Shown one piece after another: positions 1-64,000 of a DNA stretch of 64,000 bases. This DNA is from Oopsacas minuta. Taxonomy: Eukaryota > Animalia > Porifera. Within the stretch, counting starts at the first letter, position 1, and each line of letters opens with the position of its first letter. The notes under the pieces were generated by a model. It saw only the letters and a list, made by a program, of their open reading frames with translations. It did no database searches and was not told the DNA's origin. The DNA lies in NCBI GenBank assembly GCA_024704765.1, contig JAKMXF010000133.1, positions 620,001 to 684,000 of the forward strand, in the 5' to 3' direction. Position numbers and translations under genes: made by a program.

Positions 1-1283
1 TCTTCTATATGATAGGAGGAAGTATTCAATTCTTAGTAATTATGAATAAACTCTTGTATGCCATAAGTATGGGTAACACTCATTAATTTATGCTATACTA
101 TACTATACTATACTCCAGAAGTTGTTACGTGGCATATTTTAGTTGCTGATAATTATCTACCGATGATATACTGGCCCAGTTGCACTTTTGCAAAAACATC
201 TAAGATAGTACGTAAAGTGTTGTTGATCAAATGATTATTCATAAATTATACAGATGTGCAATAGTAAGCAGGTAATATTGATCAAAACAACTTACTTTGA
301 TAAAATGTAATCCGCAAGTGAGCAGAATTCAAATATTTTAAAAGTTTAAAAGTATGGACAGCAAAATTGCAGAAGAGTAATGCACATTTATAAAATGCTT
401 GCTAGTAAAGACGAGCACAGGCATTGCTTCAAATTTATATTTCATATATTCTAAAGTAAACAAAGTTCGATTAGACCATCAAATTTCTCCAAATTGCAAG
501 ATTGCATTTTTTAATAAATTTAAATAATAAATCTAATAGTCATTAAAATGGCAATTGCAATTGTAGACTAAACTTTTAGAGCTGTGCTGCGTGAGTAGGA
601 AATTTGGAGTCTAAAGAAATGCACCAATGCATAAAAGTTGCTTAGTTCTAGAAGCATAAATGTCATTTTATCGCAGCAGAGTTTGTCAAATTACTGCTCC
701 TCCAGGAGGTCGGCACGCGGATAGATGAACTTTGAGTTTTAACAAGCTACAATATGATGTAGGAATAATTATCAAAAAGATGTACGTAATAGTAAATACA
801 CTATATCTTATACCCGATTGCTTAGACCTTAAGTAGCTAAGTGACCAACTAAATGCATAAGGAGCGCGCTCCATATAACCAGGGAGCTTACTTTTAAACT
901 TCCAACGGAGGGCTGACCTCCGTTTTGCGGCATGGAGGTGGAGCGAGTAACGGGAGTATACTCTCAAATTGAGAGGCACTAAATGCTCTACCCATATACA
1001 CATACATAGAGGATAAATTGAAAAACAAAAAACAAATAATATGAAAAATCTTGTATTCTTAATTCTATGAACCACAACTTAATTCTGCAACTTTTCCACA
1101 AACTAAGTGATTAGGTTGTAACATGCAGCTGTGCACGTGTTCATGTTGAAAGTATGATATGTAAATTGTGTACTAAAGTGTAACTGGATAAAATTATAGG
1201 AATAGTACTCCATTTCAATGGACCTTCCACTACTATTTAATGACTACAACTAGCCAATAATTCAAATATCGCTTATTAAAAAC

Positions 1284-2746
1284 ATGGCAACACAGGTTAG
1301 TGTATATCGCTTCTAACGAAGTAAACTTAACCTGAAATACTAGGTTAATACTGTCCTCTCCCTCAAATAGGTATGCAGTTATGAGCAAGAAGATCTCTCA
1401 AGCACAACAGACGTAAGCAGTATTAAGTCAGAATGTCAATCTCCCCTTCCCAAACCTTCTAACCCATTCTCTATTGAAAATCTCCTTAAATTAGAGCCTA
1501 CATCTCCCTCAACACTACCAGGTGATGTTGAAGAGTCAGATGAGAAAGATAACAATAATAACCAACATAACAACTCTGTGGATTTAACAAACAACCAAGC
1601 AGCAATGCTATTTCACCAAGCACAACTACAGCATTACTGGGGGTACATGCTACTTAACAATATCATACGACAGCAAAGATCTGCCGAGCAAATTAAGACA
1701 GTATTCGTTGCAAGTCCTGTCCAGGTTGCAGCAGGGCTAAAAGCGCAGAAAGCAGCAATAAATAAGAGGTATCCCTCCAAAAAGAAATTTCAAAACTTGA
1801 CTTCAACTTTCAAAGCACCGGAGTCAAAAGGTGTGATATTTAATACTGTATTCATAGTGTACTGTGATATCTCGTTAATACGAACCACGGTTAATACGAA
1901 TTCCGGATTAGGAGAACAAATAATTACGCAAAATCAGGTCCCTCCAATTCAATTGGTATTACAGTCTAACCTCCAAAAACGGAATGACAGGGGCGAAAAA
2001 TGCTACCCCGTTACCCGTTTCATCGTCGTTTCTGCTTATTTGCCCGTTTGTGGCGGTTTCACCGTACTCAGGTAGTCAGGTTAATGCGAACTAAATTTGA
2101 TCGAGCGTTGTTGTTCGTATTAACGAGGTTCCACTGTATTTTCTTTATCACAATTATATCGTATGTATCTCAGGTATAAAGAGACATAATATAATCACTC
2201 CACTGACAGAGAAGAGAATCAAACTAGAACGTGAGTCTTATAATAGGAATTAATAATAATAAATACATTCTGTGTAATTATTCATTGTATCATATAGTTG
2301 ACATAGAAGATGCTAATTTACATTCTCAAAAGGAAAGTCGGAATATCACACGAGATGAGTACGAACAAAAGTGTTCCAAAGCACTTTCTCTTCTTCACAG
2401 AGAGTTCACTTCAATCCCAGACGCCTCCCTTACCAATAAAACTTTCCTGGAAATGGTAGACATTAACAAAGTACTGAATATATCCGCAATCGATCTTAAC
2501 AACATAATAGATGATGTAACATACACAGATCAAGAGAGAGCGTATATTCGTGAGCTGAGAAGAAAAGCTATGAACAAGAAAGCAGCAGAAGAATGCAGGA
2601 AACGAAAGAAAAACGAAGAACATAATTTGGAAGAAGAATTCTTAACTCTGAATAATCAGAGACGAGCCCTTATGGGACAGAAACAGAACTTAGCTAACGA
2701 AATAGCAGACTTCAAACAATCAGTTGGCATATTGCCTCCTGAGTGA
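1284..2746 (+). CDS. CNC/NFE2-family bZIP transcription factor, 4 exons (1284-1295, 1371-1830, 2174-2230, 2298-2746)
   Basis: The basic region YIRELRRKAMNKKAAEECRKRK resembles CNC [21 protein letters not shown] and is followed by a heptad zipper. GT-AG introns (1296-1370, 1831-2173, 2231-2297) have mutually consistent phases 0/1/1. Confidence 0.8.
1862..2136. mobile_element. Tc1/pogo-type MITE in intron 2 of the bZIP gene
   Basis: Imperfect ~24-bp TIRs (CTGTGATATCTCGTTAATACGAAC vs CAGTGGAACCTCGTTAATACGAAC), with TA on both sides. Confidence 0.7.
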
Positions 2747-3442
2747 ATCCCATGGACGACCTGTATACGCCCAATACGTATCGACGTATACATATCTGTC
2801 AATATACTACAGCTAGCTTATTGCAGACGCTGTGCTCCCGCAACTTGCTGATCTAATTGCAACCATATGCTAAACCTGTGAAGGGCCATCTATCCCACCG
2901 CGCAGCCGCATTCACTTCGCATAGTTATCGCATTTATAAATTTGTTTAATTCCATATGTTCTAAATTGTTTTAGATAGTTACAAGCTATAATGAATCATA
3001 TACGTACAGTATTAGTGTTATGACTAATAGTAATTGAGCGTAGATAGACGTTCAACTGACTGCTAGTGCCTTACTAGTTTCTAACCAAAAGGCAGCAGTA
3101 CAATGTATGGTAGCCATAAAAATCGCACAATATAAACCTACATTTGCGCAATTTTGAGCACATCAAATGAATTTTTTAGATCTAACCATGGAAAGTGGTT
3201 GAGTTATAAACAAAAACATTTGTAAAATGAATACACAATATGGTGTAAGCTTGTTCGTAAGCGGTTAATACATTACATTATAAATTAATAATATTATCTC
3301 TCAAAATAGGAAGAAGGGTATATTCACAAAAGTATAATTAACAATAAAAATATTGTTAAAAGAGATTAATACATATGATAAATGTAGTAAACAACACTCC
3401 AGAGAGTAATTAAATGACTAATAGTATTTACAAAGTTAAAAA

Positions 3443-3444
<2 letters not shown>

Positions 3445-3479
<35 letters not shown>
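3445..3479. repeat. (TAA)n microsatellite just downstream of the SLC6 stop
   Basis: About 11 perfect TAA units. Confidence 0.95.
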
Positions 3480-3499
3480 GCACACGCTTAAACAACGAT

Positions 3500-5434
3500 T
3501 TAGCTCTCATCTGAGTGCTTCTCGCCCTCAACTAATCGCACTGAATCAGACACACCGACAAAATGATCCTCGTTAGAGTCATTTTTGATAGGGGTTGACC
3601 TCTTTCTTCGGAGAACGAAATTCTTCAAATCCCTGAGCCATTGTAACTTGAATTTCACACATAATATAATCGGTATTGGTAAGATAGTGCTAATAACGAT
3701 ACCAGCAGCTAACACGAATCCCCATGCGGGATAAGGAATAAGAAAATCCTTATATGCTCTGTATACAGTGTATTTGAGTGGATGAATGAAATCTATCACT
3801 AAACTTCCTATGAATATTACAATCATAATTGTTGGAGCCACAAATATCCACATTATTTGCCAGAAAAGTATCCACCATCTCTGAATAGATTTCCTCTCCA
3901 AGAACCTGGTCAATCGGTTTGTCTTACCTCCGTCTCCGATTTTATACGTAAGCAGCTTACGGACTCCATATACCCAAGCCACGCCCACAACCTCAAAGAA
4001 TACAACCAAAAATATCGAGAAGGAACCTGAGAATTGATCTAATAATTGAAATATGTAACCACCGTTACCAAACGCAAAGAAAATACTCAAAACTAAGAAT
4101 GCTAGACAAATGATCAGCGTCATCACAGGAGTAGGTAACTTATTAGCTTTTGGTATGACGTAAGCAGCCTGGACGACAGACTCTACAGCAGAAAATTGTG
4201 AATCTAATCCCAGTAGGATTAGCATTATGAAGAAGAGTATACTCCATAATGGACTCAATGGCATTTGTAGAAGTGCAGAGGCAAAAGCTACAAATATCAA
4301 TCCTGGGCCAGCTACTATATCTTTGACAGAGGTGCCTACCAGCTCAGCTTGATAACCTAGAATACTGAATACGATAATACTAGCGAATATTGACGTACCT
4401 GAGTTAACAAATGCCACGAATATTCCATCACCAATTACATTAGTATTCGGATCTAAATGAGAGGCAAGGATAATGTTACAACCTAATCCCAGCCCTAAAC
4501 TATAGAATATCTGAGTGCCTGCTTCTAACCAGACTTGAGGGTTGTACAGTTTCTCTGTGTCTGGTACGAATAGATGTTCCAGTCCTGTTCCCGCCCCGGG
4601 GAGCGTCACGGCTCTGAAGAACAGTATAACAAGGACTACGTAAGGGAATAGCACTGTAAAGTAAACAACTTTACCAGATGACTTTATCCCACGGAATGTA
4701 CATACATACAGTAATACCCAAGAACCTATTATGCATAAGAATAGTTTCCAATTGAACTGTCCAAAAGCTGCTAAATCGTCACTAGCCAATGTAACACTAG
4801 TGTAATAGAAAAAGTTAGAAGAAAAGTTCTTACAAGCCACCTGAGATAAAGAGAAGTTTGTTGTTGGAGCTGTCAGGTTTACACCGCAATATACATTACC
4901 CCAAGCAGGAGGGTCCTGGAATGAAGAGAATAGATAGAAGAAAGAATAAGATATCAACATATTGTAGTAGTATATGATAAATAATAGAGTTATAATTATG
5001 CTCCCTCCCACACCTCCTAGTGCTGGTACTAGTCTGTACATAGCTTGTAATGGGCCAATTTGAGCGACTTTACCCATCTGAAGCTCCATGAAGTATAGAG
5101 GGATTCCTAACACGAATAGCATGATGAGGTAAGGGAATAGAAAAGCTCCACCTCCATTCTTCTGACAATAATAAGAGAATCTCCATACATTTCCAACGCC
5201 TACAGCATAACCGATTAGTGATAGTACAAACTCAACACGATTACCCCACCGCTGGTCTTTAGGTCTCTCATTGATTAGTGTAGAGAGTGTCATGTTTGAC
5301 ATTGTACGAGATCGTGATAACAACGCGTCTGATGGTTTTTTAATAGAATTACTGATACCATTGCTATTGCCATTGCTATTGCTATTGCTACTGAGCACAG
5401 TGGGAGAAGGAGAGAAACGCTTCGGAGAATTCAT
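3500..5434 (-). CDS. SLC6 sodium:neurotransmitter/amino-acid symporter, intronless, 644 aa
   Basis: Motifs WGNRVEFVLSLIGYAVGVGNVWRF, NGGGAFLFPY, GIKSSGKVVYF, QIFYSLG and GPGLIFV; about 12 hydrophobic segments. TM1 has Gly, not the Asp of monoamine transporters. Confidence 0.95.
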   Translation of the reverse strand: MNSPKRFSPSPTVLSSNSNSNGNSNGISNSIKKPSDALLSRSRTMSNMTLSTLINERPKDQRWGNRVEFVLSLIGYAVGVGNVWRFSYYCQKNGGGAFLFPYLIMLFVLGIPLYFMELQMGKVAQIGPLQAMYRLVPALGGVGGSIIITLLFIIYYYNMLISYSFFYLFSSFQDPPAWGNVYCGVNLTAPTTNFSLSQVACKNFSSNFFYYTSVTLASDDLAAFGQFNWKLFLCIIGSWVLLYVCTFRGIKSSGKVVYFTVLFPYVVLVILFFRAVTLPGAGTGLEHLFVPDTEKLYNPQVWLEAGTQIFYSLGLGLGCNIILASHLDPNTNVIGDGIFVAFVNSGTSIFASIIVFSILGYQAELVGTSVKDIVAGPGLIFVAFASALLQMPLSPLWSILFFIMLILLGLDSQFSAVESVVQAAYVIPKANKLPTPVMTLIICLAFLVLSIFFAFGNGGYIFQLLDQFSGSFSIFLVVFFEVVGVAWVYGVRKLLTYKIGDGGKTNRLTRFLERKSIQRWWILFWQIMWIFVAPTIMIVIFIGSLVIDFIHPLKYTVYRAYKDFLIPYPAWGFVLAAGIVISTILPIPIILCVKFKLQWLRDLKNFVLRRKRSTPIKNDSNEDHFVGVSDSVRLVEGEKHSDES

Positions 5435-6112
5435 GACTTAGTTTTATAAAAGTGAGTTGAATAAGAAACCTGTATGTGTTAAGAATTGTGTTAAGAATTG
5501 TATGTAATAATTGTAATTATGCTATAAAACTGAATTGAATTCAAATTCTAAAGTAAAATCTTCAAACCAGTTTATATAAATGTATATTGGAGAGGTAGTA
5601 ACAGAGTTAATAAGTCATTAGAAAAATATCTGACTATTTGCGTACTAATTGAACTGTTCTTCTAACAAGTAGCGTATGCTAGGCTTCGTAAAAAGATATC
5701 TTGATGAAGGAAGCATTATCATGGCACAATAGAGGTTAGATAATAATAAGATGCATACTATGAATCAATTAGTACTTACATGAATTTTAAATGTATTAGC
5801 TAACATATTTTGTCATATGGTATTTTGGATGACTTTATTCTAAGCAAGACGATATATACGTATTGGTAATGTATAAGATATCTCTCTGGAGTATCACATA
5901 TATCACGAGAATAAAGTATTATGGCGTAGGGTAGTATTTCAGAGTTTAAATAACTACCAACAGTAACATGCATTTTTGTCAGTATAATATGATAATATAT
6001 TCAGGAGTTCATGGCTATTACGTAGTTACGTAATCTATATTATTAAATCTTAATTGTTGTCTGTTTGAATATCGAATGTTTGTTTGGTTTAGTCATTTTT
6101 TCCAACAGATAG

Positions 6113-6622
6113 TCTGTCGCAAAGATTTTGGCACAGTATATTAAGCAAAAATTGGGCTACTTCACCGATCGGAACAGTTATTTCTTGAAATTTTGGACAA
6201 ATGGCTACAACTATGTAGACATTCGGTTACAATTAGTGTATGTAAGTATCTTGCGATTTCCAATGCATAAATACAGTAGAGGGAAACAATCATATTCAAC
6301 AATCTAGATGTCTAAATTGTCAATTCAGTAAGTTAAGGAAGCCAAAAATCCATGTGGCCAAATTCCATGCAGAAAAATTCTATATAAGAACAGGATAGGG
6401 TTGGTGTGAGTAACGTATATAGATATAATAAGAGATTAGTTATAATTATGATTTTTTGTCAGTTTCTTAGATTTATGGTATTATCATCATCTGTTTGAAT
6501 CAGAAGACAAATCTACAATCGACATAGAGATTGATTGTGAACCAATAACGCCCCCATACAATTTGTATTCTTACACCGACTACAAGTTTGAGAGAAATTT
6601 TGTGCAACTGTTGAAAACATAA
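6113..6622 (+). CDS. 3' exons of an unidentified spliced gene with one in-frame TAG (exons 6113-6237, 6308-6405, 6471-6622)
   Basis: GTATGT..AG and GTGAGT..AG introns of 70 and 65 nt with consistent phases. The spliced reading is ...YVDIRLQLVCLNCQFSKL...RTG*GWYLWYYHHLFE...QLLKT*. The 5' end is unresolved. Confidence 0.5.
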
Positions 6623-6828
6623 ACAATAGACTTTACAAGTACACAACATTCCTAAGCACAAATATATTGAATGTTGTGTATGTTAAAAGAAGTTAGAAAA
6701 ACAATCAATATTTATATCAAACCTAAATTATTAGAATCCTATGAGGCAACAGTATAAGTATATAAGTGACCTGACCATAAATGCCATTTTCTGAGTGTCT
6801 ACAGGCCTGACAAAATATTAAGAAACGC

Positions 6829-8492
6829 ATGGATTCAAGTGTAACACCAGAAAAAAGTGAAAAGAGTGAGAATACCGTGAAAGCTAAAAATACTCCAAAA
6901 CCAACCAAAACATCTCAATCTCAAACGTATAGTAATCGAAAGAAGTCAGAAAAACAGGTTTCCACAAGTCTAAAGTCTCTTACAACTACTGGAGTGGTTG
7001 CAAATTGTTGTCAGCGAATAAACATCAAACCGCTATCTTCTGAGATAGCAGCACAATTGGCAGAAGATACAGAACATCGTATGAGAGAGCTGATAGAGTT
7101 AGCTAAACAGTTTATGCTACATTCAAACCGTACTAAACTGTTAGTAGATGATATAACAAGAGCATCTATTCATAGCAATGCAGAGATAGATACACTCCCA
7201 TTTAGTTTATCATTTCTAAACTCTACTCAGGATGTTGATATCAACCTTGAAGAGGTGTTGGCGAAAGAAGAACGATCTAGCACAACGAAAGAAGGAGTTG
7301 CGGGTTGTAGTTGGCTTGTATTAGAAGGCAATGTGATGGATGGCAAGAAGAATAGAGGGACACAAGTTACAACAACTGTATCATCAGGAAGAACAGCCAA
7401 AAATAGAGATAATATTCATTTATTCATTTCAAGTATATTCTCAGAAGATAGCGAGACAAGAGAATTTACTCTTTCACAATTGGCTACTACTACCTGGGTC
7501 AACAGGATACTTGTTGAAATTATACATATACTATGTGACGTCATCACAAGTGAGACAGCTGGGAGGTTCAGATCATTTGCATTGGAAGCTGTGAAAAATA
7601 TTTTAACTAACAAGAAGATATTCATTGAGCCACATTTATTAACACTAACTACAAGCATGAAATCACTCCTATTTATAGACAAGCCTTCTCACTTCAAACC
7701 TAACAGAGAATTACTACAGAGGATTGCTCTTACAAATTTGCTTTATCTACACAAGGAACATGCCACACCTTATAACAGTCTAGAGGGACAATTGGAGAAA
7801 GAAGCTTCAAGATTGATAAACAGTATTAAAACACATCCAATCAATTTATACGGGCATTACTTGTAGCTTTTGAAATCGGAGGCGAATTGATTGAAAATTG
7901 TGTGATGCCAAAGTTAGATGTTATTTTTGAAAATTCTAATCAAAGTTTGTTTGGTAAACAAACTCAATTCTCGCTTTACTTATCTCTACTGATAATCTAC
8001 CAGCTATCTAATACAGCTGCTCTATATCTGTGTAGCATAGCAGATAAATGCAATCTATTAGAATTGTATGTGGATTGTGCTGAGAAATTCGGGGAAATTT
8101 TTACAATACAATGCCTTTCTTATCAATTCAAAGGACCTTACTTGAAAATAGTTGGAAAGAAAAAGCAAACTCAAACGTATACAGGTGTAGGGAAGATGGA
8201 TGAGAGGGATTTAGAGAAATTAATGTATCTGACTAACTTACCTACGCCGGAAGGATCTTCACCTAATCCTACATGTTCAGCACATACGCCACACACAGAG
8301 ATATCTCATAATGTATTCAAGGAAGGAGACAAGATACAGTTTAAAATACAAACTAAACAGAGACAAGTTGCTAAACCGATGGATCTTGAGAATACCAAAT
8401 TAGAACACTCAGATGTTAATACGAATTTCAAGACAAGAGGTATAGAGCAATCTCGATTAGATATCAGCTGTGACTTGAGAACTGTATTCTGA
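6829..8492 (+). CDS. TAF6L: TAF6-like histone-fold protein, split by a 1-nt frameshift at about 7851-7854
   Basis: The histone fold LAEDTEHRMRE...AKQFMLHSNRTKLLVDDITRA matches TAF6L better than TAF6. Adding one G to CGGG restores NLYGALLVAFEIGGELIENCVMPKL (TAF6-family HYGA..GL..LG motif) and joins ORFs 6829-7866 and 7887-8492. Confidence 0.75.
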
Positions 8493-9044
8493 TTTAAATT
8501 ATCATTTTAATAAATGGATTTGTATCGTTTGAAAATTTGGGGTAATCAGATATCAAAGTATCCAAAATATATACATACGACAATGTAACTTTCTAAGACA
8601 GGTACATAACGGTTTATGAAGGACATGCTTGTGCGAGTATAGACTGCAAAAACGTGTGTTTATGTCATGAGGCCAATATGCTCTTAGCCGGCATTGGCAT
8701 TAACTGTGAATTATATAAATATAATATTGTAGGTAATTCCGATTTCAGGGTACAGTGAGACCTGCACAAACCGACACTTGTAGAGACATGAAAATTTGTA
8801 GGATTATTATTACAGGTATTGGTTTATATAGGTTCCATCGTATGAAATTTAATCACTGCTCTAAAGCGTATGTGTGTATTAGTATGTGTTAATATTATTT
8901 TGCGTCCTCATTTACCGTATTAATATAAAATAACACTATCTAATGAGTACACATGTACACGTATAAATTATGCATAAAAATATCAGTACGTATTCAGAAA
9001 TATTGAATGCTGACCCCAGAATAATAGATTCTAAAAGTAGAATT

Positions 9045-11107
9045 CTAACTAGCAGGAACTCTATTGTAATAACGTCTGTGTTTCTCATCACAATTCTCCA
9101 AATAGTAAGTACCCGGGTAGAGAGAGGATAGGTCTGATACAGGGGTATAAGAGGGTAAATGGTGTGTAGTCTCTCTCAGTTTTAGTACACCTTCAAAATC
9201 TTTCGGAAGTAATTGAGTCCTGGATTGTAACTTCTCTGGTAGAGATTTGTGGCGATTTATAAGTTTCTCTAAACTGAATTTACTGCCTTGATTCAATTGA
9301 CAACGGATTCCATACATAGAAGCTGCTAGACCAGATCCGTAAGAGAATAGAACTAGCTGCTTAGTGTTCAGTTCTTCTGCAGTAACACTATTAGACAATT
9401 ACAAGTGTCACTAAATAGTCTATTCTGCTGTATTAATTAACGGATTTGACTATATACTTACCCTGTCAGAAGAGAAGCAATTCCTCCATAGACAGATCCT
9501 GTATATATATTACCTACTTCTCTAGCTACTAATAGGGTAGGATCTGTCTTAAAAGTAAAAATATTCTTACTCAACTTTTTGAACTTCTCCATTACTTCTC
9601 TATTTTCATAAGTCTCGTGAAGCGTCATGTCTCTATGTAGGAATAAATATGAAGGGTTAGAATACCAGGGTTGCCAGATGATATACCAATTACGTAACAT
9701 AAGTAACAAAATACAACTCACTTAAACAAGTCACAGCCAGCATACTTCCCAGTCTCACTGGTATCAGGATCTTGTTCAGTTAGCAGATCATTGAACATCA
9801 TTCTAGCTATAGACTTCTGTACTAGTTTAGTGAATGGAGAGTGAAATAGGTAATAATCTCCTGTCTCAAGAGAGAAATCAGAATCGTATTTAGATCTGTA
9901 CTTATCCCTGTATCCAGCATAACAGGTATCTAGAGAGCGTAGGAAACACTGAATAGACAGCTTACCATCTACTATAGGATATTCTGAGCTCAGGTTAGGC
10001 TTGTAGAAGTCATAAACATGTTCCATATGAGTATATCTTACACCTGGAGATGAGGAATATATATAGATTTACTTATTTAATGAAAAGAAGTTTTGACAAC
10101 TACAGTCACCTCCCGTATATGGAAAACGGATATATTGAATACGTTCTTTTATCAAATTTCTGACAGTGTACAAATTTGACCCCAAACCGTCAAAGTAACG
10201 TATATTTCCCCGATTATATCAAAGTAATTCCCGTGGTTCATTGAGCTTCGATATAACCGGAGTTGACTGTATATTACAAATATATATTTATACTACATAC
10301 AGTCAGGGTAGCTTATTGAGAACCCCTACGGGGTCCTACAAATCACATGGGAATGATTTTATTAGGCTAGCGACTTGATAATAAGCAGGCCCATAATAAC
10401 CGATCCTGTTTGTACGTATTATTTCAACATATAAAGCGATAAGGTAGCTTAACTCACCTCTGTCTATCACTAGAGGCGCATGAGGTCCAATCAACATTGC
10501 AACAGCTCCAGCACCTCCTGTTGGTCTAGCGTTTCCTTCAGCATACACAGCTATATCTCCAGCTACAACTATAGCATACCTACCTAGATGATAGAAAGAA
10601 TAGCCAAATAAAATATAGTGTTAAAAATGACTCCCTCTCTTACTTACCATCCCAAGCACTACTCTCCACCCAAGCTAGTGCATTGAACATTCCCTGTGTA
10701 GCTCCGAAACAAGCATTAGTGGTATCTAATCCTTCAATATTAGAATTTCCTGCATCTGTAAATAACTGCATTAGAACACTTTTAGTTGACTTAGACTTAT
10801 CAACAATTGTCTCAGTGCCTACTTCCAGCCAGCCTACCTCAGCTGGAGATACATTGTAGCTCTCCAGTAAATTATGCACAACTGTCAACGCGAGGCTATT
10901 TATATCCTCCAGGTCATTACAGAATCCCATATGTGATTGTCCCAGTCCGATGGTATACTTCCCAGTATCAACTTCATCATGCTTCTCTAGTGCCTCCTGA
11001 CTCACTGAGAGTTTAGGAATATAAATTTCCAGAGCCAGAATTCCTACGTCATCAGGCCAGGTACCTGTTGAGTGTTTGTTACTCATTTCTTCAATAGAAT
11101 GTGCCAT
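9045..11107 (-). CDS. HMGCS1: Hydroxymethylglutaryl-CoA synthase, 5 exons (11107-10648, 10583-10458, 10043-9722, 9632-9462, 9387-9045)
   Basis: Motifs ETIVDKSKS, catalytic [50 protein letters not shown] and FSYGSG. All introns are GT-AG and in phase. Confidence 0.95.
10103..10269. mobile_element. Tc1/pogo-type MITE (CAGTCAACTCC family) in HMGCS intron 2
   Basis: TA-CAGTCACCTCCCGTATAT ... ATATAACCGGAGTTGACTG-TA. Confidence 0.7.
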
Positions 11108-11794
11108 AGTATAAACTTGCGTAATATTGTTCAAGGAAATTTGTTGTGTATTTATTGAATGTCAGATAACATCATCATATTATGAGCACGCTATACTACA
11201 TCACACCACTGTCTATTGCCTATATCTAAGCCTGACGTTAAACTATGGATCAATTTCAATCAGTATAGTTAATAGTTTTAGACTCGAGACTCGAGTCTAG
11301 ACTCAGTAAGTTTCTCAACCATTCACGAACTGTGGTAGACTTTTATATTAGAAAATTTTGAGAATATTTACCTCGTATGAAATGGTAGCTATTCTATAAT
11401 TTAATTAATTTTGGTATTATCATGTAACAGATTATAGAAAATTCAAAACGTTTAAAGCAAAAAATCTAATATTACAATCTGTGCCGATAGCATACAGCTT
11501 AAAGTACGTAATAGTATATGAAATGAATTTTATAGTGCCACTTTAGATAATTCAATTTATGTACTATGCTGTCCGCATAGTAGTAATTTTAGATTTTCTA
11601 GAATATTTGATGATTGATCTAATAAAAGATTGCGAACTTTTCGACTGCATATCTTGGGAAAATTTATTGTTAACATTATTCCCTTCTAGGAATAAAGCTG
11701 GACATGACAAAATTATAAATTGAGAAATCTCGTATAATCATTTACAACTACTCACAAGATTGCATGTTACATCTATCATAATTAGAAATTCAAA

Positions 11795-12967
11795 TTAAAG
11801 CATGGTGCATTGTGCACTCACAGAAGAATTAGATTCTTTGATAGAATTCCATTTTGTTGTGTCAATGAGACGAATAAGATCTCCATCTTCTGATACTATA
11901 TTGATTTGATTAGTTTTCCAGTTTGTAATCATGAAATTGTTATCTTGATCCAAACAGAAATAGCAGTCATCGGAGAAGTTAATTTCATCTTTATTGACTG
12001 ACACTGATCTAATCAGATCACCTGTTTTACAGTTCAAAAGTTTGATTGTATTATCAGCTGTTTCTAGCAAATATAGGATTGAGTTTCGTATTTTTATGTC
12101 AGCATTAGACTCTAAATTATGACAAAAAGTTCTCTTCAATTTTAGATCTGTTGAATATACACAAATATTCTTTTGATTATTGACAACAAATATCTCGTCA
12201 AATTCTGAACATATACCGTTTGGATATTGGATGGTATTTGTAGCAATTACTGAGTAGTTTAAGAGATTAAATTAATATATCGAGTTAAGATGCAAATCTG
12301 TTACAAATATTGCTTCATCTACAATAGTAATTCCATAAGGATATTTCAATACATCACTACCAAATTCAGCTACATATTCTCCCTTCATATTCCACATCTG
12401 TACTCTCCCATTAGCAGAATCTGCAATATACGCTATGTCTGTAGAATTGTCAATATGTACGCCACGAGGTTTGATGAATTCATTACACATTAGACCAAAT
12501 TTACTGAGAGTCTTAACAGGTGATTCAATAAGAGAATAGTCACGTGTGTTTTGTATACTCGTGACTACAATTTGACCGAAGTTAGCAATATCTTGTCCCA
12601 TCTTATGTGTATCACAGCTGAACAATACATTTACTGTTGCCAGATCCTTCCTAAGGTCAAATAACTGTTGTTCTAAACTTTTGATCGTCTTCTCCATTTC
12701 CGATTTCGCGATATTCACTTTCATCTGTTGAAAATGTTGAGTAAGCTCGGTTTTCGACGCCTCTAAATCTTCTATTTTAACGAAAATATCTTTATTCTTC
12801 TCTTCGTATTGCTGCTTTAGACATCTCAACTCTGATAAAACTGTCTCCCTCCTCCATTTCACAGCTTGAAATATATCATTGAATATACCGTTAATTTCAC
12901 TCTCTGCCCGAGAGAACGGATCTGCAGTAAGGGTAGCAGATTGGAGTAGTGGTATGTTTTGAGCCAT
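11795..12967 (-). pseudogene. Coiled-coil + NHL-repeat protein interrupted by an in-frame TAA at 12272-12274
   Basis: N-terminal TRIM-like coiled coil, then NHL repeats (FIKPRGVHID...IAYIADSANGRVQ; YPYGITI...IFVTD). The frame stays open after the stop (FNLLNYSVIATNTIQYPNGICSEFDEIFVV...) and runs into ORF 11795-12139. Confidence 0.75.
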
Positions 12968-13550
12968 TCAATATCAAATATGTTAATTATATTTATTATT
13001 GATTTTGTTTTGGATTGTAGTATTAGCTAGAAATGAAGAGGCTACTGTTATCATATACGAAAGTTTATACAAGGCTGGATTCGGTTAGTGGGTTAACCGG
13101 TTCACCGCCGCTATGTACAGTTAACTGACAGGAGAAATGTATTCCTGCCAATATGTTCCTGAGATTCGGAATTATATATTAACAAATTCTGAGGCGTTCT
13201 TAGGTTAGTTTTCTTTAATTTCAATCGTTTTCTAAAGATTCAATTGATATTTTGAATCTTTACTGACAATACTTCATACATTCTATTATCATATAACCGC
13301 TATTATCGAAAAGAGTTTAACCACTCCCTTAATTCGGTTAACCAACCCCAGCCAGGGTTAATAGAAAAATAAATAATATTTTAACACAGTTTAAAAAGTT
13401 CCGAAAATATGAAAAGATTGAATAAATAGAAGCGATCACTCATTATGTTAATAAATCTAAATATATAATCTAGAAATACTGACAAACTGAGATGTATAAT
13501 ACAAAGCAGCAATTGTTGATCTCTTATTAAAATGCAATTAAGCATAATAT

Positions 13551-14495
13551 TTACGAACAAGATTCTGTTGTAATTCTGTAATAAAACTCAGTTCTGACTA
13601 TGTGATGCATCCAGGTTAGAGCTAAGAGGACACACACATGCCATAACTGGTGACTAGCACCAAAATAGTCAAACTTTCCTGGCCATATGCGTTCAGGGAA
13701 CTTGGTGACGTAGAAAGCTCCTCCAGCTAATCCAAGCACGTACATTATAATCCCGTTAGGAATAAGAAATATGAAAACTATATGAACTCCAAATCCTCCC
13801 TGCATAACAACCCATTGGGTAATAGGCACACCGCCCACCATAATCAGTCCAAAGTAGAACAGCAATCTTCTTATATTCCATCTCCTGGTTAGGAAATCTG
13901 GATGTAACGGTAGAATGAGAGAAATGAATACAGCCAAACACAGAGCTACCATGTACACGTCTCGCCAAGTGTTCTCAACACCTGGACAGTAGAATGCATA
14001 GAAACAAGAAGGAATGTAACACCCGCACAGAGCTAGCCCTATCCCCGCGCTATCCATTCGCAACCACATGTCACACTGGTATTCCGAGTGACACATCAAT
14101 AGATGGTAAAGAGCAGATAGTGTTAGCGAAAGCATAGCCAGAACGATGAATGATACGAATATGAGGTAATGCGGATATGAAGCATCTAACGAGTTTAGAT
14201 ACACGTAATCAATAGGAGTGTATACTAACAGATATATAATACCTATCAGGTGTGACCATATGTTAATAGTCTCGTTATGTAGTGTGAACAGGCTCAATGT
14301 GCATAGTTTGAAACTGAGACCCCATCTGTAACCGGAGCGAATGAATGGATTAAACTGCAGGTAAGATGGAATTAAATCAAATGTGTACAGTGGGATACCA
14401 CAGGTCCGTTTTGGTCTCCCTGCAGGCATATCATCCGCCTCTATATTAACAGCGCTAATTAGATTTGAATCTTCATTTACATTGTCTTTCTGCAT
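13551..14495 (-). CDS. PAQR3: Progestin/adipoQ receptor family member 3, intronless
   Basis: Motifs HNETINIWSH, WLRMDSAGIGLALCGCY..CFYAFYC and FPERIWPGKFDYFGASHQLWH. Confidence 0.85.
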   Translation of the reverse strand: MQKDNVNEDSNLISAVNIEADDMPAGRPKRTCGIPLYTFDLIPSYLQFNPFIRSGYRWGLSFKLCTLSLFTLHNETINIWSHLIGIIYLLVYTPIDYVYLNSLDASYPHYLIFVSFIVLAMLSLTLSALYHLLMCHSEYQCDMWLRMDSAGIGLALCGCYIPSCFYAFYCPGVENTWRDVYMVALCLAVFISLILPLHPDFLTRRWNIRRLLFYFGLIMVGGVPITQWVVMQGGFGVHIVFIFLIPNGIIMYVLGLAGGAFYVTKFPERIWPGKFDYFGASHQLWHVCVLLALTWMHHIVRTEFYYRITTESCS

Positions 14496-15008
14496 AGTAA
14501 ACTATTAACAGATAATACTATCTGTATAAATATTATAATGAATATAGATGGCTTGCTCTATAGGAGTTTAGACACAATACTTCGGACTATTCATTGCATT
14601 CTTATGACCTAGTTAATTGAATTTGAAACACGAGATAAGGAAAGAATGCTTATTGTTTGTGCTATAGTCATTATTGTATTTGGGGGTGATAAATCCCCCA
14701 AAATACAACATGATTTTTAGTGAATAAATTTGAAAACTTAACAAAATATGGATTCTGATTGAGGCATTCTAAGTTGGTTTATAGTCTTGAAAATTTAACC
14801 AGGGAAGCAAGCACCCCAAACTTTTGGACACTTAAGAGCTTAGAAGAAATTACAAACCATTTCGAGCGAACAAGTAAATAACTAATACTACAAATATTTT
14901 CATATACATCTAGAAAGACAGAGACCTGGTATCAAATTTAAATCTTTGAACAACAAACTTTATATGCTAAATTAATTCATAATTGTAAAACAAACCAAAC
15001 ACATTCAA

Positions 15009-15590
15009 CTAAATCCGGAATTTAGCAACAGAATCAGTTGTATCCACATCCATCTCTGTTGGAGTATCGGCTAATCGTTGTTTAGGTAGTTGCTCTGATT
15101 TTTCAATATACCATTTGGGTGAATAAAGTATTTTATCGCTATTTTGAGAAACAATTGAATATTTTGCTGAATAATCACTGAAATGTTCTTGACAGCAAAC
15201 CATCAGTGATTTATCAATCATTTCTTTATCACATCCAGGTAGTAAACAAATAACAAATCTAGTACTCATGTTAACCTTACGAACACACCATTCATGGAAA
15301 TGTATCAGACAAGCATTAGAACAACAAATACATTGATGAGATGTATCAGGACATGAACACCAATAACAACCAAAGATAGCTTTCTTCCAGTTAACATCAC
15401 TGCAGTAAGAAGAAGCAGGAGAAATTGATGGACCCTGAAGACGAGGAATCTTACCTACATCTGTATGATAGTAGAGGATGGAGAGAAGACGTTCGGAAAA
15501 GGGAATTTCAAAGTCACCTTTAAATGCAGATCTCCAGTAGGATTGAAATTTATTAATAGGACTGGCACTCGTACTGGTACTAGTGGCCAT
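15009..15590 (-). CDS. Array gene g: a single Cys/His module, near-copy of module 1 of array gene G1
   Basis: ORF of 193 aa; FQSYWRSAFKGD...SPKWYIEK is almost identical to the N-terminus of ORF 25227-26519. Confidence 0.7.
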   Translation of the reverse strand: MATSTSTSASPINKFQSYWRSAFKGDFEIPFSERLLSILYYHTDVGKIPRLQGPSISPASSYCSDVNWKKAIFGCYWCSCPDTSHQCICCSNACLIHFHEWCVRKVNMSTRFVICLLPGCDKEMIDKSLMVCCQEHFSDYSAKYSIVSQNSDKILYSPKWYIEKSEQLPKQRLADTPTEMDVDTTDSVAKFRI

Positions 15591-15958
15591 TAATAACTAA
15601 TTTCTGAAAAATATTTAGTAAAGACAGTAGTATCAAAGTACATAACAAAATGAATTGAAAGTCATAATTTGTAGATATGTAACCGTAAGCAAACTGGGCA
15701 CAACTCCCCTAAAAATAGATATACAAGAGATATTTCACCAATTAAACCCCCATAGCCTCTAAAGAACAGCCTTTACATACCATAATCAGCCCAAAACAAA
15801 GGTTTATACAAAAATTAAATAATAGAAAATATTCAAATTTATAAAATTACAATAACAAAGAAGTATAATAGAAAAGTCATTCTCCGATCACAATTATAAT
15901 ATACAGGTATACAATTCTAGAGAATATATTGATACAATAATGAGTATATACATACAAC

Positions 15959-16729
15959 CTAGAGCTGATAAGTATGAGAACTATATGAACTCGGATCTGG
16001 TAATGGATTATCATCAGGTGAACTCTTTGAGAGCTTTTTTCCATTATCAGGACACGTCCGCTTTAAGATTTCAGGATTATTAAGAGAGAATTTTCGTTTT
16101 ATAGATTTCTGGTCTGACAAGCGCAAAGATTTTCCGAAGAATGAAGGGTTTTTGGTTTGATGAACAACTAAAACGGGAGAATTAAGAGGTTTAGTTTGGC
16201 TCTTTATGCTTTGGGGGATTGTCTTGCTAGGCGAATTGGAAATGCCTTGTGGTTTAGATCTGAACTCGAGAGAGGGTGCAAAGCTATTAACTACCTCAAC
16301 ATTCTTAGTGACGTCATTATCAGTAGGGTGAGTCTTTTTCAATTTTCCGAGTTCATTAGCTTCTCTGGCATACTTTTGATTCCATTCAAATTCTAACACC
16401 ATCTTATCCATGGTTTCTTCTTTCATTCCAGTTATTTCTTTCTCTATTTTACCTAAAATATCAGCTTGTAGATTCTTGAAAGTAGAAGAAGAATATAAAT
16501 CCTGATGATACTTCTTCATCTTCTCCAATTCTTTGAATTTTTCTCGTTCATTTCTGAATTCAGAAATAATCGCATCTAATTCTGAGATTAGTTTATTTTC
16601 TCTCGATTGAATAACCTCAATCAGCTGAGAGAAATATGTATGAATTTTAGATCTAACATCGCTTGTCATAGTCTCAAAATCCTCTTTATCAAAGTTTATA
16701 CTAGAACACATTAATTGTACATCTTCCAT
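15959..16729 (-). CDS. Array gene f: coiled coil plus low-complexity tail, no Cys module
   Basis: KIHTYFSQLIEVIQSRENKLISELD...LEFEWNQKYAREANELGKL is shared with the other coiled-coil genes; an AG acceptor lies just before the ATG. Confidence 0.7.
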   Translation of the reverse strand: MEDVQLMCSSINFDKEDFETMTSDVRSKIHTYFSQLIEVIQSRENKLISELDAIISEFRNEREKFKELEKMKKYHQDLYSSSTFKNLQADILGKIEKEITGMKEETMDKMVLEFEWNQKYAREANELGKLKKTHPTDNDVTKNVEVVNSFAPSLEFRSKPQGISNSPSKTIPQSIKSQTKPLNSPVLVVHQTKNPSFFGKSLRLSDQKSIKRKFSLNNPEILKRTCPDNGKKLSKSSPDDNPLPDPSSYSSHTYQL

Positions 16730-16995
16730 TCTACAAACTATAATACAATAACTGCGTAAAATCGCTCAGAAATAAATCAATAATTATTACTAATAGATAA
16801 TGATGTGAACGTAATAAAGATAGAAAAGTTGATAAAAATACGAGAAATTGAGAATAGTACACATTGATATGGAAAGTATAGAATCTATTCAAAGTAGATA
16901 ATACAAAAATAATCAAAATTAGATAAAATAATGTTTTTATTTGTGTGATTACAAATCCTATAAAACGTAGAGTATCTCAACAACTAGCTGTACTT

Positions 16996-18201
16996 CTAAT
17001 ACTTAGAAGATTGACCGGTACGAGCACTGATAGACAGTTTGGGTATTTTGTAGGGAGGAGGAGCTGTAGGAATAGGTGGGTACCTGAATGGCTTACCTTG
17101 AGGGGAAGGTAGAACAGTACAAGAAAGAGCAGACTCTGCAAGCTCTGATAAGTGACTATCTTCATTAGAAGAACAGTCACTGATAATATCACGAATATGA
17201 TAAGATGCATGAAGCGAATTAGTAGATTGATTGCTATCTGATTTAATTTCGCTTAGATTGAAATTAGGTATTGGATCAGATTTTGAAATATTAACAGCAT
17301 CAACTACATTGTAAAAATGTGGGGGTTTGGATATAAATCTAGCAATAGTTTTGCTATAAATTGTTTTGTAATCTGATTCAAGTATTGCTAGATGTGTATC
17401 AGAACAAACATTAGCATTTCCTATAGACAACATTTCACATCCAGGATACATGCATAGAGATTCTCCACAGAATTCATGTAACTTCCTACGACACCATTCA
17501 TGTAGATATTGATAGCATTTCTTATCGCACACATAAATGTACTGATTGGGATTTGTAACTTTTCCACACCAATAACAACCTTCAATCGATACACACCAGT
17601 TTTTGTGATCTGTGAATGTAGACTTCAAATGTTCTTCAAGGTAACTATCTCTAGGAATAGGACCTATATCAGTTTTGTAGATTAGTCCTTCATATAATCT
17701 CTTGGAAAAAATAAATTTATTAAAAGATCTAGATTTCTTGGTTTTGACTTTGTTAATAATAACTGGTTCTGACAAACAAACTGAAGTATTATTAGACACG
17801 AGCTTAAGTTCACCAAACTTGCTTACACTCACAGCATCCTTTGGACTCCATTCAAAATCAACACTCAAAGTTTGCTTATCCTCTTCTTCAATTTCAACCA
17901 GCTCTGACTTGATATGAGATAATATATCAATTTGTAATGACCTGACTGTTGAAGAGGAATACAGGTCCTCATGGTATCTTTTTAACTTCTCCAATTCGTT
18001 GATTTTATCTCTTACTTTAACTCGTTTTAGCCTGTAACGAGATAGAATCTCATCCAATTCTGAGATTAGTTTATCTTGTCTCATTCTAATTATATCAATC
18101 AGCTGTGAGAAGCATGTCTGTATTTTAGATCTCACATTACTGGCAATAGTTTCAAAATCTTCTTTATCAGAGTTTAATCTAGAAGAATTCAAATCTTCCA
18201 T
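16996..18201 (-). CDS. Array gene e: coiled coil + Cys/His module + tail with PTAPPPY
   Basis: ORF of 401 aa; the coiled-coil motif is followed by FSKRLYEGLIYKTDIGPIPR...GCYWC...HEWC...CMYPGC...CSDTH. Confidence 0.8.
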   Translation of the reverse strand: MEDLNSSRLNSDKEDFETIASNVRSKIQTCFSQLIDIIRMRQDKLISELDEILSRYRLKRVKVRDKINELEKLKRYHEDLYSSSTVRSLQIDILSHIKSELVEIEEEDKQTLSVDFEWSPKDAVSVSKFGELKLVSNNTSVCLSEPVIINKVKTKKSRSFNKFIFSKRLYEGLIYKTDIGPIPRDSYLEEHLKSTFTDHKNWCVSIEGCYWCGKVTNPNQYIYVCDKKCYQYLHEWCRRKLHEFCGESLCMYPGCEMLSIGNANVCSDTHLAILESDYKTIYSKTIARFISKPPHFYNVVDAVNISKSDPIPNFNLSEIKSDSNQSTNSLHASYHIRDIISDCSSNEDSHLSELAESALSCTVLPSPQGKPFRYPPIPTAPPPYKIPKLSISARTGQSSKY

Positions 18202-18572
18202 TCAATCGCTAGAATACTAGGAATATGAATAAGCATAGACTCTGTAATAGTGTAAATTTATGGTTCCTAAGGACAAGGTTACTTGCAAACACCTACAAAT
18301 AATTCTGTCTACTGACGACGTCAACATGGCCGTGGGAGACGGTCCGGTTGGTCAGATAGGAAACTGTCTGCTACGGGACTGCGATAATGTATGCATTTTA
18401 ATTAATGACGGAACATATATTGTATACATATATAAGCGATCTATAAGTCTAATGTATAATGTGACATAACACAATAATTGTAAGCATAATAAACTTAAGA
18501 TTAACTATTCCATCGTTAACAAACCGTGCCGGTTTTATGGATTTTGAGCGGATAATATAGAGGGGGAATTAT

Positions 18573-19616
18573 TTATTTAAACAGATTCTTTAGTTTTGAA
18601 GGAGATTCTGTGTTAGTAGATTGCTTAGACAACCTATCATAAGCTGAGATGGGAGATATGTCTGTATTGCTTGGGACAGCTTGTGGAATATCAGCTCTAT
18701 GAAAGAATGAAGTAATTTTCTGGTTAGTTGGATCCTTTTTATACCAATGAGGAGTCTTAAGTTCTATCTTACCTGTAAATACATTAAGAATAGTTTTGAA
18801 ATTTCTTTCAAGATCAAGATGATGAGATTCTGAACAAAACTTAACATCTTCTTGTGACGATATTTCACATCCAGGATACATACATAGAGATTCTCCACAA
18901 AATTCATGTAACTTTACACGACACCATTCATGTAGATATTGATAGCATTTCTTATCACACACATAAATGTACTGATTGGGATTTGTAACTTTTCCACACC
19001 AATAACAACCTTCTATTCGTACACGCCAGTTAGGGAAATTAATGAATCTTGCCTTACTATATTCTTCACAGTAACTATCTCTAGGAATAGGACCTATGTC
19101 TGTTTTGTAGATTAATCCTTCATATAATCTCTTGGAAAACGTATGTAAACCCCAGTCTGTACGCTTTATTGTGACGTCACTCCCTTCACCAGTTGTATAA
19201 AGTCTCTCATTAGGAATTTGTGTTAATTTCCCAATTTCATTGGCTTCCCTTGCGTATTTTCTATTCCATTCAAACTCTACAGTTATAGAACTCATTTGTT
19301 TTAATACAGTCAATTCAGATTCAATCTTATTCAATACATCACAATGTACATTACCAACTACAGTAGAAGTATATAGCGAACTTTCATGATACTTTTTCAT
19401 CTTCTCCAATTCATTAATCTTATCTCTATTCTTGATTCTCTCTTGTCTGTAGTGAGATACAATCCCATCCAATCCTGTGAGTAGCTTTTTTCGTCTTTCT
19501 ATAATTACATCAATCAAGTTAGTGAAATATGTCTGAATCTTGGATTTAATATTACTCGCATTTAGCTCAAAATCATTATCATCAAAGTTAATGCTAGAAC
19601 TCATTATATCTTCCAT
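18573..19616 (-). CDS. Array gene d: coiled coil + Cys/His module (probable start MEDIMSS at 19616)
   Basis: The ATG at 19616 aligns with paralog starts; the module is near-identical to module 2 of G1. Confidence 0.8.
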   Translation of the reverse strand: MEDIMSSSINFDDNDFELNASNIKSKIQTYFTNLIDVIIERRKKLLTGLDGIVSHYRQERIKNRDKINELEKMKKYHESSLYTSTVVGNVHCDVLNKIESELTVLKQMSSITVEFEWNRKYAREANEIGKLTQIPNERLYTTGEGSDVTIKRTDWGLHTFSKRLYEGLIYKTDIGPIPRDSYCEEYSKARFINFPNWRVRIEGCYWCGKVTNPNQYIYVCDKKCYQYLHEWCRVKLHEFCGESLCMYPGCEISSQEDVKFCSESHHLDLERNFKTILNVFTGKIELKTPHWYKKDPTNQKITSFFHRADIPQAVPSNTDISPISAYDRLSKQSTNTESPSKLKNLFK

Positions 19617-19734
19617 ACTACCAGTATAGAAATGATCTATATTATAAACAGAGAAAGAGATAAATAACCAGGTAAGAGACTGGCAAGCGAGTGGCAAGTG
19701 AGAACAGTGCACCATTAAAGTGGTAAGTGGAGTA

Positions 19735-19760
19735 ATATATATATATATATATATATATAT
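19735..19760. repeat. (AT)n microsatellite
   Basis: 13 AT units upstream of gene d. Confidence 0.9.
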
Positions 19761-19885
19761 CTGATTAATAATAAAATAGAAGAAGTATTATAAACTAGAA
19801 ATTTAGTTGGTTCAGTTACATAACACCATATTTACCGCGTAATAAAACAAGCACTTCTTCCTTTGTTTGAGTCTCGCCTGCTCCA

Positions 19886-19947
19886 ACAATGGTCACCCTA
19901 ATAATCACTCAAGTAATACCTTGAGTGATTATTATGGTGACCATTGT
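19886..19947. repeat. Fold-back inverted repeat with ~28-bp arms and a 6-nt loop
   Basis: ACAATGGTCAC...TAATAATCACTCAAG-TAATAC-CTTGAGTGATTATTA...GTGACCATTGT, with one mismatch. Confidence 0.85.
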
Positions 19948-20297
19948 CCAGGTTTTAGCTGTCCAATTTCTACATGTTTACATGCCAATTTGAGTTCTAT
20001 TGTATTGTGTCATTTGTATGAAATGTATAACAAATACAATTCGTAATTATTCGTTGGTAATATATTTGGGGATCATTAAAATAAAATAAATGGTCAGATC
20101 CTGGTCTGATATACAACAATCTTGAACTCAATAATTATTAATACTACAAGTATATTTAATAAAGTGATACAAAAATGAAATACGAAAGCGATTAATAAGC
20201 ATAAATAATTATAATTAGTATAAATAATATATTAATAATTCTTTAAAATAAGGGAAATATTCTGTAGAAATAAATGTGTCATGAATTAGTTCGGGAA

Positions 20298-20957
20298 CTA
20301 TTTCTCAGTTTCTTTACGTTTTGGCAGAATATTAATACAATCATAGTGCAACTTTCGTTTAACAGATTGTTTGGTTACAGTTTCCTTTGAAACAGTGCGA
20401 GAAGATCTTGGATAAGTATCAGAATTCATTGGGAATATCTTTTCAGTATATTTATAGTATGATCTGCCTTGTGTATTAGACTTGCTGACAAGTGACGTAG
20501 GGGATGGTGTCCTAATGCCCTGAGAACAAACAGGACTATACACGGGGTATTCAGAATTAACTTTAACCTTTCCGATTTCATTAGCATATTTGGCATAACC
20601 TTTAGTCCATTCAACATCAATAGTCAATATATCTGAATGCTTCTGCTGTAATTCAGATAATTCAGTATTACATCTATCTAGAACTGCATCATGTAGTCCT
20701 TTCACACTCGAAGAAGTATAATTATCTTGATGGTATTTCCTCATCTTTTCCAATTCATGAATCTTCTCTCTAATTCTAAATCTCTCTAGACCGTAATGAG
20801 ATACAATCTCATCCAATTCTGAGATTAGTTGAGTTTGTCTGTGTTGAATACTTTTAATCAGCTGAGAGAAATAAGTATTTAATCTAGATTTAATATCTTC
20901 AACTTCCTGTTTAATATCTTTATCCAAGTTTATTTTGAATTTGAATATCTCTGCCAT
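20298..20957 (-). CDS. Array gene c: coiled coil plus short tail
   Basis: RLNTYFSQLIKSIQHRQTQLISELD...IDVEWTKGYAKYANEIGKVKV. Confidence 0.7.
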   Translation of the reverse strand: MAEIFKFKINLDKDIKQEVEDIKSRLNTYFSQLIKSIQHRQTQLISELDEIVSHYGLERFRIREKIHELEKMRKYHQDNYTSSSVKGLHDAVLDRCNTELSELQQKHSDILTIDVEWTKGYAKYANEIGKVKVNSEYPVYSPVCSQGIRTPSPTSLVSKSNTQGRSYYKYTEKIFPMNSDTYPRSSRTVSKETVTKQSVKRKLHYDCINILPKRKETEK

Positions 20958-21293
20958 GCTATAATAATCTGTGAGAATTTATTACAGATAATTAAATCAT
21001 AGGTGGACATCAAACTTGAGCTTAACAGCTAGTAATTATTTTAATGACTAGCATCGGGCCGCAACTAAGCTTTGAGCCGCAAAAAAGTAACATGTGAGAG
21101 TCAAAACAATAGAAATATATAACACAATGAAAGAATACTAAAATTGGTAATAACAAAATACTAAAACAACTAGTCATTTCAGAGACAATAATCAGGGCAG
21201 TAATATGATGATAAGTCATTAAGAAAGAAATAGTATAGAAACTTTCATCAGAACAATCCACGTAAGGATTAGAGTAACCATACTAGCTAGAGG

Positions 21294-22353
21294 TTATGTA
21301 ATCTTGGATAAGTGTGGAACTAACTGATTAGGAGAACCAAATTTCTTATACCATTTGGGACTTATTTTGGACCTTCTTTCAGTATCATCAATTTTATTAG
21401 CCCTATACATCTCGCCTATATTAGTAGTATGGTCTCTGTTACAACACTTGAAACCATCAGAAGCTTTCTTAGGACATCCAGGATATTGACAGAATTGTAT
21501 TTAGAACGGACTGTACTTTAACTCTACACCACTCATAGAATATTAAGTAACAACGTAAACGACAAAAATATTTATTATTCAATTCATTTAATGTGAATGT
21601 TCCACAGTTGTAACAGCCTTTTATATCAGCTGACCAGTTGGGATAATGAGAAAATTTGGAAGTAAAAGTCTTTAATTCCAAACAATCACGAGGAATAATT
21701 CCAATATCTGTACGTAAAGTAATTAGTTCTTGCAATTCTTTTGGAAAATCACTTTGAAAGAGAGTTACCGAGATTTTATTTCCATTAGGTTTTGAGTTAG
21801 AAGCAATCTTGGACTGATTAAGTGAAGAATGATAACTGTTTGATTTCACATGCGAAGTAGGAATATTGTCATTAGAGGAATTACTATTCGAGGCATTACT
21901 GTTATGTAAGTTATCACTAACAGGTAAAATGTTACTTGATAATGATGATGAGGGAGATAGATAATCATTTGTTTTCAATTTACCGAGTCCACTAGCTTCT
22001 CTAGCGAACTTTTGATTCCATTCAAATTCTAGAATGAGTGAATGATTTTTTCGTAAGTTAGCTAATTGTGGTCCAATCCTACTTATTACATCATCTTGTA
22101 CATCTTTAACGATAGAAGATGAATACATTTCACAAGGAAATATATTAATCTTCTCCAACTCATTGATTTTCTTTTCTTCCTGTCTCTTACGATATATAAT
22201 CTCATCTAATTCTGAGATTAGTTTAGTTCTTCTGAGTTTAATAACCTCAATCAGCTGAGAGAAGTAGGTCTGTATTTTAGTTCTAACATTATTCGCCATT
22301 GTTCCAAAATCTTCCTTATCAGATCTACTGCTAGAAATTTTCTGATCCGCCAT
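21294..22353 (-). CDS. Array gene b: coiled coil + Cys/His module, frameshift at about 21500 (pseudogene or consensus error)
   Basis: ORF 21469-22353 ends mid-module; the shifted frame continues QFCQYPGCPKKASDGFKCCNRDH...ISPKWY...SKIT* to 21294. Confidence 0.7.
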
Positions 22354-22644
22354 TCTAGAAAATTTAGCTAGAAATTACAAGTAAAGTATTGGAGAAATGA
22401 TATCATGCTTTCCTATAAGGTATAATCTGTGTAGAGCAGCCCCATGTACATAACTGCCAATTTGGGTTCTATTCTACGTATGTGAATGTGTAACAAATTG
22501 TGAACATTCACACACGTACAATATTTGTAGAATTTCGCTGGTAATAATTTCGAGAACATTTAAATAAATACAAAAAACAGCAATCTAGAACTCAATAATA
22601 TAAGTAAACTTAAGGAAATATAACAGACCAACTAACGATGATCT

Positions 22645-23406
22645 TTAAAGCTCAAATTTTGTCTGAGTAACTGTGTCAATATGGCCAGTCCTATCAGGTC
22701 TGTCAGCTCCATCAGCTCGATAAATAGGAGCTGAGTATCCTTCTATACATACACGTTTTGCAGAAGTGTGTTTTGAGTACCCAGGATTGTAAGGAGGCGG
22801 TCTAACTTGTTTAAAAGATTGATTATCAGTGAATTTATCTGGGGAAATATCTGTATAACGTTGATAGTTAGGACTAGCTTGAATTGAAGCAATGGATTGT
22901 TCATTAGATTTAGATTTCGAACTGATTTCATGACCACCATCCCTAGAAGTGGAAGGGAATATCTTGCTAGACCTAGGAGTAGTACTGAACTCAGAAATTT
23001 CAGTTTTAACCTTTTTGTTCAAAATCGTAGAGAATGAGCGTATATTAAATTTTCCGATTGCACTTGCTTCTCTTGCATACTTTCTATCCCATTCAAATTC
23101 TATAAACACTGTTGAGTTTTCGCGTAATCTAGCCAATTCAGATTCTATGTCACTCAATTTCCTATCAGAATGCGTATAGCTCCTCTCTTGATTACTTCTC
23201 TTCAGCTCCAATTCTTTCATCTTATCTTGCTCTTGTCTGTAGTGAGTTATAACCTCACTTAATTCTGATATCAGTTCTATTCTTCTGAGCTTAATGACTT
23301 CAATCAGTTGAGAGAAATAAGTATGGATTTTAGTCGCTATTTTAACTGCTTCTAATTCAAAATCTTTCTGATCGGATTGTATACTAGAAGTGAGGATTTC
23401 TGCCAT
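22645..23406 (-). CDS. Array gene a: coiled coil + tail with RPPPY (probable start MAEILTS at 23406)
   Basis: KIHTYFSQLIEVIKLRRIELISELS...IEFEWDRKYAREASAIGKF; an AG lies immediately before the ATG, as in paralogs. Confidence 0.7.
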   Translation of the reverse strand: MAEILTSSIQSDQKDFELEAVKIATKIHTYFSQLIEVIKLRRIELISELSEVITHYRQEQDKMKELELKRSNQERSYTHSDRKLSDIESELARLRENSTVFIEFEWDRKYAREASAIGKFNIRSFSTILNKKVKTEISEFSTTPRSSKIFPSTSRDGGHEISSKSKSNEQSIASIQASPNYQRYTDISPDKFTDNQSFKQVRPPPYNPGYSKHTSAKRVCIEGYSAPIYRADGADRPDRTGHIDTVTQTKFEL

Positions 23407-23608
23407 TCTACACAATACTAAATAAATACATATATGGACATGCGACAATACTACGTTAATATTGAATTGAGGAGAAATCAGAATGATAGGGTCGTGAGTA
23501 ACAAATAGTATTACTACAGTCAACAGATTGCTTTCATTCAATTTAGCAATTTGTACTATAAGGGGAAATGGAAATATTTTATGAACATTGATTCAAACAC
23601 AAATCGTA

Positions 23609-23758
23609 CAGTTAACTCCTGTTATACCGAACACGAATATATTGAAATACTCGCTTAAATCGTCTGAAATTATGCAAATAATGTCACAAACAGTAATGGA
23701 AAGTCATCAGTTATATCGAAGTAATTATCGAGGTCCCTTAAGCAACGGGAGTTGATTG
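23609..23758. mobile_element. Tc1/pogo-type MITE (CAGTCAACTCC family)
   Basis: TA-CAGTTAACTCCTGTT ... CAACGGGAGTTGATTG-TA. Confidence 0.6.
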
Positions 23759-23902
23759 TATTTTGAATTGCAATATATGGAATTCTTGATACTAAATTAG
23801 CTATGTATATGATTAATAATATCAAAAGCAAGAACAAGCAACATCTGTATTTAGCAAACAAATAGATATTTGTATATGATTGGCTAACACATCCAACAAT
23901 AA

Positions 23903-26519
<2,617 letters not shown>

Positions 26520-26596
26520 AAAAGATCGAGGAAGCTACTTGATAGAGATTAATATAGGGATAAAATTAAACATAATTATCCCATCTTTTGATACAG

Positions 26597-26717
26597 CGGT
26601 GGTTCCCAACCTGGAGCCATGGATCCTTTGGTGGTCCACAGACGACAGCAGGGAGTCCACAGAATATGTTAAAATTGGTCAAGGGGGTCCACAGTTGAAA
26701 AAAGTTAGGAACCACTG
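26597..26717. mobile_element. hAT-type MITE
   Basis: TIRs C(G)GTGGTTCCCAAC and CAGTGGTTCCTAAC; near-identical 8-bp TSD (TGATACAG/TAATACAG). Confidence 0.7.
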
Positions 26718-27068
26718 TAATACAGTATAGTAGCCTCTGATAAGTTTCATAAAATAATATAATAAAAACTGTGTAACTATATTAAGTTATAGATTATTGA
26801 GTACTATAATTAACAATATTGATTAAAATGATTCCTGTAATGCAGTCGTAGGAGAAATGAGTTTCAAGAAACAGCATTGACATTTGTCTCGGAGAAATTA
26901 GGCAACCCCAGGGGTATAAATACTGTATTCAATCTCTGGAATAATATACAACTAAACTTCCTAACACACAGTATGAAATTAAAATAAACAATAATAACAA
27001 AAATTAGAAAATAGAGAGGGTAAAAGGAATGTCATAGGAAGAAATACCAAATTAAATCAGAAGTTGTA

Positions 27069-29915
27069 TTAGACATGAGTAAGTGTCAGATTATCTTTTC
27101 CAATAATATTTTTCTTGTTAGAACTTGGGTCAGGGTGACTTGAGGTATTCACAGGAAGGGTAGGAGTACCGTTACTTTTAGTCTGTGAAGCACTAATAGT
27201 ATTCGTGGAATCATGTATGCGACTTGTACAGTGTGAAGTACTATAAGGGTGAGATGATGGGGTGCTAGGGATATTGCGACTGTTAGAAGCAGGATAATCT
27301 TTGATACTTGTGCTGTGCGAGGTATTAGAAAGATGAGTAGACGATGAGATGCTAGATATATTGTTATTATTATAACTGCCAGTATTCAAATTAATAAGCG
27401 CAGGAGTGGGATCGCATCCGCTATGATTATTATCCATTAAATTATTAGAGGAAGTATTTTTATGTAGCTGGGTTTCACTCGTAGGTTGATGAGTGATTAC
27501 TAACTGTTCTAAAGGAATAGTACCGCAAGCACTACCACTATCTGTCAAAGGATTACTCTTCCTTGGATTGACAATTGAACCAAAATCGTTTGTTGATATC
27601 ATACCAGACTTATCTTGAGATGTAATTCCAGATTGAATGGTATCACGTTTACCGAAATGAGAAATATTGCTATAAATGACATCATTCGTTCTTTGACTCG
27701 TATTCATCTCAGGTATTCCAGTTTGAAATGAATTATTAGCAGAATTAACAGAACTACTCGTAGTTTGAATGGGATACGTATTCTTAGTAGCGAGATTGGT
27801 AGTAGGAATGTTTGGTGTATTCGATATGGGAATATGCCTATTAGCCAATATATGCTCCAATCTTGAAGGCAAGAATGGACATCTATTATGTAAATCAAAT
27901 CTGACCTGCATTAATAGCTTACCTAGCCTGTTCTCTCCCTTCCTATCGCCACCATCTCCCCAGAACTTATCATTATGTGTGTGTTCATACAGCTTAATAT
28001 CTCCTGTACGAATTAGCAAGTGAGCTAACTCTTCATTTTGATTGAATTTAGCTTCTAGAGCTTTTAACATAACATTTTCTTTGATTTTAGACCAGTCAGG
28101 CCTAATCCATTTCTGTACTTCAGGAAGTCGTGTGTACTGAAAAGCTTCTCTCGAACTATCCAGTCTACGAACATACTCAACGTGTGGAGTACCTACAAAC
28201 TTCTGAGATTGAAAATAATGTTCTGTTGTTTTCCACTCCTTATCATCTATCTTAAGTCTGAGACAAGGAAAGAAATTCGTAAATTCGTAGAAAGGATCTT
28301 CTCTGTTGTAGAAATCAATATAACATATCTGTGTATCAGAGTACCATCTAGGTCCAAGAGCATAATCACTACCACTCAGTAGATAAGTGTATTTTGAATA
28401 GGAATTGTATTTTGTAGTGTGTGAACCAAAACAACAATCTTTTTTATAGTAAAGTTTATCACCACAAATCTTGCAAATATTCCTATATGTAGATTTATTG
28501 TATTTCTTGTGACACCATTCATTAAATAAGAAGAAGCATTTATCAGAACATGTAATATGCTGGTAGCTCTGGTTATCAGCACAACACCAGTAACAAGTTG
28601 GTATACAAGCGTTCCAGTTAGATGCAGTAGATATGTTCCACTCTGCTACCTGAGGGAAATTTATCAGGGCTCTAGGGATAGGACCGATGTCGCTTTTCTT
28701 ATACAACCATTCTGTAATAGTCTGAGATAACACTAGATAGTCTGGATATGAATTAGCAACTCTTTTACTTTCCGTTTGGGAATACTTTGGAGAATTAGTT
28801 GAATTTAGACTCAGGTTTTTACCATCAGATTCTGAGCTTGAATGAATATTAATAGTACTTTGTATATTCAATTTCTTATCAGTTCGTGTGTGTGTAGCAA
28901 CTTTGCCAGTACTTACACTACCTGTATTAGTGTGTGAAGTATCGTACCAATGAGGTCCTTTCTGTATTAACTTCCATGCCTCATCAGTTTGTAGAAATGT
29001 ATCTCTTCTTTGGAAATGAAACTTATCACAAGTAGAATAGCCTTGTTCAGAGAATCTCCCACAACCAGGATATTCACAGAATTCTATTCCGTGAATTACT
29101 AAGATCTTACGTCTACACCATTCATGGAATATTTTATAACATTTATAGGAACAAAAATACTGATATTTATCAGTCACTATATTACCACAATAATAACAAC
29201 CTTTGATATCAGTTATCCAGTTCTTATGGTTTGAGTATTGAGACGATAGATGATCTGATGTCTTGTAAGATCTAGGAATAGGTCCTACATCTGTGTTGAA
29301 TATTAAATATAATTTAAATTCTTTTGCTAAGTCCATTATTGTAGTATTTATAGCTGAGTTAACCTGAGTAGACTGAGTACTCTGAATTACAGAGGATGAT
29401 GTATTAAAACTTTGTTTATTGTTATACCAAGAAGGACCTTTAGCAATCAATCCTCTCAATTGATCTCGGGTAATAAATTTATACAAGTTATCATACTCAT
29501 AATTATGAGTTCTAGAACAACAGACATAAGATTTATCTCCTGGAGACTTATCACATCCTGGGAGTTTACAGAATCTCCTTGTTTGGAATGATTCTACTCT
29601 CTTAACACACCATTCATGTAAATAATAAATACACTCTTTACAACAACAAATTCCTTGAACAACCGTTCTATCTCTCTCACACCAATAACATCCTATAATC
29701 TGTTTATTCCAATTATGATTATTCTTGTATTTAGGAATAGGGTATTTATCTGCTACAGCTCCTCTGGGGATAGATCCTATATCTGTCTCATAGTACAGAG
29801 TTCTGAGTAGTCCTTCTGAAAAATTGAGCTCATCTCTATGATATCCTGTTTGCTTCTTGACCCAATCAACCCAATTAGAAACAAATGAGAAGAAAATGAT
29901 ATCCTTGTTTGCCAT
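27069..29915 (-). CDS. Array gene G2: three Cys/His modules + NADAR + long Ser/Thr/Asn tail (probable start MANKD at 29915)
   Basis: Intact ORF of about 950 aa; NADAR at about 27890-28320 with TTEHYFQSQKF and EHTHNDKFWGDGGDRKGENRLG. Confidence 0.9.
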   Translation of the reverse strand: MANKDIIFFSFVSNWVDWVKKQTGYHRDELNFSEGLLRTLYYETDIGSIPRGAVADKYPIPKYKNNHNWNKQIIGCYWCERDRTVVQGICCCKECIYYLHEWCVKRVESFQTRRFCKLPGCDKSPGDKSYVCCSRTHNYEYDNLYKFITRDQLRGLIAKGPSWYNNKQSFNTSSSVIQSTQSTQVNSAINTTIMDLAKEFKLYLIFNTDVGPIPRSYKTSDHLSSQYSNHKNWITDIKGCYYCGNIVTDKYQYFCSYKCYKIFHEWCRRKILVIHGIEFCEYPGCGRFSEQGYSTCDKFHFQRRDTFLQTDEAWKLIQKGPHWYDTSHTNTGSVSTGKVATHTRTDKKLNIQSTINIHSSSESDGKNLSLNSTNSPKYSQTESKRVANSYPDYLVLSQTITEWLYKKSDIGPIPRALINFPQVAEWNISTASNWNACIPTCYWCCADNQSYQHITCSDKCFFLFNEWCHKKYNKSTYRNICKICGDKLYYKKDCCFGSHTTKYNSYSKYTYLLSGSDYALGPRWYSDTQICYIDFYNREDPFYEFTNFFPCLRLKIDDKEWKTTEHYFQSQKFVGTPHVEYVRRLDSSREAFQYTRLPEVQKWIRPDWSKIKENVMLKALEAKFNQNEELAHLLIRTGDIKLYEHTHNDKFWGDGGDRKGENRLGKLLMQVRFDLHNRCPFLPSRLEHILANRHIPISNTPNIPTTNLATKNTYPIQTTSSSVNSANNSFQTGIPEMNTSQRTNDVIYSNISHFGKRDTIQSGITSQDKSGMISTNDFGSIVNPRKSNPLTDSGSACGTIPLEQLVITHQPTSETQLHKNTSSNNLMDNNHSGCDPTPALINLNTGSYNNNNISSISSSTHLSNTSHSTSIKDYPASNSRNIPSTPSSHPYSTSHCTSRIHDSTNTISASQTKSNGTPTLPVNTSSHPDPSSNKKNIIGKDNLTLTHV

Positions 29916-30473
29916 AAAACAACTCCTACATAACATAGAAACCTGTATATCACGACTGCTCTATAATTATTGGTCCCATGTACATAGCTATTATACATGT
30001 AAAGTACACGTGGGAGCACTTTCTCTTGTGATTTTCAGACGCCTGAATCAGGATATTTAAAAGGTCTAAAAATTTCAAGCCCCAACTATATTTTTGTTTC
30101 AAACGATATGCATATAGGAGAGAGTCCAGTGCTCCTAGATAAACCCTGCAATAACAGTCACTTATCTACAGTCATACCGGTTTATTTCGCAGTATGATGT
30201 ACCCATATTTACCTACCAATTGTACTACATCACGACCTATTTTGATCCTCTGATAGTAGATAGAATCAAATAGGGTGTATACCAGGGGTCGGCAACTGCG
30301 GCCCGAAAAACATTTTCATGGCCGGCCGAAGAATGGGCTACAACCTTATTATATTACCATAATATTCTACTTACGTATATATTCATTGATAGCATTAGAA
30401 ATCTGCTCATCACTTTCATAAATTTTCCAACACAAAATATTCCTTTTCAATACCTACTTTTTTATTTGTTATA

Positions 30474-31806
30474 CAGGGTGTATCATAAATGCTGTCGTGT
30501 AGTAACAATATTCATATAGTAACGGATTGTATTACAACCTTAATTAGAATTCAATTTATTATGCAGTATCGTAAAGTATTACGTTAATGCTATCTAAAAC
30601 AATACTTAGCTACTTTGGGCTGATCGTATTTCTTAGAAAATTTTTTCACATTGACGCTCCTTGATATATTCGGAAAATGAATGTTAAAGATTATGGTTTG
30701 GAAATCCGTAATCAAGCTATTGGCATGCTAAAGGCTGGCATGACCCAGAAAGACGTAGCTATAAAGCTCCAAGTTAGTTTGAGATCAATCGAACGGTGGT
30801 GGCGCAAGCAGAAGCTCGGAAATCTCAAAAAACTGTAGCCCATCCTGGGAGGAATACGAGTGTACAAAAGGCCGCCAAAATTATAATTTCGAAATCTCTC
30901 GGAAAAGATACAAATCTACTAGGAAATTGGCTGATATAGTGACCTCAAGGGGCTATCCTATACCGCATTCGACCGTTCATCGTTATCTTCAGGATAATAT
31001 TGGCGCGAAATCTTACAAAAGGCCGCGATTGACGGAGAAAATGAAGGAAAAACGACTCAAATTTGCAGAATCTCGCAAAGAATGGACTGTCGAAGATTGG
31101 AAACAGGTATTGTGGTCTGATGAAGCACCCTTTCAATTGTTCAATACTCCAAACCGACAGAACGATCGGGTTTGGGCTAAAAATTCAGACAATGTTGAAC
31201 CTTGCGTTCAAGTTAAATTTCCAGGGAAAATTCATGTCTGGGGCATGATGTCCCATCGAGTTGTCTCTGAACTCCATATAGTGCCTCCAAAACAGACAAT
31301 AAATGGTTGCTACTATCGGAACTATATTTTGAATAAAACCTGTAAGGATGCAATAGAACGCGACTCAGAAAATGGGACAATATTACAGCGATCAATGCTC
31401 TCAGATATGTCCAGTTTTATTTTATGCAGGATGGTGCTCCAGCACACTGCAAATTTGACTCAGTCCTTGTGTGAAAAGAATTTCCCAAAGTTTTGGATGA
31501 AAGAAGAGTGGCCAGGAAACTCGCCCGACCTCAATCCTATTGAGAATCTATGGTCTATTCTGAAAGATAGCGTCAGCCAAATGGAGAATATGACGAAGCT
31601 GGACCATTTAATTTCTCAAGTAAAAAAGGCTTGGGAGGGCATTGATCCAAAATTTTTAGAAAATTTAGTAGCAAGTATGCCTAATAGGACTAGATCAGTT
31701 ATAGAATGCGATGGAGATTACATAAATAAATAATTAGCTTAAACGATCCACTTTTTTGTGTTTTGAGATATTTCCTAGAACCCGACAATAATTATGATAC
31801 ACCCTG
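30474..31806 (+). mobile_element. Tc1/mariner-superfamily DNA transposon, 1333 bp, defective
   Basis: TIRs CAGGGTGTATCATAA-x-TGTCG at both ends, TA TSDs, internal transposase. Confidence 0.9.
30677..31733 (+). pseudogene. Frameshifted Tc1-like DDE transposase
   Basis: The HTH start MNVKDYGLEIRNQAIGML..VAIKLQVSLRSIERW has shifts near 30820 and 30905. VLWSDEAPF and SPDLNPIENLW are present; the QDGAPAH motif is readable only in a shifted frame near 31425-31445. Confidence 0.9.
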
Positions 31807-32244
31807 TACAATATTTTCATTAGATTACGAAACGATTAAACTCCATCACTATCCTACCATCATGTCCATTTGTAGTAGTAGCAAGAAAAGAAAAATTGAC
31901 TCTGAATAGATACATCAATTCTTTCAAGGACTTTGGTAGAATTAGTGGATATTCACCATATATGTACATCAACAAATAGTCATCTAGTGGCCAGCACATC
32001 TATGAAAAGAGTTTATATGGCCCGCACTCAAATAAAGTTGCTGACCCCTGGTGTATACGATATATAGAAAACCTATTAAAAGCATAGAAGTATACAATTT
32101 AACAAAATAATATTACTATACTACATCACTATACGTATACGGGGATATAAGGAATACCAGAAAAGATCAGGAAACAACTAAAAGATGTAACTGTTACACA
32201 GATTGTATACCTGGGCAATGTATAAATATTTATTGAATAGTTCA

Positions 32245-35118
32245 TCAATTCACGTCCGCGTCCGTTTCCATGTCTTCATTGTCACTGAGAGGGAGTGGTG
32301 TGCTTTCAGGACTGAGATCAGTGTTCCTATTCTTAACATCAGATAAACGGAAGTTAATCTGAATGCTATTATCTATAGGCATACCGACGTCTCCAGAAGC
32401 TTTCGGAATAGAGGGTCGATTAGCTTGAGTTTGGACCGAACAATTCGGCTGCGTTAGAGAGTTTTCTTCAGTGAGAAATGGATTAATTTTATCGGTGTTG
32501 GTTTCTGTCATATCAACATCACTGGAATTATCATGTAAAAATGGATTATTAACATCTTTACTGATATCAGTGGTATCAGGTGTATTGGGAATGGTGGATG
32601 ATGAGTCTGAACCTTGAGAAAACTGAAAAGGGTTATTATAATCAAGATCCAAATCGCGTTTTGCTTTACCAACTTCAAATAATGGTCCATCTGTAGCACT
32701 AGCATTACAAGCTACAGTTTGTTCTGGAGGATTAATAGGCGGTATAACTTGTGCTGGTATTTGAGTTAGACTGTCTCCTTGAGATGATGTTTGTGGAGCG
32801 TAATTCGTGGATAGGGGTGATGCATTCAAATTGATTAGATCTTCAGTGCAGGAATTCGTTGTATTACTTTTAGTTCGAGCAACTCGTGTTTCACTAATAT
32901 GCATAGGAGATTGTATAGAGGATTGAGGTAGAATATTATTCTCATTCATATTGGATTGTGATGGAATAATCTGTGTATTGCTGGAATTTGTAGGGGCAAA
33001 ATTTATGGGCACAAAATCCTTCATTTGAATTGGTTGAAACGTATTTAACATTGGTTGCTGTGAGCATTGTAATTCTGTTCTAACAACCATCAACAGTTCT
33101 CCTAACTTATTCATACCTTTCCCATCCCCACCATCTCCCCAGAACTTATCATTCTTCGTGTGCTCAAATATAAGCTTTTCACCAGTCCTAATCAATATCT
33201 GAGCAAGATCTATATTTTGATTGAATTTACATCTCAATGCTTTTAACATAACCTGCATTTTAATTTTTGGCCAATTAGTTCGAACCCAGCGCTGTACACC
33301 AGGATTTCTAGAGAAATCAAATGCATCTCTTGGAGCTTGGAGCTGACTAACGAAATATACATAAGGAGTTCCAGCAAACTTACAAGCTTGAAAATAATGC
33401 TCAGTTGTTGGCCATATCATATTATCAATCACAAGGTTGCTACATGGATAGAAATTAGTCAGCTCATAAAATGGTTCATTTCTGTTATAGAAATTGATAG
33501 GTGTTAGGCTATAATCATGATACCATCTGGGTCCAAGTGCGAACTCAGTACTCTTCAAGAGATGAGAATACTGATTGAATCGCTCATACTCTTTTGAATG
33601 AGTACGATTACAACAGTCAAATCCATAAGCTGATGGAAACTTGCAACCCATTACTCTACATAGTTTCTTTTTTGAAGTATTTGTGTACAAACAGTGGACC
33701 CATTCATTCAGCAGAAATATACATCTGTCAGAACATGTGATACAGTTCATGCGGAGCTGGTTTGTACAGCACCAATAGCAAAGAGGAATATCAACATTCC
33801 AATTCGGATTAGGAATATTATTCATCATGGGAATAAATTGGATTAATTTTCTGGGAATTGGACCTACGTCTTGGAAGTAATATAAGAACTCAGTTAACTC
33901 CCATGAAAATACACAGTGTTGTAGACCTGGTGATGGAGAATACTGTTTCGGTGGAGTGGATTGTTGCGGAACTGCTGGTGGAGAAACTGGATTTTGAGAA
34001 TGATTGGCATTTACTCTTTGATTATTGACTCTGTTAACATCAGGGATATCACGTTTTTTATACCAGTCTGGTCCTATGGCTGTTAATCTTTCACTGTCTA
34101 TTTTCCTGACTTGGCTATACTTTTCTTTTATAGCTATTGTATGTTCTCTGCTACAACAATCAAAACCATCAGCTGCTGTCTTATTACAACCTGTATTCCT
34201 ACACATATTAACACCAGTAAGGGAACAAACTTTACTCCTACACCATTCATAGAAAATTAAGTAACAGCGATATCTACAGAAATTGTCATTTCCTATAGAT
34301 TTGTTACCACACCAATAACAGCCTTCTATCTGTCTCAACCAGTTAGGAGAGCTAGAGTAAGGAGAAATTAGATGATTTTCATTTGGCTTTGTTCTTGGAA
34401 TTATACCAATGTCTGTTTGGAATATCATTGCGTTGTGTAGATCTATTGGGAATTCCATTATTTGATCAAAATTAGCAGATGTATCATTGGTCTTGTTCTT
34501 ACCATTTCCTTGGGACTGTATTTTCTGTTTAGGTGGTGGCTTAGTGATCTGAGAAGTTGAATTCGAAATTTGTTGAAGGGGTACATTAGATAATCCTCCA
34601 TTAGAACAATACCAAGAAGGTCCTTCTCTAATAACTGTCTTCAAGAGAATCTTATGATCTGAACCTTTAGGAAATTCTGAATCATAATATCCGTTATGTT
34701 TAGTACCACAATACAAATGATTATCTTTTGTATTTGTATCACAACCAGGGAATCTACAGAACCTTCTATTAGTAAAGTAATGAACTCTCTCAACACACCA
34801 ATCATGTAGATAGAAGAAACATTCTTTAGTACAACATATTCCATTATAATCAGTGTTATCATCTTTACACCAGTAACAACCATCTATTTGTTTGTTCCAA
34901 TTATTTGAATGAAAATATTTAGGGTTATCTCCTGCTGTATTAAGCTTAAATCCACGAGGAATACAACCTACATCTGTTTCATAACAGAGAGTGTTTAAGA
35001 GTCCTTCGAAGAATTGTATTACTTGTCCACTGATTGATACTGGAATAAATGTATCTTTACAGAAACTTGCCCAATACATGAGAAATGGACCCCATCCAGT
35101 TCTAGAATCGGATGCCAT
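32245..35118 (-). CDS. Array gene G3: three Cys/His modules + NADAR + tail with three NPF motifs, 957 aa
   Basis: Intact ORF; NADAR at about 33070-33500 with TTEHYFQACKF and EHTKNDKFWGDGGDGKGMNKLG. Confidence 0.9.
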   Translation of the reverse strand: MASDSRTGWGPFLMYWASFCKDTFIPVSISGQVIQFFEGLLNTLCYETDVGCIPRGFKLNTAGDNPKYFHSNNWNKQIDGCYWCKDDNTDYNGICCTKECFFYLHDWCVERVHYFTNRRFCRFPGCDTNTKDNHLYCGTKHNGYYDSEFPKGSDHKILLKTVIREGPSWYCSNGGLSNVPLQQISNSTSQITKPPPKQKIQSQGNGKNKTNDTSANFDQIMEFPIDLHNAMIFQTDIGIIPRTKPNENHLISPYSSSPNWLRQIEGCYWCGNKSIGNDNFCRYRCYLIFYEWCRSKVCSLTGVNMCRNTGCNKTAADGFDCCSREHTIAIKEKYSQVRKIDSERLTAIGPDWYKKRDIPDVNRVNNQRVNANHSQNPVSPPAVPQQSTPPKQYSPSPGLQHCVFSWELTEFLYYFQDVGPIPRKLIQFIPMMNNIPNPNWNVDIPLCYWCCTNQLRMNCITCSDRCIFLLNEWVHCLYTNTSKKKLCRVMGCKFPSAYGFDCCNRTHSKEYERFNQYSHLLKSTEFALGPRWYHDYSLTPINFYNRNEPFYELTNFYPCSNLVIDNMIWPTTEHYFQACKFAGTPYVYFVSQLQAPRDAFDFSRNPGVQRWVRTNWPKIKMQVMLKALRCKFNQNIDLAQILIRTGEKLIFEHTKNDKFWGDGGDGKGMNKLGELLMVVRTELQCSQQPMLNTFQPIQMKDFVPINFAPTNSSNTQIIPSQSNMNENNILPQSSIQSPMHISETRVARTKSNTTNSCTEDLINLNASPLSTNYAPQTSSQGDSLTQIPAQVIPPINPPEQTVACNASATDGPLFEVGKAKRDLDLDYNNPFQFSQGSDSSSTIPNTPDTTDISKDVNNPFLHDNSSDVDMTETNTDKINPFLTEENSLTQPNCSVQTQANRPSIPKASGDVGMPIDNSIQINFRLSDVKNRNTDLSPESTPLPLSDNEDMETDADVN

Positions 35119-35438
35119 TATTGCAAAGCAAAAAATCTAGAATAGACAACATATAGAATAGATAATATGATCTAAGTACATACAGAACAGGGAACGCCTG
35201 CAAACCACTAACGTAACCTTGGCACATTACCAACAGGGTCAGGAGCGGATCCAAGAAAGAGCTAGGTCTGGGAGAGAGTATATAGTAAAGCGTGAAATTA
35301 CAATTTACATTCATGTACCATGGAATGGTGGAATTAGTATGGATGTAGCAGTATAAAAGTAACAATTGCCAGCCTGATCAATTTATAACTCGAAGAAATA
35401 GTACAAGTAAAAGCTTCTCGATTAATGTGGTGGAGACT

Positions 35439-35546
35439 CAGAGGCGTAGCTAGGGTCGCATGATGGATGGTGCGGCATAAGTGTGGCAAAGTAGTAGGTA
35501 CAGTTGCGGAATGTGACGCAGGTGCTGCACCCTGGCTACTTCTCTG
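35439..35546. mobile_element. Small GC-rich MITE, possibly PIF/Harbinger-type
   Basis: Imperfect TIRs CAGAGGCGTAGCTAGGGT and CAGAGAAGTAGCCAGGGT; TSD not clear. Confidence 0.45.
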
Positions 35547-35721
35547 GGTATAATAATTATTTGGTGGTTCAGAATACTCATTGCACAGGGACGTAGCGAG
35601 GGGAAATTATTGAGTACTTATCCTATAGTTTATATCTTCACGAGTTCAGGCGCAATAGAAAGTAAATAAAATGTATAAAAATAATAAATTCATCTGGCAA
35701 AATAAAATTACAAACTTAAGT

Positions 35722-38134
35722 TCAGTAATCTGAATCACTGTCATCAGATGAAGAATACAGTTGGACTTTTCTAAGTGATGTTATATCTGTATCTGATGTA
35801 ATATCTTCTGTAAGAGAAGCTTTTGACACAATTTTCAAATTAGGAACTTTCGGTAAAGAAACAAATGAAACATCAATACTGTTATCAGAATAAAACTGAT
35901 TAGATTTGAATCCTTCCCTTATACCAACCAACATATCTCCGAGAGAACTATCTCTACAAACAAGAGGTCTCATCCCTGTCATAATTAACAATCCTCTAAG
36001 TATACTGTTCTGTTGAAACTTAGCCAAAACACCTTTGTAAATTGTTTGTTCTAAGATTCTCTCCCAATCTGGTCTCACCCATTTCTCACAAGTTCTTCTC
36101 TTCATCCATCTCTCCAACTCACTAACACATTCCATACGACAGATACGGTTGCTATAAGGAGTTCCAACCAACTTCTGAGCACATAAATAATGATACACAC
36201 TAGGCCAAATAGATCCTTGTATAAACAATAGAGAAGGGAAATATATAGAAAACTCATAGAAAGCACCTGTCCTGGAGAAATGAATGGGAGATAAATCAGA
36301 GTACCACTTCGGTCCGAGAATCAATTCAACTTCTTCTTCTATGTTCAATGATAAATTCCCTCTCAATTCAGAGATATCCTTAATATGCTCTAAACTACAA
36401 CATACACAACCAGCAGCTCGCGAATTCTCACACCCAGGTAATACACATAACTTAACTCCACACGACGTCTCCAGTTTTCTAACACACCATTCATGAAACA
36501 GTAACCAACATCTTTTACCACAGGTTAACCCGTGGAAACTAGTGTTATTCAATTCACACCAGTAGCAGCCTGTAATCTCCATTCTCCAGTTATTATGTGT
36601 AGAGTATTCACTAGCTTGTTGATTGTAGCTGTTACGAGGGATAATACCAACATCAGTGTACTGAGCTAACAAGTTAGTTAGCTTACGAGATAATGTGAAG
36701 GGATATACCACAGGTAGATTCATATTATTAGATTCTTGGATATAATGTAGAAATGGATTCTGTGGTAATCCGAGTTCTTTCTTCGAATAAATACTGCTGT
36801 CAGTTTCCAAAGTATGAAGATGATCTTGTGTAATTGGTTTAGTAGACTTGGTAAATGTTGTACTAGGATGTGGCATATTGTATGACGTAATATTGTTGTA
36901 TATGTCTGTTGATAAATTAGCTCCTTGTTTTGAAGTAGAAATAGTTTCTAAGAAAGGATTATTATAATCAGAGTTCATAGTTATGTCAAGTTCAGTAGAA
37001 GAATTATTTGTTACTTTAATATTAGATTGATTATCAACTACTATTGGCTGTTGAGGAATCTTTGAAGATAAATGTATAGAATTCTGTGAGGAGTCAGATT
37101 CTTTGTACCAGTGAGGTCCTGTTAATCCTTCACTGTGTATTATCCTGACTTGGCTATACTTTTCTTTTATAGCTATTGTATGTTCTCTGCTACAACAATC
37201 AAAACCATCAGCTGCTGTCTTATTACAACCTGTATTCATACACATATCAACACCAGTAAGGGAACAAACTTTACACCTAGACCATTCATAGAATATCAAG
37301 TAACAGCGATATCTACAGAATGCATTTCCCTCAGACGTAGGTATTTCCGATTTGCGACCACACCAATAACAGCCTTCTATCTGTCTCAACCAGTTAAGAG
37401 AGCTAGAGTAAGGAGAAATTAGATGATGTTCTTTCAGGGGTGTTCTTGGAATTATACCAATGTCTGTTTGGAATATCATTGCGTTGTGTAGATCTATTGG
37501 GAATTCCATTATTTGATCAAAATTAGCAGATGTATCATTGGTCTTGTTCTTACCATTTCCTTGGGACTGTATTTTCTGTTTAGGTGGTGGCTTAGTGATC
37601 TGAGAAATTGAATTCAACATTTGTTGAAGGGGTACATTAGATAATCCCCCATTAGAACAATACCAAGAAGGTCCTTCTCTAATAACTGTCTTCAAGAGAA
37701 TCTTATGATCTGAACCTTTAGGAAATTCTGAATCATAATATCCGTTATGTTTAGTACCACAATACAAATGATTATCTTTTGTATTTGTATCACAACCAGG
37801 GAATCTACAGAACTTTCTATTAGTAAAGTAATGAACTCTCTCAACACACCAATCATGTAGATAGAAGAAACATTCTTTAGAACAACATATTCCATTATAA
37901 TCAGTGTTATCATCACTACACTAGTAACAACCAATTATTTGAATGAAAATATTTAGTTTTATCTCCTGCTGTATTAAGCTTAATTCCACGAGGAATACAA
38001 CCTACATCTGTTTCATAACAGAGAGTGTTTAAGAGTCCTTCGAAGAATTGCATTTTTTGACCACTTAATCCAAATAATGCCTCTTTAGAGTATGTTATCC
38101 AATAGCAGAGAAACGGCGTCACTTCAGAGGCCAT
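35722..38134 (-). pseudogene. Array gene G4: three modules + degenerate NADAR, disabled in module 1
   Basis: A 17-bp deletion relative to G5 at about 37931-37939, plus TGG>TAG at 37921-37923 in GCYWC. The rest of the frame is open to 35722. Confidence 0.85.
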
Positions 38135-38351
38135 TATATCTAATGATTCTAATCAGTGGCAAAAATAAATATAAATTAACCAAAAAAGGTGCTCTACACA
38201 ATTATTGTTATTATCAAAAGTTGCAAAATATATAAAAATAACGTGATAAAGATAAACAGCGAAATATAGTGTATCTCCACCTATTAAATACTAACTGGAC
38301 TATATGAAATGAAAGATACAGTGATGTCATGGGACTAGAGAATCATCATCG

Positions 38352-40799
38352 TCAATTTGAGACATCTGACCATGAATCTGAATCAAAATAATCAGATGAA
38401 GAATAATGTTTAACTTTTCTAGGAAGAATACCCATACCTTTCTGTATTTTAACTCCACCTGTACTAGAAGCTTTTGACCCAATTTTCAAATTAGGAACTT
38501 TCGGTAAAGAAACAAATGAAACATCAATACTGTTATCAGAATAAAACTGATTAAATTTGAATCCTTCCCTTATACCAACCAACATATCTCCGAGAGAACT
38601 GTCTCTACAAACAAGAGGTCTCATCCCAGTCATAATTAACAATCCTCTAAGTATACTGTTCTGTTGAAACTTAGCCAACACAGCTTTGTAAATTGTTTGT
38701 TCTAAGATTCTCTCCCAATCTGGTCTCACCCATTTCTCACAAGTTCTTCTCTTCATCCATCTCTCCAACTCACTAACACATTCCATACGACAGATACGGT
38801 TGCTATAAGGAGTTCCAACCAACTTCTGAGCACATAAATAATGATACACACTAGGCCAAATAGATCCTTGTATAAACAATAGAGAAGGGAAATATATAGA
38901 AAACTCATAGAAAGCACCTGTCCTGGAGAAATGAATGGGAGATAAATCAGAGTACCACTTCGGTCCGAGAATCAATTCAACTTCTTCTTCTATGTTCAAT
39001 GATAAATTCCCTCTCAATTCAGAGATATCCTTAATATGCTCTAAACTACAACATACACAACCAGCAGCTCGCGAATTCTCACACCCAGGTAATACACATA
39101 ACTTAACTCCACACGACGTCTCCAGTTTTCTAACACACCATTCATGAAACAGTAACCAACATCTTTTACCACAGGTTAACCCGTGGAAACTAGTGTTACT
39201 CAATTCACACCAGTAGCAGCCTGTAATCTCCATTCTCCAGTTATTATGTGTAGAGTATTCACTAGCTTGTTGATTGTAGCTGTTACGAGGGATAATACCA
39301 ACATCAGTGTACTGAGCTAACAAGTTAGTTAGCTTACGAGATAATGTGAAGGGATATACCACAGGTAGATTCATATTATTAGATTCTTGGATATAATGTA
39401 GAAATGGATTCTGTGGTAATCCGAGTTCTTTCTTCGAATAAATACTGCTGTCAGTTTCCAAAGTATGAAGATGATCTTGTGTAATTGGTTTAGTAGACTC
39501 GGTATATGTTGTACTAGGATATAGCATATTGTATGATGTAATATTGTTGAATATGTCTGTTGGTAAATTAGCTTCTTGTTTTGGAGTAGAAATAGTTTCT
39601 AAGAAAGGATTATTATAATCAGAGTTCATAGTTATGTCAAGTTCAGTAGAAGAATTATTTGTTACTTTAATATTAGATTGATTATCAACTACTATTGGCT
39701 GTTGAGGAATCTTTGAAGACAAATGTATAGAATTCTGTGAGGAGTCAGATTCTTTGTACCAGTGAGGTCCTGTTAATCCTTCACTGTGTATTATCCTGAC
39801 TTGGCTATACTTTTCTTTTATAGCTATTGTATGTTCTCTGCTACAACAATCAAAACCAGCTGCTGTCTTATTACAACCTGTATTCATACACATATCAACA
39901 CCAGTAAGGGAACAAACTTTACTCCTACACCATTCATAAAAAAATAAGTAACAGCGATATCTACAGAATGTATTTCCCTCTGAGACAGGTGTTTCCGATT
40001 TGTTACCACACCAATAACAGCCTTCTATCTGTCTCAACCAGTTAAGAGAGCTAGAGTAAGGAGAATTTAGATGATGTTCTTTCAGAGGTGTTCTTGGAAT
40101 TATACCAATGTCTGTTTGGAATATCATTGCGTTGTGTAGATCTATTGGGAATTCCATTATTATAGATTTATCATCGGGCATATTCTTAACAGTATTTTGA
40201 GTCATATTTTGTTTTCGGAATCTCTTAGTGCTTTGGGAAGTTGAATTCATAATTTGTCGAAGAGGAACATTAGATAATCCTCCATTAGAACAATACCAAA
40301 TAGGTCCTTCTCGAATAACTGTCTTTAATAGAGACTTATGATCAAATCCTTTAGGCAATTCAGACTCAAACTTTGCTTTGTGTTTCGTATCACAATATAA
40401 ACTATTATCTTTATTTGTATCACAACCAGGGAATCTACAGAACCTTCTATTAGTAAAGTAATGAACTCTCTCAACACACCAATCATGTAGATAGAAGAAA
40501 CATTCTTTAGTACAACATATTCCATTATAATCAGTGTTATCATCTTTACACCAGTAACATCCAATTATTTGTTTATTCCAATTATTTGAATGAAAATATT
40601 TAGGTTTATCTCCTGCTGTATTAAGCTTAAATCCACGAGGAATACAACCTACATCTGTTTCATAACAGAGAGTGTTTAAGAGTCCTTCGGAGAATTGTAT
40701 TTCTTGTCCACTGATTGATACTGAAATAAATGTATCTTTACAGAAGCTTTCCCAGTACTTGAGAAATGGGCCCCATCTAGCTCTAGGATCGGTTGCCAT
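38352..40799 (-). CDS. Array gene G5: three Cys/His modules + degenerate (pseudo-)NADAR (probable start MATDP at 40799)
   Basis: Intact ORF of about 815 aa; the NADAR-like segment at about 38555-38940 reads PSVYHYLCAQKL and WVRPDWE..AKFQQN and lacks FWGDG. Confidence 0.85.
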   Translation of the reverse strand: MATDPRARWGPFLKYWESFCKDTFISVSISGQEIQFSEGLLNTLCYETDVGCIPRGFKLNTAGDKPKYFHSNNWNKQIIGCYWCKDDNTDYNGICCTKECFFYLHDWCVERVHYFTNRRFCRFPGCDTNKDNSLYCDTKHKAKFESELPKGFDHKSLLKTVIREGPIWYCSNGGLSNVPLRQIMNSTSQSTKRFRKQNMTQNTVKNMPDDKSIIMEFPIDLHNAMIFQTDIGIIPRTPLKEHHLNSPYSSSLNWLRQIEGCYWCGNKSETPVSEGNTFCRYRCYLFFYEWCRSKVCSLTGVDMCMNTGCNKTAAGFDCCSREHTIAIKEKYSQVRIIHSEGLTGPHWYKESDSSQNSIHLSSKIPQQPIVVDNQSNIKVTNNSSTELDITMNSDYNNPFLETISTPKQEANLPTDIFNNITSYNMLYPSTTYTESTKPITQDHLHTLETDSSIYSKKELGLPQNPFLHYIQESNNMNLPVVYPFTLSRKLTNLLAQYTDVGIIPRNSYNQQASEYSTHNNWRMEITGCYWCELSNTSFHGLTCGKRCWLLFHEWCVRKLETSCGVKLCVLPGCENSRAAGCVCCSLEHIKDISELRGNLSLNIEEEVELILGPKWYSDLSPIHFSRTGAFYEFSIYFPSLLFIQGSIWPSVYHYLCAQKLVGTPYSNRICRMECVSELERWMKRRTCEKWVRPDWERILEQTIYKAVLAKFQQNSILRGLLIMTGMRPLVCRDSSLGDMLVGIREGFKFNQFYSDNSIDVSFVSLPKVPNLKIGSKASSTGGVKIQKGMGILPRKVKHYSSSDYFDSDSWSDVSN

Positions 40800-40999
40800 T
40801 GCGAAGACAAAATCTAGAATAGACAATATATATAGTTCTACTAAATAAGGGACGTCTGCTAATTCAAAACTTTATCACATTATTATTAAGAACATGCGAA
40901 CAATGATATACGTAATGATGATACCAGTAAGAGAGTCAACGTGATGATGACTTAGTATAAAAAATCCGAAATTTCAGAGAATCTATATTATTAAATTGC

Positions 41000-41270
41000 A
41001 ACTTTTGTATGTATGTATGCCGATTTGTTTATTTGTTGCTTGTTTGTTTGTCCGTTGTCAAGGAAAGGATTTATGGAATATTGTATTGAATTCGAATTTT
41101 CCAATTCTGAGATGTCGCATAAATATGCATTTATCGTATTTACGAAGTAAGTAAACAAAAATCAATAAAACTTGACTAAACATATTGAATATGCTGAATC
41201 CGATATTCACACTTTTGAATTAATCATATGTAAATTTAGGTGTGCAGCGAGAGCAAGCGAAGCCGCTAGT
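41000..41270 (+). mobile_element. Possible non-autonomous Helitron-like element
   Basis: GTAT/GTTT microsatellite stretch near 41005-41052 and a GC-rich GCAGCGAGAGCAAGCGAAGCCG-CTAGT end. Boundaries are uncertain. Confidence 0.3.
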
Positions 41271-41613
41271 CAATATTACGAAGGTGATAAGCTACACACA
41301 TACTAACAAATAAACTCTGGTTACTCAGATGAGTATTTCAGGATGGATAAATCAAGTATGCTGATTCCGAATATGATATTGTAAACAACATATTGTGAAT
41401 ATTTGTTTACTTTTAGGTACATAAAGTAAACAAATTTAAAGATCATGACAATATCATGTTTGCTACAGTTAAGATTAGGAGTTTATGTACTCGAGGGCCG
41501 TAGCCACGAGTGCGGACACGAAGTGTTCGCAACCGCGTATCGCGAACATGCGAAGCGCGCTAGTACGGATTAAACTTTATGTAAATATAATTATCCAAAG
41601 GATTAACATAGAA

Positions 41614-42051
41614 TTACTTCCTTTTAGTTTTCTTTACTTTTCCTATTCCAGCCTTAACAAATCTCTTAACAGCTGGTTTATCTATTTTAGGTCTCTTGCT
41701 CCTATCTCCTATCTCTTTAACTTGATTTATATACTTCTCAATACGTGCTAACTCATGTTGTATCTCATGACCTTCAGGATCCTCTCCACTCAGCGTCACG
41801 TAGCTGAAGAATAGAGAATTAATTCCGTATAATTGTAGTAGTTTTAATGCAGTTTGTTGTTCAGATGTTAGAGATTGTTCTAGCTGTGTTATGTCTGTAC
41901 TGAATAGAGGTTGGAGGACTTTTTCTAATGCAACTAGTTGACGGAAGAATTTCTCACAGCTGTCTTCTATTTCAGGGGGAAGAGACTCGTCACCTGTCTC
42001 AGAATTTGATCTATTTCTCTTCCCAGATAGCTTATCTGTCTGTTTAGACAT
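41614..42051 (-). CDS. C1D: C1D/Rrp47 exosome cofactor
   Basis: LYGINSLFFSYVTLSGEDPEGHEIQHELARIEKYINQVKEI..RPKIDKPAVKRFV. Confidence 0.85.
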   Translation of the reverse strand: MSKQTDKLSGKRNRSNSETGDESLPPEIEDSCEKFFRQLVALEKVLQPLFSTDITQLEQSLTSEQQTALKLLQLYGINSLFFSYVTLSGEDPEGHEIQHELARIEKYINQVKEIGDRSKRPKIDKPAVKRFVKAGIGKVKKTKRK

Positions 42052-42388
42052 TAGTTTATGCTAATTTATTCTAGAGCATAAACAACCATAACGAATATAT
42101 ATTACGAGATAGGTTACTCCCCAAATGGAGAAATGATCATAAAATACGTACGTATATTAGTCAGTGGAATTTAAGTTTTATAAAAATTTTCTAAATTTCA
42201 CTGACTAATAATATCATACAGTGTAACCCTCCGCGCTCCGCAAACGGTGTAGTATTTTTTGGCGTTGCTGGCACTCCTTTTATGGAAGTTACACTATAAA
42301 TTAGTGAAGTACGTATGTGTAATTTTGAAATCTATTGTGATATGATATTGACTTTGTTAAAGTGAGATTTCAAAACACACAACATAAT

Positions 42389-44162
42389 TCATAAAATTGT
42401 ACCAAACTTAGCATTCCAATCAGTATAACATCCTGTAGTCTCAATAGATACACTAGCTCTAACCTTCTTCCTTGCGTATTCAAAGTCAGCTAACTCAATA
42501 GGACGAACTGACTTAGCATTAACCTTAAGCACCTGTGAATGTGTCAGTTCTCTAATAGGTCCGTAAGCAGCTTCTCTAGCTAATGCAGTTATATCACTAC
42601 CTGAATAGCCTTCAAGTTCTAATGCTAGAGTAGACATGTCTCTATCTGATAGCTTATGTATCTGGTTCTTAAGAAGGGTCTGTATAAGACAATGTCTGGA
42701 ATCAGCTGTTGGAAGAGGTACATATATTCTCTTCACAAATCTCCTCAGTACAGCTTCATCTAGATCCTGTGGTCTGTTGGTAGCTCCCATTACAAGGAAT
42801 CTTTCTTTCGGATCAGAAGCTACTCCATCAAACTGTACTAAGAATTCTGTTTTTAATCTCCGTGTAGAGTCCTGCTCCCCTGAGGTCCTGGAGGTCAGCA
42901 ATGAGTCTACCTCATCTATGAATATGATTGCAGGTTGTCTCTCTCTAGCAGCTGTGAATAAGGCTCTGACTAATTTCTCTCCCTCTCCCACCCACTTAGA
43001 GGTGAGAGAGGAAGCACTGATATTAAAGAAAGTAGCTTTACACTCGCTAGCTACTGCCCTGGCTATCATAGTCTTTCCGTTACCGGGGGGACCAAATAGG
43101 AGCAGACCTTTAGCTGGCTGTCTCAGACCTTGGAATAGGTCAGGTCTGAGGCTGGGTAGGATTACGATCTCGTGGAGAGCAGCTTTAGCTTCTCTGAGAC
43201 CTGAAATATCATCGAACTTAACTGTTCTACCTGTATCAATTATTTCATTGAGTATAATCTCTGCTATTTTAGGATCTACACCCTTTATTATCTTTTCTTG
43301 AGGTGAGGGAGATTTGCTTGCTGTTTGTCCAAGTTGGGGTTGTATGGAAATCCTCTTGGATGAATCATTCGGTGTTCTGTTTGATGGTTTTAAAGGTTGT
43401 GTTGTGGATTTAAATTGAGGAGAAGTGGGTAAATTGCGCTTTTTAACACTTTTAGCCTCAGCTTCCTCTGAGTGAATTGATCTTCGAACTAAACTATCAA
43501 TCTTACTAGCTCCTATACTTGTTTCAGCTCCTTTTGATTTAGTTATTAGAGATATAACCCGATCTGTAGCAGAGTCTCTGTGTTGTTCTAATTTCTTCTT
43601 AACTTTAAGATGTTCTCGGAAGTTTGGATCAGCTGGACTTAAATTAATTGCAAGAGCTTTCTCTATTTCTTTTAAACTTTCTTCATAGAGTTGTACTACG
43701 GTATCGTTTGGTACTGTAGAAGATACAGCATTAATATAATAATGGACTCCAAATGTCCCCTATAATACGAACAACTTAATATCTCTATGCTTTCTATGCA
43801 TAATAATTCGATGGATGCATACATTACACAGAATAAATACTACAATTATGATAACGAACAAAATTGTATGCAGTAGATGCCGGTTATAAGAACATCGTAT
43901 GGAATTACATATTATGTTCTTATATCCGACATCTACTGTTTTCGTTAAAACCTATAATTTCTAGCTTCCCACTGGGATAATGTGGTAGTATGTGTCGGTA
44001 TGGCCATGGTGTATCAAACGTATATTACTACATAAAATAACCTGTAGATTTCTCATCAGCAGAGATAGCCTTAGCTAGAGAGGATTTAACAACTATATGT
44101 TGAGTAGATAGATCATCCATCTTGTGGTGGGAGCTCAATCGCTTACTGACAGGAGTACTCAT
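42389..44162 (-). CDS. SPAST: Spastin, 2 exons (44162-44042, 43713-42389), about 481 aa
   Basis: A MIT-like helix ([25 protein letters not shown]) is joined across a phase-1 intron. AAA motifs [18 protein letters not shown] and [11 protein letters not shown]; the frame is open from 43713 to 42389. Confidence 0.9.
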
Positions 44163-45343
44163 CTAGAAGATGTATACTTATAACAGAATCAGGATTCAAT
44201 TGTTTCCTTTTCAATATAAACGTATGGCAATTTGCAGAATTTAGACATTGAAAGAGATTTCAAACATAATTCTAATCAGCAAATGTTCTTTGAATATGAC
44301 GTAATACTTATCTATCACAATACTCACCCGCTCTCCCATTTTAGTGCCGCATCAATTGAATATAATAAATTTATTAAATTTATGAGAATAGCTAACATAC
44401 GAGTGCATACAATGAAATTTGAGGTATATTATGGTTTTGAATTACACAGAGAGTTATCTTGGTTAGAAGAGGACCTTCACAATTTCATACATTGGGTACT
44501 CTAACATTTTGGCCTCTCCAATTTATGAGGAACATAACATGTACCCCAAGGCGACCTTATTAAAGTTGTGTAGTCGAAAGGATCAAACATGATTTCATTT
44601 ACATTTTACGGTTGACTAAATTTACCCATTCTTTTTATAATCAACTTACTCGAAGTTTCAAGAATCTTTTGAGGAGAGAATATTTATTATCAACCAGCCC
44701 ACAACTGATAATAATTAGCGCTAGCAGGGAGGAGACAGCTAATGCGAGAGATAAATCTAGCTGTTGAGTAGGTTCGTTGCTACAACACTGAGTTAATAGT
44801 TGCCACAAGTTAGTACTATCACTAGATTGATAGTTAAACCAGTGGAGAAGATGCATTAAGCATTTCCTTACAAATCATAAATTCGTTAATTTAGTAATAC
44901 GCAATAGAACAAAGTAGAATAAACATTGCTTAATAACCCAACCTATTAGAGCATAAACTGTACAACACTCATGGCTATAGGAATCCAGAAGTTCAGGCTT
45001 TTATGTAAATCTAAAGCATCGATGTCTGTTTCTAATTTTTGAATAAATAAATAACAATAGTGTTCCTACCATTATCATATATATGGATTTAGTGCAGCTA
45101 CCTAGGTGATATCTTAATAGAAAAACAACGTTCATATGATCCTGCGAAATCTATCAGCCGATTGATGGGATAATAGTTTCGAGGGTACATTGGGGTAAAG
45201 TAATAATTCATCTTTAATATTTCTAAACTGAGTACGTCAATATGAAATAATTCAATTGTCTAAAATAATTGATCTAGAATATACTAATGAGAATAAAAGC
45301 AATCAAGCAAAGAGCAATAGTACATAATTATCATTAGAAGTCA

Positions 45344-47770
45344 TTATGATCTAGAGGTGTGGATATATGTATCTATACTCTTCAGGACATCATTCAATGT
45401 GTGCTGTACAAAATTACTGAGAAATATGTTAGAGTAGAACCATAACGAAAATATCTCAAATTTCGCGGCTAAATAAACCAATACCGGGTGGACATATGAT
45501 AGAATAAAACTTGAAAATCCAACTAGTGTATTCAGGAGCAGGTTCATAAGACGAGGCAGTGTATATTCCATAAATAGTTTGATCTCTCTCCAACTAATTG
45601 CTAGTTGTACACCACTCCACTCCCTAGCAACGCCGAGGAATTCGATCACTTGAGGGAACCTTTTCGCAAAAGTATCTTGTGCAATTATAATCACCGGAAG
45701 GATACCTACGTCATCAAGAAACCTGCCAAAGAACGTTACTCTAATCGTTTCGTGAGTTGCAATATCGACAAAAAGCGCAGAGAGAAAGAAAATAAATGAA
45801 AACCAGAATACACGTCTGAACCAACTAACTTTCTTAACTTGTTCAACAACTCTTATCTTAGTGCTCTCCTTCTCCATGATTAGAAGCATGTCTAATGTTT
45901 GTCTATACTCTTCAGAGGCGTGATTTTCCGCGAATAACGGGTTAAGCTCGTTAGTTAACTCCTCTCTAAGACCTGAGAATAAGTTGAGACTTGAATTTGA
46001 TTGTTTAACACCCTCTTTCTTAATATTAATCTTATTAAGAGCATCAACAGTCTGTTCCTTCATATCTACCATATACCTAAGCAATAAGTTAGTAGCTTTA
46101 AGCTTGGATAGAATATCTCTACACCAGAGCTTTGTACAGTGACTATCACAGGTTATACACGCATACAAGCAATGTATATATTGATTATGTAGAAATGTGG
46201 AACCCTTGCTGTTGAGATGGAGTAGTAGATTATTGAAATGACCTCTCAGTGTGTTCTGCGGTTCATATTGGTACACATAAAATTGTAATAATTTACAAAC
46301 TCTTGAGAATTCGTGTTTAATCTCATCACTAGCATTATTATCATGCAGCTTAGCAAATGCAATGAGGATATCAGTATGTTCATATGGCTTAACTATCTGT
46401 CTAGGTATCTCTGTACCAATTGATTTATGATAAGCTAACAAGTTAGATAAAGAGTTCCACACACATCTATGTACATCTCTAGCAGCCTGGCCTAGCAATA
46501 CAGGGAACATAGCATCAATCCACAATGAGAAAGTAGGTAGAAGAGTATTAATGTTATACACAGCCCATAAGATAGATAGACATATTTTATTGTTAGAAGC
46601 ATATGATCGTATTAGTTCAGGAATTTTCTTACAGTAGCTTACTACAGGGTGATATCTCTGTACACAAATAGCTTTTAACATTATCCTTACTCCATAAGTA
46701 GGTGTGTCTTTGTTCAGAGCTGGTATTAGTTCTTCTCTTATACATTGTATAAACAGGAATTCTAGCACTCTGTCAGATTGATTTTCTAGTGCTTGTAACA
46801 GGATCTAGAGATGTAGAGAAAGGATTGATATGAACTCTGGATATGATAAACACCGTATTATCTCGAATAATAGCTGGGGCGATTATAAATTTCAATTTTT
46901 GTAAACACATTTATTTCTATATAATCAAACCCATGTGTTTACATTATGTGTAATTAGCCTCATTACCTAACAAACAGTCTATAAATCAAAAATATAGGAG
47001 AAATGACGATTCACTGTAAGCAGTTATTAGCTTTTAGGAGCCTCGGGGGCTTGTTTTCGAGGTAATACAGTAATTATAGTTAATAGCAGTGTTGCCATAG
47101 ATAAACAAATATTCTGGATTTGGCATAATTTGACTTTTGGTAAGAACTTAGAATGAAATTTTCAATTTTGTGGGCGCATCATCTGGCAACACTAGTTGTT
47201 TAATAGTAAGCAAGTGATTCAGTATAGGTAGTTAGGTACACATAATGTGAATATTGGATCGAGTAATACCTGTCTAATTTCGTTAGAGAGAGCTGAGAAG
47301 GGGAACAAACTATCCTGTGGATCCATCAGAGGTCCGTATTGCTTGGGGTCAGCTTCTAAATGAGACTGTAAGAATCTTACCACATCTCTCAACCATACTT
47401 CACTATCAAATTTCTTGCTCTGTCGTTCAATATATGAACTGAGTTCTTTAGCTTTGATAGAAGGTAGTAGCTCTTCAAATCTCGGTCTAGGGGGTGGAGG
47501 AGGTTCCTGTGGAGCTTTCTTCTTCTTCTTCATGTCTTGTGTTTCAGATTTCTTCCTCTGACTGAGATCAGGATCTGTATCTCCATGTAGTGTGAGAGCA
47601 TTAAACTTGGATACAGCTCCTTCTAAAGGGTCTCTCTTTTGAGGACGATGTGCATTAGGATTGAAGTTAGACTTCTTCTTGCCTGTAGGAGCATCTCTTA
47701 TCTTACCTCCTTTCTCAACCTGTTTCCATCCCTGAGGATTGTTTGAGAACTCTCTCGGTTCAAGAGACAT
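45344..47770 (-). CDS. TMEM214: Transmembrane protein 214, 2 exons (47770-47270, 46804-45344)
   Basis: N-terminal GWKQV, WLRDVVRFL and GVRIMLKAI...KICLSILWAV; C-terminal TM helix; a phase-0 GT-AG intron joins the two ORFs. Confidence 0.75.
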
Positions 47771-48116
47771 CTATTAATAGTATCAAATAGAATAACAACA
47801 AATTCTTGTTTATTTAGGAGATACATTTATTTGTTGATTGTATAACACATGTATAATAAACTACTGATAACTCAGAATTCAATGTTTCGAATCCATTTCA
47901 AAGATTATAATATAAGTCAATAACTTGAATTTACAAGTAGAATCCATTGTTAATGCAATATGAGGTCAAATAGGATAGCTTGAAAATTGATTGAACTAAA
48001 GCCAGAGGCGATCTATGATTGTGGCCCGTAAGGCGGAGCCTAATATTTAAAGTGGCCCGTAGATTTAAAAGTTTGAGCACCCTTGCATTAGAATACAATC
48101 TTAGCGTACTAGGTAC

Positions 48117-48560
48117 TAAGGCATTAGTCGATCGTGTTAAGCAAGATCACGATCCCGATCTTAGCTGAAATTATGATCAGCGATCTCGATCAAGATCCTT
48201 ATCTCAAAAAGGATCACGATCCTGATCTCGATCATTTTTCCGATCGTTTGTGTAATATTCAATACATATATTTTTGATAGTTACATCATTTCTTATGCCA
48301 AAAGAAACTTAGGTGGAGAATCAACGCATTCTACGAACGAATATTACTGATTGTTGAACACAAATTTGGGACAATTACCTAAGTAAAAAAAACGCTAATA
48401 ATAGTAGCATTCAAAGTATACAAATGATCGAAATTTTTTGTGCAAAAAAGGATCGCGATCTTACATCCGATCCTTAATAAAACAATGATCGCCAATCGTC
48501 GCCAGATCGTCAAAAAAGTATCGCGATCGTGATCGAGCGATCAATGATCTTAATACCCTA
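48117..48560. mobile_element. GATC-rich hAT-type MITE within a cluster of TE fragments (about 47990-48910)
   Basis: Ends TAAGGCATTA and TAGGGTATTA(rc); 8-bp TSD CTAGGTAC/TTAGGTAC; many internal (C)GATC motifs. Confidence 0.6.
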
Positions 48561-49110
48561 TTAGGTACTAATGCTAAGATTTGGGACAGGGACGTAGGAA
48601 GCAAAAAATTATTGGTATGGCGAGCGCTGCACCTGCCGTACCGTCTCCTACGGCCGGGTACCGGCCCTGTGGGTTAGTGTAAACTGTGAAATATATGGTC
48701 AAGGTAGCTAAAAGTCACTCAGTGATGGGTTTTTAAGCCATGTGATTATTCGAGTATCAAAATTGATTAACAATAATTTCGGCGAACGCTTTTGTTAAGA
48801 TGACATACAGCTACGAACAGTAGACTCCGCGAAATGTTTAGGATCCCTCTGGGACCAGGCTATTTTGAGCTGAATTAACCGTAATACAGGTATTGGCTCG
48901 GTTAACTAGAGCATTTTAACACTATTTGCATGGTTTCGTTCCTTGATAAGTGATCCGATGGACTGGTGACTCAATTAGAGGAGTATACTGTATATTGTAA
49001 TTTCAAATCCCTATATCACACAAGCTATTTCAAAGTTATTAAACAGTTTCAATAAACTAACTATAACACCATATCTATTGAATCAACACAAACAAACATA
49101 TACTCATACA

Positions 49111-49902
49111 TCACACAATAGCTTCTAAATCTCTAGCATACTCAAAACACTTAGACAATATCTCCATAGCAGGAACAGATTGTCCTTGCTTCTCCTCTTT
49201 GGAAATAAAACTAAAATAATTCCCTTCTAATACCCAACCATGTTTCTCTCCGAATTCCCTCATATCTTCATCATCACTGACGTATAGCATCTTTCTAGCC
49301 TCAGATAGACTCAGAGTAGAATAGCTATGTAGTATACAAGATACTATCTCTTCTCTAACCGTTTCTAACAAAATATCTACAAACAGTCTGTAGTAAGGAG
49401 CAGGGACATTGTCTCTAGATAGGAATACTTTATTATAACTCCCTTCCATTAGGAATTGCTCTAGGTGTATAGGATGACAGAGGTATACATCAGTTAACAG
49501 CTGTTCAGGAGGTAGGAGTTCTATTTCTGTATGAAAATCTGAAAGCTTGTTTCTAGCTAGCAGAGATAATAAATTAAGACCCATCAGCTGATTAGCATAT
49601 GGAGATGGTTCTAGGAGAGATTTGTAATCTAAGTAGTAGTGTTTCAGTTGAGCCATGTAGTGCTCGAATCCTGATATATCTCTCTTCTCTATAGAAGCCA
49701 TAGCTCCTATCTCTAGCATTTCTCTAGCTAGCAGCAAGCCCTGAGGCTCTGATCCCACCCCTTGTGTTTCTGTGGGTAGGAAGGATACCTCTAGGAGAGA
49801 TACCTTTAGCTCATCAAGGAGTTGGTCTATCAGAGGGAGATTGTGTGGAGATCTGTTCCATGTTTTTCGGAGTTTCTCACAGATTGATTTAGATTTATCC
49901 AT
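49111..49902 (-). CDS. PSMD8: 26S proteasome regulatory subunit Rpn12 (probable start MDKSK at 49902)
   Basis: LAREMLEIGA, YMAQLKHYYLDY, GLNLLSLLARNKLSDFHTEIELL, LEQFLMEGSYNKV, YARDLEAIV. Confidence 0.93.
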   Translation of the reverse strand: MDKSKSICEKLRKTWNRSPHNLPLIDQLLDELKVSLLEVSFLPTETQGVGSEPQGLLLAREMLEIGAMASIEKRDISGFEHYMAQLKHYYLDYKSLLEPSPYANQLMGLNLLSLLARNKLSDFHTEIELLPPEQLLTDVYLCHPIHLEQFLMEGSYNKVFLSRDNVPAPYYRLFVDILLETVREEIVSCILHSYSTLSLSEARKMLYVSDDEDMREFGEKHGWVLEGNYFSFISKEEKQGQSVPAMEILSKCFEYARDLEAIV

Positions 49903-50627
49903 AGCTAGACTAGTCAATTTTTGATGTGGAATAATTTGTAAACAGTTTAGGCATTTCACCTGACTATTATGTACATTTATGCCCGCACAGTTGCATGCAC
50001 AAAGTAAAGTTCAATCGTGAATACCCATGCAATAGAACCGTATGAAAATTTTTTGAAGGAAATTGTTCCATGCAAATGCAGCACAAAAATTTACATTTTC
50101 ATACAAAAATTGTACCGTGTGTGTTGCGATTGTTATATTATTTGTATCAATCGTGTATGTTGGGCTTCATAACCAGAATTGATTATAATATAAGGATCAG
50201 CATCTATGACTTTGTGATCATAAAATGTTGAAGATATTAAAACAATATCAACAACGATCATTACGATAGAGAGTCATCATTTCCTTAGAAAATAATCTCG
50301 CCATGTCAAGTGCACAGTTGTATGATTTGAAAAGTAAATGGTTTGGTATTATTGAAAGCTGTGTTATAGCAGGTCCTATACTCTAAACGATTTGAATATA
50401 TTTAAATCATACTACGAATTGCGAAAAATACAAAAATATGAAATAACATCGTCTCATAACCAAATTCCCTATAAGATGCTGCCCTATAAATACCAGTATG
50501 ATCAACATATACACAAATAAAATAATATCAAAATTGTAGACTAATAAATCTTAATTCCATTAACGAATAAACATCCAAAATTAGACTACTAATAATTTAA
50601 TAATTCCAGCAGTATTTGTATATTTAA

Positions 50628-51176
50628 TTAATCCTCACCCGGTGGCACAGTGTCCTCTATCTTACGTATAAATCTAATATACAACTCAGTCTTATCATCA
50701 CCTCTCAAAACATCTTGTAGGAACTTTACTTCTACCTCTAGATGTACAACTTCAAGAGCCCCTCTTAATACTCCACATAATATATTAGCATACCATAGAG
50801 AAGCATGTTCGGGTGGTAATTCTACAAACTCAGCTAGGGGGTTGTGATCGAAGAAAAGCGAGCAAGATCGATCACTTGGATTCCATTTATCCACAACTGG
50901 CACAAAGCCTAGATAGTTCTTGAACCCAAATTTCGCGATTACGTCTGCGGTTTCTCTGAACTCTACACATTTAGTTTGAGGGTATCTAGCCAGGAAATCA
51001 TCAGCTAATCTCAAGCCTATATTATATCCCATTTTATCCAGCTGTGTATTAATCTCATCATTATCCTCATAGTCCTGGATCAGCTGAGCTACAAGAGATC
51101 CATAGGTCAGTAAGAACAGCTCAGTACCTACCTTCTTGGTGAATGCTTCACTGTATGATGCTTTTAGACGTGCCAT
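50628..51176 (-). CDS. TRAPPC3: TRAPP subunit Bet3
   Basis: ELFLLTYGSLVAQL, LDKMGYNIGLRLADDFLA, NPLAEFVELP, NILCGVLRGALE. Confidence 0.95.
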   Translation of the reverse strand: MARLKASYSEAFTKKVGTELFLLTYGSLVAQLIQDYEDNDEINTQLDKMGYNIGLRLADDFLARYPQTKCVEFRETADVIAKFGFKNYLGFVPVVDKWNPSDRSCSLFFDHNPLAEFVELPPEHASLWYANILCGVLRGALEVVHLEVEVKFLQDVLRGDDKTELYIRFIRKIEDTVPPGED

Positions 51177-51413
51177 GCTAGAATAATAATTTGAATTTAA
51201 ATTTAAGGGAAATAGAAACTCCTTTTATATCGAAACTCTTCGATAAACCGAATTTCGATAATAGCGGGTGCAGAAATCCCGGGTGGATACAAATCATAAT
51301 CTACATTCGAACCGTAATCCATTTTCCACACGAACATAATCCATATCCAATCGATATCCATTGGGAATACGAATATTAAAATCACATCCATGAAATCGAT
51401 AAATTTCATGAAT

Positions 51414-51688
51414 ATGATAGATATGATAGATATGATGGATATGATGGATATGATAGATATGATGGATATGATGGATATGATGGATATGATAGATATGATA
51501 GATATGATGGATATGATAGATATGATGGATATGATAGATATGATGGATATGATGGATATGATGGATATGATAGATATGATAGATATGATGGATATGATAG
51601 ATATGATAGATATGATGGATATGATGGATATGATAGATATGATAGATATGATAGATGATAGATATGATAGATGATGGATATGATGGAT
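51414..51688. repeat. 9-bp two-variant minisatellite (ATGATAGAT / ATGATGGAT), about 30 units
   Basis: Direct reading; the spurious MID/MMD and IYH/IHH ORFs reflect the unit order. Confidence 0.95.
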
Positions 51689-52057
51689 TCCTTTGGACTT
51701 TAGAGAATCCAAATCCATTATCCATAATCCATTCGGCCCCTCAGGGCGGGTGTAAGTTAATTATAAAGGGTGTTTAGAGGTCATTTTATTTCGATAATTT
51801 GATATAACCGCTTTTATATCTTAGTTCGGTAAAACGGGAGTTCACTATTACAAGTTGTAATTAAAATAATTAAGAGGAAGGAAGGATATTTAAAATCTCT
51901 ATAATGAGAATAATAATCAGAGGTAGCCAGTAATAATACTTTCTAATGACGTAATTATCCCAATTCAGATATGAAGCGGAAGAAAGGCATGATATTATGA
52001 TACTCAGTGAAATGTACAAAAAGGGATATTAATAACATTATTCATTTTTTTGAAATT

Positions 52058-53233
52058 TTACTCATTTCTCTTCTTCTTCTTAACATCTTCCTTGTTTCCA
52101 ACAGCAGAATCTTCATGAGACCTTTTCAAAGTTAAATATGTTTTAATTCCATCTCCATCCTTTAAAAGCCGCTTCAAACCATGAATAACACAAGCATAAG
52201 AGAATCTCAGCTGTTCTTTACTCTGTATACACCCAAACCTCTGACTCCTCATTTCTAACAGAGTATCTTGAATAGTAATACTGTCACAGCTGTTAGCTCG
52301 CTCTGCAATTAGTAGACATGAGTCAATCAGTATAAATGCACCAGATCGACCTACTCCAGCACTGCAATGAATTACAGCTGGAGATTGTGAATTGTGTAGG
52401 ATTCCTGTTGCCCTGACAACGGATAAGAACGTAAGGAATGAGTTTAGAGATACAGGAGCTCCAAAATCAGGCCAAACAGTATACTGAAAATGTGTTAAAA
52501 ACCGCGGTTTTGATTCTGACACACACTCCAATTTAAATGTAGATATATAATAGTTCTTCTCTTCCTCTCTACTTTCACAAGTTACTCTGATTTTACCAAA
52601 CTTCACAAATTGTCCTGGAGAGGTAGGGTAATAAGAATAACATTTCTGCATTCCTCTCTCAACCAATTTATTCAGCATTACAATACCACATGATTCCACC
52701 TGCCATACCATAGACCAGAAATGTTCACAGGTTTCTGACAGAGGTGCTTGCGTCATAATATATCTAGTATTAGCTTTGTCTATCTTGACATAATTAGCAT
52801 TTATATAATCTGTATTAGCTAAGCCATTTAGTACAACTCTTGTATTATCATTGGGAAGAATATTAGAATATCTATTCAAATGTTCGTTATCAGGTTGTTG
52901 TGATATAGAACATGAAGGTCTTGATTCATTTGATATATCATTCAAGCGTGAATAGAGAAGAGACCATCCCAAACCTTGACTTCTCTCTTTTTCTATATAC
53001 TCATCTTCTAATCTGCTAGCGCTTTTATCACAGATTGGTAGAGAATCCTTAGAATAATTCGGAATAGGTTTTTCTATAGGAACCGTCAATTTTATGTCCA
53101 TGTGATTAGGTTTATGTTTCTCAAACGTGTTTTGGATAATAGCATCTGTATTGGTAATACAGTCATTCGTATGAGAAGATTCTTCTATATTGTCATTAGA
53201 ATATAATACAATTGATTTTTGTTCCTTGCTCAT
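52058..53233 (-). CDS. Non-receptor tyrosine phosphatase, PTPN1/PTPN2-like (probable start MSKEQK at 53233)
   Basis: NRYSNILP, DYINAN, TQAPL, WPDFG, HCSAGVGRSG, QLRFSY. Confidence 0.9.
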   Translation of the reverse strand: MSKEQKSIVLYSNDNIEESSHTNDCITNTDAIIQNTFEKHKPNHMDIKLTVPIEKPIPNYSKDSLPICDKSASRLEDEYIEKERSQGLGWSLLYSRLNDISNESRPSCSISQQPDNEHLNRYSNILPNDNTRVVLNGLANTDYINANYVKIDKANTRYIMTQAPLSETCEHFWSMVWQVESCGIVMLNKLVERGMQKCYSYYPTSPGQFVKFGKIRVTCESREEEKNYYISTFKLECVSESKPRFLTHFQYTVWPDFGAPVSLNSFLTFLSVVRATGILHNSQSPAVIHCSAGVGRSGAFILIDSCLLIAERANSCDSITIQDTLLEMRSQRFGCIQSKEQLRFSYACVIHGLKRLLKDGDGIKTYLTLKRSHEDSAVGNKEDVKKKKRNE

Positions 53234-53720
53234 GTTATATAAATCTGTATAAATATAGTATTCGGATAGTAAATTTATGAATATCGCGATTTTTACCAGA
53301 TATACTGTTTGAAATTGTTTTTTCACTTTCCCAAAAATTGAATAAAAAAACGATTCCAACTGTATTATCTGTTCTATAGTAATATGTGTAGTATACTGAA
53401 TAAATAAAGAGAGGACAGAATTCCGAGTTAATCCAACATTTATGTACTAAATTGTTGAATGCGATTTGTTGCAGAAATAGAACCTGTTCTATTTTCGTGC
53501 AAAGATGTTGCTTGAAAACGTTGCATGCACCTTGGTTGAATATGCCTTTTTGGATACAATAAAATGCAACAAAGCTGTGTATGGTAGACAATCCAGTATC
53601 ATAGTTAAGGAAATTCGATATTTCTTAGAAATGGATATTTAGCACCTAATGCTCAAAATTTCTCAAATATACTTTCCTAATAAATATTCTAATTTCAATA
53701 TTATCGGATAGATCGAAGAA

Positions 53721-55040
53721 ATGGCGAGCATAGCAGTGAAAAGGAACTTTATTGAACAAATCGACGAGACTAGAAAGAAGATTCGAGACAGCTTCAAGAG
53801 GTCACATGAAGCTCTACAACTAAGAGAGAATTGCCTCCTTTCTCGTGTTGATCAAGTAGAGGATAACTATAACAGCAAACATCAAGGAATGAATACATTG
53901 GTTGAGGCTTTGGAGAAAAACAAATCGTTCAGCGCAGAAATATTAAATTCAAATGTACTAGCAGATACTCATATAGGAGTAGAAGCACTGATAAATAAGA
54001 AAATCGAAGAATTATATTTATCAGTTGATACAAACAGCATTGAGTTTGTGTGGAACAATCAATTCGAGAATGACATAGAACAGCTAGGGAGTATTAAGCT
54101 AAACAGTCAGACTATCATATCTCCCACCCAAACCCCTCCTCAAGCGAATCCTATACTTGATTACATGGATAAACAGCAGCCTACTGCTTACTGTAAGGAA
54201 TATTCAGATAAAAAAGCTCCAAGCAAACTGAATGCTTACAGAGGAGGCTATAAGGGAGGCAGAAACATAGATAGGGGAGGTTTGGGTGATAGAAAGAGAG
54301 ATCAAGATGGTGTTAGAGAAGTGTTTGGAGATAGAAACATAGGTAGGGAAAGTTTGGGGGATAGGAATAGGGATCGAGGCGGTCGTAGAGATAGAATCGG
54401 AGATAGAGACAGGGATATAGGAGGTTATAGGGAAGGCTTTGGAGACAGGAACAAAAACCGAGCAATGTCTAGAAGAGAGTTTGGAGATCGAGACACAGAT
54501 CGAGAAGGTTCTAGGAGAGAGTTCGGAGATAGGGACAGAGTTCGAGGAGGTCATAGGAGAGAGTCTAGAAATAGGGACAAAGATGGTAACGATCGTAGAG
54601 ATGGGTTTGGAGAGAGGAACATAGGTATGGAAAGTTTGGGAGAAAGGAATAGGGATAGAGACAGTTGTAGAGATAGATTTAGAGATAGAGACAGAGCTCG
54701 AGAAGGTTCTAGGAGAGAGTCTGGAGATAAAGACAAAGATGGTAACGGTCGTAGAGATAGAATTGGAGATAGAGACAGGGATATAGGAGGTTATAGGGGA
54801 GGCTTTGGGGGCAGGAGCATAGGTAGATTTGCAGATAGAGACAGGGATATAGGAGGCTTGGGAGACAGGAACAAAAATCCAGAAATTCCTGTGAGAGATT
54901 TTGGATATCGGGACAGAGCTCGAGAAGGTTATAGGGGAGGCCTCAGAGATCGAAACAGAGATGGTAATGGTCCTAGAGAAGGGCTTGGAGATAGGAATTC
55001 GTCTACCTCAACTATATTTAGTTATCAAGCTGCACCATAG
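53721..55040 (+). CDS. Coiled-coil protein with an Arg/Asp/Gly 14-aa repeat tail
   Basis: The N-terminal coiled coil (KIRDSFKRSHEALQLRENCLL...IEFVWNNQFENDIEQLGSIKL) is of the same type as in the NHL gene. About 19 units of [FL]GDRxRDxxGxRxx follow at about 54281-54998. Confidence 0.75.
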   Translation: MASIAVKRNFIEQIDETRKKIRDSFKRSHEALQLRENCLLSRVDQVEDNYNSKHQGMNTLVEALEKNKSFSAEILNSNVLADTHIGVEALINKKIEELYLSVDTNSIEFVWNNQFENDIEQLGSIKLNSQTIISPTQTPPQANPILDYMDKQQPTAYCKEYSDKKAPSKLNAYRGGYKGGRNIDRGGLGDRKRDQDGVREVFGDRNIGRESLGDRNRDRGGRRDRIGDRDRDIGGYREGFGDRNKNRAMSRREFGDRDTDREGSRREFGDRDRVRGGHRRESRNRDKDGNDRRDGFGERNIGMESLGERNRDRDSCRDRFRDRDRAREGSRRESGDKDKDGNGRRDRIGDRDRDIGGYRGGFGGRSIGRFADRDRDIGGLGDRNKNPEIPVRDFGYRDRAREGYRGGLRDRNRDGNGPREGLGDRNSSTSTIFSYQAAP

Positions 55041-55249
55041 ATACATACTTGGGTGCAGTTATACATATACTATGTGAAGTAGTAGTTCTGTTGAATTCTA
55101 ATTTTGACATTCTATTTTCTATATACGTATAGTGTATTTCGTATTGTCGTTCTGATTACATTAGGTATTGTCATATGACTAGCAACCGAAAGCTACAAGT
55201 ATTAAACCAATTTTTCATACAAAGATGCCAGAGAACGTGTAAAATATTT

Positions 55250-55525
55250 TGTTTATTCCAAAGAATCGCCAAACTGGAATACTTATATAGCGGATTGTAA
55301 CAACAATCGTATAGAAGTATACACAGGGCTATCTCTTTAAATTCAGTGAGAAGATGAACCAACCTATAAGCATCTGCATATCTCAAAATAAACTGTTTGT
55401 TACACAATTGTAATATCATTCCATTAAAAAGTATGCGCTAAGATTAAGAGTGTTGGTAGTAGATGGAATGGAGAAGTTCAGATTTACAATCCACGCAATC
55501 TAGATATCTGAGCAATGATAAATTT
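55250..55525 (+). pseudogene. Decayed NHL-repeat remnant
   Basis: Fragments in shifting frames: TYIADCNNNRIEVY, GYLFKFSEKMNQPISICISQNKLFVTQ, KSVGSRWNGEVQIYNPRNLDI. Confidence 0.7.
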
Positions 55526-55829
55526 CAAATCTTAACTAATAAATAATAATCAATACCGGTAGTTGTTTTCATTTGTTTGTTTGTTTGTCCAATTTGACTG
55601 GACCTGTGTTTATGTATGTCTGACAAAGCAACACTTGTGGCCTCTAATAACGTATCATGAAGTTCTACAAGATATACCATAAAGGCTATAATAAAACACA
55701 ACAATTTGGCGATTATCTCGATTTAGTAAATAAGCTGATTTATTAAAAGCATAGCATAGCATTCATGGAGGGTGTTTAAGCAGGAAATGAGCTAAAATAA
55801 CAAATAATCGATAATTATTAAAATACAAT

Positions 55830-56699
55830 TCAATTGAGTACATTTATTGTGTTTAGATTTTGAGTTATAACAGAATCGAATACTCTCCATCTCTCATTGA
55901 ACTGCATGACGTTATTAGGTCCAGACTCTCTCCAAAACTTATCAAATTCTACAAACACATAAACAAACAACTCGTTAAACCGTTCCATTGATATTGTATG
56001 CTGATATCGCTCAGATAAAATGAATAGTTGGTATCTCAGTGATCGTGTAGTCAATAAATTAGACAAGAAGCTAGTTGTATGTATACCAACCAAAGCGAAT
56101 GGATAACCATATTCAGGATGCTGTGACTTGAGTAGTAAATTCCTAGCTAGCTCAGTACGTGTGTTAGCAAGGTAATAAAGCTGTGTAAGTGCTAGATATC
56201 CCATACCTCTAAAATCTGTAGCTGGATCTAATCCCTGAAAACCCAAATCTGACCACTGTTTACTTCTACGTTCTTTTAACTTCTCATTTGGCTTAAGGCA
56301 GTCCCATAAAGATAATAGAGTAGCTTCATGAGTAGTATTTTCTGTGGAATATGACTTCTTTAATTCTGTAACCTCTCGTATAAGTGAATTGTAATGTATT
56401 ATAAGAGATATTCTGTCTCTGAATCTTTCTTGAAAAGACAAGTCCTTTATTCCTTTACAAACTATCATTGCTGCAATATGCTCATCAACGGACTTATTGT
56501 TAAATCTGCTCATTGATACTAGACTACGGATTGGTGCACTTTTTGAGAAACACATTGAAGCTTCTAAAGACACACATTCTTGGTATATATCAGATCTGTT
56601 ATTTTCACAAATGCGCTGAATCTCACATTTTCTAGTCCAAATTCTGAGTAAACTCTTGAAAATTCTCCAGAAAAAGAGATGAATAATACCGAATAACAT
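55830..56699 (-). CDS. ELMO-domain protein (ELMOD1/2-like)
   Basis: HEATLLSLW, SKQWSDLGFQGLDPATDFRGMG, YPFALVGI, FDKFW. Confidence 0.85.
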   Translation of the reverse strand: MLFGIIHLFFWRIFKSLLRIWTRKCEIQRICENNRSDIYQECVSLEASMCFSKSAPIRSLVSMSRFNNKSVDEHIAAMIVCKGIKDLSFQERFRDRISLIIHYNSLIREVTELKKSYSTENTTHEATLLSLWDCLKPNEKLKERRSKQWSDLGFQGLDPATDFRGMGYLALTQLYYLANTRTELARNLLLKSQHPEYGYPFALVGIHTTSFLSNLLTTRSLRYQLFILSERYQHTISMERFNELFVYVFVEFDKFWRESGPNNVMQFNERWRVFDSVITQNLNTINVLN

Positions 56700-56955
56700 A
56701 ACTACGAATAACTAATGCAATTTGTATTTATAACAGTGAAGCAATTTATACGTCAATGAAATTACGTTACAAATAAGCAACACAATATACTTTGTTCATA
56801 TTTAAGCCCTCAAATTTACAGCTAAGCTCTGTTAAAAATTGCTGTAGAATCAGGAAAAGCAGTTTGTGAATAAATAATTACCAAAAAGCAACGTAATACA
56901 AATTTTAAATCGTTGCCAACCGGATTCAAATTTTCAGGTTTCTGTAAAGTACATA

Positions 56956-57063
56956 CAGTCAACTCGCGTTTAATATATAAAACGAATATACGTATCTAAA
57001 TTCGCGGTTATGCCGAAGAAATTGTCACGGTCCATTGAAATTCGATATAACAGGAGTTAACTG
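56956..57063. mobile_element. Tc1/pogo-type MITE (CAGTCAACTCC family)
   Basis: TA-CAGTCAACTCG ... ATATAACAGGAGTTAACTG-TA. Confidence 0.65.
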
Positions 57064-57242
57064 TATATACGTACTTTCCATATAAATCTTGACAATATAA
57101 GAACTGCGCTTTTATAGAAAAAGTACGTATTACTATACATGCGAATATTCCCCATCCCTTATCACGTAATTTGTCTGTAATTTGGACAACTTGTGTAATT
57201 GAACGATAACTGTAGAATAATCAAACTTAACAGATTTCATTC

Positions 57243-58361
57243 CTAGAGGAGACCATCGAAAAACTGTGCTCTTTCTGATCGACTTTGTACTTGTTGCCTT
57301 TTCTTCTTCTTCTTCTTTTTCTTACCCAATTCTTTAACAACACTCAACTCTATTTGTGGAGATTCGCTAGTTTCTGATAATTTTATTTTTTTGTTACGAT
57401 CTCTTTCTTCTATTTGCTCGCAATTCCTTTTCTTTTCAATCTTCTCTATCCCTATGAATATGTTAGATATTTTCCATAACATAACTTTATTACCAGAAGA
57501 GCAGCATAACATATCGAGAGCATCTGCTATTATAAGGTTATCAATCTGCATTTTTTGTTTGTGACCAATTACGCCTGTCACTTGTCGTAACAACATGTTG
57601 ACAATCCTGATAACTCCATCCCCACACCCGACGCACAGTAGTTCACCTTGTGGTAGAGCAAGACAGCTGTCAATAGAGCTGTCACTAACACAAGTAACAT
57701 GCGCATAAGGCTGTAACGGGTTATCTAACCAGGAAAAGAATTGTAGCTTCCCTTCTGTATCACCAGTAACACATTTCTTCTCACCGGAAATACAGCATAC
57801 ACACAGTATCTCAGAATTAGAATAAAACTTCTTTTTAACAATAATATCACGTATGTCTATAATAGCAATTTGACCCTCTCCAGTCGTAACTACAACCTGT
57901 CTATGACTGGGTGTATGACAAATACCAGAAACATATTCATTCTGTTCAGTAATCACTAATGAACCTATACAGCTTAAGTCTGCAGAATTATACACACTAA
58001 CAGTACCGCTATCATGTCCACATACTAGCCTATCGGATAAATATAACATTACATTGATAGGACTCTTAATAGCTAATAATACATCAGATAATATCTGTCC
58101 TGAAATGGGGTTTATAGATAATATATGTTTGTCTTTTGAAGCAGAATATAACTTATCACCTTTTAGAGAGAAACATAGAGCTCTACAAGCCTTGCTGTGT
58201 TCTTGTATTGATATATTCTCTATCATCTTTTTATCTCCATCTCCGCTAGGAGAGTAACATGATACTCGCCCTGTGATATCACCTACTGCTATTAGTGGAG
58301 TAGTAGGGTGGGTGGATATAGTGAATATATGGTCATCTGTTGTAACACTAAGAGACTCCAT
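57243..58361 (-). CDS. WDR55: WD40 repeat protein, WDR55-like
   Basis: IFTISTHP...IAVGDITG, HSKACRALCFS..GDKLYSASKD; basic tail ending FFDGL. Confidence 0.75.
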   Translation of the reverse strand: MESLSVTTDDHIFTISTHPTTPLIAVGDITGRVSCYSPSGDGDKKMIENISIQEHSKACRALCFSLKGDKLYSASKDKHILSINPISGQILSDVLLAIKSPINVMLYLSDRLVCGHDSGTVSVYNSADLSCIGSLVITEQNEYVSGICHTPSHRQVVVTTGEGQIAIIDIRDIIVKKKFYSNSEILCVCCISGEKKCVTGDTEGKLQFFSWLDNPLQPYAHVTCVSDSSIDSCLALPQGELLCVGCGDGVIRIVNMLLRQVTGVIGHKQKMQIDNLIIADALDMLCCSSGNKVMLWKISNIFIGIEKIEKKRNCEQIEERDRNKKIKLSETSESPQIELSVVKELGKKKKKKKKRQQVQSRSERAQFFDGLL

Positions 58362-58471
58362 TCAATAACTTTATTAGAAAGTTGCGAATGAAATACAGTG
58401 GAATTCACCTAATAGCAAGCACGAATTTCCATTTATATAAGAGCAGTGCTACTCAACCTTGGACACACCTA

Positions 58472-58629
58472 CAGTCAACTACTGTGATATCGAAGCTCAA
58501 AGGATCACGATAATTACTTTGATACAAGCGGAGTTCGATATAACTGATAGAATATATGTTACTCTGAAACCATATTCGCACAATTCCAGACTTCGATATA
58601 TCCGTATTAGATATAACAGGAGTTGACTG
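58472..58629. mobile_element. Tc1/pogo-type MITE (CAGTCAACTCC family)
   Basis: TA-CAGTCAACTACTGTGATATC ... GATATAACAGGAGTTGACTG-TA. Confidence 0.7.
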
Positions 58630-58907
58630 TATTTACAATTTAGTAATTGAAATGATGTGAACTTTCAATAGATCACAATGAAGCCCCAAACCCCATAGCT
58701 CTTTATACTAAGTTGGAGTACAGTACATTAGAGGAATGCTTTACAAATGAATCCATTTCTGGGACAAATTTGTAATTGAAGAAAATTACATAACTGTATA
58801 CAGTTGAATTGATCACTTCATCTGTTTATTAATATATTTGGCAAAAACAAAATAATAAATCTAGTCTCAAGCAGTAATATATATATTTTGAATGTTAGTA
58901 TAAGATA

Positions 58908-60065
58908 TTAATAACTTGTCAGATTTTCTAAACTGTTATCATGTGAGGGAATTGATTCCATATGAAAATCATTTGTTCTAGCATTCCTATTGGTCACTTG
59001 ACTGTCGTTAGGGAAATGGAAACTATGTTCAAGTTCCAGGTTAGTTTGTTTGAAATTGTGGTCCATCTGTGTGATAGGGTACTCTTTGACTTTAGTCCTT
59101 TTCAGATGTGAAAGAAATTCCAGTTCTATTTCCTTCAAATTCAAATGTTTGTAATTTTCCTTTTTCGTGAAATATACTATACTAATCAATAAGCCGAGTA
59201 GAGGGCGTGTGAATACCGCAATTATAATGAGAAAATACAAATAGCGGATTTCAATAGAAATTCCAATCAAATTTATTATCGCTACAAGAAGAGGGAATAG
59301 ATAAGAAGCTAGTATGATTAATGGATATAGTAAGAGAGCCTTGCTAACCTCACGATCTTGTTTCCTAATCTTCCTTCTAAGCATTGCAAGAAGTATAGCC
59401 AGATAACAAGCGATTACGAATATAAATGCGAGAGAAGAGGGGGCAACCCAAATAGAACCGTAAAATATCCGTGCTTCATGTATATTAAAATCTCTACTCG
59501 CATTCCAACTGTTCCACTGACATTGAAATGTAATATCTTGCAAGAACTGTGGTAATATTGTAACAAACGAGAATATAATAGGAAATATCAAGGCATTCGC
59601 TATGAAAATTCTCTCAACCCATTTTGAAGAAGTTTTGCAAAGAACAATATTCTGAAATAATTTGAATGTAATATTGAGATTCCAAATAATTACAGACCAG
59701 ATTGAGAAAGTTAAAAAGAAAATAAATGCAGCACATCCTTCATTAGAAGTACTAAAGAACCTGTATATATCAGTTATAATATACATAAAACTTGAAAATA
59801 TAGAAGATAGTGTTAGATACAATATTAACCTTTGTGTGTCAAATAAATACCTCTTGAATAGCCATATTACAAACACAACGAACAAGCAACTTAGAAAGGA
59901 TAATATAGCTGATAATTCTCGTACTGCGAACATAGAGTAACAGTATATCTGCCCCATAGCTTCATCATAAGGCTCAAATATAGCTCCACAGGATAATAAG
60001 TCATGAGATTGTATAGCATTAGTACTGTATTTCTTGTAATCTCTCCAAAGATAGGTCTCAGACAT
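58908..60065 (-). CDS. 7TM receptor, cAMP-receptor-like/GPR157-like class (probable start MSETYL at 60065)
   Basis: Seven hydrophobic segments; LSFLSCLFVVFVIWLFKRY...QRLILYL, a Cys in TM3/ECL2, and LLLYPLI in TM6. Confidence 0.7.
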   Translation of the reverse strand: MSETYLWRDYKKYSTNAIQSHDLLSCGAIFEPYDEAMGQIYCYSMFAVRELSAILSFLSCLFVVFVIWLFKRYLFDTQRLILYLTLSSIFSSFMYIITDIYRFFSTSNEGCAAFIFFLTFSIWSVIIWNLNITFKLFQNIVLCKTSSKWVERIFIANALIFPIIFSFVTILPQFLQDITFQCQWNSWNASRDFNIHEARIFYGSIWVAPSSLAFIFVIACYLAILLAMLRRKIRKQDREVSKALLLYPLIILASYLFPLLVAIINLIGISIEIRYLYFLIIIAVFTRPLLGLLISIVYFTKKENYKHLNLKEIELEFLSHLKRTKVKEYPITQMDHNFKQTNLELEHSFHFPNDSQVTNRNARTNDFHMESIPSHDNSLENLTSY

Positions 60066-60773
60066 AATGCACAAATCTAGCGGTAGAAAAATATTTGACA
60101 AACATGTTAGCAAGCTAATTAGGGTTTTGCTACTATAAATCAAATGAATGTGCGTATATTGGCAGTGAGACAGTTTTCTGTAGAGACATTTCTCTGCAAG
60201 ACTGGTGCGACTTTCCTATAGCTTAGTACGGCATTTGTCTACAGAGAGAGGAGAAAGATATTTTTGTAGATAGGATGTTGTTCTAGGTCATTTTGAGGGA
60301 CTCCTTGGTTTGCTGAAGTGGGCATTTACCCTGAATTAGTGGCTAAGCGCTACCTATTACAATATTATCCTCTATAGACAATATCGTATCTGTAGAACTA
60401 TCGTACAAGCTGAAGAGAAATGTCACATTAGTCTTGTAGAGAAATCCTAATTTTCACTTGAGCTTATGATTGCCACGTTGCATGCTTAAGCTTAACTAGA
60501 CACTTAATCTGATGGATTAAGTTAATCACGATGCAAACATCACAGTAGCCAATATTTACATTACATTCACAAGCGTAAACTGAGCGCTCAGCAATTGAAA
60601 ATTAAATGAATAGAAAATGTGAATCTAAGCATTCCATAAACACAATAGAGTAGTTACCACAAAGATACTGAATTCAAATTGAAGTATAAAACCTGATACC
60701 TTACATAATCAATAATATGTTCAAAGCAAACACCTAACTGCTATATAGCAAAAGTCAACAGCAATATCAGAAA

Positions 60774-61028
60774 ATGAGCTCGAGCGAAAGTTTACAGAAA
60801 ATGCGTGAGAAACACTTGAAGGGGATATCCATATGCGACCCTAGAGGGTTTACAATGCAAGCTGAGGGTACGCTAAAAAACGCGGCCATGACGCATGCAG
60901 CACAAGCTATTGTACTGCTTAGTAAGCTGGATGATGTGAAGGGATCCCCTACCATAAGAATTGAAACGAATCAAGGGAATATACACATCATAGAACGAGA
61001 TGGAGACACCATAGCTATTCACAAGTAA
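60774..61028 (+). CDS. LAMTOR5: Ragulator subunit LAMTOR5/HBXIP
   Basis: GISICDPRGFTMQAEGTL...PTIRIETNQGNIHI...GDTIAIHK parallels the LAMTOR5 roadblock fold and length. Confidence 0.75.
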   Translation: MSSSESLQKMREKHLKGISICDPRGFTMQAEGTLKNAAMTHAAQAIVLLSKLDDVKGSPTIRIETNQGNIHIIERDGDTIAIHK

Positions 61029-61890
61029 CAGCGTTGGCAGCGTATATTATCATGTAACAAATATAGTGTAATTATATGTGCGTATCTTTTTAGTTGTAGC
61101 CAATATGATATAGATAGTTTTGATCATTATGCAAATGTGTGACTGGGGATTTATGGTAATAAATATCATTTTACTTTATTGCATGAGTGAAGATTCAATA
61201 GAACGTATTATTGTAGTCGACTTCATGTGCTGACCCGTGCAGTTAACTGAGCTCTCAATAAATCGAAAATTATAAGTACCTACAGGTATATTTCGAAGAT
61301 TTGGGTAATTTACTTCAAAATAAGTAAGGTGTCAATATAACGACCGGTTTGGCGTATGGCAAATGAAATACGTAATATATGTCCATTTGTGCTTGAAAGC
61401 GAGAGCTGCTGTAAATAAAGTACAGTGGAACCAACATAATCCGATACACTTGGAACATAGTGCGGCTTATGCAGGTGAGGTTCATAGGATACCACATAAA
61501 TTTACGGAGACTTGGCAGCACTTGAGCTAGCTACAGTGGTGTTCGCATATCAGCATGTCTTTTAATAGCAAAATCAGCAACATTCCATCGACATAAGGTG
61601 CATATTTGTATGCTAAGTAGTTCGTATAATAGCAAATTCGGGTAGAGCAAGAAAAATTCTGCGAAATATGATTTACTAATTGCAAACTTCACTACTCACA
61701 ATGAAGTTATTATCTTGTATATGATGTTATTGAGGACTTATGGGAACAAGAAATAATGTTAAAACATAATACATAATCCGCTATACAAAACCTAGCATAT
61801 AATCCAGAGTACAGCACACATGCATAGCAGAATACAAACAATCAAATAATATAATTAGTGTAATTAGTTCCAATCAGAGATAGCATTACA

Positions 61891-62505
61891 CTAATTGTTC
61901 TGTTGCTCTCTCAGCTGTGCTAGCCTAGCAGACAAGCCGTCCTGCTCCTGAGTAGCGGTAGAAGGTAGCCCTACCTGTTGTGAGCTCAGCTCCATGTTCA
62001 ATTCGAGACCTGCTTCATCTGCTACCTCCTGCATCAAGTTATCTACCTGTGTTTCTGGTACGTTCAGTACTGTGGTTCCTTGCATAGCCTCGTCCATGAC
62101 CTGGGTCTGTACATCCAGGTGCTCGAATTGACGCTCAAAATCGTCCATTAGTTTCGTGACTTTTTCTAGATTCATAGACTTCATAGCGGACTCCATGGCT
62201 GATACCACACCCCCCATTGATTTGGTAACCTGCTGCATGGTGACAGCTGTTTGTACACGTTGTGAGACTGCATCCACGCGGGAGGACATACGGCGATAGT
62301 TGAGAGCTTGGTTCTTCTGTCTGATAGCATTCTCAGCGTGTATACGAGCACCTTCTAGGTTACTCTTCTGTATAGCTTTCTTAAGTTTAGTTTTCTCACC
62401 CTTTTCGTCTTTCTCGCACTTGACGGCGTTTCTCTCCAGCTGTTTAGCAGCTAGTCTTAGATTGAATAAGTTATCTTGCATTTTCTGGGCATTGCTCTTG
62501 AACAT
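61891..62505 (-). CDS. CHMP1: ESCRT-III subunit CHMP1
   Basis: LFNLRLAAKQL, ARIHAENAIRQKNQA, VDAVSQRVQTAVTM, MNLEKV; MIM-like C-terminal LSARLAQLR. Confidence 0.93.
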   Translation of the reverse strand: MFKSNAQKMQDNLFNLRLAAKQLERNAVKCEKDEKGEKTKLKKAIQKSNLEGARIHAENAIRQKNQALNYRRMSSRVDAVSQRVQTAVTMQQVTKSMGGVVSAMESAMKSMNLEKVTKLMDDFERQFEHLDVQTQVMDEAMQGTTVLNVPETQVDNLMQEVADEAGLELNMELSSQQVGLPSTATQEQDGLSARLAQLREQQNN

Positions 62506-63206
62506 TTTGATAATCTCTTGTTATACGAGGGAGATAAGCTACAAATAATGAATAGAATTAACTCAACCATCAAATGAATTGTATAACATATTAACTAAAT
62601 TTTCACTGAATTGACATAATCAATTCCTCCTCTAACTCTTGGGCACAATTTTACTGAGAAATTTTTAATGAATATTCATCTAGTTTCGAGATACACACTA
62701 GACTCCGTTTAATAAGTTCACATCAGGACCAGGCCATTTTGGCCGTATTAACCCGAATAGAGGTGCTGGCCCGATTAACCGAAGTAAATTGCCAAGTGAC
62801 CCGATTAACCGGGTGCTCTATTAAGCTGAGTCTACAATATGGAAATAATTTGGATAGAAACAGAAATTTCACGAAATATTTCGTATAACGTGTGTGTAAT
62901 GACATGAATGACATCTTGAACCAATTCAAGATTTAATTCATATGGACAGTGTCTACAATGAGTAATATCTGATATACGCATATAGCGGACGAATAGGATA
63001 TCAGAGTCCAGAATTCGTACATAATGAGACTGCTAAATAGAGAGTGTACACGCAATATCAAAGTAACTTGGAAGATGTATCGCATCAACACATTAAAGTA
63101 AATGTTCTGTGAGAAGTGAACAAACAGAAGCACAGCTGTCAGTCCAATTGTCAGTTGTCAAATGACACCTGACATGAGTTACAGATTGGTAAAATGTTCG
63201 GGTTGC

Positions 63207-64000
63207 TTATTGAAACTTTTGTTTCCGTCTACAATTAGATTTACTGGGTCTAGCTACCCTGCAGGTAGCACTAACTGCTCTTCTAGATCCCTGGTGTTTC
63301 AAAATCTGACACTTAGCCATTTCTTGCTTATACTCCTCATCCAGCATTTTTACATAACAGCAAGGTGAACAACTGGTTGCTGCAGCCGAAAAAAACTGCG
63401 CGTACCCTCCATTGAGTACATACAGCTCTGGGTAATGAAGTTTCGGGAAGGTAGCCTCATTCAATTTCCGGTCTTCATTCCTGAGATATCTATATTGACT
63501 AGGGCCTCTCATGGTAGAAAATTCGCAGTAAAACACTACAATATGTCTCAGGTTAGAAATACGTATATAAGTTGACTTCAAAAAGAATTCATACATCAAT
63601 TGCTCTGTCCATATATTGAGAGCTGTATTTATGTGTCCACCTTTATACTCGTAAGGATAACGTGCATCTACGATAATCAGATTTGAAATGTGCTGTGAAA
63701 ACTCTCCAGCTAGTACTCGTACTAGTGTGATTGGTTCAATAGTCTTTAAGTCTGGATTAGTACCACCACGGATAACAGGTAGAAGATGAGACTCACTGTT
63801 GTCACCGATTAGCTCATCACTGTTATTGGAGTTGAATGACGTATTAGCGGGAGATGAATTAGAACGTAAGACAAGCTGTGTAACAGCTGGAGAGACATGG
63901 AAATCAGGGGGAGTGCTTCCCCCCCGACACACCCTCTTAGGCTGTAAATTAAAAGGACTATTCTGTGTAGAGTTAGTTGCACACGCTGTAGGACACCATA
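63207..64000 (-). CDS. CDC25: CDC25 phosphatase, 5' end beyond the window
   Basis: IIVDARYPYEYKGGHI, CEFSTMRGP (CX5R), YPELYVLNGGY; the frame is open to position 64000. Confidence 0.9.
   Translation of the reverse strand, partial: WCPTACATNSTQNSPFNLQPKRVCRGGSTPPDFHVSPAVTQLVLRSNSSPANTSFNSNNSDELIGDNSESHLLPVIRGGTNPDLKTIEPITLVRVLAGEFSQHISNLIIVDARYPYEYKGGHINTALNIWTEQLMYEFFLKSTYIRISNLRHIVVFYCEFSTMRGPSQYRYLRNEDRKLNEATFPKLHYPELYVLNGGYAQFFSAAATSCSPCCYVKMLDEEYKQEMAKCQILKHQGSRRAVSATCRVARPSKSNCRRKQKFQ

Follow-up and report, generated by a model that had tools for sequence, protein, structure and literature searches.

NADAR enzymes, the YbiA type and eukaryotic members included, hydrolyse guanine-ADP-ribose on DNA; they are mostly free-standing, and the determinants of their specificity are not established in the literature (PMC11543638, PMC11125620). 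Their N-terminal extension adjoins the active site and has been proposed to bind single-stranded DNA (PMC11543638, PMC11125620). In the NADARs of G. lovleyi and P. nicotianae, this extension is variable, lies directly N-terminal to the YbiA-like core beside the active site, has been proposed to set substrate binding, and consists of short helices and strands without metal (PMC11543638). In the glass sponge Oopsacas minuta, by contrast, the same place before the NADAR core is taken, at fixed spacing, by a predicted two-zinc domain of 134 aa, with two more copies ahead of it. This Cys/His module is encoded in an array within the window analysed here, a stretch of 64,000 nucleotides, and most likely forms the part that varies and does the targeting in enzymes that strip ADP-ribose from bases of DNA or RNA.

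Organization of the array and its partner domains

The minus strand of the window carries exactly 19 copies of the module, about 134 aa each, between 15108 and 40700. A regular-expression scan and a profile HMM scan, both run on all six frames, agree on this number and find no further copies in the rest of the window. The original prediction had counted 19 as well; two of these copies are frameshifted, leaving 17 intact. Uninterrupted copies match the family profile with domain E-values of 1e-40 to 1e-52. The consensus proposed earlier is reproduced in a 16-copy alignment (A1), where D16, G18, I20, P21, R22, N39, W40, I44, C47, Y48, C50, C62, C66, W73, C87, C92, C104, H108, P132, and Y135 are invariant. 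Pairwise identity among the copies is only 30–50%, and they are therefore paralogous domains that have diverged, not a repeat of recent origin. The genes of the array lack introns, and a Tc1/mariner remnant lies among them.

All three architectures that had been described (the module alone, in triplicate before a NADAR domain, and after a coiled coil) are present, with every feature on the minus strand. Gene 32245-35118 encodes copies 7 (34609..35019, 160 bits), 8 (34060..34458, 167 bits), and 9 (33520..33915, 142 bits, with the variant QDVGPIPR) at positions 1, 2, and 3, followed by a NADAR domain (33067..33492; PF08719, E 2.8e-30). Gene 27069-29936 repeats this order with copies 10 (29424..29828, 161 bits), 11 (28944..29336, 149 bits), and 12 (28341..28736, 133 bits) before a YbiA-type NADAR at 27891..28313 (PF08719, E 1.9e-32; E. 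coli YbiA, 2b3w, E 2.7e-37). A third gene has been split by a frameshift within a (CAA)n microsatellite tract, so that copies 13 (26049..26447, position 1, 154 bits) and 14 (25521..25925, position 2, 172 bits) fall in ORF 25227-26519, while copy 15 (24830..25240), of position-3 type, precedes the NADAR of ORF 23903-25204 (24374..24802; PF08719, E 6e-32). These three NADAR genes exceed the PF08719 threshold and belong to the YbiA subfamily; identity between the window NADAR and E. coli YbiA (2b3w) is about 50%.

Two further genes end differently. In gene 38352-40826, copies 1 (40293..40700; profile positions 1-134, 153 bits), 2 (39756..40157, 158 bits), and 3 (38952..39350, 151 bits) occupy positions 1 to 3, the last directly before a degenerate NADAR-like domain (38607..38900) that reaches only 40 bits against PF08719 over profile positions 31-121. 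Gene 35722-37767 carries copies 5 (37105..37509, position 2, 160 bits) and 6 (36301..36699, position 3, 151 bits), with a degenerate NADAR-like domain at approximately 35893..36290, recognized by paralogy (90% identical here to gene 38352-40826). As both of these partners look degenerate, catalysis is apparently not always the point. Copy 4 (37660..38053) is broken: profile positions 1-41 correspond to 37928-38053 and positions 50-134, in another frame, to 37660-37920, with the frame changing at 37920-37928 and positions 42-49, including the first Cys of CYWC, absent.

Between 15959 and 23541, six genes open with the same TRIM-like coiled-coil domain of about 130 aa, for which TRIM_CC matches stay sub-threshold (E 0.013–0.1). 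Three of them continue into a module: gene 18573-19715 with copy 17 (18741..19145, 170 bits) and gene 16996-18201 with copy 18 (17311..17715, 166 bits), both of position-2 type, and gene 21348-22353 with the broken copy 16 (21348..21750), whose reading frame shifts once, near 21497-21499 (between profile positions 83 and 85). Genes 15959-16729, 20298-20957, and 22645-23541 carry no module. Copy 19 (15108..15506, 156 bits) is the sole domain of the 193-aa ORF 15009-15590 and a near-copy of copy 13 (97% identical).

Of 42 full-module representatives, 19 have NADAR as the partner, as do all 39 matches of a search restricted to proteins of 525-1671 aa. In all 49 cases, 13-17 residues separate the PxWY of the last module from the FYEFSN motif of NADAR; linkers between modules range from 17 to 423 residues. 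A relative carries a single module that terminates an ankyrin protein of 2102 aa.

Predicted fold and relation to known zinc fingers

AlphaFold2 models the module (copy 10) as a single domain with a pLDDT of 89.7 and a pTM of 0.85, in keeping with the one compact fold that had been proposed, and the core alone at a pLDDT of 90.3; both models show the order knuckle, hairpin, long helix. We read the module as a real protein domain that folds by itself. Among 86 distinct modules, the eight proposed metal ligands are conserved at 95–100%, unlike H71 (51/86, or 59%; otherwise N, Y, S, or I) and C74 (75/86, or 87%; otherwise L, I, V, or S), which supports the two zinc sites, CxxC...CxxxC and Cx4C...Cx3H, of the original prediction. 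Zinc 1 would be bound by C47, C50, C62, and C66, and zinc 2 by C87, C92, C103/104, and H107/108; this assignment is a prediction and not a measured geometry, drawn from how well the ligands are conserved, how the secondary-structure elements follow one another, and the fact that the second finger is autonomous. The best reading of the eight ligands is as two zinc sites in succession. They would make a pair of treble-clef-like fingers, one after the other, carried by a single helical scaffold, in place of the cross-brace of a PHD or RING finger.

The resulting anatomy is shown in part and predicted in part. An N-terminal helix bearing FSxxLxxxL would lead into the near-invariant TDxGxIPR loop, followed by a variable loop and the conserved NW. 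Zinc site 1 would comprise the CYWC knuckle, a variable hairpin, and a CxxxC that opens a long helix with the EW(C) motif; in zinc site 2, a variable loop would connect the CxxPGC knuckle to a CxxxH that begins a helix. The module would end in a variable, helical stretch with GPxWY at its close. Modules are near neutral (net charge -1 to +7, pI 6.5–8.9), which provides no argument for unspecific nucleic-acid binding.

As a whole, the module is as unassignable as first stated: it has no family in Pfam and no match among PDB sequences or in fold searches, and within the sponge proteins themselves it reaches no Pfam threshold. This does not extend to its second finger, which taken alone belongs to an existing, poorly characterized finger type. 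To judge by sequence, zinc site 2 is homologous to the small Cx4C-x10/11-Cx3H (C3H) finger over residues ~85-112 only, where the ligands C87, C92, C103, and H107 are 95–100% conserved; hhalign of the sponge core against small-finger repeats gives a probability of 97.5% (E 5.6e-12). The signature, PGC plus C[SC]xxH, is found at site 2, and its spacing, PGC, and CSxxH are shared with the Spp1 finger (6j2p, 6ven), the repeats of Acytostelium GAM29034.1, and the C-terminal half of CxC6. The repeat profile matches the zinc finger that follows the PHD finger of yeast Spp1 (6j2p) at E 0.003, and two repeat proteins exceed the CxC6 (PF18721) cut-off. In unrelated proteins this finger stands alone as a 3- to 7-fold repeat and would therefore bind its own metal, whereas in the sponge it makes up some 30 of 134 residues as a single copy within a larger fold. 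Two protist proteins combine finger repeats with a second domain, a PARP catalytic domain in P0045 (Acytostelium) and NADAR in P0052; outside sponges, these are just two of about ten small-finger proteins, and follow-up searches found no more such fusions.

The first finger had been likened to FCS/MYM/TRASH fingers, and at motif level the likeness stands: CxxC-x11-CxxxC is 99–100% conserved, a knuckle-hairpin-helix is predicted, and in the model the helix after the hairpin begins at ligands three and four. Beyond the motif, no zf-FCS, MYM, or TRASH profile matches, Foldseek lists the FCS finger 2w0t at noise level (E 7.9), and those fingers have no counterpart to the invariant NW, YW, and EW that flank the module's ligands. 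DUF2116, annotated as a 'probable treble clef', matches 8 of 81 cores below threshold (best E 1e-4). The Rtr1/RPAP2 zinc-binding domain (4fc8, 5c2y, 7b7u), which presumably uses a Cx4C...Cx3H ligand pattern, recurs as the top or a near-top weak structural neighbor of both models, and neither sequence nor fold matching places the module in that family. The literal FCSxxC occurs in some copies, exactly so in copy 11.

Distribution and divergence

A profile search of 1.84 billion representative proteins yielded 54 matches, with full modules only in glass-sponge-type assemblies. There they occur in syntenic arrays that keep the same flanking genes across several genomes; one full module is a transcript of a related species, Vazella pourtalesii. 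On present data, the module is confined to glass sponges (Hexactinellida). Across genomes, the tree separates position-1, position-2, and position-3 modules, indicating that those of NADAR genes form three old, position-specific clades. It also traces the solo copy back to position 1 of a three-module gene and the copies fused to a coiled coil back to position 2, which, together with the copy in the ankyrin protein, fits the mobile domain that had been suspected.

Within the module, invariant scaffold blocks (column entropy 0.6–1.5 bits) alternate with four hypervariable loops, segments 23-38, 51-61, 93-102, and 109-130, at 3.0–3.2 bits. Old pairs show dN/dS of 0.18–0.35, and function is therefore indicated. 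Recent paralogues show 0.4–1.3, with the faster columns usually being the variable ones; these values are noisy and no proof of positive selection.

Proposed function and competing interpretations

We give somewhat better than even odds to the module being a lineage-specific, non-catalytic recognition domain that targets YbiA-type NADAR hydrolases to a putative ligand. Three non-equivalent modules in a row would place the hydrolase on its substrate, where it would remove ADP-ribose from guanine in DNA. The third module sits a constant, short way ahead of the N-terminal end of the NADAR core, on the side where other NADARs carry their variable, putatively ssDNA-binding extension by the active site. 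Four hypervariable loops on an invariant zinc scaffold would give every paralogue its own specificity, and the ligand would probably be either a nucleic acid that bears a modification or some participant in an ADP-ribosylation conflict. Solo and coiled-coil-fused copies, the latter dimeric, may act as enzyme-free adaptors or as competitors for the same ligand. A more speculative extension, which we regard as doubtful, is that this is an innate-defence-like family of glass sponges, with a hypervariable two-zinc sensor or targeting domain mounted on an antitoxin-type NADAR, paralogue-specific targets, and solo and coiled-coil forms as decoys or adaptors. If true, paralogues would target different ADP-ribosylated nucleic acids or bacterial or viral ADP-ribosylating toxins, and the family would parallel, in an animal, the DarT-NADAR conflict systems of bacteria.

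Equally doubtful is a role in protein-protein assembly, in which the module would serve a family of immune-like scaffolds that has expanded, much as B-box or TRAF fingers do in TRIM and TRAF proteins, its ligand unrelated to ADP-ribose and NADAR one cargo among several. Fusion to a TRIM-like coiled coil and to the long ankyrin protein, the tandem, fast-evolving arrays with pseudogenes, the near-neutral charge, and the frequency of proteins as ligands of treble-clef fingers all suit such a role; yet NADAR is by far the dominant partner, the fixed spacing at which module 3 meets NADAR suggests that the two work as one unit, and in distant eukaryotes fingers of the finger-2 type again accompany PARP and NADAR. 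It is improbable that the core of the module pairs a divergent, cross-braced finger of PHD type with a C3H finger behind it, the layout of the Spp1/CFP1 N-terminal domain, and that the module reads histone tails or other peptides and brings NADAR to chromatin. The arrangement CxxC-x11-CxxxC-x4-H-xx-C-x12-Cx4C does fit the C4HC3 order, and the first six Cys/His agree in order and spacing with the fingers of Pygopus and the BRD1 extended PHD, to which profile matches are weak (E 0.02–0.2). In Spp1, the same small C3H finger accompanies a PHD finger, and sub-threshold Pfam matches include PHD_NSD (12/81 cores), zf-HC5HC2H (8/81), and C1_2 (11/81). Nevertheless, the best Pfam PHD-type matches (E 0.023–0.025) lie below cut-offs, lysozymes score level with PHD fingers in the PDB profile search, and PHD structures are absent from every fold search. 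The PHD-defining His and sixth Cys are the poorly conserved H71 and C74, a 19-residue helix stands in the model where PHD fingers have a short strand, and Cx4C plus Cx3H, autonomous elsewhere, is not free to complete a PHD site.

Slightly less plausible still is a module that itself reads ADP-ribose or poly(ADP-ribose) in the manner of PBZ, and not the carrier macromolecule. In three lineages, finger 2 occurs alongside writer (PARP) and eraser (NADAR) domains, and the invariant polar D16, R22, and N39, together with E72, could form a ligand pocket. The sequence is nonetheless unlike the PBZ, WWE, or macro reader families, whose profiles do not appear even at E<=1, and an invariant small ligand is hard to square with hypervariable loops. 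We consider it highly improbable that the array is decaying or selfish DNA, mobile-element cargo or pseudogenes whose module lacks a host function. Two frameshifted copies, the gene split at the microsatellite, the Tc1/mariner remnant, and the intronless genes would agree with decay; on the other side stand 17 intact reading frames, dN/dS well below 1 in old pairs, position-specific clades and flanking genes kept across several genomes, and a member transcribed in Vazella pourtalesii.

Organisation of the module array

The roughly 134-residue Cys/His module is present in 19 copies, all within 15108-40700 of the minus strand. This number had been read from the sequence by eye and was reproduced by a regular-expression scan and a profile HMM scan, each run in six frames across the whole window; neither detected a copy elsewhere in it. 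Seventeen of the 19 copies are uninterrupted, each scoring 133–172 bits against the profile HMM. The damaged copy at 21348-21750 carries a single frameshift near 21497-21499, and in the one at 37660-38053 profile positions 42-49 are missing and the frame shifts at 37920-37928. Pairwise identity among copies is 30–50%. The consensus in the original prediction is correct, with 20 invariant columns in a 16-copy alignment.

The array lies in animal DNA of 33–37% G+C with long, intronless ORFs, together with housekeeping genes encoding an SLC6 transporter, TAF6, HMG-CoA synthase, PAQR, PSMD8, TRAPPC3, CHMP1, and a CDC25-like phosphatase. Five genes, running from 40.8 to 23.9 kb, share the architecture module 1, module 2, module 3, NADAR, and a long Ser/Thr/Asn/Gln-rich tail. 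Their NADAR domains comprise three strong Pfam matches (E of about 1e-30 to 1e-32) and two degenerate ones. An ORF with two modules (25227-26519) and another with one module plus NADAR (23903-25204) are halves of one ancestral three-module gene. The split lies within a ~200-bp (CAA)n tract at 25230-25440 on the minus strand. There, a TTAA interruption near 25340 leads the reading frame from poly-Gln through poly-Thr to a stop; genuine damage to the gene, the footprint of a transposon, and faulty assembly are all conceivable causes. Between two NADAR genes, at 30927-31733 on the plus strand, the array is broken up by the remnant of a Tc1/mariner-type transposase (Pfam DDE_3, HTH_Tnp_Tc3_2).

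Six further genes, from 23.5 to 16.0 kb, begin with a common TRIM-like coiled-coil domain of ~130 aa, followed in three of the six by a single module. The array also includes an ORF of 193 aa (15009-15590) in which the module stands alone.

Distribution and evolution of the module

Scoring the module profile against 1.84 billion representative proteins at a cut-off of E ≤ 0.001 returned only 54 matches, 43 of which contain full or truncated modules. The modules of these 43 and the window's own copies form a set of 86 distinct full-length modules. Relatives occur on large eukaryote-type contigs from at least five ENA assemblies, in arrays of like kind (for example, 12 modules in 23 kb and 18 in 24 kb). 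In two assemblies the array has the same flanks as in the window: PSMD8, TMEM214, AAA, and Sas10 at one end, and PAQR, HMG-CoA synthase, and TAF6 at the other. The relatives include a Trinity transcript from the glass sponge Vazella pourtalesii (EukProt EP00800), and the module is therefore expressed in that lineage. Among the proteins searched, the module is restricted to glass sponges. Regarding a bacterial, viral, or transposon origin, no match outside eukaryote-type contigs supports one.

Among 42 representatives, NADAR is the partner domain in 19. Ankyrin repeats accompany the module in one protein of 2102 aa from a related assembly, with a single module at its end (3001-9309 of locus L002, ENA ERZ20067936), the sole fusion seen to anything other than NADAR or a coiled coil. 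At locus L005 of a related assembly (1-11364, ENA ERZ26869290), two module-NADAR genes encoding 682 and ~965 aa form a genic palindrome, a perfect-looking inverted pair of equal lengths with two genes on the plus strand followed by two on the minus.

In a maximum-likelihood tree, the 86 modules group by their place in the protein: position 1 (30 rows, SH-aLRT 93), position 2 (30 rows, SH-aLRT 94), and position 3 (26 rows, in two groups). Since each position clade spans several genomes, the three-module block predates the gene duplications and species splits, and none of its members can stand in for another. At 15 kb, the solo ORF is 97% identical to module 1 of the 26-kb gene. Modules in the coiled-coil genes are of the position-2 type, and that of the 19-kb gene is sister to module 2 of the same 26-kb gene. 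The solo and coiled-coil copies are products of domain shuffling within the array.

Column entropy separates a scaffold of 0.6–1.5 bits (positions 15-22, 39-50, 62-75, 87-92, and 131-134) from four hypervariable segments of 3.0–3.2 bits (23-38, 51-61, 93-102, and 109-130), two of which are the tips of the two predicted zinc fingers. Older pairs show dN/dS of 0.18–0.35 and recent paralogues 0.4–1.3; the variable columns mostly outpace the scaffold, with values of up to 1.4–1.7 on small counts. The module evolves under constraint, with loops that are either unconstrained or under pressure to change.

Predicted fold and zinc sites

The module had been described as not assignable to a known domain, and this held: a confident match was sought in both profile and structure searches and was absent. 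No Pfam family matched it in whole proteins at E ≤ 1. Isolated cores (n = 81) gave sub-threshold Pfam hits only, to PHD_NSD (12), C1_2 (11), DUF2116, a 'probable treble clef' (8), zf-HC5HC2H (8), and CxC6 (4). Profile searches of the PDB reached at best E 0.02–0.04, with the PHD fingers of Pygopus and BRD1, and chance matches to lysozyme appeared at an equal level. With just 16 paralogous sequences as input, AlphaFold2 predicted one compact domain (pLDDT 89.7, pTM 0.85) having helices at 5-14, 38-41, 64-81, 106-115, and 121-130 and a small hairpin at 57-61; the zinc core modelled alone from 81 sequences reached pLDDT 90.3. No structural match above noise emerged for module or core when Foldseek was run against PDB and BFVD and VIA-align against 48,161 chains, or when the Foldseek list was re-inspected.

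We found no Pfam family, PDB relative, or publication in the literature collection searched that describes the module. UniProt labels the O. minuta proteins merely 'NADAR domain-containing protein', and the module is absent from a review of fungal ADP-ribosylation, the O. minuta genome paper, and the paper on the Cfp1 RID zinc finger. It is a clean case of a confidently predicted fold without a Pfam or PDB relative, although it is built from a known zinc-finger class, one of its two fingers being of an existing type.

Across the 86 modules, C47, C50, C62, C66, C87, C92, and C103 are 99–100% conserved and H107 95%, with Asp in the other four. These eight candidate ligands point to two metals. 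From their conservation, the order of predicted structure, and the autonomy of the second finger, we infer that the module binds zinc at two sequential sites, 47/50/62/66 (finger 1) and 87/92/103/107 (finger 2). A knuckle, hairpin, and long helix are predicted around the first four ligands, as in a treble clef, and the arrangement is repeated around the last four, which by themselves make up a finger found alone elsewhere. An alternative is a PHD-like core, toward which the weak profile matches lean. It is less likely because the pattern of ligand conservation speaks against it and finger 2 is autonomous: of the two PHD-type candidate positions, 71 is H in 51 modules, N in 21, Y in 11, S in 2, and I in 1, while 74 is C in 75 of 86 and otherwise L, I, V, or S, and looks like a buried hydrophobic position. 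The PHD-specific ligands are hence dispensable, which again favours sequential sites. Linked loss of ligands was also sought for the site assignment, and the variants were too few.

The autonomy of finger 2 comes from ten of the 54 matches, which cover only profile positions ~78-115, three to seven times per protein. These proteins hold 35 copies of a 24-residue finger, C-x2-PGC-x10/11-C-[SC]-x2-H, that matches the sponge core in profile-profile comparison with 97.5% probability (E 5.6e-12); finger 2 is homologous to these small repeats. Yeast Spp1 also gives a match to the repeat profile, in the zinc finger located after its PHD domain (6j2p, E 0.003). This finger is reportedly termed C3H in the paper on that structure and is said to support H3K4me3 binding. 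The RID finger of Cfp1 is another site, not the counterpart of this one. Pfam recognises CxC6 above its cut-off in two repeat proteins, where the match covers the C-terminal half of that profile.

Three repeat proteins are fusions: one from the slime mould Acytostelium (P0045) has a PARP catalytic end, another (P0052) a NADAR end, and a third ankyrin repeats. P0052, a protist protein from Logan contigs, combines a signal-peptide-like N-terminus with four small Cx4C...Cx3H fingers and a NADAR domain; here the finger type was joined to NADAR a second time, independently. With the PARP and NADAR fusions, the finger type occurs alongside enzymes that write or erase ADP-ribose in three distantly related lineages, in small numbers and in a census resting on one representative search; the module thereby ties an obscure small C3H finger to ADP-ribose enzymes across distant eukaryotes. 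Word-indexed searches with residues 1-190 of P0045, probably swamped by low-complexity words, and residues 30-175 of P0052 returned the queries only.

Coupling to NADAR and proposed role

In 49 of 49 proteins, 13–17 residues (mode 16) separate the PxWY of the last module from the FYEFSN motif of NADAR, whereas inter-module linkers range from 17 to 423 residues. With this constant spacing, the hydrolase and module 3 make up one fixed unit. The NADAR of gene 27069-29936 (domain 27891-28313, minus strand) is about 50% identical to E. coli YbiA (2b3w) over its whole length (E 2.7e-37), and its similarity to the eukaryotic NADAR of P. nicotianae is far lower (E 1.8e-11), so that the sponge enzyme could be of bacterial origin.

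NADARs, including YbiA-type and eukaryotic members, remove ADP-ribose from guanine in DNA; they are mostly free-standing, and the literature leaves open what sets their specificity in vivo (PMC11543638, PMC11125620). Their N-terminal extension adjoins the active site, differs between clades, and has been proposed to bind ssDNA (PMC11543638, PMC11125620). In the best-supported working model, the module would be a lineage-specific, two-zinc recognition domain that targets NADAR hydrolases. Module 3 would take the place of the N-terminal extension in outsized form, modules 1 and 2 would be additional, flexibly tethered readers, and loop variation would diversify specificity among paralogues. A purely protein–protein role is kept in consideration by the near-neutral charge of the modules and by their fusions to coiled coil and ankyrin repeats. 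Under the targeting model, the enzyme-free coiled-coil and solo forms may act as adaptors or competitors.

Base ADP-ribose erasure by NADARs is a recent finding, and here a YbiA-type NADAR is joined to three copies of a private zinc domain in a gene multiplied into arrays within one animal lineage. These arrays offer a natural system for studying NADAR targeting and a possible role of base ADP-ribosylation in animal-microbe conflict. The module is confined to one lineage and drawn from a known zinc-finger class; its interest lies mainly in the ADP-ribosylation field and sponge biology.

The coiled coil itself extends beyond the array. A protein with a long Arg/Gly/Asp-rich repeat tail (53721-55040, plus strand) has the array's coiled-coil domain as its N-terminus (BLASTP E 6e-6), and a coiled-coil protein at 12272-12967 (minus strand), NHL-like by eye in its C-terminal part, matches the domain more weakly (E 0.005). 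These resemblances suggest an oligomerisation module widely reused in O. minuta. At 51203-51725 (minus strand), two overlapping ORFs read a long trinucleotide-type repeat as (ISI/IHH)n; the repeat is probably a microsatellite that does not encode protein.

Follow-up and report, generated by a model that had tools for sequence, protein, structure and literature searches.

A tandem gene array in the glass sponge Oopsacas minuta combines a putative zinc module with intact and degenerate NADAR domains

Background

YbiA-type NADAR domains and a NADAR from a sponge remove ADP-ribose from guanine and cytosine in DNA and RNA (PMC11125620, PMC12945103), and a defence role has already been proposed for sponge NADARs (PMC12945103). 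E. coli YbiA also cuts intermediates of the riboflavin pathway (cited in PMC11543638), which leaves room for a substrate other than nucleic acid in the NADARs described here. In the DarT1-NADAR (DarTG1) and YarT-YbiA pairs of bacteria, the NADAR reverses the ADP-ribosylation of bases. C. elegans SNA-3 is a nuclear protein with three NADAR domains that is needed for spliced-leader trans-splicing (PMC9303266, cited in PMC11125620). On the role of NADARs in animals, published work has so far supplied a single assayed enzyme, from a sponge, besides the defence hypothesis. A different combination from the ADP-ribose world is ZAP/PARP13, whose zinc fingers are joined to a domain that lacks catalysis and is nevertheless kept under selection.

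Here we describe a locus of Oopsacas minuta in which three putative zinc modules precede a NADAR domain and long disordered tails follow it, whereas the known members of the YbiA family are free-standing single domains.

Results

Layout of the array

The window is the whole stretch of 64,000 nucleotides that was analysed. It contains 12 co-oriented minus-strand ORFs between positions 15009 and 40799, bounded by a PAQR/HlyIII gene and C1D. The initial annotation had proposed twelve co-oriented genes of five architectures between a PAQR gene and C1D, and the ORFs and the identified flanking genes agree with it: module only (g), coiled coil only (a, c, f), coiled coil plus module (b, d, e), three modules plus intact NADAR (G1-G3) and three modules plus degenerate NADAR (G4, G5).

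13551..14495, minus strand: PAQR (HlyIII) flanking gene
15009..15590, minus strand: gene g, module only, 193 aa; 97% identity with G3 module 1
15959..16729, minus strand: gene a, coiled-coil domain followed by a low-complexity tail, no module
16996..18201, minus strand: gene b, coiled coil and a single module (m2 class)
18573..19616, minus strand: gene d, coiled coil and a single module, 91-92% identity to G3 module 2
20298..20957, minus strand: gene c, coiled coil only
21345..22353, minus strand: gene e, coiled coil and module; assembly frame broken near 21500
22645..23406, minus strand: gene f, coiled coil only
23903..26519, minus strand: G3, modules 1-2, (CAA)n polyQ tract, module 3 and predicted active NADAR (24371-24814)
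27069..29936, minus strand: G1, three modules and predicted active YbiA-type NADAR (27885-28325), long low-complexity tail
30927..31733, plus strand: Tc1/mariner transposase remnant inserted between G1 and G2, outside the family
32245..35118, minus strand: G2, three modules and predicted active NADAR (33064-33504); tail with three NPF motifs
35722..38136, minus strand: G4, pseudogene copy of G5; module 3 and dead NADAR (35902-36285)
38352..40799, minus strand: G5, three modules and catalytically dead NADAR (38553-38936); modules 1-2 match G2
41614..42051, minus strand: C1D flanking gene

We found a thirteenth family member, G6, ~85 kb past G5 on the plus strand (contig C133:744841-747117), with three modules and a dead NADAR. 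NPF motifs are present in linkers and tails of the family proteins and point to possible endocytic EH-domain partners rather than to chromatin.

Assembly and transcription

Three of the 12 array genes are broken in the assembly. G3 is divided into two ORFs (25227-26519 and 23903-25204), the frameshift being a TTAA at 25340-25343 within a long (CAA)n run. In module 1 of G4 the frame shifts near 37937, and a TAG interrupts the GCYWC motif. For gene e, contigs of runs X1 and X4 have two extra T near 21500 (supported by 1183 of 1190 in X4 depth), which leave the module intact. The architectures first assigned to G1-G5 hold, with the amendment that in the assembly G3 is split and G4 is a pseudogene.

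Assembly duplication was rejected as an origin of the array on the grounds of flat depth, widely differing paralogues and syntenic arrays in three other assemblies. Depth in three DNA-like runs is flat (~45-205) over the stretch 19400-25330, the exceptions being a repeat at 23558-23755 and the end of that stretch.

Depth in run X4 is up to 50-fold greater over genes than between genes, and X4 contigs have a spliced-leader end at the splice acceptors of gene d (AG 19638-19637) and gene f (AG 23409-23408). Spliced-leader RNA genes are present at 9 places, and Oopsacas minuta trans-splices. The gene-biased depth and the leader ends indicate that the array is transcribed, where we infer that X4 is RNA.

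Intact and degenerate NADAR domains

The NADAR domains of G1-G3 match Pfam PF08719 with E-values of 2e-32 to 3e-30 (113.2, 106.2 and 111.6 bits for G1, G2 and G3; gathering cut-off 35.1). G1 matches E. coli YbiA by sequence with an E-value of 2e-37, and identity to YbiA is 45-50% for the catalytic domain of G1-G3. An AF2 model of G1 module 3 plus NADAR superimposes on YbiA (2b3w) with a YbiA-normalised TM of 0.81, rmsd of 1.9 and E of 7.8e-11, and gives a same-fold match to the ADP-ribose-bound structure 8bau (E 2.5e-7). The YbiA family is marked by a last-strand Glu (E125 of the Phytophthora nicotianae NADAR) together with the Glu of the SEHYF motif, a Lys and a D..W motif. This set is found in G1, G2 and G3, where both glutamates, the Lys and D..W are all present (TEHYFQ..K; YEHT.ND.FWGDGG), and is absent from G4, G5 and G6. 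By sequence, and for G1 also by model, G1-G3 are thus YbiA-type NADARs with intact catalytic residues and predicted activity, sharing fold and the catalytic Glu/Lys/Asp/Trp set with E. coli YbiA (2B3W) and the P. nicotianae NADAR (8BAU).

G4 (41.5 bits) and G5 (40.2 bits) pass the Pfam cut-off while covering only profile positions 31-122. In G4-G6 the first Glu is replaced by Tyr, the second falls in a 16-residue deletion, the FWGDGG loop is missing, and the Lys and D..W motif are likewise absent. The division into intact and degenerate domains made in the initial annotation is borne out by these residues and extends to G6. Between species the dead NADAR retains 75-77% identity with a dN/dS of ~0.05, and it is, by this comparison, an old and strongly conserved lineage; the array thus differs from the YbiA family in having a conserved dead version.

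The toxin-countering idea of DarTG1 and YarT-YbiA carries over to the array. Those pairs are bacterial, whereas the host here is a eukaryote and the array has no ADP-ribosyltransferase partner gene. Pfam detected no ADP-ribosyltransferase domain in the array genes and in most flanking ORFs of at least 150 aa in the window; PARP genes sit elsewhere in the genome. The DarT1-linked NADAR has Asp in the last strand and G1-G3 have the Glu that defines the YbiA family. A DarTG1-type toxin-antitoxin system was rejected on two grounds, the lack of a DarT-type gene among the Pfam-scanned ORFs of the window and the last-strand Glu. Specificity here would come from the fused modules and not from a cognate toxin.

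A predicted zinc module without a known relative

The module is ~133 aa long with eight near-invariant Cys/His, the ligands being 95-100% conserved in 75 copies. These residues suggest that it binds zinc, at a first putative site of CCCC and a second of CCCH type. It is repeated three times in tandem ahead of the YbiA-type NADAR; module 3 directly abuts the NADAR with no linker, and the two are modelled as one unit (pTM 0.80). The AF2 model of the module has a pLDDT of 93.9 and a pTM of 0.88. No Pfam family matched the module, and the whole-module model matched no solved or Atlas structure (best Z 3.2, best TM 0.43). The module is therefore, on a confident model, a compact predicted fold without known relative, and its description as unknown in the initial annotation stands, with zinc as a putative ligand.

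The first site is spaced C-x2-C ... C-x3-C-x4-H-x2-C, similar to the C4HC3 spacing of PHD and extended PHD fingers, and all matches to these are weak and sub-threshold. The PHD-position His is kept in 45 of the 75 copies (60%) and the next Cys in 66 of 75. The best PDB sequence match is the BRD1 extended PHD (E 0.022). An Atlas feature score of 0.86 against PHD is a lead only, and no structural match to a PHD fold was found. The second site (C-x4-C-x10-11-C-x3-H) has a spacing like that of WRC and Rtr1 among the C3H fingers of the WRC / Zf_WRKY19 / Rtr1 kind, again with sub-threshold matches, and is weakly like the CxC6 cluster found with KDZ transposases. Free-standing finger repeats are homologues of this second site by hhalign (97.5%, E 5e-12); a dictyostelid has such repeats joined to a PARP catalytic domain, and elsewhere they are joined to a NADAR.

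A predicted dimeric coiled coil

The coiled-coil domain is helical, ~135 aa long and starts at residue 1. Its homodimer model has an ipSAE of 0.56 against 0.00 for the best control; among solved homodimers 21 of 30 attain this mark, and among monomers 0 of 23 do. Contact agreement between dimer runs is at least 49% and partner pLDDT at least 56. Contacts at i + j ~77 suggest an antiparallel arrangement, and the domain is predicted to form an antiparallel homodimer.

Like the TRIM coiled coil the domain is helical, and the predicted dimer would fit the antiparallel arrangement of that coiled coil. The matches to Pfam TRIM_CC (E 0.013, 15.8 bits, cut-off 30) and TRIM45 (E 0.042) are sub-threshold, and Pfam detected no RING or B-box in the coiled-coil genes. 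Of the TRIM-type coiled coil first proposed, the predicted dimer is retained and the TRIM label is weakened. The domain belongs to a family of ~100 other genes of this sponge, with a C-terminal domain for which no identity was found.

Active and dead twins are matched over modules 1-2

Modules 1-2 of G1 and G6 are 94% identical with dS ~0, while module 3 plus NADAR are only 36% identical. For G2 and G5 these values are 86-90% and 34%. G4 and G5 are 99% identical over module 3 plus dead NADAR. The twin pattern is repeated in a second species, and tree and synteny show it in a third. Near-identical modules 1-2 in dead/active pairs of three genomes indicate that gene conversion keeps the twins matched. 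What is new is that each dead gene is matched to an active gene of the same genome over modules 1-2, by repeated gene conversion. Concerted evolution of the targeting half only, in three genomes, implies that the twins must see the same target. The twins resemble ZAP/PARP13 in joining a dead domain to zinc fingers. They differ in that the superfamily is here an eraser and not a writer, and in that gene conversion preserves the match between the targeting modules of the dead and the active form.

Orthologues of the G1, G2, G3 and dead lineages occur in other species, and the domains are under purifying selection there, with an interspecies dN/dS of 0.15-0.23 in the modules and 0.05 in the dead NADAR. 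No significant excess of amino-acid changes was found; in the best case, G1/G6, 20 changes are non-synonymous and 1 is synonymous (P = 0.064). The per-domain dN/dS check proposed with the initial annotation thus gave conserved domains and no significant positive selection, which is not as a pathogen arms race predicts. Of the rapid birth and death first suggested, turnover is supported by pseudogenes, by gene conversion and by differences between the arrays of different species, and fast evolution is contradicted by the orthologous lineages and their dN/dS of 0.05-0.23.

Distribution

Only 43 strong matches to the module were found among 1.84 billion proteins, and those traced lie in assemblies sharing synteny of this locus, presumably other glass sponges; the family is apparently specific to this group. 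Both flanks adjoin the array in other species, as the suggested synteny check revealed (PAQR 75% identical, C1D 78%), and gene content of the three syntenic arrays differs between species. The distal locus of one other species lies next to an array of AIG1/GIMAP-type GTPases. The Oopsacas minuta genome carries an expanded set of NADAR domains, with 26 matches. We found no paper describing a zinc-module/NADAR array with active and dead twins, no mention of NADAR in two glass-sponge genome papers and no mention of zinc in the NADAR literature searched. Together with the absence of a Pfam family for the module, this agrees with the earlier impression that the architecture had no prior description.

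Discussion

The reading that we tentatively prefer is that the array encodes an intracellular, modular NADAR family, apparently glass-sponge-specific, with targeting modules and with active and dead members. The modules would direct these proteins to their target, for which nucleic acid carrying ADP-ribose or another N-glycosidic modification is the most likely candidate. Active G1-G3 would then remove the adduct, in the way that characterised YbiA-type NADARs release ADP-ribose from guanine and cytosine, and the dead twins may occupy this target and leave it uncut, serving as reader, shield or competitor. Proteins with coiled coil and module could form antiparallel dimers offering two modules, competing or bridging. 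The setting would most likely be protection against base-ADP-ribosylating microbial toxins, and by analogy the reversal of ADP-ribosylation made by such toxins is plausible; endogenous regulation would look the same in these data.

An innate-immune sensor or effector array with rapid birth and death, detecting or reversing ADP-ribosylation by toxins or viruses, is somewhat unlikely. It would account for a lineage-specific tandem expansion with turnover (43 strong matches), with pseudogenes (G4, perhaps G3), gene conversion, species-specific gene content, and active, dead and enzyme-less members side by side. The coiled coil common to ~100 other genes, the adjoining GTPase array and the defence role proposed for sponge NADARs (PMC12945103) are consistent with it. 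The orthologous lineages are, however, old and constrained, without a significant excess of amino-acid changes, and Pfam scans found no TIR, death, NACHT, signal peptide or other immune hallmark.

It is also conceivable, though quite improbable, that the modules are nucleic-acid binders and that the NADAR works on the end or a base of an RNA, in an endogenous role in gene expression or chromatin. SNA-3 and the sponge's own multi-NADAR genes are, like the array, animal NADAR proteins in an organism with spliced-leader trans-splicing, and the leader is present on genes d and f. SNA-3 has three NADARs and no such zinc module, whereas the G genes have one NADAR and three modules. The expanded NADAR domains, strong purifying selection and the weak likeness of the fingers to chromatin- or DNA-binding ones of the PHD and WRC type point the same way. 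Against this, the other multi-NADAR genes of the genome are closer to SNA-3 than the array genes are, the NPF motifs point away from the nucleus, and many paralogues, dead twins and pseudogenes are unexpected for a housekeeping factor.

Metabolite damage control, with the NADAR as an N-glycosidase for riboflavin intermediates or similar reactive small molecules and with modules that do no more than scaffold or localise it, would fit the 45-50% identity to E. coli YbiA, whose family is known for this activity (cited in PMC11543638). Three tandem modules, matched dead twins and dimeric enzyme-less members are nevertheless hard to explain in this way. Animals, to our knowledge, do not make riboflavin, which further argues against it, and we consider it very improbable.

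Least probable of all is a lineage-specific expansion with little present function, such as a drifting domain domesticated from a mobile element: the CxC6-like second finger, the three broken genes and the Tc1/mariner remnant inside the array are set against flanks syntenic across species with proteins 75-78% identical, dN/dS of 0.05-0.23, evidence of transcription and a family without accompanying transposase or terminal repeats.

Conclusions

In the modular NADAR family that we prefer, the enzyme and pseudoenzyme twins evolve in concert over their targeting half only, which is an uncommon signature of evolution. The locus offers a 26-kb natural dissection kit, with the enzyme and its modules, modules on a dead enzyme, a module on a dimerising scaffold and a module alone, and the ligand of the module, once found, would indicate the physiological substrate of animal NADARs. 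In its most novel and unlikely form, the array would be a new kind of eukaryotic eraser-and-decoy system for nucleic-acid ADP-ribosylation, with twins whose first two modules are matched by ongoing gene conversion, a new fold and dimeric module-only adaptors that regulate access to the shared target, serving toxin survival. If this is true, glass sponges would survive the base-modifying toxins of microbes that they filter or host.

Layout and integrity of the array

The window, C133:620001-684000, belongs to a genome of 61.46 Mb (365 contigs, G+C about 35 %) and has 12 minus-strand ORFs between a PAQR/HlyIII gene and a C1D gene, which bears out the 12 co-oriented genes of the initial annotation. 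Its five architectures are also confirmed: a gene with only the Cys/His-rich module (g), genes with only a coiled coil (a, c, f), coiled coil plus module (b, d, e), three modules plus an active NADAR (G1-G3) and three modules plus a dead NADAR (G4, G5). Scanning the whole genome with the module profile gave 24 matches, every one on contig C133, and those outside the array all belong to a 13th gene, G6. Intergenic gaps in the array are 201-681 bp, the exception being the 2.3 kb between G1 and G2, where a transposase remnant resides.

Features of the array and its surroundings (window coordinates unless C133 is named)
13551-14495, PAQR/HlyIII flanking gene, one boundary of the array
25235-25443, long (CAA)n microsatellite in G3 that includes a (CAA)n repeat at 25344-25443, coding for polyQ, or for polyT or polyN in a shifted frame
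30927-31733, plus strand, Tc1/mariner transposase remnant (DDE_3, HTH_Tnp_Tc3_2) in the array's single long gap (G1-G2)
41614-42051, C1D flanking gene, the other boundary
C133:744841-747117 (L001 2841-5117), strand opposite to the array, G6, three modules plus dead NADAR, about 85 kb from the array between ALG10 and SNX17

Three array genes are broken in the assembly. Module 1 of G4 has a frameshift and a TAG, G3 is split where TTAA at 25340-25343 interrupts the long (CAA)n run, and gene e has a frameshift near 21500. For gene e, two extra T near 21500 yield an intact module in the contigs of two source-sample sequencing runs, X1 and X4 (X4 depth 1183/1190).

In three of the four source-sample runs the depth over 19400-25330 is flat at about 45-205, save for one repeat and the end of the stretch. 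We reject the possibility that the array is an assembly duplication, as the read depth of the DNA-like runs is flat over 19400-25330 and arrays are present in other assemblies. Separately, the segment 23558-23755 between f and G3 is a high-copy repeat that may represent a small mobile element; its depth in the DNA-like runs is 8- to 25-fold in excess, with numerous divergent loose ends.

A module with two putative zinc sites

We aligned 75 copies of the module, about 133 aa long, drawn from several genomes. Conservation is 95-100 % at eight positions (C46, C49, C61, C65, C86, C91, C103 and H107, numbered after module 1 of G1) and the motifs TD.G.IPR, NW, EW and GP.WY are near-invariant. This pattern suggests two putative zinc sites, one CCCC (C46/C49/C61/C65) and one CCCH (C86/C91/C103/H107). 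The AlphaFold2 model built from the 75-row alignment has a pLDDT of 93.9 and a pTM of 0.88. No Pfam family matches the module above threshold, and nothing significant was found with the whole module in PDB sequences or with the whole-module model in Foldseek against the PDB (best E-value 2.3), VIA-align against 48,161 chains (best Z 3.2) or the Atlas shape search (best TM 0.43). The first zinc site gives weak leads to extended PHD fingers (BRD1, E 0.022; Atlas feature score 0.86).

The second zinc site is homologous to a free-standing finger (profile-profile probability 97.5 %, E 5e-12) with the pattern C-x4-C-x10-11-C-x3-H, mostly C.LPGC...FC[SC]..H. Pfam recognizes no family at its cut-off when these fingers are scanned singly. 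A few proteins from outside sponges (P0044, P0045, P0049-P0051 and P0052) contain them in tandem. In P0045, from the dictyostelid Acytostelium subglobosum, a PARP catalytic domain follows four fingers; in a second protein four fingers precede a NADAR domain, and in a third the fingers are fused to ankyrin repeats. Word-based protein searches for further proteins with such repeats returned the query proteins alone, so the partner domains of the finger rest on two proteins. These two give the finger a second, independent link to ADP-ribose enzymes.

Active and dead NADAR domains

The NADAR domain of G1 matches E. coli YbiA (E 2e-37) and a Phytophthora NADAR (E 1e-11) in sequence, and its model superposes on YbiA with a TM of 0.81 (normalised to YbiA) and an rmsd of 1.9. 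In the Phytophthora enzyme, ADP-ribose contacts and catalysis involve E43, K50, E125, D130 and W133 (PMC11543638), and the equivalent set is complete in G1-G3. In G4-G6 the first Glu is replaced by Tyr, and a 16-residue deletion takes away the second Glu together with the FWGDGG loop. Other species have the same dead form.

Between species the dead NADAR is 75-77 % identical, with a dN/dS of about 0.05 and saturated synonymous sites, compared to 76 % identity for the active NADAR, 80 % for C1D, 59-68 % for the modules and 27-34 % for the linkers. It is the best conserved part of the dead genes, and this conservation indicates that the dead NADAR is a maintained pseudoenzyme.

Module 3 and the NADAR are joined with no linker and fold together in a joint model (pTM 0.80), so module 3 probably extends the enzyme rigidly at its N-terminus. 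The segment proposed to form the DNA groove of DarT1-linked NADARs occupies the same position relative to the enzyme (PMC11543638), and module 3 may, by analogy, parallel that part.

NADAR domains have expanded in this genome (26 matches, multi-NADAR genes among them), and the module accompanies only those on C133. None of the PARP catalytic-domain loci, of which there are about 15 or more, is linked to the array; the NADAR and PARP loci include places on C222, C288, C354, C111 and C33. A scan for exotoxin-type ADP-ribosyltransferases gave one marginal match, on a different contig.

Conservation across species

An exhaustive HMMER search with the module against 1.84 billion representative proteins returned 52 matches, 43 of them strong and containing the whole module or most of it. 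The matches that were traced lie on large contigs of four ENA assemblies from other species (ERZ25071281, ERZ25072730, ERZ20067936 and ERZ26869290), presumably glass sponges. One has the gene order AAA-ATPase, C1D, array, with a C1D 78 % identical to the C1D here; another has array, PAQR, HMG-CoA synthase, TAF6, with a PAQR 75 % identical to ours. Since each flank recurs beside an array elsewhere, both are conserved across species. The architectures described here recur in the other assemblies together with three more: module and coiled coil in reversed order, coiled coil plus two modules plus a decayed NADAR, and a 2102-aa ankyrin-repeat protein with one module at its end.

We also observed in ERZ25071281 (L022 12339-22205) a distal locus with three NADAR genes followed by at least five AIG1/GIMAP-type GTPase genes. 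No such GTPase array is seen near G6 here in the 10 kb examined, 3-13 kb beyond the gene.

Dead genes are matched to active genes

In a tree built from 86 modules, the copies fall into four classes by position, namely module 1, module 2, module 3 before an active NADAR and module 3 before a dead NADAR. Within these classes, other assemblies contain orthologues of each of the G1-, G2- and G3-type lineages, which places the three-module gene and its main paralogues before the species splits. Modules 1 and 2 of every dead gene, by contrast, group with those of an active gene from their own genome.

Active genes and their dead twins
G1 and G6: modules 1-2 94 % identical, with 1 synonymous versus 20 non-synonymous differences; module 3 plus NADAR 36-37 %
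G2 and G5: modules 1-2 86-90 % identical, dS 0.12-0.15; module 3 plus NADAR 34 %
Second species, active P0002 and two dead neighbours: modules 1-2 up to 97-98 % identical; cassette differs

In one of the P0002 pairs the tail after the differing cassette is similar again. In a third assembly, one contig carries both the dead gene P0011 and the active P0005, about 56-80 kb apart. P0011 directly follows a DEAH helicase and ALG10, the same place that G6 occupies here; its modules 1 and 2 group with P0005 and not with G6. These patterns are most simply explained by gene conversion that has occurred repeatedly and only in the targeting half, so that every dead protein stays matched to an active counterpart. 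No pairwise test for positive selection reached significance.

Gene g and module 1 of G3 share 97 % identity; for the module of d and module 2 of G3 the figure is 91-92 %. Judged by these identities, the short genes are derived from the G3 type.

The coiled coil

The coiled-coil domain of a-f is about 135 aa long, 43-54 % identical among the six genes, and matches about 100 further ORFs genome-wide, mostly of 420-445 aa with the coiled coil N-terminal. One of them is in the window:

53721-55040, plus strand, coiled-coil family member sharing the N-terminal domain of a-f

The C-terminal domain of this gene and its kin is not recognized by Pfam, PDB sequences or Atlas. The initial annotation described a TRIM-type coiled coil; its likeness to TRIM is below threshold, while dimerisation is supported by modelling. 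The homodimer model has an ipSAE of 0.56 versus 0.00 for the best control (the mark used is reached by 21 of 30 solved homodimers and by none of 23 monomers), with contact agreement of at least 49 % and partner pLDDT of at least 56 across runs. The closest contacts fall at i + j of about 77, as expected for antiparallel pairing.

Probable transcription and trans-splicing

None of the runs is recorded as RNA. The depth of run X4 is 47-59 between genes versus 540-2800 over e, f and G3. Contigs of X4 terminate at 19638 and 23409, each with 11 extra letters. Each position is an AG acceptor preceded by a pyrimidine tract and lies 1-21 nt upstream of a start codon, that of d and that of f respectively.

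19636-19660 and 23407-23430, X4 leader end (AAAAAACTTAC+AG) at the acceptors just upstream of d and f

The 11 letters are not found within the window. They match the 3' terminus of a mini-exon that is conserved at nine dispersed genomic places, each time with GTAAGT behind it; eight of these (L004-L011) share a conserved upstream box, the mini-exon and the GTAAGT donor. These nine places are spliced-leader RNA genes; trans-splicing has been described for Aphrocallistes, a glass sponge (PMC10282587). Taken together, the depth pattern and the leader ends make it most likely that X4 contains RNA and that d and f, at least, give rise to trans-spliced mRNA. A similar acceptor lies just before the ATG in most other array genes, and the array, with its closely spaced co-oriented genes, may be a polycistronic transcription unit.

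Possible function

G2, G3, G4, G5 and many orthologues carry NPF motifs, often NPF[LFI], in their linkers and tails. Across species, 34 are observed in the linkers and tails of family members versus 6.0 expected (about 5.7-fold). NPF is the classic ligand of EH domains, which are found in endocytic proteins. The enrichment suggests, from sequence, that the tails and linkers have EH-domain partners, and it is difficult to reconcile with a nuclear or DNA role.

Characterised YbiA-type NADARs and an Amphimedon NADAR strip ADP-ribose from the guanine and cytosine bases of DNA and RNA, and sponge NADARs have been suggested to protect against actinomycete genotoxins (PMC11125620, PMC12945103). Given this activity and suggested role, the proposal in the initial annotation that the array may sense or reverse ADP-ribosylation of nucleic acid is a reasonable one and has in part been anticipated by published work. 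As far as we searched, the literature describes neither the module nor its fusion to NADAR, and neither the coiled-coil adaptors nor the matched dead twins.

All domains are strongly conserved, which speaks for a fixed target rather than an evolving pathogen surface, and with a fixed target a chemical adduct on nucleic acid fits better than a protein ligand. We hypothesize that G1-G3 would act as targeted erasers and G4-G6 as non-cutting twins recognising the same target as their active partners, while the dimeric or solo module proteins may compete with them or bridge them.
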